Shown piece by piece: positions 1 through 64,000 of a stretch of 64,000 nucleotides of DNA. The notes under the pieces are model-generated. The model searched no databases. It worked only from the letters and a program-made list of their open reading frames with translations, and was not told where the DNA came from. Position numbers and translations under genes: made by a program. The first letter of the stretch is position 1, and each line of letters begins with the position of its first letter. Origin of the DNA: Candidatus Eiseniibacteriota bacterium. GTDB taxonomy: Bacteria; Eisenbacteria; RBG-16-71-46; CAVPCR01. The stretch spans positions 576,001 through 640,000 of the forward strand of contig CAWGMA010000003.1 in assembly GCA_963823555.1 (NCBI GenBank), in the 5' to 3' direction.

Positions 1-13
1 CACGAAGCGCCTG

Positions 14-541
14 ATGATCGTATGTAGCATTCTGGTTCTTGCTCTTGCGTCGCCGGCGCACGCCAGCTGGTTGCTGGGAGTTTCGGCCGGCGGCCAGGCA
101 GGTGTGAGCCACACCTACGGCGATATCGACGACAGCTCCTTCATCATCGGAGGCAACGTCCGGGTCGAAGTGCTCTCGATGCTCGCTGGTGAGTTCGCCA
201 TCGACTATCGCAACGAGAGTCTTGACGCCGGCGACATCCGCACCATCCCGATGCAGGTCAGCGTGCTCTTCACGTTGCTGCCTTTCATCTATACGACCGC
301 CGGGGGCGGTTGGTACGACATCAACGTCGACGGCGATCTCCGCGATCAGTTCGGCACCGAGAACCTCAGCAATCATGGCTGGCATCTGGGTGCCGGTATC
401 GGCATTCCCGTGCCCGGACCCTGGACCGTGATCGCTGATGGACGCTTTGTCTTCCTGAACTACGACAAGAAGGCGCCGGGGATGAGCGATCGAGCTGACT
501 ACTACCAGATCACCGGGGGATTGCAGTACAAGATCTTCTAG
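14..541 (+). CDS. Outer membrane beta-barrel protein (OmpA/OmpW-like, probably 8-stranded)
   Basis: Signal peptide (…ASPAHA), amphipathic strands, C-terminal GGLQYKIF beta-signal; start may lie upstream of the window. Confidence 0.8.
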   Translation: MIVCSILVLALASPAHASWLLGVSAGGQAGVSHTYGDIDDSSFIIGGNVRVEVLSMLAGEFAIDYRNESLDAGDIRTIPMQVSVLFTLLPFIYTTAGGGWYDINVDGDLRDQFGTENLSNHGWHLGAGIGIPVPGPWTVIADGRFVFLNYDKKAPGMSDRADYYQITGGLQYKIF

Positions 542-622
542 GCGAGAGGGGTCGGGGGTGGCCTTGGGCAGCAAGGCGTCCTCGGAGAGCCTGTCCTGAT
601 CCTCGAAGCGATGGGAGCCAAG

Positions 623-1174
623 ATGAAGATAGCGTGGAGTTCATTCCTGGCCGCAGTACTCATCATTGGAGCTGTTTCCTCCGCGCAGGCCGGCGGCCTG
701 CTCGGGTTCTCGGTGGGGGGCCAGGCCGGTGTCAGCCGCACCGGGGGCGACGTCGACAAGAGCGCATTCATCGGCGGGGGCTCAGCGCGGGTCGAGATCC
801 TCTCGATCCTGGCCGGCGAGTTCGCAGTCAACTATCGGCGAGAGAGCCTGGATAGTGGTGATATCAGCACGATTCCGATCCAGGTGAGCGCGCTCATCAC
901 TCCGCTTCCCCTCATCTATGGCACGATCGGTGTTGGCTGGTACAGCATCAACCTCGATGGCGACCTCACGGATCAGCTCGGAGACATCGGCGATTTCTCG
1001 AACGCGGCGCTGCACCTGGGCGGCGGTATTTCATTCCCCGTTGCTGAGAAATGGAATCTCATTGGTGACATTCGTTACGTCTTTCTCAACTACGACATTG
1101 AGGATCTGCCGGACTTCGACAGCAACGCCGATTTCTACATGATCACGGGCGGGTTGCAGTACGAGGTGTTCTGA
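623..1174 (+). CDS. Outer membrane beta-barrel protein, tandem paralog of 14..541
   Basis: Signal peptide; C-terminal GGLQYEVF; clearly alignable with the upstream ORF; alternative start 611. Confidence 0.85.
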   Translation: MKIAWSSFLAAVLIIGAVSSAQAGGLLGFSVGGQAGVSRTGGDVDKSAFIGGGSARVEILSILAGEFAVNYRRESLDSGDISTIPIQVSALITPLPLIYGTIGVGWYSINLDGDLTDQLGDIGDFSNAALHLGGGISFPVAEKWNLIGDIRYVFLNYDIEDLPDFDSNADFYMITGGLQYEVF

Positions 1175-1288
1175 GCAGCAATTGGCCGCGGGCGTCGAGA
1201 AGGGTGGACGATCGGAGATACGAGGCAGGGGGACCGAAGAGATCCGGGGGGGCTGATTCAGGACGGCCTAGGCCTTCCCCTGGTGGGC

Positions 1289-1317
1289 TTGACAGGATTC
1301 CTGTCGCGCCGTAGAGT
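1289..1317 (+). promoter_or_regulatory. sigma70-type promoter of tRNA-Asn
   Basis: TTGACA-17 bp-TAGAGT about 50 bp upstream of the tRNA. Confidence 0.65.
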
Positions 1318-1369
1318 ATTTGGGGCGTTGTACTTGCCGCGACGGCAGGCAACGCGCCGAGAGCTTTGT

Positions 1370-1444
1370 TCCTCGGTAGCTCAATGGTAGAGCAAGCGGC
1401 TGTTAACCGCTAGGTTGCTGGTTCGAGTCCAGCCCGGGGAGCCA
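1370..1444 (+). tRNA. tRNA-Asn (GTT)
   Basis: TCCTCGG/CCGGGGA acceptor stem, D-arm TAGCTCAATGGTAGAGC, anticodon arm GCGG-CTGTTAA-CCGC, T-loop GGTTCGAGTCC, encoded CCA. Confidence 0.97.
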
Positions 1445-1722
1445 TCGTCCGGAGTCGCGAGCTGCAAGCGGCTCCGTGGTTAACGCACGGCCCCGGTGGA
1501 GCGATCCGCCGGGGTCTCGTGTTAGCGCGAGATGTGGCACCGAGTTGCGCGCGCGCGCGCGGCGGGCGCGACTCTCTGTTTGCGAACCGTGCGAGTTGGG
1601 GGCCCGAGATGCGGTCGCGAAATGGGGCGGTGGGGCCCGAAACTCTCTCCCTCTCGGCGCGGGACGGAGAATTGGTGAACAGGACTGGTCTACTTGGTGG
1701 CCAAGTAGTACCGTCTTCGAAC
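1436..1722 (+). repeat. About 280-bp non-coding module R1, copy 1 (begins in the tRNA 3' end)
   Basis: Alignable by eye to 43432-43720 and 59130-59418; ends in palindrome CTACTTGG-N3-CCAAGTAG (1690-1708). Confidence 0.9.
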
Positions 1723-1754
1723 AACCTGGTAGTCTACGGCCCTGAGGCTGACCG

Positions 1755-2873
1755 GTGGAGAGCAAGATGGACAAGCGCGGCATGCTCATCCGGTTGACGG
1801 ACCTGGTGAACCATCCCGAGACCGAGAGCGAAGTTCGCATACGTGAGGGCCACCTTGACTGGGCGACCTCTGTTGTGCCTCTTCTTCCAGCCTGCATGAT
1901 ACTAACCTACATGCTGCTCATCGGTGCCGTAGGCACATCGAATGGCGAAACCCTGATCGATGACGTGGCTTCTCTATTGCTCGAGTATTATGATGCAGTC
2001 ATCTATGGCGAGGTCACGGGAATGCAGCCAAAGCACATCTACAACCTTAGTGGGCGCTGCACCTGGGTTACCGAGATTGAAATCCAACCACTTAGGCAAT
2101 TGTGGGGGGAATGCAAATCCGAGAAAATCCGAGTATTGACCCTGTCTTTGCCGGAAGACTTGAGGCAAGCGGGGCCAGGGGGTCCTCCGGGCTGTGCTTT
2201 CATAAGCCAAGGGTACCCCCCTCCTGAAGTCGGAGAACAGTGTGTATTCCTGCTAAGTGGACTTTCAGATGGCTATTTCAATGGGTTCCGGATTGCGAAA
2301 GATGCTACGTTTGTTGTAGCGGTCCAGCAGGATGTCATACCCGTGTCTAGTGACGGGACGTTGGCGATCTTTAAAGATGGAATGCAGCAAGAACGTCGTT
2401 GGGCGCTCGACGACTTCTCAGATGCTCTTGAGCGAGCAGCGAGTCGGCTCTCCCTGAGCAGCCTGATCCATAGATCATCTACCATAGCGTTGGTCAACCT
2501 GGTGGAACTTCATGGTGATCCTCGGGGAGCCTGGAGCCAGCGCATGGTAGTAGCAACTGCCTACAAGGGAACTGCCGCTGGGGACACGCTCGATTGCGAG
2601 GCCGATGTCACTCCTGGCGGGCAAGACAATGCAAGAGATGCACTGAAGGCTCACTATGCAGGAGTGCTGCTGTGGAAGCTTCAAAAGTCCAGGGTCAGGA
2701 GGGCGATCTACTTCGGTTGGACTTTGGGTCAGGCTACGGGTGAATCCACCAGTGGGCGGTGGGTCCCCGTCAATCAGGACGATGTCGTGATGCTCCCAAG
2801 TGCAGTACTGATAGATGGCCAAATTGAGCGTGCGCAAATCGCTCTCTCCAGCCTGACGGACGAAATTGAATGA
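1755..2873 (+). CDS. Hypothetical protein, possibly secreted (true start probably near 1896)
   Basis: 372-codon ORF of lower GC; hydrophobic stretch MILTYMLLIGAVG; no family recognised. Confidence 0.6.
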   Translation: MESKMDKRGMLIRLTDLVNHPETESEVRIREGHLDWATSVVPLLPACMILTYMLLIGAVGTSNGETLIDDVASLLLEYYDAVIYGEVTGMQPKHIYNLSGRCTWVTEIEIQPLRQLWGECKSEKIRVLTLSLPEDLRQAGPGGPPGCAFISQGYPPPEVGEQCVFLLSGLSDGYFNGFRIAKDATFVVAVQQDVIPVSSDGTLAIFKDGMQQERRWALDDFSDALERAASRLSLSSLIHRSSTIALVNLVELHGDPRGAWSQRMVVATAYKGTAAGDTLDCEADVTPGGQDNARDALKAHYAGVLLWKLQKSRVRRAIYFGWTLGQATGESTSGRWVPVNQDDVVMLPSAVLIDGQIERAQIALSSLTDEIE

Positions 2874-2950
2874 CTGGGAGGGACTCATCCCTGGGGCCTG
2901 ATCAAGGCGAGCTACGGGCAGTAGGCGGGCGGGGGCGCACGTCGAATCGC

Positions 2951-2980
2951 TTGACACACGTCCGCCCGACCCGGTAGTTT
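2951..2980 (+). promoter_or_regulatory. Putative sigma70 promoter for the recombinase operon
   Basis: TTGACA-18 bp-TAGTTT. Confidence 0.45.
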
Positions 2981-3169
2981 ATAGGCAGCAGCGTCGGCCG
3001 TAGACACGACGGCCATAGAAGACGACCTGTCACCAGACAGCGACCCGGCTGCGGAGCAGAAGGCGTTGTGGGTGTTGCTTCGGCACCCCGACGCCTTTTC
3101 CCGTCCTACCGCCGGAGCGGCACCCCCGACCCCTTCCTCTCCCCAGGCCGAGCGCCCTGGAGGGGATGG

Positions 3170-3391
3170 ATGGACTTCCTCCGAGACCCGGCGGTGATGA
3201 CGCCGGGGGAGCGGCTCACCGAACTGGCGGCGATCCTTGCCCAGGGGTACCTGCGGCTCCGCGCCCGACCCGAGATCGCGCTTCCCGCCGAGAGCGCCGA
3301 GAGCAGGCTGGACTCTCGGCCCGACCAGAGACCTCCATTGGACGCCGGGTTAGCGCCCGGAGACCCGGTTCGAGAGGAGGTCGTGGGATGA
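3170..3391 (+). CDS. Small hypothetical protein upstream of the DUF2924-like gene
   Basis: MTPGERLTELAAILAQGYLRL motif; ATGA coupling to the next gene. Confidence 0.55.
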   Translation: MDFLRDPAVMTPGERLTELAAILAQGYLRLRARPEIALPAESAESRLDSRPDQRPPLDAGLAPGDPVREEVVG

Positions 3392-3891
3392 AGGTGAACG
3401 TCGCCGCCGAATTCAGAGCTCTCGGGCGCATGACCGCTGGCGAGCTGCGGGAGAAATACCGGGCGGTCTTTGGCGAGGAGACGCGGTCGGGGAACCGGGA
3501 CTTCTTGCGGAAGCGGATCGCCTGGCGCATCCAGGCCCTGGCCGAGGGCGGCCTCTCTGAGCGCGCTCTCCGCCGGGCCGAGGAACTGGCCCGGGACGCC
3601 GACCTCCGCATCCGGGCGCCGAAGGGCGAGTCGTTCCCGAGCCATCCTGCTGCTGGAGACACGGTCGTCGGCCGGGTCAACGCGTCCCAGGATCGCCGGT
3701 TGCCGCTGCCGGGGACCGTGCTCGTGCGCCGGTATCGGGGCGAGACCGTCCAGGTGACCGTGCTCGACAACGGATTCGAGCACCAAGGCAAGACCTACAA
3801 GTCGTTGACGGCCGTCGCGCAGGCGATCACCAACACGCACTGGAACGGCTACCACTTCTTCGGCCTGCGCCGGAAGGGGGCCGCGTCGTGA
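3388..3891 (+). CDS. DUF2924-domain protein (recombinase-associated)
   Basis: LRKRIAWRIQALAEGGLS and PGTVLVRRYRG…YKSLTAVAQAITNTHWNGYHFFGL motifs; GGAGG RBS. Confidence 0.85.
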   Translation: MKVNVAAEFRALGRMTAGELREKYRAVFGEETRSGNRDFLRKRIAWRIQALAEGGLSERALRRAEELARDADLRIRAPKGESFPSHPAAGDTVVGRVNASQDRRLPLPGTVLVRRYRGETVQVTVLDNGFEHQGKTYKSLTAVAQAITNTHWNGYHFFGLRRKGAAS

Positions 3892-5468
3892 GCGCGAAGC
3901 GTGGGGGGAAGAAGAACGGCGACCCCGCGACGCCGTCGGTCGTCAGGTGCGCAATCTACTGCCGGGTGTCTGTCGACAGAAGCCTCGACAACGGTGCGTT
4001 CACGAGCATCGATGCCCAGAGGGAGGCTGCTGAAGCCTACGTCGGAAGCCAGAAGCAGAAGGGCTGGACCGCCTTGACCGCGCATTACGACGACAGCGGA
4101 TGCTCGGGCGGGACGACGGAACGGCCTGCGCTCCAGCGGCTTCTAGCCGACGTGCGGGCGGGGAAAGTCGATTCGGTCGTCGTTTACAGACTCGACAGGT
4201 TCTCCCGCAGCCTTCTCGACTTCTCCAAACTCATGGAGGTTCTGGGCCACCACCAAGCATCTCTCGTCAGCGTTTCTGAGGCGTTCGACACCGCGACCTC
4301 GATGGGTCGGATGGTCATGCATCTGCTTGCCACCTTCGCCCAGTTCGAGCGGGAGACGATCGCCGAGAGAACGCGGGATAAAATGGGTGCTGCACGACGC
4401 CGAGGCCGATGGACCGGCGGCCACTTGCCTTTCGGCTTCGACCTAGACCCCGCCGCCGGGCGCCTCGTGGTCAACAACGCCGAGGCCGAGCGGGTGCGGG
4501 CGATCTTCCAGATGTACCTGGAGAAGCACTCGACCTTCGAGGTCCTGCGGGAACTGGCCCGCCGCCGATGGACCACGAAGCGGTGGACGACGCGGAAGGG
4601 GGAGGAGCGCGGCGGGAGAGCATTCGACAAGTCGAGGCTCTTGTACCTTCTCAAGAACGTCGTCTACATCGGCAAGGTGCGGTACGACGGAGTCGTTCAC
4701 GACGGCGCACACGAGGCGATCGTGGACGCCGACGTGTGGCAGCGAGTCCAGATGCTTATCGGACGAAACGCGGTTACAAGCGGCAGCGCTTTCCGAAACA
4801 AGCACGGCGCATTGCTCGGCGGGATCTTACGCTGCTCGAACTGCGACTGCGCAATGACGCCTTGCTACACAACCAAGAACAACCGGAGGTTTCGGTATTA
4901 CACGTGCTTGGTCGCACAACGTCACGGCTGGAACAAGTGTCCTGCCCCGTCGATTCCGGCGACCGAGATTGAGCGGTTCGTCGTCGAGCGCATCCGCGCG
5001 ATCGGCGCCGACCCGGCGCTGCGGGCCGAAGTGATCGCGCAGGCGAAGGCTGCAAGTGCATCACGAGCCGCCGAGTTGGAGCGCGAACGCCTGGACGCGG
5101 AGCGCGAGATGCGGCGCATCGCCGGCGAGATCCGGAAGGCCCTCGGGCGCGTCGAGGGCGCCGGGAACGGCGGCTCGTCGGCCACGACGCGGCTGGCCGA
5201 GTTGCAAGAGCAGGTGGCAGCAGTCGAGGACCGTGCCCGTCGTGTCCGAGATGCAATCGCCGCCCTCAACGCCGACCAGATGGACGAGAGCGCCCTCGTC
5301 TCCGCGCTGGAGCGGTTCGACCCGCTCTGGGAGACGCTCACGCCGAAGGAGCGCGCGCGGGCGATCCACCTGCTGGTCGAGCGCATCGCGTTCGACGGCG
5401 GCCGGGGGACGATCGCCATCACATTCCGGCCGGGTGGGATCAAGGCGCTCGTGGAGGGATCGAAGTGA
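3888..5468 (+). CDS. Large serine recombinase (resolvase, recombinase, Zn ribbon, coiled coil)
   Basis: AIYCRVS catalytic Ser, DSGCSGGTTERPALQRLL, YRLDRFSRS, FAQFERE, YIGK, CSNC…YYTC. Confidence 0.95.
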   Translation: MSAKRGGKKNGDPATPSVVRCAIYCRVSVDRSLDNGAFTSIDAQREAAEAYVGSQKQKGWTALTAHYDDSGCSGGTTERPALQRLLADVRAGKVDSVVVYRLDRFSRSLLDFSKLMEVLGHHQASLVSVSEAFDTATSMGRMVMHLLATFAQFERETIAERTRDKMGAARRRGRWTGGHLPFGFDLDPAAGRLVVNNAEAERVRAIFQMYLEKHSTFEVLRELARRRWTTKRWTTRKGEERGGRAFDKSRLLYLLKNVVYIGKVRYDGVVHDGAHEAIVDADVWQRVQMLIGRNAVTSGSAFRNKHGALLGGILRCSNCDCAMTPCYTTKNNRRFRYYTCLVAQRHGWNKCPAPSIPATEIERFVVERIRAIGADPALRAEVIAQAKAASASRAAELERERLDAEREMRRIAGEIRKALGRVEGAGNGGSSATTRLAELQEQVAAVEDRARRVRDAIAALNADQMDESALVSALERFDPLWETLTPKERARAIHLLVERIAFDGGRGTIAITFRPGGIKALVEGSK

Positions 5469-5938
5469 CCACTGCGACACAGCGATTGGACCAGAGCGGC
5501 GGCGGCTCGTCGACCGTCGTGTTCAAGACTCACTTCCAGCGCGGGAATCGCGGCTGCCGCCGCCTGCGGGACGGCCCAGCGCCCGCGCCGCCGCCCGTCG
5601 AGCCGGGGCGCGTCCCGCGCATCAGCCGCTTGATGGCCCTCGCCATCCGCCTCGATGGGCTCGTCCGCTCGGGCGCCGTCCGCGACTACGCCGACCTGGC
5701 CAGGCTCGGACACGTGAGCCGGGCGCGGGTCACCCAGATCATGAACCTCCTAGCTTTGGCCCCGGACATCCAGGAGGCGCTCCTCTTCCTGCCGCGCACT
5801 GTCTCCGGCCGGGACCCAGTCAGGGAGCGCCAGGTGCGGCCGATAGCTGCCGTCGTGGACTGGGGGGGACAGCGCCGCCTGTGGCGGGATCTCCGGCACC
5901 GAGCGGGCCTGGACACCGAAGTGCAGGATGTCGCATGA
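5465..5938 (+). CDS. Hypothetical HTH-like protein coupled to the LSR
   Basis: PRISRLMALAI…DYADLARLGHVSRARVTQIMNLLALAPDIQE; GTGA overlap with the LSR stop. Confidence 0.8.
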   Translation: MTTATQRLDQSGGGSSTVVFKTHFQRGNRGCRRLRDGPAPAPPPVEPGRVPRISRLMALAIRLDGLVRSGAVRDYADLARLGHVSRARVTQIMNLLALAPDIQEALLFLPRTVSGRDPVRERQVRPIAAVVDWGGQRRLWRDLRHRAGLDTEVQDVA

Positions 5939-6081
5939 TCGTGGCACCGCGCCACCCGTGGCCACCGCCGTAGCCGGGGCCCGGCCACGCAATCGATAGA
6001 GGGGAGCCGTAGGGTCGCTCCCGAACGCCGCCCTGCTCGAGGCGGCTAGGCTCCCCTACCTCTCATCGAGCTAAAGGGCAC

Positions 6082-7065
6082 ATGAGCATGCCCAGTACCC
6101 AATTCGACGATGCCGAAGACCATGATCTCCCACAGTTCGGGCGTGATGCGGTGATACGCGTGCGCTTCGGTCTCCGCTACGACCCAAATGTCGAAAAGCA
6201 ATGGCCCGATCGAATCGTACAGCTGCGGGGAGCGATCTCACGCCTGGAACGAGTCAGAAGTGATACGCCAGATGCCTTTGAGCGCGCGTGTGTCACATTC
6301 CATGAATCGACGATGGGCAAAATAGCACGGTTCGTAGCGACTGGGCTCATAGGGTTCACGCACAAGTATGGGCGATGGGACGCCGTTGCCGACTACGAGA
6401 GACCCTTTATATCCCAGTACTTCTTGCTATTTCCACATTTGAAGCCCAAGCCACCGCGGCAGAAGCCAAAGGAGCTGGCGCCACATTTCTATTCAATCGC
6501 CGCGAAATGTGAGCACTTCAAGAGGCTTCTGAAGAACTTGCGCCAGTGTGATCAACAAGTACGAAAGCTGTGTACCGCAGAGGGCATCGACTATAGCCGT
6601 CTGTTCAGGAAGCTGGGAGAGGACCCTGTGCGCACCTTCGTTGGCAATGTGATCGAGTCACCACAGGTGTATGAGGTGTTGTGCGAGATAAGAGAGGTCA
6701 CGCCATCGGCATCCTCGCAAAAGATCGGGCAACGGGACTTCGAAATGGCGGTTATGAAATTCAGACTTGGCTGGGAAGTGCTGCAGTGGCACCTCATCCA
6801 ATGCGGTCTCATTCCGCCCTCGGTAGATGATCCGGCCGAAACCTATGAAGGGCCCGCTGCTGGCAACGACCTGCCCGACGTCTTAGTCGGGCAGGTACGA
6901 GCTGCATTCGAGGAGATCGAGGCGTTGCTCGAGGTTGATCGCCGCGGAAGGTACATAGAGAAGAACTACTTCGAGTGGTTCTGCGACCGGATGGCACTCG
7001 TTACGGGCACCACTTCCAGAACCGTGGCACAGAGAATCAGCGAGGACCGGAAGGGCACCCTATAG
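6082..7065 (+). CDS. Hypothetical cargo protein
   Basis: 327-aa ORF of lower GC; no recognisable family. Confidence 0.7.
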   Translation: MSMPSTQFDDAEDHDLPQFGRDAVIRVRFGLRYDPNVEKQWPDRIVQLRGAISRLERVRSDTPDAFERACVTFHESTMGKIARFVATGLIGFTHKYGRWDAVADYERPFISQYFLLFPHLKPKPPRQKPKELAPHFYSIAAKCEHFKRLLKNLRQCDQQVRKLCTAEGIDYSRLFRKLGEDPVRTFVGNVIESPQVYEVLCEIREVTPSASSQKIGQRDFEMAVMKFRLGWEVLQWHLIQCGLIPPSVDDPAETYEGPAAGNDLPDVLVGQVRAAFEEIEALLEVDRRGRYIEKNYFEWFCDRMALVTGTTSRTVAQRISEDRKGTL

Positions 7066-7372
7066 GCGCACTCCCCGGGGGTGGCAAGAAAAGGCTATGC
7101 CGTAAGTCATGCCACAACCATCAGATACCAGCTGCAAATTGTCACCGAGACCATCTTCAGCTGTATGGCTGGGACCGTCTGAGAGGCTGGCGGTGCTCGT
7201 CGGGCGTGGTGAAAACGCTCCGCGACCGGCGAGGCCCCCGCCAACCAAGCTGACGGGCAGGCCGTCCACGTGACGGCCACCGGCCCCCATGCTTCCCCTG
7301 GCGGGGCGGGAGCGTGGGGGCCTTTCTCTTACCGGTCTGCAAGCGGACCTATCTGGAGGTAGCACAACAACA

Positions 7373-7687
7373 ATGATGAAGTCACAACTGACACGGGCGC
7401 GAGAGCGGTTAGTAGAGCTCGCTCAGGAGCTCGACTTCGGCCAGATCGAAGGTTTGGTCGTGCGCAACGGCGACCCCGTCTTCACTCCGCCGCCTTGCGT
7501 CATGCGCGAGGTTAGAATGCACAGCGACGAGCCGCGAACTAGGCAGTGCGCATCGGACTTCAACTTGAAGCCCGAGGTGATCCACCTGCTTGCAGAAATG
7601 ACCACACTCGGGACGGGAATCATCGATCGAATAGACGTCAAGCATGGGCTGCCGTTTCGCATTCACATTAGGCAACCAATGAACTAG
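7373..7687 (+). CDS. Hypothetical element protein
   Basis: GGAGG RBS; LVELAQELDFGQIEGLVVRNGDP…IDVKHGLPF. Confidence 0.75.
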   Translation: MMKSQLTRARERLVELAQELDFGQIEGLVVRNGDPVFTPPPCVMREVRMHSDEPRTRQCASDFNLKPEVIHLLAEMTTLGTGIIDRIDVKHGLPFRIHIRQPMN

Positions 7688-7849
7688 ACCACGACAGAAA
7701 GAACAAAGCACTCGACAACGAGCTGGCCACGAAGTGGAGGCCGTTGTGGGTGTCGCCTCACGGCGATTCTCGCAACGGCCTTTGCTATCAGCGGCTCGTC
7801 ACTAGGCGAACACCCACACGGACTCCTCCCAGCACGGAGGAGATGCCGA

Positions 7850-8401
7850 ATGGGTCAAGTTCCCCCGGACAACGGGTTCGATGAGTACGCCGCTTGCCTG
7901 ATCAGCCGCAAGGCCCGCCAACTTGTCGGCAAAGCGGGGCTCACCGCCGCCGACTGCCAGGATGTAGAGCAGGACCTGGCGCTGCACCTTCTCCAGCAAC
8001 GTCACAAGTTTGATCCCGCGCGAAGCGGCTTCCATACCTACGTCAGCAGGCTCGTCGACCGGCGGATCGCTTCGATCCTCCGCTGGCGCGGTGCTGCCAA
8101 GCGCGACTGGCGCGTGAACGGCCTCTCTCTCAACGCGCCAGTCGAGAGCGCCGATGGTGATGACGTCGAACTTGGTGACACGGTTGGTGCCAAAGACCCT
8201 CCTCTCGACCTACCTGTGGATCTGCAACGGGCGATAGACAGCCTGTCGCCGGACCTGCGAAGGCTGTGTGAACGGCTGAGGGAGGAATCGGCGTCAGAAG
8301 TGGCATTGAGGTTGGGCGTCTCCAGGGCGACCGTTCATGCGCGGATCGGGGTGATCCGGAGGGCCCTCCGGAAGAAGGGACTGCATGACTATCTGGCCTG
8401 A
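7850..8401 (+). CDS. Sigma-70/ECF-like factor
   Basis: DVEQDL…FDPARS…TYVSRLV region-2-like segment; C-terminal HTH SEVALRLGVSRATV. Confidence 0.8.
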   Translation: MGQVPPDNGFDEYAACLISRKARQLVGKAGLTAADCQDVEQDLALHLLQQRHKFDPARSGFHTYVSRLVDRRIASILRWRGAAKRDWRVNGLSLNAPVESADGDDVELGDTVGAKDPPLDLPVDLQRAIDSLSPDLRRLCERLREESASEVALRLGVSRATVHARIGVIRRALRKKGLHDYLA

Positions 8402-8466
8402 CACTTTTCGAAGCTTTGGCGTATGTAAGGAGTAGAGGCAGGAACGTGAAAGGAGGAGCAAGCAGC

Positions 8467-8781
8467 ATGATCGCTGAGACATACAACTACCACATCGAAG
8501 GGAGGATCCCGTTCGAGGCCGTGGAGGAGTCCCTGCTGCTGGCCATCCTGGCGGCGGAGTGCCTGCATGGGACGCCGCAGGTGCGCCTGGACGCGGTCTT
8601 CAGCGCGGACTCGGCCAAGCGAGCCTGCGTCGTGGATGCCGGGACGGAGGTGGGGCGGGACATAGCGCGGCTGTTCACCGGGTTCTTGTCCCGCCAGTTC
8701 GGGGAAGACAACTTTCGGGTCGAGCGGGTGGGCGGGCAGCACGCCGGGCACCGTGATGCGGCGACCGGAGTGACGCAGTAG
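8467..8781 (+). CDS. Hypothetical element protein
   Basis: AGGAGG RBS; VEESLLLAILAAECLHG…FTGFLSRQFGEDNFRVERV. Confidence 0.75.
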   Translation: MIAETYNYHIEGRIPFEAVEESLLLAILAAECLHGTPQVRLDAVFSADSAKRACVVDAGTEVGRDIARLFTGFLSRQFGEDNFRVERVGGQHAGHRDAATGVTQ

Positions 8782-8839
8782 GACCAAAGGGAACCCCGGC
8801 TCGCGGTGGCACGCAGCCGGGGTCACAGGAGACACTGAC

Positions 8840-9046
8840 ATGGAAACGGTAACGGAAAATAGGACCGTCGGTCAACCCCGTAGTGGAGAGCCCCGCTGCC
8901 GCCGGTGCGGCTGCGTGGATCGCGTCGGCTGGGTCGAGGGCATTGGCTGGCTCTGCGGTCGGTGCGCCAATCGAATCCTCGACCATGTCCTCGACCTCGA
9001 AGACCGCATCCTCGGGGCCTTCGGCGATGGGGTGGGCGGTGCCTGA
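8840..9046 (+). CDS. Small CxxC…CxxC Zn-finger-like protein
   Basis: AGGAG RBS; CRRC…CGRC. Confidence 0.5.
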   Translation: METVTENRTVGQPRSGEPRCRRCGCVDRVGWVEGIGWLCGRCANRILDHVLDLEDRILGAFGDGVGGA

Positions 9047-9064
9047 GACCACGGCGTTGCCCAA

Positions 9065-11578
9065 GTGCCGACGCCCGGCGACGGGGTGCCTGCCATGACC
9101 CCCGACCTCACCCTTGAAGGTGGCGTCGTCGAAAGCGGTGTCGGGAGGGCTTGCACCCACACGATGGCGCAACCGCAGGCGCCACCGAGCTACCGACTCG
9201 CCTTCACTGCCGAGGAACTGCGGGCTCGGCTTCCTGCCGAGCTTGTTGCACAGTCGCAGTGGGTTGCCTGGAGATTCGAGTGGCGTGATGGCAGGTGGAG
9301 CAAGGTGCCGGTCAATGCTCGCACCGATGGACGGGCCCGAAGCAACGATCCAAGTACCTGGGCCACGTTCGACGAGGCCATGGCCTTCCATGAGTGCACC
9401 CCAAGAAGCGCCGGCATCGGGTTCGTGTTCGCGGAGGCCGATCCGTTCGCCGGCGTCGACTTGGACGGCTGCGTGGCCGGGGCTGACCAGGAAGCCAGGG
9501 TCGAGGCGTGGGCCCGAGACTTGCTCGACGCCTTCGCGACCTATGCCGAGATCTCGCCGTCAGGGCATGGCGTCAAGCTCTTCCTCCAAGGGCGAGCCCC
9601 GCACAACGGACGCCGGGCTGGGTACCCGGTCGCGGGATCGGCGGTGGAGACGTACGACCGCACGCGCTTCTTCACGGTGACAGGGCTTCGGGTGCCGGGA
9701 ACGCCCCAGGTGCTTGGGGATGCCCAGGGTGCTTTGGACGACCTCATCGCCAAGGTGTGGCCGGTGCCCCAAGGCAACCGAGATGAGGAGATCCCAGCGG
9801 CTGCCCTTGCCGTCGACGATGAGGCGCTGGTCGCCGCCGCGCTCCGTGCCCGCAACGGCGCTGACTTCGAGCGGCTGTGGGCAGGCGACTGGAAGGGTCG
9901 CTACGGGTCGCCGAGCGAGGCCGATCTTGCTCTGTGCGGAATGCTCGCGTTCTACACGGGATCCGACCCCGAGCGGATCGCCCGCCTCTTCCAACGCTCC
10001 GGCCTCTGCCGCGAGAAGTGGCAGCGCGCCGATTACCGGGAAAGAACCATCACGAAGGCCCTCGACGGCCGGACCGAGTTCTACAGCGGGCCGAGGGCCG
10101 TGCTCGTGCTGCCGCCGTCGAATGGCGGTCATCCATCCCGCGCCCTGACATCAGGCAAGGATAGAAGGCGGGGGAAGCGGAGCGCGCGTCGTGCGGTTGG
10201 CGCAGGCGATCCCAGCCGGTTCTGGGAGGGGCGAGCGTTCCGTCCCGCGCTCCTCGCCGATGAACTCATGGCTCTCGACTCCTACATCTCCACTCCCGTA
10301 GCTGACGATGGTGTGGGCGCCTTCCTCTACGCCTACCGGGATGGCGTCTACCAACGTGCGGAGGAGGTCGCGAGTAAGAAGGCCGAGTCCCTCCTCGGCG
10401 TGCGCGCCGCAAATGCGCGCATCGAAGATGCGGTGAAGCTGATACGCCGGCGGGCCGCGAGCCCGCACGACGATCTGAACCCGAGCGGGCTTGACCTCAT
10501 CAATGTCCAGAACGGCATGCTCGACTGGAAGACGGGGAAGCTCAAACCCCACGATCCAACTTGCCTCTCCACGATCCGCATCCCGGTGCGGTTCGATCCC
10601 GCCGCCAAGTCGGAGATCATCGACCGAGTTCTTCAAGACTGGCTTCCGGGTGACGCGCTCGACCTGGCCGGAGAGATGCTCGGCTACCTGCTCATCCCGA
10701 CCCGCAAGCACCAGACCGCGTTCATGCTGGTCGGGGAAGGGGAGAACGGAAAGTCCACGTTCATCAATCTCACCCGTAGTCTGCTCGGGCGCGGCAATGT
10801 GTCGAGCGAGACGCTCCATGATCTGGAAGAGAACCGCTTCCGCGTGGCCTCGCTCTTCGGCAAGCTGGCGAACCTCTGTGCAGACATCGACGATCGGGCG
10901 CTGCAGTTCACGAGCGTCTTCAAGAAGATCACCGGGGACGACTCGCTCTCGGCCGAGCGCAAGCACCAGCACCCGTTTGACTTCGATCCCTTCGCCCGTT
11001 TGATCTTCTCAGCCAACACTCCCCCTGCCCCGCGCAACGACCGCACTCACGCCTTCTTTCGCCGCTGGGTGGTCGTCCCCTTCGACAACAAGTTCCGCGA
11101 CGGCGAGAAGCGGGACCGAGATCTACCGAAGAAGATCACGACCCCGGAGGCGCTCTCGGCCTTGCTCAATATCGCCGTCGCCGGGCTGCAGCGGCTGGAG
11201 GCGAGGGGCGAGTTTGCCCTGCCCGAGTCGGTGCGGCAGGCGGGTGAGAAGTACCGGCGGGAGGCCGACGCCGTTTACACGTTCATCAGCGAAGAGTGCG
11301 CGAAGGGCGGTCAGGATGCCCGCGTCTCTGCCACCGACCTCCAGAGATCGTTCCGCGCCTGGTGCGCAGAGAACGGGTACCGGAACGTTCCCCCGAAGAA
11401 GGCCCTGGAGCGGCAGTTGGTCGAACTGCTCGGCGCGGAGAAGGAGCGAGCACGGGTCGGGGGACGCAAGAACGCCGTGGTGGTTTGGCGCGGCATCACG
11501 TGCTCGTACTCACCCCCGGCCCAGGGGGAGGCCGGGGCGGATGGGTCCTCCCTGGCGCCGGAGGACCGGTGGCCATGA
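9065..11578 (+). CDS. Primase-polymerase (NrS-1/AEP-like) fused to a P4/D5-type SF3 helicase
   Basis: WVAWR…KVP, GIGFV…GVDLDGC, YAEISPSGHG, RFFTVTG, SEADLAL; INVQNGMLD; Walker A GEGENGKST; IFSAN, FFRRW; start may be 9094 or 9163. Confidence 0.92.
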   Translation: MPTPGDGVPAMTPDLTLEGGVVESGVGRACTHTMAQPQAPPSYRLAFTAEELRARLPAELVAQSQWVAWRFEWRDGRWSKVPVNARTDGRARSNDPSTWATFDEAMAFHECTPRSAGIGFVFAEADPFAGVDLDGCVAGADQEARVEAWARDLLDAFATYAEISPSGHGVKLFLQGRAPHNGRRAGYPVAGSAVETYDRTRFFTVTGLRVPGTPQVLGDAQGALDDLIAKVWPVPQGNRDEEIPAAALAVDDEALVAAALRARNGADFERLWAGDWKGRYGSPSEADLALCGMLAFYTGSDPERIARLFQRSGLCREKWQRADYRERTITKALDGRTEFYSGPRAVLVLPPSNGGHPSRALTSGKDRRRGKRSARRAVGAGDPSRFWEGRAFRPALLADELMALDSYISTPVADDGVGAFLYAYRDGVYQRAEEVASKKAESLLGVRAANARIEDAVKLIRRRAASPHDDLNPSGLDLINVQNGMLDWKTGKLKPHDPTCLSTIRIPVRFDPAAKSEIIDRVLQDWLPGDALDLAGEMLGYLLIPTRKHQTAFMLVGEGENGKSTFINLTRSLLGRGNVSSETLHDLEENRFRVASLFGKLANLCADIDDRALQFTSVFKKITGDDSLSAERKHQHPFDFDPFARLIFSANTPPAPRNDRTHAFFRRWVVVPFDNKFRDGEKRDRDLPKKITTPEALSALLNIAVAGLQRLEARGEFALPESVRQAGEKYRREADAVYTFISEECAKGGQDARVSATDLQRSFRAWCAENGYRNVPPKKALERQLVELLGAEKERARVGGRKNAVVVWRGITCSYSPPAQGEAGADGSSLAPEDRWP

Positions 11579-11583
11579 CCCAA

Positions 11584-11701
11584 GTGTGTCGGTTGTGTCG
11601 ATTGTGTCAAAACCGCCTACTTCTCTCCCCGTTAAACAGTGCACTGGAAGCGCGTATAGGAGAAAAGTGGGGGGGACCGACACAACCGACACAATCGACA
11701 C
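11584..11701. other. Putative replication origin: two inverted sets of three 9-bp iterons
   Basis: GTGTCGGTT-GTGTCGATT-GTGTC at 11586-11608 and its near reverse complement at 11679-11701, directly after the helicase stop. Confidence 0.7.
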
Positions 11702-11991
11702 AGCGAGAGAGAAGGCAGGTACGACCCGTGGCCACCCACGGGTCCATAGCCGCCATGACGTGCGGCGCGCAGAAGTGAAGGCGATGCTGGCGGATCCCGC
11801 CGTTGCTGGCAGTGCCTTGACGAGGGCTGTCGCGGGATGCCTGGACTGGCAGCGGCACATGCTCCAAGTGCCCGAAGCGGTTCCGAAGGGCGACGCCCTA
11901 GGCGGATAGGAGATAGCCAGGGCTGGGACCGAGAACCCTACCGGCGTCAGTACGGGCCCACCCGGTTCCACGCCCCTCGAGGAGACAAGAG

Positions 11992-12531
11992 ATGCCTGAT
12001 CACATTACGGTTCGCGATACGTCCACCCTTCCCCCGCACAAGGAAGGCCAGTTTGCCGCCATTTGCGCCGACGTGATTGATCTCGGCCAACGCGTGGAGA
12101 CCTACCCCGGCTCCTCGCCGCGTGTCGTGAGGAAGGTGGGTCTGGTCTTCGTCACGACCGAGCACCGCCAGGATGGCAAACCCAGCACAGTGAGTACTGA
12201 GTTCACCGTATCCATGAACGAGCGAGCGGGTCTGCGGCGGTTCCTCGAGAGCTGGCGTGGGCGGTCCTACACACCAGACGAGACGGCGGGCGATGCTCCG
12301 TTGCGTCGCCTGGTCGGGCAACCAGCTCTTCTCACGCTCGAGAATCGGTGCAGTGCCAAAGGACGGAACTACGCCAAGATCGCGAGCATCGCGCCCTTGC
12401 CGAAGGGCAAGCCAGCCCCTGAGGTTAACGGGTACCGGCGCTCCCTTAGCTGGGAAGAGCGGAAGAAGCTCTATGAGGCCGAGGTGGCACGCCACATGGC
12501 GGGTCCTGGTGCCACCGCCGTGGGGCAGTGA
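11992..12531 (+). CDS. Phage replication / ssDNA-binding-like protein
   Basis: GAGGAG RBS; AICADVIDLG…FTVSMNERAGLRRFLESWRG…LVGQPALL…YAKIASI pattern of phage OB-fold proteins. Confidence 0.7.
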   Translation: MPDHITVRDTSTLPPHKEGQFAAICADVIDLGQRVETYPGSSPRVVRKVGLVFVTTEHRQDGKPSTVSTEFTVSMNERAGLRRFLESWRGRSYTPDETAGDAPLRRLVGQPALLTLENRCSAKGRNYAKIASIAPLPKGKPAPEVNGYRRSLSWEERKKLYEAEVARHMAGPGATAVGQ

Positions 12532-12610
12532 TAGAGCTCGTGCACGTTGCTTACGCCTTCCAGGATTCAGGCTCCTGGCAATCACCGGACCAGAGCTGAG
12601 GAGAAGAGAA

Positions 12611-12961
12611 GTGTATAGAGAAGAACGCGAGACGGTGATCGTGGCCAACCTGGCCGATCTCGACGACGGCTTCTTCACCGTTGAGACCACAGAGAAAGGC
12701 GTGCTGGCTCGCCTGCGCCGCCTGGCCGGCGACCGCCTTCAAGTCGAGGGAAATCGGCCCTGGCTGTGCCGGGTCCCCGCTGACCTGTGGCGGGGGAACG
12801 CGCTCAGGGTCGGACGGCGCCTGAAGGCGACCGGGAGACCTTTCCAGAATCGCGTCCAGGCGTCAGGAACCCCGCGCACCGGCGCAAATCTGGAAGGGAA
12901 CGGTGTCGACCCGACCACAGGTATGGGTCGAGAGGATTCGCATGCAGAACTCCTGCAGTAG
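12611..12961 (+). CDS. Hypothetical protein
   Basis: GTG start downstream of GAGGAG, within ORF 12257..12961. Confidence 0.45.
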   Translation: MYREERETVIVANLADLDDGFFTVETTEKGVLARLRRLAGDRLQVEGNRPWLCRVPADLWRGNALRVGRRLKATGRPFQNRVQASGTPRTGANLEGNGVDPTTGMGREDSHAELLQ

Positions 12962-13018
12962 GAGCAAGCGAGACGGCCCCCGCGTCACCGGAGGCCGTCG
13001 AGCGGGGACAGGGTCGTG

Positions 13019-13297
13019 CTAGCCGGTAGCCGCCTCGGTCTCGCTGAGGATCGCCTGCAGGGTCGGCACGTCCCGCCGTGCGGCAGCCAGGGCCACGGCG
13101 CGGACGAACCGGCTCGCCCGGGCCGGGCCTGCTGCGTCGTGGATCTCGTCGCGCTCGTCGGCCGAGAGCCTGAACGCGAACACGACCAGGTCCTCGGACG
13201 CCTTGGCTTTCGGCATCACGGTCTCGGTAGTGGCCTTCTTGGTCGCCGCCTCAGGGGCGGTCTCTTCCGTCGTGGCTGCTTGCTTCTTCGTACTCAT
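13019..13297 (-). CDS. Small ribbon-helix-helix-like protein
   Basis: GGAGG RBS; VVFAFRLSADERDEIHDAAG…SRFVRAVAL. Confidence 0.6.
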   Translation of the reverse strand: MSTKKQAATTEETAPEAATKKATTETVMPKAKASEDLVVFAFRLSADERDEIHDAAGPARASRFVRAVALAAARRDVPTLQAILSETEAATG

Positions 13298-13386
13298 CTC
13301 ATTGCCCTCCGTACCCGGCCCCACGCCGGGCGTGCAACAACAAGGGCGCTGCTCGGGGACAACATCAAGGTAAAGAGAGGAAGAAA

Positions 13387-14797
13387 GTGAGGACCGCAAG
13401 GTCGCGAAAGCTCGCGCTTTGGTCGGCCCTGCCGCCGTATCTCGGTGGTAAGCGCCGCCTTGCCCCGCTCATCTTCCGGGAGATCGACCGCCTCATCCCG
13501 CGCCGCCACTGGCGCGGACTCACATTCCTCGACGGGTTCCTCGGCGGCGGGTCGGTCTCGCTCTACGCCAAGGCGCAGGGATTCACGGTCGTGGCGACCG
13601 ACATCGCGGAGCGGGCAATCACGGTAGGGGAGGCGCTCATCGCCAACTCGCGGGTTCGGCTGACCCGAGAGGACGTGCTTCGGTTAGCGAAGGACGATGG
13701 CGAGGCACCGGGCCGGGTCGAGACCGGATACGTACCGAGCACTTTCACGAAGGACCAGGCCCGCTTCCTCGACCGTGCTCTCGGGACCGCCGCTCGAAAC
13801 CCCCGACACCGCGAAGGCAGCACTCATCCGGCTGCTGGCTATCCGCGTCGCGCTGCTCGCTCACCCGATGAGCCAGGTGCGGGCGGGGACCATCCACCGA
13901 CTCTCGTCGGGCGAGTACGAGTCGATCACCGAGAGCTGCCGCTATCACTACGTCGACGGGTTACGGCTCATCCGTCCTGGGAAGTTGTGGGACCTGGCGC
14001 AGCAGTTGAACGCGGGTGTGTTCCAGGGCGAAGGCAAGGTGATCCACGCGAGCATTCTCGACGTGCTGCCAACAGTCGACGCCGCAGTAGTCTACTTCGA
14101 CCCGCCATATCCTGGCGTCATGTCATACGAGAAAGAGTACAAAGTCATCGACGAGATTCTCGAAGGCCGGTCTCGGCCGACGAGCCCGTTCACCGCGCGG
14201 GATGGCGCAACGATGCTCGACGCGCTCTTCAAGCGGGCGCAGCACATCCCGGTGTGGCTCCTGTCGCTCGGGAACGCGGTGGTCACGATCGAGGAGTTGG
14301 CGGCGAAGATGGCGCGCTTCGGTCGCCAGACCAAGGCGATCGCGATCCGGTATCAGCACCTGCCTGCCGTGGCGACCGAGGAGAAGAAGCGCGAGAACCG
14401 CGAGTTCCTGGTCGTGGGGTGGGATGCGGAGGCTCCGCTGCTTCGGCGGTCGTCAGTGCAGGGTGACCGGGCCGGCACCGGGATCGATCAGCCGAACCGA
14501 CTCGCCATCGTCGAGGATGACGCGAGCCTCGGTGGCACCGAGCTTCCGACCCTCAAGCCCAGCCTCGGCAATGGCGGTGAGAAGAGCAAGGCGAGCCTCG
14601 CCGAGAAGGCGGCTTCCAGCCTCGGGCTTCCCGTCCGGGTAGCGCAGGATAGCGTGGATGACCCAGGTGCCGGCGTCATCGAACCCGGCCTGGACTTCGA
14701 CCGTGAAGGGCGAGCTGTCGTCTTGCCGTCCCATGACCCAGACGTTCCCTTGGCAGGCGGCGCCGAGTCAAGCCGCACGAAGGAGAAGAGACTGTGA
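13387..14797 (+). pseudogene. DNA adenine methyltransferase (D12 class), frameshift near 13790
   Basis: PYLGGK and DGFLGGGSV in frame 13387; YFDPPY in frame 13697. Confidence 0.85.
14453..14734 (-). CDS. Hypothetical protein, antisense to the methylase tail
   Basis: Globular-looking 93-aa ORF; the overlapping methylase tail lies beyond the conserved domain. Confidence 0.45.
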   Translation of the reverse strand: MGRQDDSSPFTVEVQAGFDDAGTWVIHAILRYPDGKPEAGSRLLGEARLALLTAIAEAGLEGRKLGATEARVILDDGESVRLIDPGAGPVTLH

Positions 14798-15508
14798 CCG
14801 ACGACACGAAGGCGCCTGTGGCGCACAAAGGGCGCGCCAGTGCGCGAGTTGGGCCGAAGATGGTACCCCTGGACGACCTGAGGCCACACCCGCTGAACTC
14901 GAACGTGATGCCCGAGGACTTGCGGGAGAAGCTCAAGGCGCACATCAAGCGCACGGGGCGGTATCCGTTCCTGGTGGTCCGCCCACACCCCGAGGAGCCA
15001 GGGCAAGTACCAGGTCCTCGACGGCCACCACCGGGTCGAGGTGCTCCGCGAACTCGGCTACACCGAGGCCCGCTGCGACGTGTGGGACGTGGACGACCGC
15101 GAGGCGAAGCTGCTGCTCGCCACGCTGAACCGGCTTGCAGGGCCAGGACCTGCCCATCCGCCGGGCCCAGCTCATCCACGAGCTGCTCGGGCGAGATGAG
15201 CGTCGCCGACCTGGCCGGGCTCCTCCCCGAGACCGACAAGCAGATCGAGGAGCTGCACGCGCTGCTTGGAGTTCCCGGCCGAGGAGATCGCCGCGCTCCT
15301 CGACGCCGAGGCCGAGGAGGCCGAGAAGGTCCTGCCGCGGGTCATGAGCTTCGTCGTGACCCCCGAGCAGGAGGAGATGATCGAGCAGGCGGTCGAGCTG
15401 GCGAGCGACGGCACCCCGGGCCGGGACCGGAAGGCGCGAGGCCTCGCGAACCTCGCCAGGCACTTCCTGAAGGAAGGGGCCGATGCAGACGCACTCGAAG
15501 AAGCGTGA
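14794..15508 (+). pseudogene. ParB/Srx N-terminal domain protein, several frameshifts
   Basis: LRPHPLNSN…; YQVLDGHHR in a shifted frame near 15005; continues LLLATLN and EFPAEEI in other frames. Confidence 0.8.
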
Positions 15509-16052
15509 GGAAGCCCGTCGGCTCTATCTCACCGGCGAGATGACCACGAACGCCGAGATCGCTGCCCGGCTCAAGGCGAAGCCGCACACGGTCGGCAGGT
15601 GGCGCCGGGAAGAGGACTGGGACGGGCTTCGCCTGAAGATCGACCGCCGGGCGGCAGAACTGTTCGTCGAGAAGATCGCCACCGATCGGGTGACCTTGAA
15701 CGTGCGGCACTACAGGCTCTGGGAACTGATTCTGGCGAAGCTGATGGAAGACCTGAAGGCGAAGCACGTCCTCGATGTCAGAGACATGGAACGGATCGCG
15801 GGCATCTTGGATCGGGCCCAGAAGGGGCAGCGGTTGGCCAAGGGGATGAGCGTAGCCGGCGAGACCGAGGAGGCCATCCGAGCCGAAGCGCAGGCCGAGA
15901 TCCGCAGGCTCATCGACGTGTTCATCGACGCCGTCAAGGAGAACGTGAGCGATGAAGAGACGCGGGATCGCATCCGCCGCACGATCCTCGATGCACTACC
16001 TTCGGAAGAGGACACGGGAACTGGCGACGGCGACAACGCGCTCGTTCAGTGA
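15483..16052 (+). CDS. Terminase small subunit-like HTH protein
   Basis: KREEARRLY…NAEIAARL…TVGRWRREEDW; lies upstream of the large terminase. Confidence 0.7.
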   Translation: MQTHSKKREEARRLYLTGEMTTNAEIAARLKAKPHTVGRWRREEDWDGLRLKIDRRAAELFVEKIATDRVTLNVRHYRLWELILAKLMEDLKAKHVLDVRDMERIAGILDRAQKGQRLAKGMSVAGETEEAIRAEAQAEIRRLIDVFIDAVKENVSDEETRDRIRRTILDALPSEEDTGTGDGDNALVQ

Positions 16053-17585
16053 TCCACTTGCCGCGTGGGCGGTGAAACGGATCCGGCTCGACGGCTCGCC
16101 CTTTCGCTTCGAGGGCCACGAGTACCTGCGGGCGATCTACGACGACACGTCGCCGCACGTCGTCGTCCCGAAGGCGGCGCAGATCGGTGGCACCACCTGG
16201 GCGATCCTGCGCTCCGTCCATGCCTGCCTCTCAGGTCTCAACGTCATGTACTTCTTCCCGACCCGGACCGATGTGCTCGACTTCTCGAAGTCCCGGGTGT
16301 CGCCGCTTCTTGGCCGACAACCCGTTCCTCGCCAAGATGATGACCGACACCGACACCGCTGGGCTCAAGCGGATCGGGGAAGCGCATCTCTACCTGCGCG
16401 GGATGCAGTCGACCGTCGGCATGAAGTCGGTGCCGGCCGACATGATCGTCTTCGATGAACTGGACGAGGCCACGCCCGAGGCGAAGGCCATGGCCCGGGA
16501 GCGGCTCGCGCACTCGCGACTACAAGCGGATCATCGAGCTGTCGAACCCGACCCTGCCGGACTACGGCATCGACGAGAGCTACCAGGCGTCGGACCAGCG
16601 CCACTGGACCCTGAAGTGTCCCGCCTGCGGTCACTGGACGGCTCTCGACAGGGAGTTCCCGACGAAGCTGGGCGAGGAGGTGAAGATCATCCTGCCCCGC
16701 CCCGATGGCACCTTCTACCGAGCCTGTCCGAAGTGCTCGGCGGAGCTGGATCTGGCGGCAGGTGAGTGGGTGGCTGACTTCCCCGACCGCCCGATCCACG
16801 GCTACCGCATCAGCCAGCTGTTCAGCGACAAGGTCGACCCCGGCGAGATCTTGCACGAGTACCGCACCACCCGCTTCCCGGACCGGTTCTACAACCTGAA
16901 GATCGGGATCCCCTGGGCCGACCTGGAACGCCGCCTCGATATGTCGACGTGTCCTCGCTTGCTGCAGCGACGACACCATGGAAGACGAGGCGCAGAGCCA
17001 GGGGACGTACTGGATGGGGGTCGACACCGGCAGCGCCTTCCACGTCGTCGTCCTCAAGCACGAGAGCGGGGACACGGACGGTGATGGCCTGAGGCAGGTC
17101 CGACTGGTCCACCTCGCCGTCTGCCACGACTTCTCTGACCTCGATGCGATCATGAAGCGCTTCAGGATCTTCCGCTGCGTCATCGACGGGTTGCCCGAGA
17201 CCCACGCCACCCGGGACTTCGCCAAGCGCCACCGAGGCCACGTGTTCATGTGCTTCTTCAACGAGCACCAGCGGGGCGAGATGAAGTGGGATCGAGAGGC
17301 GCACACCGTGCAGGTCAACCGCACCGAGGCCCTCGATGCCTCACGGGCGGCGGTCCGGGACAAGAAGGTCATCCTGCCGCGCCGGCTGCCCAGTCGTCGA
17401 GACGTTCGCCCGGCACATGGCGTCCGACGCCAAGGTGCTCGATGAGGACGAAGAGACGGGGGCGAAGAAGTACCGGTACGTCCGGACCGGCGAGGACCAC
17501 TTCTCCCTGGCGTTCACTTACGCCTGGATGGCGGCTGAGCGGCACGGGGGGCCGAGTCAGCCGCGGGTCATCCGCATCGACCTGA
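15952..17585 (+). pseudogene. Terminase large subunit (GpA-like), several frameshifts
   Basis: VPKAAQIGGTT (Walker A-like), IVFDELDE (Walker B), LSNPT, CPACG…CPKC, MGVDTG, VIDGLP, EDHF spread over about five frame segments; ends approximate. Confidence 0.88.
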
Positions 17586-17880
17586 ACGATAGGCGGCTCC
17601 GGAAGCCTGAGCTGGCCCGGGCAGAGGCTCTTGGGGCGGTCGCTCCTCAGTGGCGTTTCGAGGCGGGGACGACCGTGGTAGCATGTGAGAGGCTCGCAGG
17701 ACGGTTGATTGAGGAGGGCTACGCTCATGTCGTTGTCGAAACTCATACTCGCCGTTGGCTCTGTTCTCGTCATGACCAGCGCTGCGGACGCGGCTACGAT
17801 CCGCGTTCCATCAGAGCAGCCTACCATTCAGGCGGGGATCAATGCCGCGACCAACGGAGATACCGTGCTTGTCGCGCCTG

Positions 17881-19453
17881 GGCAGCGTCTCGGTAGTTGT
17901 TGAATAAGGTCTGACGTTCTCTCCGGACCTCTTGAATCCTAGCGTTTCGAGCCGTTTGCTTCCATCTTCAGAATGCGGTCTGCGATTTCCTTCCTCCTGG
18001 CCGCGGTGAGCCCTGGATGGGCTGTTCGCCCGATGATCGCTGAGAACCGGCTTCACCAGAGGCCCCAGGATCAACGTTCTCGAGTCGGTCCGACCCGTAG
18101 CACCCCCCTGTTTCGGGGTGGCGGGGGCTCGGCGCGGATCCCGGGAGTCTCATGCGAGCTTCCTCTGCGCGCCGTCGATCATCTCCTCGAGCTTATGGTA
18201 CCCGTCGATCTTGCGCAGGCGGATCGCACCAGAAGCGATCAGACCGAACAGCAAGGTCAGCGCCGCCGCCTCGGTCGGGAACGACCCCTGGGTCTTGGTC
18301 CGCCGGCGGAACTCCTCGTTGATCCGCTCGATCAGGTTCGTCGTGCGCAGACTCTTCCACATCGCGGCGGGGAAGTTGTAGAAGGTCAGCAGCTCCCGCC
18401 CCGCCTCCTCGAGGCTGACGACGACCTCCGGCACCAGCGGCTGCCACTTCCGGCAGAACGCCGCGTAGGCCTTCTCGGCCGCCTCTCGGTTCTCGGCGTG
18501 GGTGATCGCCTCATAGTCGCGCTTGAGCTCCGCGTGGCAGTGCTTCGGCGCCTTGGCCAGCAGGTTCTCCAGCTTATGCCATGTGCACCTCTGCAGCTCG
18601 GCCTCCGGCCACGCCGCCCGCACCGCACGGATCAGGCCCGCGTTGCCGTCGAGCAGCACCAGCCGCGGCGCGACCAGGTTCCGCGCGACGAGTCCCTCGA
18701 TCACTCCCGCCCACGCCTTCAAGCTCTCGCTCGGCGCCAGTCGCAGCTCGAGCAGCTCCTTCTCGCCGGTGGCCTTCACCCCGACCACCACCTGCACCGG
18801 CACCTTGACCACCCGCCGGGCCAGCCGCACCGGCAGCCGCATCGCATCCAGGATCACGATCGCGTACGACTCGCGGCTCAGGTCGCGTCCTCGCCACATG
18901 GCGAACAGATCCTGCAGCCGCTTGACCACCCGCGACACCGCACTCCGGGACATCGCCGTCCCCTCGACCAGCGGCTTCAGCGCCAGTCGGATCTTCCGCG
19001 TGTTCGTCCCCGTCAGGTAGCTCGTGACCAAGGCCGCGTCCAACCGCCGCGTGCGCCGCGCGTAGCGCCGGACGATGTCGCTCGTGAACTCCTGCGTCCC
19101 CGTCGTGGTCCGCAAGCGAGCGCGGGGCACCTCCACCTCCACCGGGCCGAACGAGGTCATCAACCGCCGCGGCGGCCGGCTGCCGTGCCGGTAGCCGGTG
19201 CGGGCCTCGGTGCGCTCCCGGAGGCTGGCCCCCAGGGCACCCTCCACTTCCTCGTCGAGGATGTCGACGATCATCTCCCGGACCCGGCCCCGGACGAGGG
19301 TCTCGAGATCATGGAAATCCGCTGGCGGCGCCAGCAACTGCGCAGTACGATCTTTCACGGCGTATTCCTCCGGTTAAGCCCATACTGGGCTTTGCTTTAT
19401 GACACCCGGAGAATACGCCATTTCCCTTTCTCAACAAGTCCCGGGACGCTGCC
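17881..19453 (-). mobile_element. IS256-family element, copy 1 (1573 bp)
   Basis: IRs GGCAGCGTC(T/C)CGG; 8-bp TSD CGCGCCTG at 17873-17880 and 19454-19461. Confidence 0.95.
18150..19358 (-). CDS. IS256 (Mutator) transposase
   Basis: YRHG…R, VILDA, LLDGNAGL, QRCTWHK, RTTNLIERINEEFRRR. Confidence 0.95.
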   Translation of the reverse strand: MKDRTAQLLAPPADFHDLETLVRGRVREMIVDILDEEVEGALGASLRERTEARTGYRHGSRPPRRLMTSFGPVEVEVPRARLRTTTGTQEFTSDIVRRYARRTRRLDAALVTSYLTGTNTRKIRLALKPLVEGTAMSRSAVSRVVKRLQDLFAMWRGRDLSRESYAIVILDAMRLPVRLARRVVKVPVQVVVGVKATGEKELLELRLAPSESLKAWAGVIEGLVARNLVAPRLVLLDGNAGLIRAVRAAWPEAELQRCTWHKLENLLAKAPKHCHAELKRDYEAITHAENREAAEKAYAAFCRKWQPLVPEVVVSLEEAGRELLTFYNFPAAMWKSLRTTNLIERINEEFRRRTKTQGSFPTEAAALTLLFGLIASGAIRLRKIDGYHKLEEMIDGAQRKLA

Positions 19454-20903
19454 CGCGCCTGGATTCTACATCGGACCCAATAACGGGTGCGGTTTGTCTT
19501 TCAATGGGCGGAATGCGCTTCTTCTGTCCGAGGGTGGCCCGGATGTCACAGTCTGCGACGGGAGCAATGTCTGCCAATGGATGGGCATTGGCCCTCAAGA
19601 GCCTATGGCCGCCGTGTCCGGATTCACGGTGATTCAGGGCGCTTCTTCCGGTGCACTCCTCATCAGAGACTCGACGCCCACCATTTCCAACTGCGTATTC
19701 TCACAATGCACTGTTGATGGAGCAGTGACCATCGACGGTGCGGCAGCGCCTACGTTTGTAGACTGTCGGTTTGAAGGGAACGAAGATCCCCTGCCCTCAG
19801 GTGTGCCAGCCAGCGTCAACGCTGCAGTAGTTGTGGACGAGGGCGCCCAACCGTCATTCATCCGGTGCCAATTTACGAGCAACGTGGGCGCCTTGGCTGT
19901 CGCCAATGGCTCTGGCGCCACCTTGGTTGACTGTGTCTTCGTGGAAAATTGGGATAGCGAGAAGGGGTGCTTTGAGATCGCCGGCTCTATGGCAACGCTG
20001 CAGGGGTGCTCGTTCTCCGGCAACGGCGCATATTCCGGGCATGGGGGTGCCATCTTCGCTAGAGCCTCGACCTTGGAGCTTACTGGCTGTTCCTTCGCTG
20101 ACAATGTTGCGATTCAAGGGAATGGAGGTGCGATCTACATCGATCACACGTCCTCAAGCATCGTGTCATGCACTCTTGCAGATAACACTTCAGTTGGTGG
20201 CGTTGGCGGGGGGATCGCACTCGACTCAAGCGAGACAGTGATGTCGCGCACTGATCTTGTAGGGAACTCAGCAACTCTAGGGTCTGGTCTCGCCGTGTTG
20301 CGGGGATCGTCGGCAGGTGTTCAGAACGCGATCGTTGCATTTGGTGTGCAGGGATCGGCCGCTCTCTGCGGAGGGAATAGCTTGTTGATCATGTCTTGTT
20401 CTGACATCTACGGGAATACTGGAGGAGACTGGACCGCTTGTCTCTCCGGCCAGCTCGGGATCAACGGCAACTTCAGTGCCGATCCGCAATTCTGCGATGC
20501 TGAAGGCGGCGACTTCAGAATATCCGGCAACTCCCCATGCTCACCGCAGAATGCGCCTCAAGGGTGTGGCCTCATTGGCGCCATGCCAATTGGGTGTGAG
20601 ACAACGGCGCTAGCTGAAGAGCAAGTACCGCCAAGCGGCGGATGGCTGTCGATAGCCCCGAACCCCGTGCGCGGCGTCGCCGAGTTCTCTCTCGAAGGTG
20701 CTGGCCCGCGAGTCCTTAGTATCTTCGATTCGCAGGGACGTCTGGTCGAGCGCCTCGCGGGAAGCGATGGCCGCTGGACTTGGACCCCGGGCGCGTTGAC
20801 GGCGGGCGTCTACTTCGCGAGGCTGGACGGGGGCGGGATCGGAGAGACAGTCAAGTTTCTCTACCTACGATGAATTGGATGACACCTCTGGTCACGGAGG
20901 ACC

Positions 20904-21848
20904 ATGGCCATGCGTTCTCGTTGGTTGACCCGTGTGCGTTGGCTCATGTTGATGGCGATGGCGAGCACGGCTGTCTCTGCCGTGGCGAGCGAGCGGCAAC
21001 TTACGATGCGCCCCTCGCTTGACGGCCAGCCAGCTTGGTCGCCGGACGGGCGCTGGATCGCCTTCATCTCGATCCCGCCGCCACCGCTCTCTCCGCCGGA
21101 CATCTGGGTCATGCGAGCAGATGGCGCCGACGCAGCGCAACTGACAGCAACCGACGCCTCGTGGGATTCGAATCCGGATTGGTCGCCTGACGGCGAGTGG
21201 ATCGCTTACACATCCCACGTGTTTCCGCAGCTGAATCCCGACATCTGGGCGATGCTTGCGGCCGGTGGTTCCGGGGTCCCGCTGACCTCCGATCCCGGGG
21301 CTGAGTCACACCCGGCGTGGTCTCCGGATGGCTCGCTGATCGCGTTCAACGCGACGCGCGATGGGAACTCCGACATCTGGGTCATGCCGGCGGGAGGAGG
21401 AGGAGCGACGCGGCTCACGGTCGACCCGGCGGAAGACTACCAGCCAGTCTGGTCCCCGGATGGTTCGGAGATCGCCTTCACCTCGTGGCGTGGCGGTACC
21501 TCGGACATCTGGATCATGCCGGCGACCGGAGGGCCAGCTCGCCAGATCACGGACTTCCCGACCTACGAGTCGCAGCCAGATTGGGCGCCCGATGGTAGGT
21601 GGATAGCCTACGTCTCTTCCCGAAACGGCAATGAGGACATCTGGGTCGTGGGGGCGTCAGGCGGGACGCCCGCGCAGCTCACGGCCGAGCCCGGGACCGA
21701 CGACGAGCCGGCGTGGTCCCCGAACGGTCGTGAGATCGCCTTTGAATCCGATCGAACAGGGAACCTGGAGGTCTGGGTTCTGGATGTTGACCTTCCCGTA
21801 GCGATCGGGCCGACAAGCTGGGGTGCCGTCAAGGTGCTCTTCCGATGA
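20904..21848 (+). CDS. Secreted TolB-like PD40 beta-propeller with SWGxxK tail
   Basis: Six P-x-W-[SA]-P-[DN]-G-x-x-IA repeats; signal peptide; ends VAIGPTSWGAVKVLFR. Confidence 0.92.
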   Translation: MAMRSRWLTRVRWLMLMAMASTAVSAVASERQLTMRPSLDGQPAWSPDGRWIAFISIPPPPLSPPDIWVMRADGADAAQLTATDASWDSNPDWSPDGEWIAYTSHVFPQLNPDIWAMLAAGGSGVPLTSDPGAESHPAWSPDGSLIAFNATRDGNSDIWVMPAGGGGATRLTVDPAEDYQPVWSPDGSEIAFTSWRGGTSDIWIMPATGGPARQITDFPTYESQPDWAPDGRWIAYVSSRNGNEDIWVVGASGGTPAQLTAEPGTDDEPAWSPNGREIAFESDRTGNLEVWVLDVDLPVAIGPTSWGAVKVLFR

Positions 21849-21954
21849 GGGGTCTGGGATCCGTGGCGAGCTTCACTCCTTCCTCTCGCGGATGGTGGCC
21901 CCGCCGCCCGTCGCCCGGCCGCCAGCGGGTCCCCCTCAGGCCGACCCCGGAATC

Positions 21955-22243
21955 GGGGCATCCCCTCCCGCCCAACCGGCCGAAAAGGGGCATCCCCTCG
22001 GGCGGACATGGCCGATTTGGGGCATCGGCCTTCCCGGAACCCCCCGAAAAGGGGCATGGCATCCCGGCCAACCGGCCCAAAAGGGGCATCGGAAACCGGG
22101 TCATGGGCAGAAAGAGGCGTCCAGGCGGGGAGACCGAGAATGCCCTAACCCGTTATCCTGTCGTCTGATGTGCGGTCTTGTGCACCTGCCGAGGGGCAGC
22201 CAGAACGCGATTTTGGGGCTGATTCCTGCCCATGAAATGCCCC
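21955..22243. repeat. Phased GGGGCAT array (five copies at 32-bp period, plus inverted copies)
   Basis: GGGGCAT at 21955, 21987, 22019, 22051, 22083; ATGCCC at 22140 and ATGCCCC at 22237. Confidence 0.85.
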
Positions 22244-22550
22244 TTTGAGGCCCGGAAGCCCCGGAAACTGCCGCCAACCTGCCCGTCTCAGCCGTCCAGA
22301 AGCCGTGATCCTGCCGTCCTGCTGCCCGCCTCGGGCTATCTTGTCGCCTTCCGACGGAAAGGCGACATGAGTTCAATAACGGCGTGGAGGCGCAGGATGC
22401 TGCGGCACGTAGATAGCTGTGGTTCATCGTCGTAAACGGTGTACTTCGCGTTCAGTAGACACCTGTCTTGAACAAGGGGCACACCTGAGCCAGCACACCG
22501 CAAGCCAGCGCGAGGCGCTGCCTGCCGGCGGCGGTCTCCGGGAGGCGCGG

Positions 22551-23036
22551 TTAGGGATACACCGCCTTTATGCGGCCCCACGTCGTTGGCTCGATCGCCA
22601 TCGTAGAGCAAGGGGCCGCTACCGCCCCAACGACCTGGAATATGCGATGGCAACCGATAGCTCCGCAGTTGAAAAACGAACCGAGCAGCCTCACCTCCTG
22701 GCCCAGCAGGGGACCCAAGTCCACGCTGTCGCTTTCCAGAAAGAATCCACCGTACTGGCCGCAGCGTAGTAGGCAGAATGGCCTGAAGCAGCACTCCGGA
22801 ATGGTAATACAATCGTTCCGGAGTTGACCGGAGACCTCAAGCGTGTCGGTGGGCGTCGGTGCTCCAGAGACACGGATATCGTTCTCCGGACCCTGCAACG
22901 GCCCTGCGGTCTCTCCGATCGCCCACCGCGCTGTCGATATCCAGATGCCCATGATAAACGCCAAGGCCCACCCGGTGGCTTGCAGTGCCGCCCAAAGTGC
23001 GACTCCTCGATCAGGTGAGGTTCTGCTTGCGTTCAT
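22551..23036 (-). CDS. Small Cys-containing secreted protein with TWGxxK tail
   Basis: Hydrophobic N-terminus; ends MAIEPTTWGRIKAVYP. Confidence 0.8.
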   Translation of the reverse strand: MNASRTSPDRGVALWAALQATGWALAFIMGIWISTARWAIGETAGPLQGPENDIRVSGAPTPTDTLEVSGQLRNDCITIPECCFRPFCLLRCGQYGGFFLESDSVDLGPLLGQEVRLLGSFFNCGAIGCHRIFQVVGAVAAPCSTMAIEPTTWGRIKAVYP

Positions 23037-23080
23037 TTCCTAGCCCTCCGCTCCGACAGTTCACTGTCCTCACCCCCCCC

Positions 23081-25501
23081 TTAGCGTTGGATGACAAGCT
23101 TCCCACGCCCCACAGTGGCCTCGTCAATGTGGAGCGTGTAGAAGTACGGGCCGTTCGAAACCCCATGTCCCCCGGAATTGCGCCCGTCCCACCAGAACCA
23201 CCGCCGGCCCGCAGGCATCCGCTCGGGTCCCAGGCTCCGAACCAGCCTGCCACTAACATCGTAGATCCGAAGTGCCGTGTTGCCCACTCGTGGCAGCTCC
23301 ATCTGCACCCGAACCCGTTCGCCGATACTCGGTCCGGGCCACGTGTCCACCCGCAGCGGCTCCGTCCCCGCACCGTCGGTCGCCGTGATGGTGGCCTGTG
23401 CGATGGCGGTGAAGGCAATCCGTGCCTGGTCGTAGTGATACGGCACAAAGAGAGGCGGAAGATCTGGCCGATGGACCTCGTAGACATAGGTTTCCAGCGT
23501 CACGACTGTCGCGCTCACGTGCACGACGCTTGCCCAGGATGGCGGGGTATCGTAGTAGTCGATGGGGTTCGATGCCGGCCACCCGATCGTGCCGGAGATT
23601 CGGTACCACACGGCCGGAGGCTCCAGGAACGCTGAGTCGAACTCATGCGTTGCCGTCAGCCTGTAGCGGATCGTCTCATACGTTCCATCCGTGAGCCCGG
23701 GAACTCGACTGAACGCCTGGTTCAGGAGAACCTGGTCCGATACCACAGGATCAAGCTGCCGTTGCTCGACTGCCTTGAATGGCGCGACGAACAGGAGAGC
23801 GGCGTCAGCCCTCACGAGTCCGTGTCCGGTTTCCACATCAAAGTGGGGCGGACCCACATCCCTCGCGGTTCGGATCATGATTTGGCCAAAGTCCTCTCCC
23901 ATGAGGACGGGTCTGTACGACTCAAGGAGGGCGGCAATCCCGCTGACAAAGGGCGCCGCCGCGGACGTGCCGGTAAAGCCGTCCGAGACACAAAGAGGGT
24001 GTGCGGGGTCCATGTCATAGTACTGGTTGAAGCGGCGCGTTGTAGCGATCGCCTTTCCGCCGGGGGCACACACATCAATCCAGGAGCCGTATGTCGAGCC
24101 GGGTCCCCAGCCAGGATCACATCCTTCAACATCTTGGTCGCGCCACCGCTGTCCGTTCAAGTAGAGAGCTCCAACGGCGAACACCGTATGTTCATGGGCA
24201 GCCGGATAGAACCGCATGGTACTATTGACATTGCCCATAATCGAGACAAGGAACGACCCAGCGAGGGCGCCAGTGCGCGCCGCATCGGCTTCGAGCGGAT
24301 TGAAGGCGCCTCCGTAATAGCTCATGTTGAGGATCGGGATACGCCGCTGCTGTGCCCAGTAGATGCCATACGCGCTAATGATGGCGGAGCCGAATCCTCC
24401 GGAGTCGATGACTTTGACAGCCACCCCCGTTGGCGACCAACTGACGCCGACGACTCCCTCATCATTGTTTCCGGTAGCACCGATGATGCCGGCAACGGCT
24501 GTGCCGTGTCCGTTGTCGTCCCAAGGAGGGCTATTGGGGGAGACGTAGTTGAAGCCGCTCCGCATGCGTGGCGCGAGATCGACATGCATCGTGTCAATTC
24601 CGGTGTCGAGAATAGCCACCCATGCCGAGGTGGTCCCCGTGTGCAGGTCCCATGCCTCTCTGGCGTTGATGTCGATGTCGTCGCCGATGCCCCATTGCCC
24701 AACGTTGTGGAGGCCTGTCTGTCGTGGATAGAAAGTATCATTCGGGTCGTTCCCGGCAACGCGCAGATGGTCCGCTGTTACGTACACGGTCCCGTTCTGG
24801 TGCTGGAGCATGTAGACAGCCGTCAGAGCATGGTGGCCGGCCGCCATCGAAGCGAGGTAGATAGTGGACAGGTCATCGAGGATGATATCCTTGCCGAGGT
24901 CGTTTGTAGAATAGATGCTGTGTTGGTCGAATGAGGGTAGCCATTTCGTCAATGCGATCACGTGTGCCGCGGAAAGAGCGGCAGCGAGCCCCGGCACAGT
25001 GAAGTGGTAGGCGTCCAAGGGACCGCTGGCTGGTGCGCCTTTTGCCACTGCACCTGGATTGAACCTGATGATGATACGGTCGGCACGTGCACCTATCCCG
25101 TTGCAGGTCCAGTTGGAAATGGGGATGGGAGGCAGCGCATTACCTGCGTTTGACGATCTCACAGTCAAGGATCCGTGCCTGGCACCCTCTTCGGTTGGGC
25201 AGGCGCGAATGACGACCGGGATGCTTCTGCCACCAGGGACCGCGGCCGGCAAGGTTGGAGCAACAGCGATGGTGTAACCAGCCCCAGTGACGGTCAGTTC
25301 GGTAATGTAGAGCGTTGACGTGGGGTCCTCGCTCATATTCGAGATGGTACCGACGAGGTCAGTGCAGTAGCCCACAGTGACACACCCGAAGTCGAGCGTG
25401 TCGGGGCTGAAACCCATGATCGGAGTCAGCGGTGTGGAAAGGCAGAGGTTGGGGAAAGCGAAGGTGGCGACCATGATATAGGCGGGCAGATGGCGGCACA
25501 T
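23081..25501 (-). CDS. Secreted S8 subtilisin-like peptidase with N-terminal Ig-like domain and FlgD-like CTD
   Basis: AAGGAGG RBS; VAILDTGID, GHGTAVAG, GTSAAAP triad; IYDVSGRLVR…WDGRN…GPYF. Confidence 0.93.
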   Translation of the reverse strand: MCRHLPAYIMVATFAFPNLCLSTPLTPIMGFSPDTLDFGCVTVGYCTDLVGTISNMSEDPTSTLYITELTVTGAGYTIAVAPTLPAAVPGGRSIPVVIRACPTEEGARHGSLTVRSSNAGNALPPIPISNWTCNGIGARADRIIIRFNPGAVAKGAPASGPLDAYHFTVPGLAAALSAAHVIALTKWLPSFDQHSIYSTNDLGKDIILDDLSTIYLASMAAGHHALTAVYMLQHQNGTVYVTADHLRVAGNDPNDTFYPRQTGLHNVGQWGIGDDIDINAREAWDLHTGTTSAWVAILDTGIDTMHVDLAPRMRSGFNYVSPNSPPWDDNGHGTAVAGIIGATGNNDEGVVGVSWSPTGVAVKVIDSGGFGSAIISAYGIYWAQQRRIPILNMSYYGGAFNPLEADAARTGALAGSFLVSIMGNVNSTMRFYPAAHEHTVFAVGALYLNGQRWRDQDVEGCDPGWGPGSTYGSWIDVCAPGGKAIATTRRFNQYYDMDPAHPLCVSDGFTGTSAAAPFVSGIAALLESYRPVLMGEDFGQIMIRTARDVGPPHFDVETGHGLVRADAALLFVAPFKAVEQRQLDPVVSDQVLLNQAFSRVPGLTDGTYETIRYRLTATHEFDSAFLEPPAVWYRISGTIGWPASNPIDYYDTPPSWASVVHVSATVVTLETYVYEVHRPDLPPLFVPYHYDQARIAFTAIAQATITATDGAGTEPLRVDTWPGPSIGERVRVQMELPRVGNTALRIYDVSGRLVRSLGPERMPAGRRWFWWDGRNSGGHGVSNGPYFYTLHIDEATVGRGKLVIQR

Positions 25502-26092
25502 CGAACGTCCTCCTTGGCGGGGCAATGCTGCTCGCGGTGGTCGTGGCGCGGTTGGCGACGAATGGCAAGCGGATGGTGGCATGTGCCTCGGGACGTCGGA
25601 TGATGCGGCGAGTGGGGGGATGCTGAACTCGGTGCCATGAACCACGCCAATCCGGATTGCGCGAGGGGCTTGTGTTCTCGCGGCGCCCGGATCGGCGCTC
25701 AAGGGTGAGAGGGTGTTCGCGGCATCTCGGGCGGTCATGGCGGACCTCCTAAAGGGCTCCCGAGGGAGTCCGGCCCCCAGCCCCGGGCGGGGCGCGCGAG
25801 GCCAGAGGTCTTGGGAACCATGCTGCGCCCCTCGGTTGGCCCGTGCAAGGGGGATTCGCTGAGCCGGGGCAACTTGACCTGCAATCCCCGTTGTGCATCT
25901 GTCCAGCAATGTCGAGGCGGCTCAGGCGGGCCATCTGCTTGTGCAGACACGACTTCCCCGCTCTTGGCCGATCGCAGTGCGGCATCGGCCACGCCGGGCG
26001 TAGTGTCCGAGAATAGTGCGCCGTGGCAAGGTGGCGACTTCCAGCGGGTGCAAGTCCCGCCCGGCGACGGGTCGCTCCAGCCGGAATCCGTC

Positions 26093-26572
26093 TCAGCACA
26101 CCATCCCCCTCAGCCTCTCGAACATCTCCTCGTCGCTCGGGTAGATGTACGCCGTGGTCGTGAGCGGGCTCGCGTGGCGGGCGAACCGCTGGGCGAGGAA
26201 GAGGTCGCGGGTGGCGAGGTAGACACAAGTTATTGCGGCATGGCGCAAACTGTGGAACGGATACAGCCGCGAGAACCCGGCGACGACCTGCCACGCGCGA
26301 AATAGGACCTGGACGCGGCGTCGTGAGATTCGTCGGCGTCCCTGGTTGCAGAAGAGCGGGGCCGAGGGGTCCACGCGCTCGTGGCGCGCCTGCTTGTAGA
26401 GCCAGAAGCGCGCCAGCTTCGCCACCAGCGCGTCGGGTAGAAACACGTCTCCCGCTCGCCCGCCCTTGGCTATCTCGGCGCGGAGACGAACGCGGGCGCG
26501 CGGTGACCCGTCTTCGAAGAACACGTCACCCACGTTGAGCCCGACGATCTCCCCGAGGCGGAGGCCGGTGCC
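26093..26572 (-). pseudogene. Small tyrosine recombinase, C-terminal part (fragment 1)
   Basis: [27 protein letters not shown]. Confidence 0.9.
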
Positions 26573-27267
26573 GCTCCGCCGATCTCGGCGGCGCGCTCGC
26601 CACTGGCGCGAGCGCCATCCTGAGAAACTGCACTCTGTACCAGAACACGGGGTTGGGTCCGGAGGGCGCAGGTGCCGGGCTCTGGATCGGCGCGGCCCAG
26701 GGGGTCACGGTCGAGAACACGATCATCGCTGCCAGCACGCAGGGGCAGGCCATCACGTGCCACGTCGGCATCGTGATGATGAGCTGTAACGACATCTTCG
26801 GCAACGCGGGTGGCGACTACGTCGGTTGCATCAGCGGCTCCGAGGGCGTTGACGGGAACATCTCTGCCGACCCGCAGTTCTGCGACGCTGGCGGCGAGGC
26901 CTTCACCTTGAACGCCGCGTCGCCGTGCGCGCCAGCGAACGCACCTCCTGGCTGTGGGCTGATCGGCGCGTTTGACGTGGGCTGTGGGCAGGCCGCGATC
27001 GAGGAGGGTGGAGTGGCCGCAGCCCGGCCGCTCATCTCGCTCACGCCTAATCCGGTCTGGTCTTCGGCGCAGATTGCAGTGCGCGGGCCCATGCCTGGGC
27101 GAATCATCGAGATCATCACGACGGCTGGTCGAGTTATCGACGCTCTCCGCGCTGATGCGGGTGGCGGGATCACGTGGCACCCATCCCGCGACCTGCCGTC
27201 GGGGGTCTACTTCGCCCGCCTGAGGGGCGGCGAGACGGGCACCGCGCGCTTCGTTCTCATTCGGTAG
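26572..27267 (+). pseudogene. 5'-truncated beta-helix protein with CTD
   Basis: Frame begins mid-repeat (RSADLGGAL…LRNCTLYQN) at the integrase junction; NISADPQFC, SPCAP…CGLIGA, PNP…SGVYFARL. Confidence 0.85.
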
Positions 27268-27720
27268 CGCCATCCCTTCGCGATCTCGCGCCGAAGGTGA
27301 CCCGCGTGCGCGGTGTGCCGTCGTCGAAGAACACGTCTGCCACGTTCAAGCCGACGATCTCGCCGAGCCGGAGGCCGGTGCCGAGGGCCACCGAGAAAAT
27401 CAGGTGGTCGCGGGGGTGGGTGAAGGTGGCTTGCAGGAGTGCGCGCTGCTCGGCCTGGGTGAGGGTCGGGGGACTGAGATAGGGCATGGATCGCCTCGCG
27501 GGATGACGGTGACGAGATGAGGGTCCCTGCCGGCGAGGGGAAGATCAAGCCTGCACCGGGTCGCATGGCAAGGCCGTCGCGCGGGTGTCCTTCGCTCACG
27601 CCCAGCAGGGCTCGCTGCTCGGCGGCGGTCAGGGTCGGTGGGGATAGGTGGGGCACCGGTATCCTCCGGGGCCGGGACCATGGTGCCTCGGGGTGGTGGG
27701 GGGGCAAGCCTGCAGGGCGG
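27268..27720 (-). pseudogene. Small tyrosine recombinase N-terminus (fragment 2, start 27487), preceded by a second N-terminal stub
   Basis: [18 protein letters not shown]…[20 protein letters not shown]; upstream stub [17 protein letters not shown]…HPRD. Confidence 0.85.
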
Positions 27721-27830
27721 GGTGACGTCGGCACCAGCGAACGGTTGGGTGGCCTGCTCAAACACTATCACCGGTCGGGCGGCTTGAGAGCTTGAGATGG
27801 GCGTTGCCGATCGAGTTACCGGATACTGCG
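27720..27830 (+). mobile_element. Right-end scar of the rve-type IS seen intact at 51842-53015
   Basis: [16 protein letters not shown] plus CGATCGAGTT…CGGATAC IR remnant. Confidence 0.8.
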
Positions 27831-28003
27831 CGATCCGGATCTTCTCCTCGGCGGAGTAGCGGCGGAGGGCCTTCCGGCGGATCTCGCGGACGACGACTCG
27901 GGACCGAGTTCATAGGCCATGGCTCACCCCCCGGGTTCGGCGTATAATGGAGATGAAGTGTCTCTTCGTTTCAGACCTTGACTTGGTCCCATTGAGGCTG
28001 ACA
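27830..28003 (-). mobile_element. IS3-like element left-end scar
   Basis: TGTCAG terminus; VVREIRRK…RYSAEEKIRI orfA start; related to 47826-47871 plus 49453-49528. Confidence 0.7.
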
Positions 28004-28054
28004 CGAGACAACGAACCACCCCTTCCCCGGGACGGCAGAAAGGAGAGGGCAATC

Positions 28055-29719
28055 ATGCGTCTTCTGCTCCTTGCGATCACCATTGCGACCCTGACACCGC
28101 TATCCGCGTTCTCGACCGAGTTGCCTGGTGGCGTAGCCGACGGAGACACCTTGCGCGCGGACGAGTCGCCCTATTCACTCACTGGAGACCTGCTGGTTCT
28201 GGGTCTGTTTGTCGAACCGGGTGTTGTCGTGGAGGCGGCGGGAAACTACGAGATCCACGTTGTGGGCCTGCTGGTTGCGGTCGGTACGCAGACCGATTCG
28301 ATTAGCTTTACGGCGGCAGACACCGTGGCGGGATGGCAGGGGATGTTCTTCGATCAGAGCTTCCCCGCAACTGAGATCGCCTTTTGCCGCATCGCGAGAT
28401 CGCTCAATAGCGGCATTCGTATCAATAACGCATCGCCGACAGTACGCAACTGCTTGGTCACGGACAACTCGGCGCGGATTGGTGCTGGCTTGCGGATCAG
28501 CGGATCGCTTGAGGTTATGCTCACCAGGTGCGTCATCGAGGGAAACGGATACCAAGGGGATGCTCCGCGGGGCGGCGGCATCTATACAACTGCACCCCTG
28601 GCGCTCGATCACTGCGAGATTGTCAACAATACGATCGACGACTTTCGAGTAGGCGATTGCTTCGGCACGGGGGACGCCTCTGCCCTTGGCGGGGGGATTT
28701 ACGCTGAAGGCGACCTGACCCTTCAGAACGTCGTGGTGGCAGGGAACGTCGCCAACTCAAGAGGCGGACACGAGAACTCCCGCGGCGGAGGCGTCTACTT
28801 GTCAGGAACTCTGACGGCGCACAACTCAGTAGTGCTTCAGAATGTGGCTTCAGCTGGCGGGTGCAACGTTGGTGGTGGTGCCGTTGGCTATGGAGGCGGG
28901 ATTTATCTGGCAGGGAGCGCGTCTATGGGGAACTGTATCGTGTCGGAGTGCAATACGCGCACTTCTGGGGGAGGAGTATACGTCTCTGGATCCGCGACTC
29001 TTGAGAATTGCACGATTGTCTATTGCGGTCCGCCCTCGACCGGGGGCGCCGGTGGCTTGGCCGCCACAGGCGGGAGTAGCGTGGAGTTAAGAAACTGCAT
29101 CGTCTACTTCAACTTGCCGTCACAGCTTTCGGGGCCGACCGTGGCAACGTTTAGCGATGTCGAAGGCGGATGGCCAGGTGAAGGCAACATCAGTCAGCAT
29201 CCTCTGATCGTCCTCAACCCCGAGGAGCCGTGCCATCTTGCGATCCGTTCGGGTTCTCCGTGTGTGGATGGGGGTGACCCTTCGCCGGCGTTTAACGATC
29301 TCTGCTTCCCACCGTCCTGTGGGACATCGCGCAACGACATGGGTGCGCATGGGGGGCCCGGAGGTTGCGAGTGGCCATCTGACGAGTGCGACGTTATCAC
29401 GGCGATAGCGGACGGCCGACAGAGTGCGGCAATCCCAGCAACCCCGGTGATGGGACTGCTCTGTGCACCGAATCCATCACGCTTTGGCTTTGACATTGGG
29501 TACACGTTGCAGCGGAGTTCCTATGTCAGGGGTGAGGTCTTAGACGTGACTGGTCGACTGGTTCGACTGATCGAGGACTCGACGAAGGACGGAGGACCGC
29601 ACTCCGTTCGGTGGGATGGTCGCGATGAACACGGACGGTACGCTGCAAGAGGAGTTTACTTCGTGCGTGTAACGGGTGCGGGGGGGATGGGAACGGCGCG
29701 CGTGGTGTTGCTTCGATAA
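28055..29719 (+). CDS. Secreted beta-helix protein with FlgD-like CTD
   Basis: AGGAG RBS, signal peptide, GGGIY repeats, SPCVDGG…RNDMGAHGG, PNP…WDGRDE…GVYF. Confidence 0.9.
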   Translation: MRLLLLAITIATLTPLSAFSTELPGGVADGDTLRADESPYSLTGDLLVLGLFVEPGVVVEAAGNYEIHVVGLLVAVGTQTDSISFTAADTVAGWQGMFFDQSFPATEIAFCRIARSLNSGIRINNASPTVRNCLVTDNSARIGAGLRISGSLEVMLTRCVIEGNGYQGDAPRGGGIYTTAPLALDHCEIVNNTIDDFRVGDCFGTGDASALGGGIYAEGDLTLQNVVVAGNVANSRGGHENSRGGGVYLSGTLTAHNSVVLQNVASAGGCNVGGGAVGYGGGIYLAGSASMGNCIVSECNTRTSGGGVYVSGSATLENCTIVYCGPPSTGGAGGLAATGGSSVELRNCIVYFNLPSQLSGPTVATFSDVEGGWPGEGNISQHPLIVLNPEEPCHLAIRSGSPCVDGGDPSPAFNDLCFPPSCGTSRNDMGAHGGPGGCEWPSDECDVITAIADGRQSAAIPATPVMGLLCAPNPSRFGFDIGYTLQRSSYVRGEVLDVTGRLVRLIEDSTKDGGPHSVRWDGRDEHGRYAARGVYFVRVTGAGGMGTARVVLLR

Positions 29720-29769
29720 GTCGCTCAAGGAGGCTCGCGCGGAGCGGCCCGACTCAGCAACTGCCTTCT

Positions 29770-30690
29770 TGTCAACTGTCGCCTGAAGGTAGCCACGTGA
29801 TTTCGCCTGATAGGGAGCCACGGGCACGGGTGTGCGGTGGTCCTTCGGTGTCCTTTCTCCCTACGCCGCCTTCCGAGCGACGGCTTCGCGTTCGTGCGCC
29901 CGGTAGCTCTTGCCGGTGATGGTGATGAGATGCGCTCGATGCGCCAGGCGATCGAGCGCGGCCGAGGCGAGCAGCGGGTTGTCGCCGAACGCCGCCGGCC
30001 ACTCGGTGTAATCGCGGTTGCTGGTGACCAGCACCGAGCCCCGTTCGTAGCGCCCGCTCGAGGAAGCGCACGTAGCGATGCACCGCCGAGTAGCTCCCCA
30101 GGAACCGATGCTCGTCCCTGAGCCGCTCGAAGATGGCGCGGGACTCCACCCCCTGCTCCCGATAGCTCCGGATCACGGCCTCGAACGGCGCCGCCTTGTA
30201 CCCTTGACGAGGCAAGGTCGGTGGAGGCAGGCTTGCCTTGAGCCGGCGGTCGAGTTCCTCGGGGCTCACCAGCGGCCCGGTGAGGAGATCCTCGGCCTCA
30301 GCCAGCTTGCGGTACTTGCCCACGGTCTTGCGGGCGATCCCGAGGTCGCGGGCGATCGCCCGGTCGGTCTCGCTGGCGCGCAGCCGGCGCACGAGTTCGC
30401 GTACGTCGAGTGTCATCAGTCTCCTTCCTGCCACGGGGCTACCCTCCCTGGTTTTAAGCCTCCAAGGAAGGCACCCCGTGTGCGGGAAGGACCACCGCAC
30501 CCCGCCACCCCGTCCCGCCGCCGGTCCTTCGCGCTCCGGGTCCGACTCGAGCCCCCGACTCCCCCCTGGCTCCCACCCCGCGAAAGCGGGTGGCAACCTA
30601 TCGGGCGAAAACAGATGGCTCCCTATGCGGCGAAATCGCCTGGCCCCCTATCCGCGAAATCCGTGGCTACCTATAGCGCGATTGCTGACA
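29770..30690 (-). mobile_element. Internally deleted IS21-family element (istA 5' part fused to istB 3' part)
   Basis: TGTCA…TGACA ends with repeated subterminal sites; DRAIARDLGIARKTVGKY (IstA HTH); LVTSNR…LDRLAH…ITGKSYR (IstB). Confidence 0.88.
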
Positions 30691-30905
30691 GCGTCGGGCC
30701 ATGAATTCCCCTCTGGCTACAGGATCATTGGGTCGGCCTTGGGCAGGAGCATACACGAGGGGACCGATTGTGCCACCGATCCCGGGAGAGCGCAGCATGG
30801 ACCGGCCAGCCTCGGGCTATCCCAGGTCTGGAGGGTACCAAGGGGGTCCGTCGACGGTACGACACTGCGTCGGCCGACGACTCCGCCAGATTCCGCGCGT
30901 GCGAG

Positions 30906-31454
30906 CTACCTTGCTCCTTGGGCCTTGATCTCGCCCCAGGTCGCGGGCTGCGCCGGGACCGGGCCGACGATGGTGAAGCAGGGGAACCAGGATTCGCAAT
31001 TCCAGTAGGCCGTGCGGGGAGCCCAAACTTCGCCTGATTGAGTGAGGGCGTACATATTCGTACCCTGTCCATCTCGCGGGGGGATCAGCGCTATGAACGA
31101 CGAGGATGCCGAGAATGAACAGGCCAACGTCCAGCTTGCGGGTTGTGGGTTGCCGGCATCAACCGGCATTCGCCACAACTCGCCGGAGGCGGTGAGAACG
31201 TAGAGCGCGTCACCGCCGGTAGATGAGACGAAGACAGCTGAGACAGCTTGGTCTTGCGTGCCAGGTCGTCCGCAGTAGATGAACTCCTCGCAGGCGACGC
31301 CGGGAGTCCGTGATACCCAGACGCCGCCATCATCGGTCAGGGCCAGAAAGAGGCCAGCTCCATAGGGGAATCGATCGAAGGACACGAAGTTCATGGCCAA
31401 GGCCGAGTTTGACAGGACGACTCCTAGCAGGATGAGCAGGGCGGCGTTCTTCAT
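30906..31454 (-). CDS. Secreted beta-propeller-like protein with TWGxxK tail
   Basis: MKNAALLILL…ALA signal; three (A/V)LTxxGx(V/L)W repeats; ends VPAQPATWGEIKAQGAR. Confidence 0.85.
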   Translation of the reverse strand: MKNAALLILLGVVLSNSALAMNFVSFDRFPYGAGLFLALTDDGGVWVSRTPGVACEEFIYCGRPGTQDQAVSAVFVSSTGGDALYVLTASGELWRMPVDAGNPQPASWTLACSFSASSSFIALIPPRDGQGTNMYALTQSGEVWAPRTAYWNCESWFPCFTIVGPVPAQPATWGEIKAQGAR

Positions 31455-31532
31455 GGCAAGGTCCCCGCGGTGAAGACAAGGGGTGGCAGCGAGACGACAG
31501 CAGGATTATAGCAGGTTTAGGCTCCCGTCTCC

Positions 31533-31741
31533 TCAGCACACCATCCCCCTGAGCCGCTCGAACATCTCCTGGTCGCTGACGTGGGTGCGACGGTCGTGAG
31601 CGGACTCGCGTGGCGGGCGAACCGCTGGGCGAGGAACAGGTCCCGGGTGGCCCGGTACGCGGCGGTCAAGTCGTTGTGGCGCAAGGCGTGGAACCCGTAG
31701 AGCCGCCCAAAGTCGGCGACGACCTGCCAGGCGCGGAAGAC
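31533..31741 (-). pseudogene. Small tyrosine recombinase, degenerate 3' end (fragment 3)
   Basis: FRAWQVVA…FHALRH…RDLFLAQRFARHASPL…MFERLRGMVC*. Confidence 0.85.
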
Positions 31742-31754
31742 CGACGTTCTTTTG

Positions 31755-32210
31755 CTACTTCATCAAAAAGACGACGATCAGCAGGAATGTATAGACCACC
31801 GCGAATAGGATCGGGACGCCTGGAATAACATACTTGGAGTTTGCCAGCTTTCCCGGTATCGGCATTTCGGTTCGAGCCTCTTTTCGTTTGCTGAAAGGAC
31901 CGCCTGGCCCTTCAAAAGCTAGTGCTACCTCTTCTGCTTGCGTCACATGGCGATTGGCGCGGTGACCATATGCCACCCAGACCAAGCTAAGGAGAATGCC
32001 AGCCATGGCGAGCGTGATAAGAACCAGCCGGTGCTTGCCATTGGCGGCGAAGATAGTAGCCCATGCCAAGAGTAGGATCGTGGTTGCCATGAGGTAGTTG
32101 TACAGGGCCATGTGTCGAGTCTGATCGAGGTGGATCCATAGATTCGCAGCTGCATTGAAGTGGTCTGCGGGTTCAATCCCAGGCACCGAGGGGGGGGGCG
32201 TGCTCGACAT
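31755..32210 (-). CDS. Small membrane protein with about three TM segments (RipA-like, tentative)
   Basis: AGGAGG RBS; three hydrophobic segments; lower GC. Confidence 0.65.
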   Translation of the reverse strand: MSSTPPPSVPGIEPADHFNAAANLWIHLDQTRHMALYNYLMATTILLLAWATIFAANGKHRLVLITLAMAGILLSLVWVAYGHRANRHVTQAEEVALAFEGPGGPFSKRKEARTEMPIPGKLANSKYVIPGVPILFAVVYTFLLIVVFLMK

Positions 32211-32384
32211 ATTGCCTCCTGTCTCTCTCCTCGCAAATGTCCGGTCATGCGATAGCAATGACGGCGGATGGTATCCTGAGCCCGAGAGCTTAGCTGATTC
32301 TGGTTTTGGAGCAAGGGCCGTTTGTGGAGTGGGCCAGCGGTCCACTACCGCCGAGTTTGTGGAGAGAATCCGGAATCCTTCGGC

Positions 32385-33120
32385 TCAGCACACCATCCCG
32401 CGCAGCCTCTCGAACATCTCCTCGTCGGAAACATGGGTGTAAACGACGGTCGTGAGCGGGCTCGCGTGCCTGGCGAACCGCTGGGCGAGGAAGAGGTCGC
32501 GGGTAGCGAGGTAGACACAAGTGATTGCGGCATGGCGCAAACTGTGGAACGGATACAGCCGCGAGAACCCGGCGACGACCTGCCACGCGCGGAACAGCAC
32601 CTGCACTCGGCGACGTGGATATCCGCCGCCGGCCCTGGTTGCAGAAGAGCGGGGCCGAGGGGTCGAGGCGTTCGCGGCGCGCCTGCTTGTTTGGAGCCAG
32701 AAGCGCGCCAGCTTCGCCACCGGTCGGCGTCCGTCGCGCTTGTATCTCGCGCGAGCGACGCGGGCGCGGTGCCCGTCGAAGACACGTCGCCGTTGAGCCC
32801 GATCTCGCCGAGCGAGCCGGAGGCCGGCCGTGGCTTGCAGGAGCGCGCGCTGCTCGGCCTGCGTGAGGGTAGGTGGTGACAGGTACGGCATGTATCGCCT
32901 CGCTGGATGACGGGTGCCGAGCCAAGGGTCCCTGCTAGCGAGGGGAAGATCAAGCCTGCACCGGGTCGCATGGCAAGGCCGTCGCGCGGGTGCCCTTCGC
33001 TCACGCCCACCAATGCTCGCTGCTCGGCGGCGGTCAGGGGGGAGGGGAGAGGTGGGGCATCGGCGCACTCCGGGGCTCCGGGGTCGGCGGCCGGGAACCA
33101 TGATGGCTCGTGGAGCCGGG
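32385..33120 (-). pseudogene. Small tyrosine recombinase, near full length but decayed (fragment 4, start 32891), with upstream N-terminal stub
   Basis: [10 protein letters not shown]… through HSLRH, RH, VVYTH; internal deletions and frameshifts. Confidence 0.9.
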
Positions 33121-33256
33121 AGATCAAGACTGCAGCGGCAGGGGGTTGGGGGTGCAGATGTGGATGGTCCCGGCAGCAACGGGGGTGAGGTCGAGCGGAC
33201 GTATACTTGATGGGAAGGCGGCGAGGTGTCCGGAGGGGCAAACAAGGAGGTGCGCC

Positions 33257-33481
33257 GTGCGATGGTGTTTTGTACTACTAACGTCCCTGTGGATCTCTGT
33301 GCCGTTTCCTGCCCAAGCTCAAGTGCTCGAACGTCTCCCGGCCATCAACGACGCCGATCCGCAGGTGGTCTACCTGTTCTACCGAGGGGTGGACCGTCTG
33401 TACGTTGACTCCGTAACGGAGATCGATGTGCCGGAAGTGCGGTTTCGGTCTCTTGCCAATTACTTCGAGAGGGGTGGCTGA
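33257..33481 (+). pseudogene. Secreted protein N-terminus truncated by IS256
   Basis: AAGGAGG RBS, signal peptide …PAQAQ; ORF stops at the IS end. Confidence 0.65.
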
Positions 33482-34911
33482 GTCAAGCCCATTCTTAGTG
33501 GGGAATCGTCACGGCTCGTGAACATCTGATCACGCTGCGTTCTGATGACCGACCTCTGCGCTCTCGATCTTGAGGTCGCGTTGAATGGCGACACGGAGGA
33601 CTGGAAGATGATGGTACCCCTTGACCCTCCGCAGACGCGGCTCGGTGTCGAGCAGGGCAGCCGCCATCCAGCGCTGCCTCTGGTTCGAGTTCTTCCAGGC
33701 ATCTACCTTCGCGCAGCGCTCCTCGACCAAGGCGTTGACCGATTCCAGGCAGTTCGTGGTCTTGAACGAGCGGCCCAGGAGTGCGGCCACGCCCAGTCGG
33801 TGGAGGGTCAGCGTCTCCTCCAGGCCTTCGGCCAGGCTCGCCGCCGCCGACTGGTTCTTCTGCTCCAGCTCCCGGTGGAGCGTCTTCAAAGCGGCGAGCG
33901 CCTCGGCATGCGTCGGCCGGTCGTAGGCTCGCTGCAACCGCTTGCGCATGGCCGCCTGCTCACCCTTCGGCAAGTACCCCACCACGTTCTCGCGCTTGTG
34001 CCACATGCAACGCTGGATCACGGCCCGGCGGGTGAAGGCCTTGTTCACCGCCGCCCGCAGCCCCTTTCCGCCGTCGATGATCACCAGCACCCCGGCCGAG
34101 ATGTCGACACCTCGCTCGAGCAGGGAACGCAGGAACGGAGTCAGCACCTTCTCGTTCTCCGTGTCAGTCTCCACGAACCCCAGGAAGCGCTTCTCGCCCG
34201 TGATCGTGATGCCCAACGCCACCACCATCGTCGCGTCCGCGAACGTCTTGCCGTCCAAGAAGATCGCCACGATGTCTTCCCCCGTGAGGTCCCGCTCCTG
34301 GAACTCCTTGAGCTTCTCGGCGCTGGCTGCCACGAACGACCGCGACACCGACGAGCTCGACAGCCCGATCGCCCCGGGGATCGCCTCGGCCGCCGCCTCG
34401 TAGTTGCGACAGGACAGCCCGTACAGCACCCGCCGCAGCAAGAGGTCGTTCACTTCTCCCGACTCCTGGAGTGCCGCGTAGGATCGCAGCGACACCTCGC
34501 CGCGCAGCCCGCGGACTCGAGGCACGTGGATCGGCACCCGCTGCCCGGCCACCCGGATCGACCCCGGATTGCGCCCGTGCCGGATCGCCGGCGCCGGGCC
34601 CTCCTTCCGCGAGTACCGTGGCCCCACCAGCGCCTCCACCTCTGCCTTCATCAGTTCAAAGGCATGCATCAGGCCCAGGGGAACCAGCGTCCGGATCACC
34701 TCCACCTTCGTGTCCACATCCATGACGTCGTACTCTTCACGGCTCAGGACACGGACCTCCCCCAGGCGTCGAGTCTTCTTGCGCTTGGCAACGGAACGTA
34801 GGAAACTGCTCATGTCGGCTCCTTCTTCTGCGGTTGATGTCCGTCAGACCAACGTCATCAAACCACAGGGTGGGAGCCGCTTCAATTCCCCACTAAGTTT
34901 GGCACGGACTC
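33480..34911 (-). mobile_element. Second, distinct IS256-family element
   Basis: IRs GAGTC…CTTAGTGGGGAAT at both ends; no TSD seen. Confidence 0.88.
33530..34813 (-). CDS. IS256-family transposase
   Basis: IFLDG, IIDGGKGL, QRCMWHK, TTNCLES. Confidence 0.93.
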   Translation of the reverse strand: MSSFLRSVAKRKKTRRLGEVRVLSREEYDVMDVDTKVEVIRTLVPLGLMHAFELMKAEVEALVGPRYSRKEGPAPAIRHGRNPGSIRVAGQRVPIHVPRVRGLRGEVSLRSYAALQESGEVNDLLLRRVLYGLSCRNYEAAAEAIPGAIGLSSSSVSRSFVAASAEKLKEFQERDLTGEDIVAIFLDGKTFADATMVVALGITITGEKRFLGFVETDTENEKVLTPFLRSLLERGVDISAGVLVIIDGGKGLRAAVNKAFTRRAVIQRCMWHKRENVVGYLPKGEQAAMRKRLQRAYDRPTHAEALAALKTLHRELEQKNQSAAASLAEGLEETLTLHRLGVAALLGRSFKTTNCLESVNALVEERCAKVDAWKNSNQRQRWMAAALLDTEPRLRRVKGYHHLPVLRVAIQRDLKIESAEVGHQNAA

Positions 34912-34955
34912 GTTGCTTTCGGCAAGAAGTTCGAGAGAAAGCTGGTGGTTGTCAG

Positions 34956-35597
34956 ATGATGAGAACGAGCAAATGCTGCGTGATAAGGTTGCTACTGGTA
35001 GTCGTTGTCGCGATTCTTGTCGCTCGTCCAGATAGGGCTATATGCACTCCGCAAAGCGAAGTAACGCTGCCGCTGCATGCCCAGGCTGGATCACTTGTTC
35101 CATGCGAGGGCGATCCGTGCGGGGGCGATAGCCTTCGAACAAGAATGGAGATAGGTAATTACTATACAGTTCTATTGTACGTCAGCAATTACGACTCAGT
35201 AATGGGGGTTAACACAGCTTTCGATTGGCCGTCCGATTGGTCTTTCCTCTACTCCGCGCTAGAATGCCAGCCGGGGCAAATGGGCGACCGGACGCCAAGC
35301 GGGCCAGGTCCGATACTCGGCGCTTTGAATACTGTGTTCAACTGTGTCACAGGAGGCGCCACTATACCAGTTGCCAGGATTGTATTGCGACCCAACTCTG
35401 AAGGCTGCGTGCGACAGATACGCCCGCAGGGGCCTGCCTTCGGCATCGCAATCCTAAGGTGCGATGGGGAGATCGAGGAACTGGGGGAGCACAATCTCGG
35501 GTCTGTATGTGCTGGGAGCTCAGGAGTGGATGTTTGCGACGGTCCGGTTGCAGTGGAACCAGCCTCCTGGGGCGCTATCAAGGCAACCTATCGGTAG
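34956..35597 (+). CDS. Secreted Cys-rich domain protein with SWGxxK tail
   Basis: Signal peptide; homologous to the N-terminal domain of 37797..41273; ends VAVEPASWGAIKATYR. Confidence 0.85.
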   Translation: MMRTSKCCVIRLLLVVVVAILVARPDRAICTPQSEVTLPLHAQAGSLVPCEGDPCGGDSLRTRMEIGNYYTVLLYVSNYDSVMGVNTAFDWPSDWSFLYSALECQPGQMGDRTPSGPGPILGALNTVFNCVTGGATIPVARIVLRPNSEGCVRQIRPQGPAFGIAILRCDGEIEELGEHNLGSVCAGSSGVDVCDGPVAVEPASWGAIKATYR

Positions 35598-35734
35598 GCG
35601 GGCCTGGAGTCTTTTGGGGTAGGACTGGCTGCGACAGCGTACACCCGGCAGTTGCATAAGAACCTGCGCAATCTCGTAGGAATCGGTGGGTACGATGCAG
35701 ATTGTGTGTACTGGACCAGCGATTTCGGACGCCC

Positions 35735-37338
35735 GTATATTGGTCCACCGAATCCCGGCACGCCGTCCCGGCGGCGGAACCTGATGCAGAGACTGATGTT
35801 ATCCTGTGTTCGTGAATGATCTCACGAGGGAATTCACGGGAGGGCAGGATGATGTCCGCACCACCGGCGGGATGGACCCGATACGTTCGCTCCGCCCTGC
35901 TCCACGCCATCTCCCTGGCCGCCACGGCATGGACCCTTGCCCGGAGCCGGGCGGCTACGAGCCGCCATGAGCGGGAGCGCCTCCAAGCCGGACTCGACCG
36001 TGCCCACACCGAGATCGCGTTGCTCAAGGAGGAGTTGCGAATCAAGGACGCCCGCTGGAGCCGGTTGCCTTCGCGTCGCCGCCCGCACTACAGGGCGATC
36101 GAGCGGCTGCGGATTCTCGAACTCAAGGCCGCCCGGGGCTGGTCGCGCGAGCAAGCGGCGCGGATCTTCCTGCTCGACGAGCAGACGGTGCGGTCGTGGC
36201 AAGGGCGAGTGGACGAGGAAGGAGCAGATGCGCTGGTCCGCATGGCGGAGCCGGTGAACCGGTTCCCGGAGTTCGTGCGCTACCTGGTGAAGGAACTGAA
36301 GGCGCTGGTTCCGAGCATGGGGAAGGTGCGCATCGCCCAAGTGCTGGCGCGAGCGGGGCTCCACCTCGGGGCAACGACCATCGGGCGGATGCTTCGGGAG
36401 ACGGAACCGGTGCCCGAGGCATCAGAGGCGTCTGGCGCGATCGAGATCGTCGAGACGCGGGCGGTCACAGCGACGCATCCTGACGAGATCTGGCACGTCG
36501 ATCTGACGACGGTGCCGACGGCGGCGGGGTTCTGGGTGCCGTGGCTGCCGTTCACCTGGCCGCAGACGTGGCCGTTCTGCTGGTGGGTGGCCGTGGTGAT
36601 CGATCACTTCTCACGCGCCGTGGTCGGGTTCGCGGTCTTCTTGCGCCCACCGACCTCGGCGGAAGTCCAGCGTTCACTTGGCCTGGCGATCCGCCGAGCC
36701 GGTCAGCGGCCGAAGTACGTGATCAGCGACCAGGGGCGGCAGTTCCGCTGCAAGTCCTTCCGGCGCTGGTGCCGGCGCCAGCGCATTCGACCGCGCTTCG
36801 GAGCCGTCGGCCAGTACGGGAGCCTCGCGGTCATCGAGCGGTTCATGCGCTCGCTGAAGACGGAGTGCACACGGCAGATCCTGGTTCCTGTCCAGCTGGA
36901 GGCCATGCGCCGGGAGATCGCGCTGTACGTTGTCTGGCACAACCAGCACCGGCCGAGCCAGGCCTTGGGCGGCCGGACGCCGCAGGAAGTTCACGCTGGC
37001 CTTCCGCCGGCGAATGCGAGTCCACGGCTCGAACCCCGAACGGGATGGCCAAGCGAGGCGCCCTGTGCGTCACCGCAGACGGCGATTCGCGGCCAGTGCA
37101 GCACGAGACTCGCTCTTGTCGTCGGCCACCTGGAAGGCAGGAGGCACCTGCCGGTGGTCGCGCTGCGCGAAGCGGCCTGATCCTCGCTCGCCTGATCTGT
37201 AATCGAACGAGATCGCGCCATCCTGTGTGGCGCGCCGACGGGGAGCATCTCATCCACATCTGCGACGGCCCGTCCTCGCCGATGACAGCGGGAACTGCGG
37301 GTGGGCGCGGCGTCCCGAAATCGGTGGACCTCAACACC
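35735..37338 (+). mobile_element. IS-like element with rve/DDE transposase (type 2)
   Basis: Imperfect IRs GGTCCACCGAAT(C) and ATCGGTGGACC; right end abuts an integrase fragment; ends approximate. Confidence 0.75.
35849..37180 (+). CDS. DDE integrase-core (rve) transposase with HTH
   Basis: WHVDLT, VIDHFSR, ISDQGRQF, IERFMRSLKTE, HNQHRPSQALGGRTP. Confidence 0.9.
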   Translation: MMSAPPAGWTRYVRSALLHAISLAATAWTLARSRAATSRHERERLQAGLDRAHTEIALLKEELRIKDARWSRLPSRRRPHYRAIERLRILELKAARGWSREQAARIFLLDEQTVRSWQGRVDEEGADALVRMAEPVNRFPEFVRYLVKELKALVPSMGKVRIAQVLARAGLHLGATTIGRMLRETEPVPEASEASGAIEIVETRAVTATHPDEIWHVDLTTVPTAAGFWVPWLPFTWPQTWPFCWWVAVVIDHFSRAVVGFAVFLRPPTSAEVQRSLGLAIRRAGQRPKYVISDQGRQFRCKSFRRWCRRQRIRPRFGAVGQYGSLAVIERFMRSLKTECTRQILVPVQLEAMRREIALYVVWHNQHRPSQALGGRTPQEVHAGLPPANASPRLEPRTGWPSEAPCASPQTAIRGQCSTRLALVVGHLEGRRHLPVVALREAA

Positions 37339-37339
37339 A

Positions 37340-37560
37340 GCGGTGGCTTGCAGGAGCGCGCGCTGCTCGGCCTGGGTGAGGGTTGGGGGGCTGAGGTAGG
37401 GCATCGTTCTCCTCCCCGAATGACAGGTGCCGAGCCAATGGTCCCGGCCGGCGAGGTGAAGTTCAAGCCTGCAACGGGGCCGCTGGCAGGCTGTCGCGCG
37501 GTCTCCCTGCGCTCACGGCCAGCAGGCGCGCTGCTCGGCGGCGGTCTGGGTCGGGTGCCG
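37340..37560 (-). pseudogene. Small tyrosine recombinase N-terminus (fragment 5, start 37404) with upstream stub
   Basis: [21 protein letters not shown] cut by the IS end; upstream TQTAAEQRA stub. Confidence 0.8.
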
Positions 37561-37634
37561 TGCCATCCCGTAACCTACTCCGCAGGTGTCAGTTCCACGA
37601 AAGTCGCCAATCTTCACTTTCTTCTGATCTTCCC

Positions 37635-37765
37635 TTGAACCGCGCCGCCAGGAGGAGCATTCTGAACTGTCAGTCCCCCGCTCCACCGCGAGCCGAGAGA
37701 CAAGGCCAGACCTCACCGCCCCGCGACCCACGAGGTCCCGGCGCGAGCCGCCCGACGATGAGGCC
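37635..37765 (+). promoter_or_regulatory. Promoter plus conserved leader, copy 1
   Basis: TTGAAC-17-CATTCT followed by about 100 nt similar to 59971-60087. Confidence 0.6.
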
Positions 37766-37796
37766 GCAACCGCCCGATATGGGCAGGAGGGCGGCC

Positions 37797-40700
37797 ATGG
37801 ACGGTCGTGCGCTATTCCTCTCGGCGGTGCTTGTTGCTCTCGCGTCGGCCGCATCCGCCGGATCGAACCCTGACGCCACTTTCGTTCTCCATGTTCGACC
37901 AGGACTCGATGGAACCTGCACCATCGGCGGTCAGCCTGACTGCGCCGCGGTACGGCCGACGGTAAACGTGCAGCCGAGCAGCACGTGTCAAGTGTACTTC
38001 TACCTCAATAACGTGAGTGCAGTCAGCGGCGTCCAGACGGCATTCGCGTGGGATGCGAGCTGGACCCTGCTTGCGAATTCCTGGAACTGCCGAGCGAATC
38101 AGCTTAGCGCCGTGACGCCAGACCCGGCAACGCACGGCGGGGCGAGGTCTGGCACGCTCGCGACAGTCTTCGATTGCGTGACGAGCCCAGGGCTCCTGCT
38201 CATCGGGGACATGTATTTCATGACGGGGGCAACCGGGTGCCTCACGCAAGTGCAATCGAGCTACCCATTCGGGAACCACGTTCTTGATTGCGCCCTGGGA
38301 ACCGGTGCGTTCGATCCCGGAATCTCCCCGGAGCGGTTTGGCAGCGTGTGTGTTGGCTCGGGCGGGCATGATGCATGCGATCCTCCCTCGAGTGAGAACC
38401 TTGCGCCGCTCGCCGATCCTGGAGGGCCGTACTACGGCCCGGTGGACGTCCCCATTCAGTTCGACGCCACGGCCTCGACCGATCCGGACGGCGCGATCGT
38501 GTCGTACACCTGGACCTTTGGCGACGGGGCGACGGGCACCGGGCCGACGCCGACGCATAGCTACACCGCGCCGAACTCCTACGAGGTGACCCTTGAGGTG
38601 ACAGATGACGGAGGGGCATCGGCGGGTGAAGAGACGGCGGCGCTCGCGGCCCACATGGAGGCCGCGCTCGCTGACTCGGTGGCACGTGCCGGCCCAGATG
38701 ATCTCATCCCGGTCTTTGGGGTGCTTGCAACCCAGATAAGCTCGGCGGAGCTGTACGCGATGACGGCGGGGCTTTCCCGCGAGGAGAGTCGGCGTGCGGT
38801 CATCAACGCGAAGCGCTCGGTGACGAGCGCCCAGGACCCCATACTCCAGTATCTGGAAGGGCAAGCGCAGTTGGGCAATGCCACACCACCGGTCTCCATC
38901 TTTTCGGTGAACGCAGTGGCGACAGAAGCCAAGGTGCCAGTGGTAACCACCTTGGCACTGATGCCGGAATTCGACGCGCTCTACCTCGACCGGGAAGCCA
39001 TCTCTACGATCGACTGCACAACGCAGCCCAACTACCTCATCTGCACTGGGGACCTGTGCGACCAGGCACCTCCCGGGTGCGCTCTCAATGTAGAGGCGAT
39101 GTGCATTGATGAAGAGGGGCAGCCGGTCACGATCCCGGTGCCGCTCGGCCCCAATCCCGATAGCGCGAGCGTGAGCTACGCGTTGCGGTTCCTTGAGGTG
39201 CCGGATGTGTGGAATAACTTTCGACTCAAAGGAACGGGAATTTTGGTGCTCAACGTCGATACGGGGATCGACTACTGCCAGCCGTCGCTCGAGCACCGCT
39301 ACTCATTCAACACATGCGAAGGGATTCTTCCGGACGGAATAGACGAGGACCAGAACGGCTTCCTCGACGACTACTTCGGTTGGAACTACCTGTACCAAGA
39401 CGGAGATCCGTACACCATCCCGAGATACCCAAGCGGGAGCTGCGACATCGGCGGGGACCACGGGACCTTCACGGCGGGCGCCATTGTCGGGGATGCGTCC
39501 CTGTACCCACCGGAAGGGACCTTCGAAGGGGGCAGCAAGATCACGGGAGTGGCCCCGGGCGCCTCGCTGCGCTCGTTCGCGGGGACCTTCCAGAGCCCTG
39601 GCAACCAGAGCTCTACCTTCCGTTCGGCGGACTATGCCATGGCCATCGGTGCGGATGTCGTCTCGGTCCAGTTCCTGACCTGCTTCGGAAGCGCTGAGCT
39701 TGAGACGTCGAAAAAAGTCAGGGTCGCCGTCCAGGCCCTCGATGCTGCGGGTATCCTAACCGTTGCGTCGATGGGCAATGTTCAAACAGCAGGTGGTCCC
39801 AACGACCCGTGCCCTGGATACGCGCCCTTGTTTGACGTCCCGTGCGTGCCAGAGGCGATCGCCGTCGGTGGGATCTGGAATGAGCAGCCGAACCCTGATC
39901 TCTGTGGCTATGCCCGTTACCATCACCCCCCAGGTCCCGTTACATGGCCTGACGGGACGTTCATTAAGCCGGACCTCGTGGCTCCGGCGATACACGTCGA
40001 GACCATCGCTGGGTACTGGGACTGCCACCGTCAGCTCTGCGAGGGCCCGGTGCCCGTTGGCGAAGGGTTGCCGCGGGGTACGTTTGCGCACCAGTATCAC
40101 AACGGCACGTCGATGTCGTCTCCGCTTGTCGCCGGAATGGCGGCAATCATGTTCGAACGCAATAACGAAATCCGCCCCGCTGACCTCAAGGACGTGCTTG
40201 AGGGCACCGCCTTCGACATTCCGCCGCTCGGGAAGGACAACGACTTCGGCGCGGGCGTCCCAAGGCTCAGCTCGGCACTGCGGAGCATTAGCCTTGTCAA
40301 CACATTCGACCGCTTCCTTGAGCTCCACGCCGTACGAGCGGGAGGCTTACCAACCAACTGGACCTTCGACGTGGACGACCACTCGACGCCTATCGTCAGC
40401 ATCGCAGACCTGACCCCGGGTGGATACGACCCCTGCGATCCCTCACGGCCGGCGCCGCGAGGTGGGCTCCGGATGCAGTCGCCCTTGCAGTCTCGCACTG
40501 TGGGCTACGTCTGGGACGAGCAAGAGAGCTACTACTCGTTCACGACAAACTTCCGATTCGATACTGATCCGCACGGCGACCGGTGGCTTGGCCTCCTGCT
40601 ACGCTGGGACCCCGAGACCCGCCACTGCGTCTTTATCCGAACACGGCAGGTCGTACCTACCGACCCGACGTCGACGGAGTTCGTGTTCGGCCACGAGGAG

Positions 40701-41273
40701 CCGAGCGGCTCTGAGCCATATCGCACAGTCCCTTGGACCAGCCACCACTTTGACTTCCAGGACATGACCAAGGATTATAACTGGATGGTGAGGGACCACG
40801 GTGGTGGAGTGAGCCTGTGGGTCGGCGTCGTTGGTGAACCCTGGGTGCAAGTGTTCGATGACATTCAGTATACGACTGCGGTGCCGTCGACAAACAAAGG
40901 CGTCTTTGTCCAGGCGGGAGCAGGGGTCATCTTCGACGACGTGGGCGTGTGGAACACATTCCCTGCCGTTGCGGTAGACGACGCGTCTGAGGTACAGAAC
41001 ACCGCTCCACTCTCGCTCGTCGTGACCTCTCCCCTGTGTTCTGGTGTCACAACCTTCGAGGTGACAAAAAAGGTCGGCTTTGGGTTGCTGAAGGTGTACG
41101 ACGTGACTGGGCGCGAGGTGCAGACGCTTCCCCTGCTCTCCGCGGCCGGTATCCATACCGTGCGGTGGAATGGCCTGACCGCAAATGGGCTCAGAGTACC
41201 AGCGGGCGTGTATTTTGCGCGCGTGCTGTCCGGAGCGGAGCGCGTGAATAAGAAGTTCATCGTCATGCGATAG
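37797..41273 (+). CDS. Secreted multidomain S8 peptidase (Cys-rich domain, PKD, S8, beta-sandwich, FlgD-like CTD)
   Basis: CAGGAGG RBS; signal; FDATASTDPDG…YTWTFGDG (PKD); VDTGID, DHGT, NGTSMSSP; YDVTGR…WNG…PAGVYF. Confidence 0.93.
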   Translation: MDGRALFLSAVLVALASAASAGSNPDATFVLHVRPGLDGTCTIGGQPDCAAVRPTVNVQPSSTCQVYFYLNNVSAVSGVQTAFAWDASWTLLANSWNCRANQLSAVTPDPATHGGARSGTLATVFDCVTSPGLLLIGDMYFMTGATGCLTQVQSSYPFGNHVLDCALGTGAFDPGISPERFGSVCVGSGGHDACDPPSSENLAPLADPGGPYYGPVDVPIQFDATASTDPDGAIVSYTWTFGDGATGTGPTPTHSYTAPNSYEVTLEVTDDGGASAGEETAALAAHMEAALADSVARAGPDDLIPVFGVLATQISSAELYAMTAGLSREESRRAVINAKRSVTSAQDPILQYLEGQAQLGNATPPVSIFSVNAVATEAKVPVVTTLALMPEFDALYLDREAISTIDCTTQPNYLICTGDLCDQAPPGCALNVEAMCIDEEGQPVTIPVPLGPNPDSASVSYALRFLEVPDVWNNFRLKGTGILVLNVDTGIDYCQPSLEHRYSFNTCEGILPDGIDEDQNGFLDDYFGWNYLYQDGDPYTIPRYPSGSCDIGGDHGTFTAGAIVGDASLYPPEGTFEGGSKITGVAPGASLRSFAGTFQSPGNQSSTFRSADYAMAIGADVVSVQFLTCFGSAELETSKKVRVAVQALDAAGILTVASMGNVQTAGGPNDPCPGYAPLFDVPCVPEAIAVGGIWNEQPNPDLCGYARYHHPPGPVTWPDGTFIKPDLVAPAIHVETIAGYWDCHRQLCEGPVPVGEGLPRGTFAHQYHNGTSMSSPLVAGMAAIMFERNNEIRPADLKDVLEGTAFDIPPLGKDNDFGAGVPRLSSALRSISLVNTFDRFLELHAVRAGGLPTNWTFDVDDHSTPIVSIADLTPGGYDPCDPSRPAPRGGLRMQSPLQSRTVGYVWDEQESYYSFTTNFRFDTDPHGDRWLGLLLRWDPETRHCVFIRTRQVVPTDPTSTEFVFGHEEPSGSEPYRTVPWTSHHFDFQDMTKDYNWMVRDHGGGVSLWVGVVGEPWVQVFDDIQYTTAVPSTNKGVFVQAGAGVIFDDVGVWNTFPAVAVDDASEVQNTAPLSLVVTSPLCSGVTTFEVTKKVGFGLLKVYDVTGREVQTLPLLSAAGIHTVRWNGLTANGLRVPAGVYFARVLSGAERVNKKFIVMR

Positions 41274-41461
41274 TATCAAGTATGACTCCAGGAGGGGTGG
41301 AGGGGCTGAGGCGTTGATAGGTCTCAGCATCCTCCATCCCCTCGAAGGCGTGATACGAACGTACGCTGAGTTCCCGCTAGCCGCGCCAACGAGTGGGCGT
41401 CGCCGAAGGGTCGCTGGAGGTGACGATGAAGAGATACGGGCTCGGGCAGCGGGGGCGCGAC

Positions 41462-42703
41462 CTAGCGCTCCTGCCAGTTGGCCTTGATCTGGCCCCATGA
41501 TGACGGGCGCACCGTGTCAACCCCGCAGCCGACGTCCCGAGCGCCGATCAATCCGCAGGTGGAATTGTTCGCCGGAGCGCACGGGGAGTCCGCCTGTAGA
41601 TCCCATCGGTCGGTACCGCAGTATTGCGGATCTGCGGCGAGGTTGTTCAGGCCACCAGGGCATACCGTGTCGTCAGCGTTGCCCCAGACGTCTGAGCAAA
41701 CGACGGTAAGCGCTCCGGCGACGCAGCCGAGGGCTGGCGTCGGACCATTGCCCGTGACGATGCAATTCTCGATAAGGGTTTGCGTCGTTGCCCAGACCGC
41801 TGAGTTGTCGCGGTGACCGGTGTTGCCGGCGATGGTGCAATTCCGAATGGTCGCAGCCCCACCACCTTCGGTCAAGATAGCACCGCAGTATGTTCCCTCA
41901 TTGCCAACAAAGAGACAGCGTTCAACAAGCGCCGTCCCGCCGGCAATGTACAGACCGCCGACAAGCCCACCGAAATTCGCGACGCTTCGATTACCGATGA
42001 AGTCGCAGTCAACAAAGCGCACGTCGCGAGCAGTGACGTCAGCCGCTCCGGCGCCGTTGAGGTTCCTATTCGTGACATTGTTCTCGAATCGGCACCTCGT
42101 GAAGTACGCCGCGTTGCCAAGATGGACGTCGACGGCGCCGATGACTCCAGTGTTGCCGAGGAAAAGCACATCTGTGCAAAACAAGTTTGCATCGAGGCCC
42201 GTCGCCAGGGCTCCACCACCGGTCCCACCTCCATGTGAATCGTGAATCCGGCAGGACTCGAGGTAAAGAGTGGATTGGACCACGATGAACGAAGGTGTAC
42301 CGCCCCCGGGGCTCGTGACGTCGAAGCCGGTCACGGTGACGTCCGCGAGGCCGCGAATGTCGAAACCGACCGCAGGATTGGAGGACAGAAATGTCGCATC
42401 CCGCCCAGCGCCCACGATCAGTAGCTTCTTGCCCGCGATTCTGATCCAAAGTTCGGTGTAGCTCCCGGCGGCCACGACGATGCTGTCCCCGTCGGCCGCG
42501 GCATCGACGGCGGCCTGAATCGTCGGATACTCCGACGGGACGTTGAGCGTAGTGGCGAGGCAGGATGCTGCAGAGAAGGAGCCGAATAGTACACCGAGAG
42601 AGAGGAGAATCGCGGGGGATGGATAGGTGAAGATGGCGGGACTTATGCCAGTAGTGCGCGTGTGTCGGGTGAAGAGAGCTTGCGTCGTTTCAACTCCATC
42701 CAT
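41462..42703 (-). CDS. Secreted beta-helix protein with SWGxxK tail
   Basis: TTLNVPSEYPTIQAAV…, CxFxxN repeats, ADPQYC, SPCAP…CGLIGA; ends TVRPSSWGQIKANWQER. Confidence 0.9.
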   Translation of the reverse strand: MDGVETTQALFTRHTRTTGISPAIFTYPSPAILLSLGVLFGSFSAASCLATTLNVPSEYPTIQAAVDAAADGDSIVVAAGSYTELWIRIAGKKLLIVGAGRDATFLSSNPAVGFDIRGLADVTVTGFDVTSPGGGTPSFIVVQSTLYLESCRIHDSHGGGTGGGALATGLDANLFCTDVLFLGNTGVIGAVDVHLGNAAYFTRCRFENNVTNRNLNGAGAADVTARDVRFVDCDFIGNRSVANFGGLVGGLYIAGGTALVERCLFVGNEGTYCGAILTEGGGAATIRNCTIAGNTGHRDNSAVWATTQTLIENCIVTGNGPTPALGCVAGALTVVCSDVWGNADDTVCPGGLNNLAADPQYCGTDRWDLQADSPCAPANNSTCGLIGARDVGCGVDTVRPSSWGQIKANWQER

Positions 42704-42936
42704 TGCACCACCTCACAGGAAGTGTACCAGATCCCCGCAGCGGCATCAATGCCTCTCTCGTGCGTGTCGCGATGTTGATTGAGCGCGCCAGGACTTTGGA
42801 CGCCGCCCCCGCGCGGCGCAGTCGACTGTCGCCGTTGATGTTATGATGCTTCTCCGTCGGCTCTGCAGACGATTCTCGCGGAGCTTTGGGATGATCGGTA
42901 GAGGCACTACTTCGGTGCCGCGGGCGGCCCAAGCAC

Positions 42937-43431
42937 GGCTGGACGGCCCTGCTCCACGCCATCTCCCTGGCCGCGGGGCCTGGACCTTCCCATGGAGCCG
43001 AGCTGCGCCCAGCCGGCGGCGCCTTCAGGGGGCGATCGCGCCCACACCCCAGGGGGGCGGGAGGGAAGCCTTCTCCGGCCCCCTTTCCCGGCCAAGCGTG
43101 GAGGCCAGTGAAGGCCGGCTGGGCGGTTGCACGAGAGAAAGGTTCGACGCGCCACGAAGTCCGGGAAAGGAGGATGGTGCCCGCTGCTTGAGACCCTTCG
43201 CCGAGACCCTGTGGGGAACCAATCCCATCCGGCAGGGGCCGGCCAGTAGCCGGGAAGCGAGTCTCTCGCGGTCGTCGGGTGGCCGGTCAACGGTCAAGGG
43301 GTCGAGCACGCTGGCTGTAGCGAGAGTGCGGAAGGGGAGCGGCGGGGTTTCCCGGACCCCTTCGGGAGGGGCCACGAGAAGGCCCCGCCGGGCGGTCGCA
43401 AAGAGAGAATGGTTCGAACACCGTCCCACTT
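42937..43431 (+). repeat. Composite spacer L2 (type-2 rve 5' scar plus att left arm), related to 46370-46677
   Basis: GCCCTGCTCCACGCCATCTCCCTGGCC scar; shared GAAGCGAGTCT and GGGCGGTCGCAAAGAGAGA…GGTTCG. Confidence 0.7.
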
Positions 43432-43720
43432 GGGGAGCCATCATCGGGAGTCGCGAACTGCAAGCGGCTCCGTGGTTAACGCGTGGCCCCGGTGGAGCGA
43501 TCCGCCGGGGTCGCGTCGTTGTGCGAGAAGTCGCACCGAGTTGCGGGTGCAAGCGCGGCGGGTGCGACTCTCTGTTCGCGAACGGTGCGAGTTGGCGGCC
43601 CGAGATGCGGCCGCGAAATGGGGCGATGGTACCCGAAACTCTCTCCTTCGTGGCGAGAGTCGGAGAATTGGTGAACGGGACCGCACTACTTGGTGGCCAA
43701 GTGGGACGGTATTCGAAATC
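43432..43720 (+). repeat. Module R1 copy 2 with att-like core GGGGAGCCA
   Basis: Similar to 1436-1722; bounded by a 20/21 inverted repeat (43413-43433 vs 43697-43717). Confidence 0.9.
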
Positions 43721-43791
43721 CTCGGCCGGTGGTAAACTAGTTGCGTCCTCCCCATCTTGGCGTACTTACTCCTGACCCGAGGAGGCCCGCC

Positions 43792-43974
43792 GTGCGCTGC
43801 TTTGCCTTGGCTATTGCCGCTTCGATCGCCATCGTGCTCAGCCAGGCTGCTGCTGCCCAGGAGCCGCCGATGGTGCAATTGACCTTCGGCCCTACGAACG
43901 ACCGGTATCCCGCTTCCATGATGGCCTTTCATCATGGTTCACGGCGGGCCGTCTGTTCCGACTGCACGCCCTGA
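43792..43974 (+). pseudogene. Truncated secreted PD40/TolB-like gene start
   Basis: GAGGAGG RBS, signal peptide, QLTFGPTNDRYPAS resembles a first PD40 repeat, then similarity is lost. Confidence 0.55.
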
Positions 43975-44229
43975 CTATGTTGGCTGCGGCCACGAGGCTT
44001 CGAGAAGTGAAAGTCCTCCCCCTGAGCAGGTCAAGGCGAAGGGGGAGGCGTCCACATGCGCAGCCTACCCCAGCCGCCTCAAGCAAGCGTCGAATTACAC
44101 CGGCGCGCCGACGAACAACCGCGCTGAACGAGGACCGGATGGCCTGTGGAGACCGAGATCGAAGCTCCTATCTTGTCCATCGTACCATCGCACCACGGTC
44201 AAGTAGATGGATAAACCCGGGTTCAGGAA

Positions 44230-46191
44230 ATGACGAGATTACGGAAGCACGTCAAGACGTACGCTAACAACCCCAAACATGGGGCACCGGTGGCGCTTTT
44301 CGTACTGGCGCTCCTTGCTCGAGTGATCTATCTCTTGCAGTACAGGAGCAGTCCCTTTTTCGAGTTCCCCATCATTGACAGCGCCACCTATGATCGTATG
44401 GCGTGGGATTACGCGCAGGGAAGGCCGCTATGGAAGGGCGCGTTCTGGCAACCACCGCTGTACCCATGGTTTCTAGGATTACTCTACAACATTCTCGGCC
44501 ACTCGCTGTTCGGCGTCCGTGTGATACAGGCGCTCCTTAGTTCGGTGTCCTGCATTCTGCTCTATGGCATTGGGCGCAACGTCTTTTCCCGGCGGGTTGG
44601 TATCATGGCGGGGGCTATCATGGCTGTCAATGGCACCTTGATCTACTTCGATGGCGAGCTCTTACCAGCAAGCCTCTACGTATTCCTACTTCTCTGTGGC
44701 CTTGTTGCGCTCCTACACGCTTCCAGCACCAAGGTGAATGAGTGGATGTGGAGATTAGCAGCCGGCCTGATTCTGGGTCTAGCCGCCCTGACTCGCTCAG
44801 ATGTGATGCTGTTCCTTTGTCTCGGGGCGGCATGGGCATGGTCGATGGCTCGTGGGCGGTGGCATGAACGACTCGCCTCTCCGGCCTTTCTTGTGGTTGG
44901 CGCCGCTATAGCGGTTTTGCCCGTAACCGTTCGAAACTACTATGCTTCAGACGACGTGGTTCTGGTCTCTTCCAACGGTGGCTTGAACTTCTATCTCGGG
45001 AACAACCCTAAGGCAGATAGTACCGTAGCAATACGTCCCGGTTTCGCATGGGAGAGTCTTGTGAATGAACCATTTCTGAAAGGCGGAATTGAGAAGCCGT
45101 CTGCCCGTTCGCGCTATTTCTTCCAGAAAGGATGGGTGTTCCTTCTGGAGAATCCCAGGGCGGGAGCTAGGCTGTATCTAGAGAAAGCTGCTCGCTTCTG
45201 GAATTCACTTGAAATCGGGAGAAATCGAGATGTGTACAGCACAAGGGGAAATTCTCGGTTGCTATCTATCCTCCTATGGCGCGTTGGTCCCTTTGGGTTT
45301 CCATTTGGACTCCTTGTGCCACTTGCTTGCGTCGGTGTTATGACATGTGTCCCGCTCAGTCGTGGTGCGGTGTTGTTGGTTGTGTTCGTCGCCAGCTACA
45401 TGGTCGTCGTGGTGGCGTTTTTTGTTGCCTCGCGCTACCGGCTTCCGATATTGCCGATTATGGGTATTTTTGCGGCGCAGTACGTCAGTTGGCTAGCGAG
45501 ACAATTGTCGCATCGGCGTTTGCGACCGGCCATTCTGTCCGTTGCGCTCTTTGCATTGGTTGCCGTGGGTGTAAGTCCAGGTCTTCCAGCGATCGTTGAG
45601 AGCTACGGGGGCGAGGAAGACCGATATCTAGGGGTGTATTACGTAGACAGAGGTCGATACAAGGAGGCGGAGGCAGCTTATCGCCGGGCGCTCGCGGTCA
45701 CACCGGACTATCCGGAGGCGCACTCGGAGCTCGGGCAACTGCTCCTTGTTCAAGCCCGTAGTCGGGAGGCTCTCTATCACCTTAAGAGGGCGAACGAATT
45801 GTGTGGTTTCTCGGAGAGGACTCATTACTTGCTTGGGATCGGCTTGAGAGCGTCAGGAGACTCAGTAGAGGCAGAAAGGGTGTTTCGCAAGGCAATCAGT
45901 ATTGCACCGTACGGACCGGCTCATCGAGAGCTAGGAGTGCTGCTTCTAGAGCAGGGGCGAATAGCGGAGGCGGAGGGGCTTCTCCTGGAGGCCGTGCGGT
46001 GCGATCCATCCGACCTCGATGCATGGTACAAACTCGGGCAGTGCTACTTCCTACTTGGGAGTTACGGAAAGGCCGAGGATGCTCTGCAGGGAGCACTTAG
46101 GCTGGCCCCCGGTGACGCAGAGATCAGGGAGAAAATCAGGAGCCTTCAGATCTTAAGAGGCTCTTCCGGGAGTCGAGTGGGTGATTTGTAA
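44230..46191 (+). CDS. GT-C glycosyltransferase (PMT/GT39-like) with C-terminal TPRs
   Basis: IIDSATYD…QPPLYPWFL, many TMs, NGGLNFYLGNN, RYRLP; YRRALAVTPDYPEAH-type TPRs. Confidence 0.9.
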   Translation: MTRLRKHVKTYANNPKHGAPVALFVLALLARVIYLLQYRSSPFFEFPIIDSATYDRMAWDYAQGRPLWKGAFWQPPLYPWFLGLLYNILGHSLFGVRVIQALLSSVSCILLYGIGRNVFSRRVGIMAGAIMAVNGTLIYFDGELLPASLYVFLLLCGLVALLHASSTKVNEWMWRLAAGLILGLAALTRSDVMLFLCLGAAWAWSMARGRWHERLASPAFLVVGAAIAVLPVTVRNYYASDDVVLVSSNGGLNFYLGNNPKADSTVAIRPGFAWESLVNEPFLKGGIEKPSARSRYFFQKGWVFLLENPRAGARLYLEKAARFWNSLEIGRNRDVYSTRGNSRLLSILLWRVGPFGFPFGLLVPLACVGVMTCVPLSRGAVLLVVFVASYMVVVVAFFVASRYRLPILPIMGIFAAQYVSWLARQLSHRRLRPAILSVALFALVAVGVSPGLPAIVESYGGEEDRYLGVYYVDRGRYKEAEAAYRRALAVTPDYPEAHSELGQLLLVQARSREALYHLKRANELCGFSERTHYLLGIGLRASGDSVEAERVFRKAISIAPYGPAHRELGVLLLEQGRIAEAEGLLLEAVRCDPSDLDAWYKLGQCYFLLGSYGKAEDALQGALRLAPGDAEIREKIRSLQILRGSSGSRVGDL

Positions 46192-46199
46192 CCGCCTCT

Positions 46200-46470
46200 T
46201 TACGCCCCGTTGTGTTGGTCCACCGAATCTCGGCCGCCTCGCCCCGGTGGCGGAACCTGATGCATGGGAGGATGTTATCTTGTGTGAATCGTCGGCCCCG
46301 CGAGGGAGTTACCCGGAGCGCAGGATGATGTCCTCTCACGTTTTGCGCCCTTGTCGCGCTGCCGAAAGGCTGGACACGGCACGTCCGCTCCGCCCTGCTC
46401 CAGGCCATGTTGTTGGTCGCTACGGCTTGGAACCTCGCCCGGGGCCAGGCGGTCACGAGCTGCCATCGAC
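46200..46470 (+). mobile_element. Left-end scar of the type-2 rve IS
   Basis: TTGGTCCACCGAATC…GGCGGAACCTGATGCA…GATGTTATC matches 35735-35960. Confidence 0.8.
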
Positions 46471-46656
46471 GGGAACGCCTCCCCGGCAGAGCCTGGCCAG
46501 CGGCCGGAAGCGAGTCTTGCGTGGCCATCGGGTAACCGGTGTCGGGGGTCAGCCTGGTGGTGGGCAGCGAGAGGGCGGGTTCGGGGCTGCCTATCGCGGA
46601 CTCCCTTGGCAAAGGGGCCATAGGAAGGCTCGGCAGGGCGGTCGCAAAGAGAGAGA

Positions 46657-46860
46657 GGTTCGCACACCGTCCAAGATGGGGAGCCAAATGTGGCTGTCTG
46701 CGAGGCGAGACGGGTACGGAAGTCCGTACCTGACCTCGACGGTCAGACGGTCATGAACGAGCACCTTCTTCACCACTTGGTGGAGGAGGTGCTTCTTTTG
46801 GGGGGCCGGTCCCTCGGCCATGACCTCCTCGAACCTCTTGACGATCTGCTCCAGCTCCCG
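46657..46860 (-). pseudogene. 3' remnant of a second LSR reading through an att-like site (core 46678-46686)
   Basis: [29 protein letters not shown]…HIWLPILDGVRT. Confidence 0.75.
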
Positions 46861-47027
46861 TCGGGGAAGAAGATGTCGCCGACGTTGAGCCCGACGATCT
46901 CTCCCAGCGGGAGGCCGGTGCCGAGGGCGAGGGAGAATATCGTGTGGTCACGGGGGCATGTGGCGCTCGCATCTAGCAACGCTCGCTGCTCGGCGGCGGT
47001 CAGGGTGGTAGGGGAGAGGTGGGGCAT
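46860..47027 (-). pseudogene. Small tyrosine recombinase N-terminus (fragment 6)
   Basis: [18 protein letters not shown]…[30 protein letters not shown]. Confidence 0.85.
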
Positions 47028-47101
47028 CGGCGGTGGTCCTCAGAGTCCAGGGTCAATGATGCCTCGGGGGGACGGCGGGTCAAGGCTGCACCGATAGGAG
47101 G

Positions 47102-47318
47102 TCACCTGGAGGGCAGGAGGCACCTGCTGCTCATCGCGCTGCGGGAGGCCGCGTGATCCTCACCACCTATCCGATCGAAGATCGGACGAGATCGCGGAAT
47201 CTGTTCGCCGCGCGGGCGACGAACGCCTAACGCGTATCTGCGACGACCCGGTTGTCGGGGCTGACCCGGGGAACTGCGTGTCGGAGCGGAGTCCTGAAAT
47301 CGATGGACTACTACACCT
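47102..47318 (+). mobile_element. Right-end scar of the type-2 rve IS
   Basis: HLEGRRHL…ALREAA* and GAAATCGATGGAC match 37126-37338. Confidence 0.75.
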
Positions 47319-47421
47319 GACCTGCCCGGCCCTCTCCTTACCAACCCCGTCGCGCTCAGAACACCCGGCTTCACCTGCGGCCGCGCTGTGTCAGCGGGCG
47401 GCCGCCGGGTGTATGCCGCTG

Positions 47422-47808
47422 CTAAGGCCGCCGTTTCCCTGCCAAGTGCCCCCCGACAACTCCGGAAGGCACGATGAGAACGAACGACACGATGCCGTAC
47501 CATCGGGGAAGGTCTTCGCTCAGGCCCGCGAATTCGGCGATGAGGCCGATGAACAGTGCCCCGAGACCGACAGCCGCCCCGTGCCGCGCCTGCTGTGTTT
47601 CGACCAGACGGCCGGCAACGAAACCGCCGAGTGCCACGAGAGCCAAGCCGACGACTTCGGCGGCAATGAGCGCGCCCATGGTGTTCGGCGTCGCCGCCGC
47701 CGCGTCAGGTCCCTTCGTCACGACGATCAGGGCAGCGTACAGCACCCCAACGAGGATGCTGCCGACGGTATCGACCAGCAAACCCACCACAATCGGCCAG
47801 GCTTTCAA
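47422..47808 (-). CDS. Small four-TM membrane protein
   Basis: Four hydrophobic Gly-rich helices; GGAG RBS before a TTG start. Confidence 0.75.
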   Translation of the reverse strand: MKAWPIVVGLLVDTVGSILVGVLYAALIVVTKGPDAAAATPNTMGALIAAEVVGLALVALGGFVAGRLVETQQARHGAAVGLGALFIGLIAEFAGLSEDLPRWYGIVSFVLIVPSGVVGGHLAGKRRP

Positions 47809-47871
47809 TCTCGCTCCCCCTTATCAAGGCCTGAGGTAAGAGACACTTCTACCCTCTATCATAGACCCAAC

Positions 47872-49444
47872 GGCAGAGTCTCGGTAGTTGTTGAATAAGG
47901 TCTGACGTTCTCTCCGGACCTCTTGAATCCTAGCGTTTCGAGCCGTTTGCTTCCATCTTCAGAATGCGGTCTGCGATTTCCTTCCTCCTGGCCGCGGTGA
48001 GCCCTGGATGGGCTGTTCGCCCGATGATCGCTGAGAACCGGCTTCACCAGAGGCCCCAGGATCAACGTTCTCGAGTCGGTCCGACCCGTAGTACCCCCCT
48101 CTTTCGGGGTGGCGGGGGCTCGGCGCGGATCCCGGGAGTCTCATGCGAGCTTCCTCTGCGCGCCGTCGATCATCTCCTCGAGCTTATGGTACCCGTCGAT
48201 CTTGCGCAGGCGGATCGCACCAGAAGCGATCAGACCGAACAGCAAGGTCAGCGCCGCCGCCTCGGTCGGGAACGACCCCTGGGTCTTGGTCCGCCGGCGG
48301 AACTCCTCGTTGATCCGCTCGATCAGGTTCGTCGTGCGCAGACTCTTCCACATCGCGGCGGGGAAGTTGTAGAAGGTCAGCAGCTCCCGCCCCGCCTCCT
48401 CGAGGCTGACGACGACCTCCGGCACCAGCGGCTGCCACTTCCGGCAGAACGCCGCGTAGGCCTTCTCGGCCGCCTCTCGGTTCTCGGCGTGGGTGATCGC
48501 CGCATAGTCGCGCTTGAGCTCGGCGTGGCAGTGCTTCGGCGCCTTGGCCAGCAGGTTCTCCAGCTTATGCCATGTGCACCTCTGCAGCTCGGCCTCCGGC
48601 CACGCCTCCCGCACCGCACGGATCAGGCCCGCGTTGCCGTCGAGCAGCACCAGCCGCGGCGCGACCAGGTTCAGCGCGACGAGTCCCTCGATCACTCCCG
48701 CCCACGCCTTCAAGCTCTCGCTCGGCGCCAGTCGCAGCTCGAGCAGCTCCTTCTCGCCGGTGGCCTTCACCCCGACCACCACCTGCACCGGCACCTTGAC
48801 CACCCGCCGGGCCAGCCGCACCGGCAGCCGCATCGCATCCAGGATCACGATCGCGTACGACTCGCGGCTCAGGTCGCGTCCTCGCCACATGGCGAACAGA
48901 TCCTGCAGCCGCTTGACCACCCGCGACACCGCACTCCGGGACATCGCCGTCCCCTCGACCAGCGGCTTCAGCGCCAGTCGGATCTTCCGCGTGTTCGTCC
49001 CCGTCAGGTAGCTCGTGACCAAGGCCGCGTCCAACCGCCGCGTGCGCCGCGCGTAGCGCCGGACGATGTCGCTCGTGAACTCCTGCGTCCCCGTCGTGGT
49101 CCGCAAGCGAGCGCGGGGCACCTCCACCTCCACCGGGCCGAACGAGGTCATCAACCGCCGCGGCGGCCGGCTGCCGTGCCGGTAGCCGGTGCGGGCCTCG
49201 GTGCGCTCCCGGAGGCTGGCCCCCAGGGCACCCTCCACTTCCTCGTCGAGGATGTCGACGATCATCTCCCGGACCCGGCCCCGGACGAGGGTCTCGAGAT
49301 CATGGAAATCCGCTGGCGGCACCAGCAACTGCGCAGTACGATCTTTCACGGCGTATTCCTCCGGTTAAGCCCATACTGGGCTTTGCTTTATGACACCCGG
49401 AGAATACGCCATTTCCCTTTCTCAACAAGTCCCGGGACGCTGCC
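47872..49444 (-). mobile_element. IS256-family element, copy 2 (1573 bp), inserted in an IS3-like left-end scar
   Basis: Near-identical to 17881-19453; 8-bp TSD GACCCAAC at 47864-47871 and 49445-49452. Confidence 0.95.
48141..49349 (-). CDS. IS256 transposase
   Basis: Differs from 18150..19358 at about four residues. Confidence 0.95.
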   Translation of the reverse strand: MKDRTAQLLVPPADFHDLETLVRGRVREMIVDILDEEVEGALGASLRERTEARTGYRHGSRPPRRLMTSFGPVEVEVPRARLRTTTGTQEFTSDIVRRYARRTRRLDAALVTSYLTGTNTRKIRLALKPLVEGTAMSRSAVSRVVKRLQDLFAMWRGRDLSRESYAIVILDAMRLPVRLARRVVKVPVQVVVGVKATGEKELLELRLAPSESLKAWAGVIEGLVALNLVAPRLVLLDGNAGLIRAVREAWPEAELQRCTWHKLENLLAKAPKHCHAELKRDYAAITHAENREAAEKAYAAFCRKWQPLVPEVVVSLEEAGRELLTFYNFPAAMWKSLRTTNLIERINEEFRRRTKTQGSFPTEAAALTLLFGLIASGAIRLRKIDGYHKLEEMIDGAQRKLA

Positions 49445-49717
49445 GACCCAACCGAGGAGGGACACTATGGCCCATGACTCGCGTCCGGAGTCCGTGGTCC
49501 GCGAGATCCGCCGCAAGACCCGCCGCCGCGCGGGTAACGAACTCACGCGGATCTGCGATGGCCTGGTTGTTGGCGCTGGCGGGGGAACCACGGATCCGGG
49601 CGGTGTGCTGAAGTCGGTGTACGAGCACAGGCGGGTCGAATCCCCTGATAGGACCGGCATTGTCTGGGAGAGGTGGAGTACAATCACCGGAGGAGGTATC
49701 GAGCGAGGGGGGCAACG

Positions 49718-50077
49718 ATGAACACCTTGGAATACCTGATCAATCTCGTCGTGTACGAGTTCTTGCTTATGCTCATCTTGAGCCCGATTCTGCTTGCAGC
49801 CATCGGTATCATGGAAGGGATCAAGTTGCTTGAACTCGGCGCGATCGCTGGTGTGGCTAGGGTGTTGTTGTTTCTCGTGGTGATAGTCGTGTTGCTGGGC
49901 ATGCCCTATGTGGCCCACAAGGCAGCGGGGAATCGCGTGCTGGCCAATATGTCGTTCATGAGTGCCCTCAGGAGCGCATGGGTTGACACGCGGGTCGAAC
50001 TTCAGTTCCTGCCAATCATCGGACAGTGGCTGTCGGGCCTACTGGGGGCACGGGACGACCGAGGCGAAGACTTCTAG
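49718..50077 (+). CDS. Hypothetical membrane protein
   Basis: GAGGGGG RBS; two TM helices. Confidence 0.6.
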   Translation: MNTLEYLINLVVYEFLLMLILSPILLAAIGIMEGIKLLELGAIAGVARVLLFLVVIVVLLGMPYVAHKAAGNRVLANMSFMSALRSAWVDTRVELQFLPIIGQWLSGLLGARDDRGEDF

Positions 50078-50244
50078 AGGATGCCATGGCTCCTCTGACG
50101 ATTCGACTTGGCGGTGGGTGACCGCCCACCCTCGCTGAATCTTGGGAGTCGTGCGATGCTCCAGCCTGACAGCTCATACCACTGGTTCGATGCAGGTTCG
50201 TCTCTGTTCGGACGTAGCGCCGTGGCGTTGGGCCTCATAGTCGA

Positions 50245-51033
50245 TTGCCAGGCGCATCACCGGTATTGAGGATGGTAGGGAGGCGTTGGACCGTAGGAGG
50301 GACCTTGCACTGCACCGCCATCATCGTCACGCTGCTTACTATGGTCTGTGCTGCCGCGCCTACGTACCACACTCGTGGGCAGAGCACTCCCAATCCGTAT
50401 GTACTCGACGGACTTCGCAAAGCCCCGCACGAGTTCAGCATCGGTCGCCTCCCTCCCATAAGTGAGGTTGATGGATGCTGGCTTGACGACGACCAGTGGA
50501 ATGCCCTTCGTCGTGCGTTGATCGATAGCATCGCCTGCACCGATTGCAGCATGGGTTGGGCAGGCGATGTGCCTAGGCTAGTTGTCGTGCGACCGGTCGG
50601 TCCCGACGGGAGCAGTGCCTACTGGAATATCCAATTCGCCATGCTGTCAGCGGAAGGGGAACTGGAGGGCCTATGCCTAGGAGCATCCACCATGGGGTAT
50701 CGCGGGATTGGTCACCTGATCTACGATGACCTTGTGCCTTTCTTCCCGCTGGAGTGGTTCAAGGATCTTGATGGGGATGGCCTGAATGAGCTTATTCTCT
50801 GGGACAGTGTTCTAACAGTCGAGGAGCTACTATCAACAAATGCCGACTACGCCCTGGTCCCCCGAATCTACCAGCTGCGAGGCAACAAGTTGATAGAGAA
50901 GGCATCGCTCGGGCGGCTCCTCTATCAACAGGTTGCCGCCGTCTATGACGGCCTCGGTCGAGACACCTGGCTTCCGCCGGGTATCGCAGCTGCCATTCGG
51001 GTCTATCTCGCGGAGTCAACTGAGCAGCGGTGA
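50245..51033 (+). CDS. Hypothetical secreted protein (start uncertain)
   Basis: Hydrophobic N-region; DLDGDGLNELI (FG-GAP/EF-like) motif. Confidence 0.6.
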   Translation: MPGASPVLRMVGRRWTVGGTLHCTAIIVTLLTMVCAAAPTYHTRGQSTPNPYVLDGLRKAPHEFSIGRLPPISEVDGCWLDDDQWNALRRALIDSIACTDCSMGWAGDVPRLVVVRPVGPDGSSAYWNIQFAMLSAEGELEGLCLGASTMGYRGIGHLIYDDLVPFFPLEWFKDLDGDGLNELILWDSVLTVEELLSTNADYALVPRIYQLRGNKLIEKASLGRLLYQQVAAVYDGLGRDTWLPPGIAAAIRVYLAESTEQR

Positions 51034-51473
51034 GTGCTGCCTGGCCGAACCCTCCCGAAGCTTGCTGACCAGGCGGAAACCGCGTATACTCCCGCCAATT
51101 CAGTAGGCTCCTCGCCAAGCCGAGCGCCGCACCCCATCCACGCCGCCCGACCGACGAGGCCTGAATCCACGTGGTCCAAGGAGGACGCCCATGGACCCTC
51201 CCGGCTGCGTCTCCGCTCTTCCTCGCCTTCTGCCTGTCCTCGCCACCTGGCCGGAGGCCCTTTCTCCGTCTTGTCGTTGCCTGACGTGACTGCTTCAGCG
51301 TATATTTCCCGGGCGGAGCCCGAAAGCCGAACTGCATCTGAGTTACCCGCCCGGTCAGGCAAATCATCACCGGACCTACCGGCCGAGAAGGAAGGGCGCT
51401 GACTCTGTCTGTCCAACATCGCCGAGGGTGTGTTGGAAGTACCTTGGCTGCAAGATGGCAAACTCCTGGTCTC

Positions 51474-51840
51474 TCAGCACTCCATCCCGCGCAGCCGCTC
51501 GAACATCTCCTCGTCGCTCGGGTGCGTATACACGACGGTCGTGAGCGGGCTCGCATGCCGGGCGAACCGCTGGGCGAGGAAGAGGTCGTGCGTCGCACGG
51601 TATACACAGGTTATTGCGCGATGCCGCAGACAATGGAATCCGTAAAGCCGCGAGAACCCGGCGACCACCTGCCACGCGCGGAACAGGACCTGCACGCGAC
51701 GACGTGAGATGCGCCGCCGTCCCTGGTTGCAGAAGAGCGGGGCCGAGGAGTGGAGTCGCTCGCGGCGCGTCTGCTTGTAGAGCCAGAAGCGCGTCAGCTT
51801 CTCGACCAGCGCGTCGGGAACGAACACGTCTCCCGTGCGG
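51474..51840 (-). pseudogene. Small tyrosine recombinase C-terminal part (fragment 7), cut by the rve IS
   Basis: GDVFVPDALV…FHCLRH…FARH…VVYTH…LRGMEC. Confidence 0.9.
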
Positions 51841-51841
51841 C

Positions 51842-53015
51842 CGCGTAGTGTCCGAAAAGTCGATCGTGCTGCCGGAGCGCCAGATACGGTGCATCTGGTA
51901 GCCTCGTCGCATGCTTGACTCCATCCGCTTCCGCCTCTTCCTGGCCACCTTCGCTGGCTGGGTTGGTCGGCGCCAGACCCGTGCGATCGCCTATCTTATA
52001 GAAGAGAACCGCGTGCTGAAGGAACAGCTCCAGTCTGGCGGCCGCCGTCTGCGCTTCACCGACGACCAGCGTCGCCGGCTGGCCGCCAAGGGTAAGCCGT
52101 TGGGTCGCCGACTCCTTGAGCAGATCGCCACGATCGTGACCCCGGACACCATCCTGGCCTGGCATCGGCGGCTGATCGCCGCGAAGTGGACCTATCCCCA
52201 CAGGGGCGTTGGTCGACCCGGGGTCATGAAGGAGATCCGCGAGCTGGTGGTGCGGATGGCGGAGGAGAACCCGAGCTGGGGCTATGCGCGAATCCAGGGT
52301 GCGCTGAAGCACCTTGACCACCGTGTGGCTCGCAGCACGATCGCGAGGGTGCTGAAGGAGCACGGCATCAAGCCGTCGCCAGAGCGACCGATGAGTTGGG
52401 CGACGTTCGTCCGAGCACATGCCACCGCCATCGCGGCGGCGGACTTGTTCACCACGGAGGTGTGGACCGCTCGGGGCCTGGTCCGGTACTTCACGTTGTT
52501 CGTGATCGACATCGCAACCCGCCGTGTCCACATCGCCGGGACGACGGCGAACCCGAGTTCGGTGTGGATGGTGCAGATGGCGCGGAACCTGACGGACTGC
52601 GGCACTGGCTTCCTGGTCGGGAAACGGTACCTGATCATCGATCGGGATTCGATCTTCTCGCCGCGCTTCAAGGCGATTCTGGAAGGTGCCGGTGTCGAGA
52701 TCCTGCTCACGGCGTACCAGGCGCCGAACATGAACGCCTATGCCGAGCGTTTCGTGCGGTCGATCAAGTCGGAGTGCCTGGCCCGGATGATCTTCCTGGG
52801 GCGAAGGTCCCTCGACCGGGCGATCGCCGAGTACGCAGCGCACTACCATGACGAGCGGAGCCACCAGGGGATCGGGAACGAGCTTATCGGCGGTGCGGTG
52901 GCGCAGCGGGAAGGTGTCGTCGGCACCAGCGAACGGTTGGGTGGCCTGCTCAAGTACTATCACCGACAGGCAGCTTGAGATGCGCGTCGTCGATCGAGTT
53001 TTCGGACAGCACGGG
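51842..53015 (+). mobile_element. IS-like element with rve transposase (type 1)
   Basis: IRs CGTAGTGTCCGAAAAGTCGATCG and CGATCGAGTTTTCGGACAGCACG. Confidence 0.88.
51911..52978 (+). CDS. Integrase-core (rve) transposase
   Basis: [37 protein letters not shown]. Confidence 0.92.
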
Positions 53016-53334
53016 CGGGAACCCGTCGTTGGACCAGACGCAGCGGCGCGATTCTGCTTGACGCGGAATCGCCCCTACACTAGCCTTCACGTAGGTTTCC
53101 AGAGGTACCGGAAACCACTAGGCAAAGGCAGGCCGTCGCTCGTAGGTCCGCCTGGGGGCCGTCCTTCGTGGGCCCGACCTACCTCATGCCCGGGATCCCC
53201 TCCTCAGGCAGCCAGTCAAGTAATAGCCCACCCGGAATACGTTTCGGGTCCGCGCTTAGCAGGGACGCTGGCGTCCTCGTCTGAGGGGCTCGTGTCGCGG
53301 GCCGGTCCTTCCGGCCAGTGAGGGGGGAGATGCA

Positions 53335-53685
53335 ATGAGACTCGAATCTCTCGTACTTGTGTTTGGTCTGCTCATGGTGACGTCGCTTCCTTCGTCGGCG
53401 GACTGCATTCACGGATGCAGCACGATAAGCGTAGGCATACTGGATTACGTGAGGATCACCCAGCCGGTTGAATCGGACTGCAGCCCCGATTGCTCAGCGG
53501 GAACCGGCACCCAGTATCGCATTGAGATCCTCGACGGTACCTGTGGCGGAGATGTAATGGACGAAGGTGACTTCTGCACGTCAGAGCCCATCACCGCCGG
53601 TAAGATCTATCAAGTCATCGCTATCAGCAGCGGGTGTTCGGGAACCCCGCAGGGATGCGTAAAGATCTGCGGCCCATGCGATTAA
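53335..53685 (+). CDS. Small secreted Cys-rich protein
   Basis: Signal peptide; 10 Cys; ends GCVKICGPCD. Confidence 0.8.
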   Translation: MRLESLVLVFGLLMVTSLPSSADCIHGCSTISVGILDYVRITQPVESDCSPDCSAGTGTQYRIEILDGTCGGDVMDEGDFCTSEPITAGKIYQVIAISSGCSGTPQGCVKICGPCD

Positions 53686-53784
53686 TCACCTTGCAGCGCT
53701 GCCGCACTGCATTCTGACGCCTCGGGGGCCCTTTGGCCTCCGGTTTGGGCATGGCTCATAACGGCTCATAAGAGGAGTCATGAC

Positions 53785-55284
53785 ATGGAAGCGCATGCGG
53801 CGAGGGGACCGAAGGCCCGGTGGATGTGGGCCGGCATCGGCCTTGTCCTGATTGCCGGCGCGCGGACGGAGGGAGCAACGCGGCGAGTGCCGGCGGACTT
53901 CCCGACCATCCAGCTTGCCATCGATGCGTCCGAAACGTCCGGTGATACGGTGCTCGTGAGCCCGGGGACCTACGTCGAGAACATCGAGATCCTACACAAG
54001 GACATCGTGCTCCTGAGTGCGGAAGGTCCCGAGATAACCATCATTGACGGCAGCCAGCCGTCAAACCCTGACACGGCATCTGTTGCATTCCTGCTCGGCG
54101 TCGGAATTGGAGGGAAGACCGAGGGCTTCACCATGCGGGGAGGGGCAGGCGCAATCGGTGTTATCTCAGGAGTGGGCACCGGAGGCGGTGGCATCTGCAT
54201 TGTCGATTCCATCGATGAAGGCCCGACGATCCAGGGCAACTGGATTCTCCACAACATGGCCACTCGTGGTGGCGGCGTGCTTGTTGCGGGCGCAGCTCGC
54301 GTCCTTGGCAACCGCATCGCATTCAACACGGCAGAAGACGGAGGGGGCGGCATTGGGATCTTTGAATCGGGTCTTCCAACTAGTACGCCGCGCCGATTGA
54401 TTGCCGACAATGAGATCTTCTTGAATCAAGCATCCAGCGGAGGTGGGATCGCCTATGTTCCCTTCAACGGAGGCGCCGGGTTCGATGGGGTCGACATCCT
54501 GGGCAATGTGGTGGCCTGCAATCAAGCGGTAAGCCAAGGGGGTGGAATGCGGGTATCAGGCCACCCGGGGAGCACGCGTATCGAGGGGAACACGATTTTC
54601 GGGAACTGGAGCCAGCAGCTAGGGGGCGCGATGTACCTCTGGGTGCTGTCCGGCAACCAGCTCGAGGTCCAAGGCAACGTGGTGGTCTACAATCTCGGCG
54701 GAAACGCCGTGGACTGCTCTGATCTCCCCGGCCCGCAACCGATGTTCACTTGTAACGACATCTTCGGCAACCAGCCGACGAACTCGGTCGGTGAGGTGTG
54801 CGGGGAGGTGCTGGGATTAAACAACAACTTCAGTCTCGACCCCGCGTTCGGCAGTGCCGACTGCGCCCCGACAGAACCCTACCATTTCTGCCTTCTTTCG
54901 GGATCGCCACTGCTACCCGAGAACTCGCCTCCGGGCTGCGGGCTGATCGGAGCGCGGGGGGCGTGCGCATGGGTCGGGATCGAAGTGTCCGAGCCGACTC
55001 CTCGTGCGGATCCGGCGGTGCTCCCAGCCCAGCCCAACCCCTTTGCCGAGCGGACGGCGATGCCGATCGATCTCCCTGAGGCAGCCGAAATCCGGGTTCA
55101 GATCGTGAACGCCCGCGGCGCTGCGGTCATCGAGCTGACGCCGGGTCGTTTTCCGGCAGGGGAGCATCGCGTTACCTGGGACGGACGTGACGCGCGCGGT
55201 CGCCGGTGTCCGGCAGGTGTCTACTTCGCGAGGATGCAGGCGGGAGAGCGGCAGTTCCAGAGCCGGCTTCTGCTGCTGCGTTGA
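53785..55284 (+). CDS. Secreted beta-helix protein with FlgD-like CTD
   Basis: GAGGAG RBS; ATRRVPADFPTIQLAI…; GGG repeats; PNPF…WDGRD…AGVYF. Confidence 0.92.
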   Translation: MEAHAARGPKARWMWAGIGLVLIAGARTEGATRRVPADFPTIQLAIDASETSGDTVLVSPGTYVENIEILHKDIVLLSAEGPEITIIDGSQPSNPDTASVAFLLGVGIGGKTEGFTMRGGAGAIGVISGVGTGGGGICIVDSIDEGPTIQGNWILHNMATRGGGVLVAGAARVLGNRIAFNTAEDGGGGIGIFESGLPTSTPRRLIADNEIFLNQASSGGGIAYVPFNGGAGFDGVDILGNVVACNQAVSQGGGMRVSGHPGSTRIEGNTIFGNWSQQLGGAMYLWVLSGNQLEVQGNVVVYNLGGNAVDCSDLPGPQPMFTCNDIFGNQPTNSVGEVCGEVLGLNNNFSLDPAFGSADCAPTEPYHFCLLSGSPLLPENSPPGCGLIGARGACAWVGIEVSEPTPRADPAVLPAQPNPFAERTAMPIDLPEAAEIRVQIVNARGAAVIELTPGRFPAGEHRVTWDGRDARGRRCPAGVYFARMQAGERQFQSRLLLLR

Positions 55285-55313
55285 CCGCGTGGCCGGGGCC
55301 GCGTACTGCTATA

Positions 55314-55618
55314 TCTGTCCGTCCCGAAAACTCCGTAGCGCGGGTCCGTTGCGCTTTTGGGCGCGTAGTGTCCGAAAATACGATCGTGCTGCCAGGACGC
55401 CATTTACAGCGCATCTGATAGCATCGTTGGATGCTCGATGCCATCCGCTTCCGCCTCTTCCTGGCCCCTCAGCACACCATTCCCCTGAGCCTCTCGAACA
55501 TCTCCTCGTCGGATACATGGGTATAGACGACTGACCGTCCCGAAAACTCCGAGTCGCGGTTCCATCTGTCTGTCCGTCCCGAAAACTCCGTATCGCGGGT
55601 CCGTTGCGCTGTTGGGCC
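55314..55618 (+). repeat. Scar cluster: three CCGTCCCGAAAACTCCG repeats, rve left end (55364) fused to integrase 3' tip (55469-55530, fragment 8)
   Basis: Direct repeats near 55314, 55535 and 55569; chimeric junction also at 59691-59845. Confidence 0.8.
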
Positions 55619-55714
55619 GGATGGATCCTCGGAATGCTGGTTGGCAGCATGATCCTGGTGGAACCGAAGAGCACGAGTGCTGGGAGTCGCTGTGGTTGGC
55701 GCGTTCGGGACACG

Positions 55715-56216
55715 CGTAGTTGTCCGAAAAGTCGATCGCGCTGCAAGGACGCCAGTTACAGCGCACCTGATAGAATCGTCGGATGCTCGATGCCATCCGC
55801 TTCCGCCTCTTCCTGGCTACTTTCGCCGGCTGGGTTGGCCGTCGCCAGGCCCGTGCAATCACCTATCTTATAGAGGCTCTTCCGGGAATCGTGTGGGTAA
55901 ACGGGTGCCGATCGGAGAGCCGTGGATACTGACGCCCCGAAGCCTGGGGCTTGGACAGCGGCCCACTCCCCACCTCTCCCGTCAAGCCGCTGCCCACAGT
56001 CTCCACGGCTCCAACAACTTAGAAGCTGTCGCATGATTTCCCCCGCCCCGGCCTTGAGGCGTCGGGCCCGGCGCGATCGGAGCCCTCGGGCGCTGGCTCC
56101 CTGGTTTCACGCACACGAAAGCCGGAAGAGCCCTTATAGAAGAGAACCGCGTCCTGAAGGAACAGCTCCAGTCGGGCGGTCGCCGCCTGCGCTTCACCGA
56201 CGACCAGCGCCGCCGA
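55715..56216 (+). mobile_element. 5' remnant of the type-1 rve IS, interrupted by a MITE
   Basis: Matches 51844-52078 on both sides of the MITE. Confidence 0.85.
55875..56132. mobile_element. 258-bp ISL3-like MITE
   Basis: IRs GGCTCTTCCGG…TCGTGTG; 8-bp TSD CTTATAGA at 55867-55874 and 56133-56140. Confidence 0.88.
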
Positions 56217-56481
56217 GCTTGACAGCCTCGATGAACAGGTATCAAATCGTATCGGCGGTCTCCCGGCTAGGGAAGCCCCTTCGAACCGACCACGTGGCTG
56301 TGCCCACAGCGGTTCACCCGCCCTGGACGCTCCAGCGGCCTGTTCGTTGAGCCCCTACCGGGCGATCCATGGAATCGTCGTGGCGCGGAGGGAGATCCCC
56401 GGTCACGAAGAGCAGGCAGGGTAGAGTTCATTACTATTCCTAGGCTTGCCGGGATCAGATTGAATCATGGAGGGTGCTCTA

Positions 56482-56721
56482 ATGAAGACGACCGCTTTAG
56501 CCGTCATTCTCGTCTCTGCTGTCGCCGTTGCCACCGCTGTGGCTCCCGATCTTGCTTGGGCTCAGCCCGAATGCACCGAAGTCTGGTTTCAGTTGGAGGA
56601 CCCGCTGCATGACCCCCCATGCACCTGCACGATTGTTGCTACCGAGAGCATCCTGTCAGGCGACTACCTGATCCAGGAGGTCGATGGCGCTTGCTTCATG
56701 GTATGTCAACCTTGTCCATAG
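56482..56721 (+). CDS. Small secreted Cys-rich protein
   Basis: GGAGG RBS; signal peptide; AQPECT…DPPC…SILSGDY…ACFMVCQPCP. Confidence 0.8.
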   Translation: MKTTALAVILVSAVAVATAVAPDLAWAQPECTEVWFQLEDPLHDPPCTCTIVATESILSGDYLIQEVDGACFMVCQPCP

Positions 56722-56730
56722 TCTAACGTC

Positions 56731-59070
56731 ATGAGTGCATTAACACACGGCCGGGCACTTCACCGCTGGCAAGCCACCAGAGCAGGTTCCCCTTGGCGCC
56801 ACGGCTGGGGACTTGCTCTTGCTCTGGCGTTGGCGTCCACTCCCAGCGCCGCCCTGACCATTCTGGTTCCTGGGAATGCCCCGACGATCCAGGGGGGAAT
56901 CGATCTTGCCGCCCCAGGCGACACCGTCGTTGTTGCCGCGGGTATCTACACAGGTGCTGGCAACCGTAGCCTCAACTTCTCCGGCAAGGCGTTGGTACTG
57001 CGGTCGGCGGCTGGACCAGCAGCCACCACCATCGATTGCCAGAACCTTGCTCGGGGCTTCGTGTTTGAAACAGCGGAGACGCCCCTCACAATCGTTCAGG
57101 GCTTCACGATTCGGAACGGTCTCGCAGCACTTGATTATGGCGGGGGCATGATCATGTCCGGCTCATCGCCTACCATTCGCGACTGCGTCATAACGAATAG
57201 CCATGCCAACAGTGGTGGTGCTCTCTTTCTCAGCCAAGCGTCACCGCAGCTCGAGGGATGCACGCTCTCGGCCAACAGCGCCGACAACTGGGGCGGGGCC
57301 ATCTATTGCGAGAGCTCCTCTCATCTCACCTTCACTGACTGTGTCGTCGCTGACAACTCCTCGGCGATGGGCGCCGGCATCTACGCGCTTGCCGGCACGG
57401 AACTCGCGATCAGTCGCTGTAGCTTCATGCGGAACATCCCGGTGAATCTCGCTGGAGGTATTTTCGCCCAGGGTGCCACGGTTGGCATCAGGGGTTCCAG
57501 CTTTAGCGCAAACGAAGGCAAGTATGGAGGTGGCATCTACGGCATCGACGGATGCTCAGTCACCGTGGATAGTTGCTCCTTTTCAATGAATGTCGCGGAC
57601 TTCGCCGGTGGTGGATTGTACACAGACCAATCGTCTCTGTCTCTGGCCGGGTGTACATTCCAGGGCAATCGAACCACGACGGAGGCCCCTCCAGGCATCA
57701 ACGGGGGAGGGGCCGGTCTTCACGCCGAGACCTTTGCCTTGCCCACTGCTGTCTTCTCGATGTCAGACTGCGTGTTCACGGATAATGAGACCTTCGGTGC
57801 CGGTGCCGATGGGGGAGGTGCGTTCGTCAAATTCGGTCAGACCCCGCGGATGACAGTGGAGCGCTGTGTCTTTTCGGAGAATCATGCGGATCGATATGGC
57901 GGAGGTGCGCGCGTATTTGGCGCTCCATACACGATTCGGGACTGCGCATTCAGCGGCAACACGGCTGGCAATGATGGGGGTGGGCTCGAGGCCAGCGGGG
58001 GGGTGGGTCAGGAGTGTCTCATAGTCGACTGCGTGATCACCAACAATCACAGTGGTACACGGGGGGGCGGGCTAGAACCCGGTGCCGGCAGTGGGTCGCT
58101 GACAATCTCCGGGTGCACCATTGCAGAGAATACCGCGGCGATTGAGGGCGGAGGAATCCGGTATCTTGTCTCCCCTACCGTCACTTCCTCACCAACGTTG
58201 TTGATCGAGAGCTGTCAGTTTACCCGGAACAGCGCTGGCCAGGGGGGCGGTGTCTACGTGCGGACCGGTTCGCCGTATGGTACTGGGGACACGAGGATCA
58301 CCAATTGCCTGTTTGATCGGAATGCGGCCACGATGGGCGGTGGGATCGCTGTCATGCCGCATCAGGGTAACGGTGCCGCTAGCATTGAAGGCTGCACATT
58401 GGTCAACGGTGCTTCGCCGGACGGGGGAGGGCTCAAGGTCGGCTCACTCTATGGGACATGGGGGAGCCGGACGGTCAGCGTCGAGGTCGCAAACTCGATC
58501 ATCGCATTTGGCGAAGCCGGGGTGGCAGTGAGTGTCGATACGCTGAGTACGGCTGTGCTGTCTTGCACGGACATCTTCGGCAATGCGGGCGGCGATTGGA
58601 CCGGACGGATCGCCGACCAACTTGGGATCAACGGTTGCTTCTCGGCGGACCCGCTCTTCTGCAATGCGGTGGCTGGAGATTACACACTGGCGGAAACCTC
58701 GCCCTGCGCCCCCGCGCATTCGCCGGTAGGGTGCGGGCTGATCGGGGCTCACCCGGTAGCGTGTGCGGCACCGATCGGGGTGGCGGATGAGGGAGCGCCG
58801 AGGATTGGCCCGCTCCTGCGTGTGCTGCCGAACCCGCTGCGGGGGGCGGGGACGATCGAGTGGATGGGAGCAGGGGTCGCGTCTGAGTTGCGGCTCTACG
58901 ACGCCGCAGGCCGACTGGTGGCGAGGCAGAGGGGTGAGGGCAGCCGCGGCCGGATGTCGTGGAGCGACCTGACCAGAGGCGGTGATGTGGCTTCAGGGGT
59001 GTACTTTCTGGAGTTGGGGTCGGACGGTGGAGGAGTGGCTGCTCGGTCGCGGCTCGTGGTGATTAGGTAG
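56731..59070 (+). CDS. Large secreted beta-helix protein with CTD
   Basis: VPGNAPTIQGGI…; many CxFxxN…GGG repeats; PNP…SGVYF. Confidence 0.92.
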   Translation: MSALTHGRALHRWQATRAGSPWRHGWGLALALALASTPSAALTILVPGNAPTIQGGIDLAAPGDTVVVAAGIYTGAGNRSLNFSGKALVLRSAAGPAATTIDCQNLARGFVFETAETPLTIVQGFTIRNGLAALDYGGGMIMSGSSPTIRDCVITNSHANSGGALFLSQASPQLEGCTLSANSADNWGGAIYCESSSHLTFTDCVVADNSSAMGAGIYALAGTELAISRCSFMRNIPVNLAGGIFAQGATVGIRGSSFSANEGKYGGGIYGIDGCSVTVDSCSFSMNVADFAGGGLYTDQSSLSLAGCTFQGNRTTTEAPPGINGGGAGLHAETFALPTAVFSMSDCVFTDNETFGAGADGGGAFVKFGQTPRMTVERCVFSENHADRYGGGARVFGAPYTIRDCAFSGNTAGNDGGGLEASGGVGQECLIVDCVITNNHSGTRGGGLEPGAGSGSLTISGCTIAENTAAIEGGGIRYLVSPTVTSSPTLLIESCQFTRNSAGQGGGVYVRTGSPYGTGDTRITNCLFDRNAATMGGGIAVMPHQGNGAASIEGCTLVNGASPDGGGLKVGSLYGTWGSRTVSVEVANSIIAFGEAGVAVSVDTLSTAVLSCTDIFGNAGGDWTGRIADQLGINGCFSADPLFCNAVAGDYTLAETSPCAPAHSPVGCGLIGAHPVACAAPIGVADEGAPRIGPLLRVLPNPLRGAGTIEWMGAGVASELRLYDAAGRLVARQRGEGSRGRMSWSDLTRGGDVASGVYFLELGSDGGGVAARSRLVVIR

Positions 59071-59129
59071 GGGGGCGAGCGCCGGGGGCCGCGGCAGAGA
59101 CGGAGAGTGGTTCGCATACCGTCCCATTT

Positions 59130-59418
59130 GGGGAGCCATCGTGCGGAGTCGCGAACTGCAAGCGGCTCCGTGGTTGACAGGAGACCCCGACGGAGAGATC
59201 CGCCGGGGTCTCGTTCTTATGCGAGAAATGGCACCGAGTTGCGGGTGCAAGCGCGGCGGGTGCGACTCTCTGTTTGCGAACCGGGGGAGTTGGCGGCCCG
59301 AGGTGGCGTCGCGAAATGGGCGGTTGGCGGGCGAAACTCTCTCTTCCACGGCGAGAGTCGGAGAACTGGTTAACAGGTGTGGCCTACTTGGGGGGCCAAG
59401 TAGGACGGGTTTCGAGAA
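59130..59418 (+). repeat. Module R1 copy 3 with att-like core
   Basis: GGTTCG-N15-GGGGAGCCA (59109-59138) followed by R1 sequence. Confidence 0.9.
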
Positions 59419-59690
59419 CGCTTGGTCCGGTGCTCGTGACGCTGCGCACATCGCATAATCGCGGCAAGGCGTCTTGCACCTTCACGGCGACCCAGGAATC
59501 TACAAAGAGAATTGTAGCCATTCAGCGTCGCGCGGACTTGTTCACGCTACTGGCGCGGCGTAACGTTGAAGGCGTGGGAACCTGGGCAGGCCGCCTAGGA
59601 CAAGACCCAGTCCCGGCACGTGGGAGCAGCGACTCGGAGGATTCCAATGATATCCCGGCGACTTTTCGGCGATATTGGCCGCGTGGCGAT

Positions 59691-59845
59691 CCCGTAGTGT
59701 CCGAAAAGTCGATCGTGCTGCCAGGACGCCAGTTACGGTGCATCTGGTAGCATCGTCGGATGCTTGATGCCATCCGCTTTCGCTTCTTCCTGGTCCCTCA
59801 GCACACCATCATCCCCCTCAGCCTCTCGAACATCCCCTCGTCCGA
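59691..59845 (+). repeat. rve left end fused to integrase 3' tip (fragment 9, 59798-59845)
   Basis: Same junction TTCCTGG(C/T)CCCTCAGCACACCAT as 55364-55530. Confidence 0.85.
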
Positions 59846-59953
59846 CGGATGGATCGAAGCTGCAACGGGCGTTCCAGATTCCGCGTTCATGTTGCATTCG
59901 AGTTTCAACTTCACCTTTCGGCAGATCGGTTTCCTACAAGGCCGGATTTCTGC

Positions 59954-60087
59954 TTGCCAGGGTGTGAAGCGAGGAGCATCCTTGAACTCGGTTCCCCGGC
60001 TCGGACCGCGAGCCGGGCCCCAGGCCAGACCTCACCGCCCGGCGACCCCACGCGGGTCCCGGCGCCAAGCCGCCCGACGATGAGGCC
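59954..60087 (+). promoter_or_regulatory. Promoter plus conserved leader, copy 2
   Basis: TTGCCA-17-CATCCT followed by a leader similar to 37652-37765. Confidence 0.6.
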
Positions 60088-60120
60088 CGACGAGCAAGGA
60101 GTTTCAGCGGGAGGTGGGTT

Positions 60121-60507
60121 GTGAAGGCAAGTGTTCTCTTCGTGATGCTCGTGACAATGGTGGGACTGAGCTACGGGGTGTGCGCGGCGCAACCCGATTG
60201 TACGAACGTCTACCTGAAGATCTACGATCCAGTAAGCGATCCACCGTGTGGGGACCAATCCGGCGTGACCACGGGTTGGTTCATCCACGTGACTTCGTCG
60301 CCGTCCTCAGTCAATGGTGGGACGTGCTCAACGTTCTCGCTCAACCAGCTCTACGCCGACGTTGACTTCTTTAACACTCTGGGCTGCGGCACGCAGCATG
60401 TCTTTACCTGTGACATCGCAGCGAGCTCAAGCATCCTTTCCGGATACTACGAGCTTGATGACCTGGGTGATGGCTGTTTCCGGGTGTGTGAGACATGCAC
60501 CCCGTAA
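60121..60507 (+). CDS. Small secreted Cys-rich protein
   Basis: GGAGG RBS with GTG start; AQPDCT…DPPC…SILSGYY…GCFRVCETCTP. Confidence 0.8.
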   Translation: MKASVLFVMLVTMVGLSYGVCAAQPDCTNVYLKIYDPVSDPPCGDQSGVTTGWFIHVTSSPSSVNGGTCSTFSLNQLYADVDFFNTLGCGTQHVFTCDIAASSSILSGYYELDDLGDGCFRVCETCTP

Positions 60508-60593
60508 GGAGGGGGAATCGGAGCCTCAAACTATGGGGACTGCGCGATTCGGTCCCCGGAGCTAGGGCGAGCGCATTGAGTCGTCAGGGACGA

Positions 60594-62795
60594 ATGGACT
60601 ACATGGGAGCTATACTAATCTCTGTCTTCCTGCTTCAAACGACAATCATCGCACCGGCTCTTGGAGGAATAGTTCATGTCCCTTCGGAGCAATCGACCAT
60701 TCAGGAGGGGATCAACACTGCCGCACTTGGTGATACCGTCCTCGTCGCTCCGGGAACCTACGTTGGCGCCCTGAACCGTAACCTCGATTTCGGTGGCAAG
60801 AACTTGGTCCTCCGATCCTCCGGGGGCGCTGCCATCACGATGATCGACTGCCAGAGCCAAGGTCGTGCGCTGCACTTCCACAGCGGCGAGTCGGTTGCTG
60901 CAATGGTGGAGGGTTTCACGATCCGAAACGGACTTGCTGCCGGCACCGTCGGCGGTGGGCTGTTGATCGAAGGTGGAGCGACGCCGACTATCAAAGAATG
61001 CCACCTGGAAGCGAATCACGCGATCACGGGTGGTGGGGTCTTTGTGGCTTCGGCGGTGACGTTGATCGACTGCGATCTCGAGGGAAACATCGCGGACAAC
61101 TGGGGCGGTGGGATCTACGCCGAGAGCGCCATACTGAGCGCTCGGGGCTGTGCGCTGACGCGGAACGGAGCTGGGATCGGTGCCGGGATGTATGTGACGC
61201 TCGGCACCACGGCAATGGTGTCCGACTGTAACTTCACGGAGAACTCGCCTGTGAACCGGGCAGGAGGGATTCACGGGTCGGGGTCGTCGTTCATCGTCCA
61301 GAGGTGCAGCTTTGTCGAGAACACGGGGCGGGAGGGAGCGGGAATGTGGCTTCTCGGAGGGACCGCGACCATCGATAGCTGCACTTTCATCATGAACATG
61401 GCGCAGTTCAGCGGAGGTGCAATACGGGCGGAGGGTGTAGAGGGCTTCCGGCTGACTGGGTCAATGCTGAGAGATAACACTGCGCTTGAGCATGAGATTG
61501 GCTACGACTTTACGGGCGGAGGGGGACTCGCCTATCGGAACAGAGGGGCGCTAAGCGTCGGACCCTACATAGCTGACAGCATATTCCTCGCAAATCGGGC
61601 CCTTGGACTGCCTGCGATTGGAGTTGGAGGATACGGTGGTGGCATGCGGATTGCCAGCGGATCGGGCGACAGCTTGCTTGTGGAGCGCTGCCAGTTCATC
61701 GGCAATCATGCCGACGACGTTGGGGGAGGGGCGGACGCTCCCGGAGTCTATCGGAGCTGCATTTTCGAGGGGAATAGCGCCAACGCCTGCGGAGGCTTGA
61801 GTGGCGGGCTCGAGCTGAGCGACTGCCGATTCACGGACAATCATGCGCTCACTGTGGGTGGAGCGTGCATACCGAGCCGTGGCATCATCATTCGCTGTGA
61901 GTTTTCTGGCAATTCTGCGAGTCAAAACGGAGGGGCTTTGCGGTGGGTGTATTTCAGCCCTCTATTCATTGAGGACTCGCGATTCGCGGACAACTATGCG
62001 AACCAGGGGGGCGGCGTCTTCATGTACAACGTGGATCCGGCCTCGATTACGGGATCTACATTCGAAGGCAACACGGCTACGACCGACGGCGGCGCCCTGA
62101 GCATCTGGGGGCCGGCATCTCCAGCATCTGTTACGCTGTCGGGCTGCACCCTGGTAGGAAACAGCTCACCGGTAGGAGGGGGCGTGTCGGTGAGGATACC
62201 GGTCAATATAGAGAACACGATCATCGCCTTCGGCATGGAGGGGGAAGCAGTGACCTGCATGGGCGACGGAGTCGGCGTGATGTCGTGCACTAATATCATC
62301 GGAAACGCCGGCGGCGATTGGACGGGATGCATCGCCGACCAACTCGGGATCGACGGGAACTTCTCGGCGGACCCGCTCTTCTGCAATGCGGTGGCTGGAG
62401 ACTACACGCTGGCGGAAACCTCGCCCTGCGCCCCCGCGCATTCCCCGGTAGGGTGCGGGCTGATCGGGGCTCACCCGGTGGCATGTGCTGAGCCGATCGG
62501 CGTGGCGGATGAAGGAGCACCAAGGATTGGCCCGCTCCTGCGCGTGTTGCCGAACCCGCTGCGGGGGACGGGGACGATTGAGTGGATGGGAGCAAGGGTC
62601 GCGCCTGAGTTGCGGCTTTACGACGCCGCGGGTCGACTGGTGGCGAGGCGGAGCGGCGAGGGGGGCGGTGGCCGGATGTCGTGGAGCGAGCTGACCAGAG
62701 GCGGTGATATGGCCTCAGGGGTGTACTTCTTGGAGCTCGGGACCGGCGGCGGAGGTGAGGTGGCTATTCGATCGCGGCTAGTGGTGATCAGGTAG
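60594..62795 (+). CDS. Large secreted beta-helix protein with CTD, paralog of 56731..59070
   Basis: Same architecture; last about 160 aa nearly identical. Confidence 0.92.
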   Translation: MDYMGAILISVFLLQTTIIAPALGGIVHVPSEQSTIQEGINTAALGDTVLVAPGTYVGALNRNLDFGGKNLVLRSSGGAAITMIDCQSQGRALHFHSGESVAAMVEGFTIRNGLAAGTVGGGLLIEGGATPTIKECHLEANHAITGGGVFVASAVTLIDCDLEGNIADNWGGGIYAESAILSARGCALTRNGAGIGAGMYVTLGTTAMVSDCNFTENSPVNRAGGIHGSGSSFIVQRCSFVENTGREGAGMWLLGGTATIDSCTFIMNMAQFSGGAIRAEGVEGFRLTGSMLRDNTALEHEIGYDFTGGGGLAYRNRGALSVGPYIADSIFLANRALGLPAIGVGGYGGGMRIASGSGDSLLVERCQFIGNHADDVGGGADAPGVYRSCIFEGNSANACGGLSGGLELSDCRFTDNHALTVGGACIPSRGIIIRCEFSGNSASQNGGALRWVYFSPLFIEDSRFADNYANQGGGVFMYNVDPASITGSTFEGNTATTDGGALSIWGPASPASVTLSGCTLVGNSSPVGGGVSVRIPVNIENTIIAFGMEGEAVTCMGDGVGVMSCTNIIGNAGGDWTGCIADQLGIDGNFSADPLFCNAVAGDYTLAETSPCAPAHSPVGCGLIGAHPVACAEPIGVADEGAPRIGPLLRVLPNPLRGTGTIEWMGARVAPELRLYDAAGRLVARRSGEGGGGRMSWSELTRGGDMASGVYFLELGTGGGGEVAIRSRLVVIR

Positions 62796-62845
62796 GCGGG
62801 CCGAGCACCGGAGGACGAGTAGAGGGCGCCACAGAGGCGGAGAGT

Positions 62846-63088
62846 GGTTCGCAAACAGTCCCACTTGGGGAGCCAAATGTGGCTGTCTGCGAGGCGAGAT
62901 GGGTACGGTAGTCCGTACCACACCTCGACCGTCAGGCGGTCATGAACGAGCACCTTCTTCACTACTTGGTGGAAGAGGTGCTTCTTTTGTGGGTTCGTTC
63001 CGGCGGCCATCACCTGCTCGAAGTCGTCGATGAGTGCGGCAACTCGCTCGCGGTCAAGTGCGGGCAGTTCGAGTTGCTCGACAGCCAT
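62846..63088 (-). pseudogene. 3' remnant of the second LSR reading through an att-like site (core 62867-62875)
   Basis: [28 protein letters not shown]…HIWLPKWDCLRT; near-identical to 46657-46860. Confidence 0.78.
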
Positions 63089-63390
63089 GTGTTATCGATC
63101 AAGGGACACAGCTACCGGCTGCGGGAACGCACCCTGGCCACGACCCAGGCCCCTGCTCTCGCCCCGGCCTGAGCAGACTCGGAACCAGAAAGGAGGTCAG
63201 AACTTACCGTGATCAGCCCGGATCCTCAGCAGGGGTGGTCCACTTTTCGCCGTTCACCTTGGACCAGTTTTCAATGTTCGTTGACAATCGCTAGCTGAGC
63301 ACCGTCCCCGACCCCGAGGGGACATCGAACCCGACGATCAGGGGACATCTTAACCCGGTGATTCGGGGACATGCCGATCCGACGTTGACA
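63085..63390 (+). mobile_element. IS21-family scars: istB 3' end with right end (to 63286), and a second end with three GGGGACAT (to 63390)
   Basis: HVLSIKGHSYRLRE; both ends finish in TTGACA. Confidence 0.75.
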
Positions 63391-63771
63391 AGAGAAAGTG
63401 CTGCAGCGCATGCCCGTAGTGCCCGGTCGCCTCCAGACCGAATCGCACCTCGCTGCTGCCACTGGCAGCGCGCGCCAACTCGACCCGCTCCAACAGCTTG
63501 GCGAACCCCTCCCGGTCGTTGCTGAAGGAGAACGGCCGCTGAAAACGGCCGTCAGGAAGCCGGATCGCGGCCACGTGGCGTCGCTTTGCCACGTCGATGC
63601 CCACCACCAGCACACCGGACTTGATCGGAAGCCGACCGTTCGCTTTACTCGCCATGGGACTGCCTCCTCGTTGCTCGAGCCAAAGACCTTACGACCTTCG
63701 ACTCGGCAGCTTGGGACAGTCCTCCTACTTCTTCAAGACTGCCGTCTCCCCGCCTGTCCGCTTATAGCACT
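63391..63771 (-). mobile_element. IS110-family element: left end and truncated transposase (start 63655)
   Basis: VGIDVAK…FSNDREG…GLEATGHY RuvC-like DEDD N-terminus; GAGGAGG RBS; TATAAG just inside the left end. Confidence 0.88.
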
Positions 63772-63815
63772 CTCCCCAAGTGGGACGGTTTGCGAACCAT
63801 TCTCCGCCTCTGTGG
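63772..63815 (-). repeat. att-like left arm and partial core, interrupted by IS110
   Basis: Minus strand GGTTCGCAAACCGTCCCACTTGGGGAG, then IS110 sequence in place of CCA. Confidence 0.85.
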
Positions 63816-63848
63816 CGATCTCTACTCGTCCTCCGCTACTCGGCCCGC

Positions 63849-64000
63849 CTACCTGATCACCACAAGCCGGACCCGAGCAGCCACCTCTCCGCCGCCGTCC
63901 GACCCCAGCTCCAGAAAGTACACCCCTGAGGCCATATCACCGCCTCTGGTCAGCTCGCTCCACGACATCCGGCCACCGCCCCCCTCACCGCTCCGCCTCG
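63849..64000 (-). CDS. 3' end of a third beta-helix/CTD paralog (partial)
   Basis: Reverse-complement match to 62645-62795. Confidence 0.85.
   Translation of the reverse strand, partial: RRSGEGGGGRMSWSELTRGGDMASGVYFLELGSDGGGEVAARVRLVVIR

Follow-up and report, generated by a model that had tools for sequence, protein, structure and literature searches.

The window analyzed in the present study is a 64-kb stretch of DNA (64,000 nucleotides) from a Candidatus Eisenbacteria MAG (G000). A tRNA-Asn(GTT) gene lies near its beginning (1370-1444, + strand) and ends in GGGGAGCCA (1436-1444), hereafter called the core. The core recurs at 43432, 46678, 59130, and 62867, every copy on the + strand, and a sixth, partial core (GGGGAG alone) is present on the - strand at 63777-63772. 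All of these positions had been named in a preliminary description of this DNA and were found again. The 77 genome-wide copies of GGGGAGCCA correspond to 1.07 expected per 64-kb window (both strands), against five observed. The spacing GGTTCG-N15-GGGGAG occurred in 5/5 junctions versus N10 in the tRNA, as previously stated, and no other spacing from 8 to 19 was found in the window. GTTCG-Nk-GGGGAGCCA had eight genome-wide matches at k=15 and 0-1 for any other k in the range 8-22. When the five window junctions were used to train a matrix, nine sites scored 43.6-55.4, four of them outside the window, and the runner-up scored 19.7; two of the sites (C2:716470 and C4:6870) are a single locus in a 98.6% overlap of two contigs. 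An Rfam scan of the window returned the tRNA only. The cores are genuine and not random, and are probably landing-site scars at which two serine-integrase families stacked mobile DNA, a large part of it encoding secreted proteins.

Units and cargo

The cores divide the window into units that, outward from the tRNA, measure 42.0 kb (A), 3.2 kb (B), 12.5 kb (C), and 3.7 kb (D), followed by a decayed unit E. In unit A, a right arm named R1 (1445-1721, +) follows the tRNA core. A 372-aa cargo ORF (1755-2873, +) without a Pfam match lies between R1 and the leader of a DUF2924 gene (3388-3891, +; PF11149, E 8.7e-45), followed by LSR1 (3888-5468, +), an intact large serine recombinase (LSR) of 526 aa with Resolvase, Recombinase, and Zn-ribbon domains and a YCRVS motif. 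No other uninterrupted LSR was found in the genome. The gene coupled to it (5465-5938, +) encodes a 157-aa HTH-like protein, a candidate accessory factor of LSR1. A satellite- or phage-like region (9065-17896, +) encodes a P4-family primase (9065-11578), a D12 methyltransferase, a small terminase, and a frameshifted gpA terminase. The cargo zone of unit A (17973-42703) holds seven genes with secretion-type ends, namely, beta-helix, PD40, two S8 peptidases, and FlgD-Ig proteins, and fragments of IS and small tyrosine recombinases are interspersed among them; the genes of unit A lie on both strands.

The cargo of unit B is a PMT_2 and TPR membrane protein (44230-46191, +). The product of this gene, which precedes 46678, is glycosyltransferase-like and not secreted. 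A probable group II intron domain-I fragment, under the Rfam gathering score, lies in the distal part of the L2-class left arm (46473-46577, +). Further outward, a beta-helix gene with a T9SS-like C-terminal domain (56731-59070, +) stops 60 nt before the core, and the beta-helix/PMP-repeat gene of unit D (60495-62795, +) stops 72 nt before the next. The 3' end of a fourth-family beta-helix gene (63849-64000, -; whole gene at C3:639849-642083) stops 72 nt before the inverted core. In total, four paralogous beta-helix genes stop 60-72 nt before a core, and each has a different right neighbor. The preliminary view that att sites punctuate secreted-protein genes was not borne out: two of the four units contain a single gene, one of these is non-secreted, and no att core separates the seven secretion-type genes of unit A.

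Junction arms and recombinase families

The left arms fall into the classes L2 (junction 2, 43405-43440, and junction 3, 46651-46686, both +) and L3 (junctions 4 and 5, 59103-59138 and 62840-62875, both +, and the inverted junction 6, 63772-63804, -). The right arms fall into the classes R1 (junctions 2 and 4) and R2 (junctions 3 and 5), such that all four L2/L3 x R1/R2 pairings are present. These classes and combinations, first noted in the preliminary description, were reproduced. Its statement that similarity switches at the core held for the right arms, where identity between R1 and R2 stops at +9/+10, exactly at CCA, and for the tRNA versus the left arms, which part at the first G with a 0-10 nt match on the left side. 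It did not hold for L2 versus L3, which are similar for another 27-42 nt leftward because an attP half-site is common to both.

In LSR sites, the zinc-domain (ZD) motif is 5 bp nearer the crossover in attB than in attP, according to PMC3783163. GTTCG lies at N10 in the tRNA and at N15 in all junction arms, which is the same 5-bp shift. Therefore, the left arms are attP half-sites by their geometry, and not mimics of the tRNA 3' end as previously proposed; we regard every left arm as a putative P half-site with its GTTCG motif 15 nt from the core. The T-arm and acceptor end of the tRNA (GGTTCG-N10-GGGGAGCCA) would be the B half-site, with the crossover predicted at GA (1439-1440).

Inverted symmetry also points to an LSR. 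Left arms joined to R2 would form an attP symmetric about the central GA (positions 4-5 of GGGGAGCCA). About centre 4.5, junctions 3 and 5 paired at 14 and 17 of 24 positions, respectively, and the corresponding junctions of a second genome, G001, at 13 and 15; random right arms reached at least 13/24 in 360 of 20,000 trials. The two halves of an attP are imperfectly inverted copies around a central dinucleotide, a form that L x R2 has (13-17/24). In contrast, L x R1 junctions of G000 scored 5-8/24 at the same centre, which is the background level, while G065 has an R1-like junction that is symmetric (19/24) but carries another P type. An attC-type fold was considered for the junctions and rejected: one of four junction strands was more stable than shuffles, the symmetric L3/R2 one (z -3.65; others -0.05 to -1.61), as was one of two R1 distal sites. 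The N10/N15 shift and L x R2 symmetry both support the earlier proposal that an LSR mediated site-specific crossover at the 3' end of tRNA-Asn.

R2 had been described as the 3' end of an LSR gene, and the sequence agrees: it comprises the P' half and the 3' end of a tRNA-Asn-targeting LSR gene. Copy 1 (46678-46833, -) reads into the core as WLP, and its upstream part was displaced by a small tyrosine-recombinase fragment (about 46858-47030). Copy 2 (62867-63080, -), with 87% identity to the LSR of G001, is truncated at 63081 by an IS end (63081-63286), which we take to be istB from its motif and which recurs with 100% identity at C3:426599-426804. A search of the G000 genome for an intact R2-type LSR gave none; the gene is nearly whole in a congener, and genes of this type adjoin tRNA-Asn in G033, G002, and one Planctomycetota contig. 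Among 16 loci examined in viral contigs, ARAGORN identified tRNA-Asn in six, and a full LSR lay at a non-tRNA junction in two, one with an exact GTTCG-N15 arm; an ACCGTCC-type P pattern had no matches in the viral contigs. C-terminal peptides of the tRNA-antisense type occurred in 61 of 120 homologues among the matches listed.

R1 is the left end of a second element family, characterized by DUF2924 and an LSR that is 27% identical to the R2-type family and shares its target site. Its three copies (1445-1721, 43441-43717, and 59139-59415, all +) each carry an inverted P-like half-site (1701-1722, 43697-43718, and 59396-59417, respectively), and the first, which is the P' side of its element, contains a hairpin. 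A native tRNA trailer was considered for R1 and rejected; many relatives have plain hairpin trailers, and R1-type ends enter a DUF2924-LSR. They run from tRNA-Asn into this element at 6 of 30 DUF2924 loci. Since 22 of the 30 (the two of G000 not counted) had neither tRNA-Asn nor a core, within upstream DNA of at most 1.5 kb (less than 0.75 kb in five), LSR1 is only a candidate for the cognate LSR. Full-length LSRs associated with the site are LSR1 in G000 and R2-type LSRs at tRNA-Asn in relatives and viral contigs.

Origin of the tandem array

We consider it probable that the locus is a composite tandem island, in which LSRs of at least two families integrated one element after another, site-specifically, at the 3' end of tRNA-Asn, and which insertions of IS and tyrosine recombinases then eroded. 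The tRNA T-arm would provide the B half-site, the left arms the P half-sites, R2 the P' half, and R1 the left end of the DUF2924-LSR element. We infer that these LSRs take the tRNA joined to a resident P' as attB, because the tRNA trailer that forms the right half of the target is unconstrained. A newcomer would then insert beside the tRNA and displace the older units further outward, and hybrid P x P' junctions of any L/R pairing would remain. Unit A, with intact LSR1, would be the youngest, and the small units may be recombinase-less derivatives that kept both ends and are movable in trans or cis. Consistent with this accretion, the sole intact LSR belongs to the unit adjoining the tRNA, and the two R2 stubs are interrupted. 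If two element families integrate serially at a single target, mixed pairings are expected without any need for ongoing shuffling. However, an attL used as attB would run counter to the directionality of textbook LSRs, and the asymmetry of L x R1 means that no LSR is assigned as the builder of units A, B, and D.

Pairings of this type recur in independent assemblies. The L2a arm is joined either to R1 or to a plain terminator, L2b is joined to R2 in G000 and to R1 in the metagenome contig L136, and L4 is joined to R1 in G000 and to R2 in G001. Of 206 Eisenbacteria genomes, 43 contained the junction motif and 3 the reversed control; the motif often flanked recombinase-less units of 1-6 kb. In 12 genomes selected for having several cores, 12 of 26 inter-core units were smaller than 7 kb, none of these with an LSR; 3 of the 26 had one. 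Metagenome junctions often ran into unrelated trailers (31 of 44 had no known L class and neither R1 nor R2).

These small units speak for a true cassette system, in which a resident LSR captures and reorders 1-6 kb recombinase-less units as single genes. Internal P x P' junctions would serve as attP for recombination in cis at the tRNA site, so that blocks are excised without a directionality factor and reinserted beside the tRNA, in a manner functionally similar to an integron. We regard this as unlikely, although one left arm with varied right arms across assemblies and the four beta-helix paralogues with different neighbors also favor it. IS and tyrosine-recombinase debris sits between the R arm and gene within units, and unit A carries seven secreted-type genes without an internal core. 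The L3 genes are 80-95% identical over their last ~600 nt and 38-78% elsewhere; therefore, they are not recent whole-cassette copies. Furthermore, the genome lacks a detectable intact R2-type LSR, and no joints at cores, excised circles, or empty sites were seen in four runs, for which low-depth contigs were used that are uninformative on circles; runs with small word shares were excluded from habitat inference. A broader version is likewise unlikely: tRNA-Asn may host a cross-phylum serine-integrase analogue of integrons, in which relaxed CcrB-like LSRs actively capture, excise, and reorder one-gene units (a sorting-domain and attP module with variable secreted passengers) and an RNA-guided IS110 has come to target this core. 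attL would then serve as attB, and internal attP-type junctions would be used for excision without a directionality factor.

Homologous recombination, IS-driven rearrangement among repeats, or long-read mis-assembly is a very improbable source of the pairings and is already largely refuted. The region is rich in repeats and IS fragments, the assembly has frameshifts and a duplicated contig end, and the L3 3' ends appear homogenized. However, new L x R classes require a crossover within the common stretch of 27-42 nt, and the N15 geometry and symmetry are left unexplained. Against chimeras, an independent contig spans junction 62867 and shows 0 differences in 514 nt, and L2-R1 junctions recur in the metagenome contigs L136, L140, and L152. 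It is scarcely conceivable that small tyrosine-recombinase genes built the array as an integron or tyrosine-integrase tandem island: the window contains several such fragments and the genome an intact IntI, but the fragments are broken and not linked to cores, the IntI has its own attC-like site far away, and the sites have the geometry typical of serine integrases.

Relationship to known systems

Integrons consist of ordered, small, recombinase-less units beside one platform recombinase, newest first, with IntI, attI, and attC. The present array shares the ordered small recombinase-less units, the single platform recombinase, and the newest-first position; it differs in its serine chemistry, its platform at a tRNA, its lack of attC hairpins, and its units, which measure 3-42 kb and contain genes in mixed orientation. 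The sole IntI over the TIGR02249 cut-off lies ~560 kb away (C3:15024-15962), and a simple scan for attC (RYYYAAC...GTTRRRY hairpins) gave 0 in the window versus 1 near this IntI. Single-ORF, co-oriented cassettes were also not found. The locus has neither IntI nor attC, and most secreted-protein genes lack att boundaries of their own; the array is therefore not an integron, and the previous term integron-like is not retained.

The array resembles staphylococcal composite cassettes more closely, and in our analysis its best reading is serial accretion akin to SCC composites and the ssrA islands of Dehalococcoides. SCC/SCCmec and the Enterococcus cassette chromosome (CcrAB/CcrC), as presented in PMC13739063 and PMC6222049, share LSR-made tandem units with internal att sites and a central GA, several similar half-sites plus one host-gene half-site, ccr-less units, and the newest element next to the target gene. 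These cassettes, however, integrate at the 3' end of rlmH and have a TATCATAA core, and among CcrA/B/C the two LSRs here each matched CcrB best, with 169.7 and 212.5 bits, far under the cut-off of 900. For Dehalococcoides (DsiB), PMC3146451 describes islands stacked in tandem behind a single structural RNA gene, at its 3' end, an LSR gene whose overlap with attL makes its C-terminus vary with the neighbor, some islands without an integration module, and lineage-relevant cargo, all as here. The target is tmRNA there and tRNA-Asn here, and identity between repeat and RNA is 20 bp there and 9 nt here. Two LSR families at one site and cargo of secreted beta-helix proteins and peptidases also set the present array apart. 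The tmRNA of G000 is on contig C1, where no P half-site scored. The R2-type LSR gene overlaps attL on the reverse strand, whereas LSR1 points away from the tRNA without such overlap. Prochlorococcus tycheposons, as described in bioRxiv 10.1101/2020.12.28.424599, are likewise tRNA-anchored islands grown by successive integration, with cargo, primase/terminase-type modules, and remnants scattered outward; however, 910 of 937 have tyrosine integrases and leave partial tRNA copies, in contrast to LSR attP half-sites.

We found no description of a tRNA-Asn serine-integrase array among the papers listed, including passages of PMC6222049 and PMC12884075; supplements and the TIGER/Islander database may hold such islands. 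The main text of Durrant 2022 (PMC10083194) does not contain the word tRNA, and, thus, does not cover this target. GTTCG-N15-GGGGAGCCA provides a searchable signature for a tRNA-Asn integration hotspot in approximately one-fifth of Eisenbacteria genomes and in other phyla, and att sites with a crossover are predicted for two uncharacterized LSR families. It also makes a general question testable, namely, how unidirectional serine integrases form tandem arrays when attL should be no substrate. An LSR requiring only the conserved tRNA-Asn half-site could serve as a broad-host integration tool, and, if small units do move singly, the system would be a serine counterpart of integrons.

The inverted core at 63772 is partial because the left end of a truncated IS110 (63350-63771, -) abuts it; a pseudo-attB insertion had been considered for this core and was abandoned when the IS110 end was found. 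In the IS110 family, a guide RNA in the non-coding end matches the target. The present element matches one side of the core over 7 nt and the other over 8 nt (0 of 5,000 shuffles, with targets picked post hoc); these matches are not in one loop of the predicted fold. A second copy with context was not found in 151 genomes, in 206 genomes at E 1e-60 (0 matches), or in viral contigs; the two matches besides G000 among the 151 covered only 28-60 nt of the query. The ORF (63350-63655) has a DEDD transposase domain (DEDD_Tnp_IS110, PF01548; E 1.8e-13) and 85 longer homologues, most with PF01548 and PF02371.

The att core and its arms

The genome under study (G000; 4.6 Mb, four contigs) harbors one tRNA-Asn, followed downstream by long, lower-GC, repeat-rich DNA; the window is C3:576001-640000. 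The six copies of the 9-nt tRNA-Asn 3' end (the core) noted in the preliminary description were all found, at 1436, 43432, 46678, 59130 and 62867 on the plus strand and, partially, at 63772 on the minus strand. The GGTTCG motif lies 15 nt from the core at the junctions (N15) and 10 nt in the tRNA (N10). The 9-mer alone has an expectation of 1.07 per window. Genome-wide, GTTCG-Nk-GGGGAGCCA matched eight times at k=15 and at most once at any other k from 8 to 22. A matrix built from five window junctions retrieved nine sites at 43.6-55.4 bits, with all else at or below 19.7; its four sites outside the window were at the end of contig C2 and the start of C4, two of them being the same locus. The array is a genuine feature. 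A second cluster (C2:696579-716470 and C4:1-9414) contains three junctions and a broken DUF2924-LSR (large serine recombinase) with a terminase, but no tRNA; the start of C4 overlaps the end of C2 at 98.6%.

As the preliminary description had proposed, similarity switches at the core. In anchored extensions, the right arms R1 and R2 diverged at CCA and the tRNA and left arms at the first G, while the left-arm classes (L2 and L3) had 27-42 nt in common. In LSRs, attB has the zinc-domain motif 5 bp closer to the crossover than attP does (PMC3783163). Since N10 versus N15 equals this shift, the tRNA T-arm is the B half-site and each left arm a P half-site. Left arms and R2 form inverted repeats about GA at core positions 4-5 (14/24 and 17/24 in the window, 13/24 and 15/24 in the relative G001); 360 of 20000 random right arms scored 13 or higher. 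The tRNA and junction cores of several relatives mismatch at positions 1-2, which places the crossover further right. As for the recombination chemistry, the earlier attribution to site-specific crossover by a serine recombinase has good support.

Mixed pairing of left and right arms was also confirmed. Assembly chimeras are argued against because a given left arm occurs with differing right arms across assemblies, and an independent contig spans junction 62867 with no differences. The junction motif was present in 43 of 206 Eisenbacteria genomes (reversed control, 3). Twelve genomes chosen for having several cores gave 26 inter-core units; 12 of these units were shorter than 7 kb and lacked an LSR, and three carried one. 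A metagenome scan yielded 39 loci; when five relatives' loci were added, 31 of the 44 had no known L class or R1/R2. Many of these 31 run into ordinary trailers. Two loci have a tRNA-Asn 1.6 and 2.5 kb away and no LSR match.

Two LSR families at tRNA-Asn

On the minus strand, R2 is an LSR C-terminus that reads into the core as WLP, as initially recognized. Its identity is 87% with the LSR of G001, which is frameshifted but nearly whole, and 80% with an LSR of the relative G002. R2-type genes adjoin tRNA-Asn in the relative G033, in G002 and in one Planctomycetota contig. In the G002 tRNA-Asn (L118:1094-1465), ARAGORN places a 297-nt intron within the anticodon loop; the 3' end of this intron resembles a group I intron, and the LSR lies directly after the tRNA. 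At least 233 database sequences belong to the R2-type family; of the 120 listed, 61 have C-terminal peptides that we read as tRNA antisense. In viral contigs, tRNA-Asn was present at 6 of 16 R2-type loci (17 less one partial locus); at two loci the whole gene stands at a junction without a tRNA, and one of these has an exact GTTCG-N15 arm. At E 1e-60, R2-type LSRs matched in 7 of 206 Eisenbacteria genomes, and G000 was not among them. Both R2 stubs in the window are cut, one by a tyrosine-recombinase fragment and the other by an IS end. In the genomes G001 (L004/L010) and G096 (L207:6887 and L204), tRNA-Asn-like 3' halves (N10) stand apart from any whole tRNA, followed by R2-type arms; they are candidate portable attB-like sites.

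R1 as a native tRNA trailer was rejected: R1-type ends run from tRNA-Asn into DUF2924 and an LSR at 6 of 30 DUF2924 loci. A seventh, on C2, begins at a P core, not tRNA-Asn. The window copy has a 372-aa ORF between R1 and DUF2924 plus LSR. Neither tRNA-Asn nor the core was found in the upstream DNA (at most 1.5 kb, and less than 0.75 kb in five) of the remaining 22 of the 30 loci, so tRNA-Asn is the target of only part of this family. Symmetry between R1 and the P arms of G000 is lacking (5-8/24). However, an R1-like arm of the genome G065 is symmetric with its own P type (19/24), and R1 is thus a P' end that has drifted. LSR1 (3888-5468), intact, 526 aa and 27% identical to the R2-type LSR, is probably, although not certainly, its cognate enzyme. 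Complete R1 copies terminate in an inverted P half-site (17-21/22 in six copies; maximum of 14 in 300 random windows), located in the window at 1701-1722, 43697-43718 and 59396-59417, each time within a palindrome of the CTACTTGG/CCAAGTAG type. In the genome G007, 21/22 positions of this site agree with the P arm of G007 itself. The inverted half-site may be an operator or an additional att site.

A probable composite island and its alternatives

We concluded that the array is probably an LSR composite island, a known kind in variant form. It works in the manner of Dehalococcoides ssrA islands (PMC3146451) and SCC composites (PMC13739063, PMC6222049), and tycheposon islands (bioRxiv 2020.12.28.424599) are similar. 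However, the array belongs to none of them because its target differs and its LSRs score far under the Ccr cut-offs. In a literature search that covered mostly listings, we found no tRNA-Asn LSR array described.

The sequence establishes the anatomy of the sites, the link of two LSR families to tRNA-Asn, and the swapping of arms inside the 27-42-nt stretch. We propose that the target's right half is free of constraint, so that the tRNA joined to a resident P' would act as attB. Newcomers would land beside the tRNA, and older units would be pushed outward and decay. The intact LSR in unit A (42.0 kb, nearest the tRNA) and the stubs further out fit this order, and mixed pairings would follow directly. 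The two junctions that resemble attP, 46678 and 62867, are predicted to be capable of recombining in cis with the tRNA site and of deleting blocks with no need for a directionality factor; their persistence may be due to the apparent absence of their cognate LSR.

An active serine cassette system, instead of a decayed array, retains a minority chance. The proposed punctuation of secreted-protein genes by att sites found no support in the form first given: unit B, the next outward, encodes a membrane PMT_2+TPR protein, and the seven secreted-type genes of unit A have no core among them. Four L3 beta-helix genes do have their stop codons 60-72 nt short of a core. The four genes (56731-62795 in the window; C3:639849-642083; C2:704286-706487) carry a highly similar C-terminal sorting domain and att module behind divergent N-terminal passengers; their last ~600 nt are 80-95% identical and the preceding part 38-78%. 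What they have in common is a sorting-domain plus attP module rather than whole recent cassettes, a pattern suggestive of domain swapping or conversion. No circles were seen in the contigs, which are weak data at low depth. The integron-like shuffling initially envisaged was not borne out, as the intact IntI (C3:15024-15962) lies ~560 kb from the array, the scan that located an attC-like site at C3:8567-8626 found none in the window, and unit A has no internal core. This IntI and its nearby site are a separate, real integron.

IS110 and other mobile elements

An IS110 left end (63655-63771, minus strand) abuts and interrupts the inverted core at 63772. Both sides of the core have a match in this end, one of 7 nt (CGGGGAG) and one of 8 nt (the reverse complement of GAGCCAAA); none of 5000 shuffles contained both in this test, which was framed after the fact. 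RNA-guided targeting of an LSR att core by IS110 is possible, as a lead only.

The 5' part of one beta-helix gene is present twice, at 99.5% identity, in two different units (17881-19453 and 47872-49444); this duplication is well covered in three independent runs. A weak match to group II intron domain I (RF02005, E 0.022, below the gathering score) is present at 46473-46577; its part at 46483-46524 is common to many unrelated contigs. A small tyrosine recombinase of about 200 aa is present in many broken copies, at 26093-27771, 31523-33245, 37337-37554, 46858-47090 and 51464-51844. This recombinase is possibly its own small mobile element; its copies have a doubled start motif ~170 nt apart and also occur at other plastic loci and in the genomes G001 and G062.
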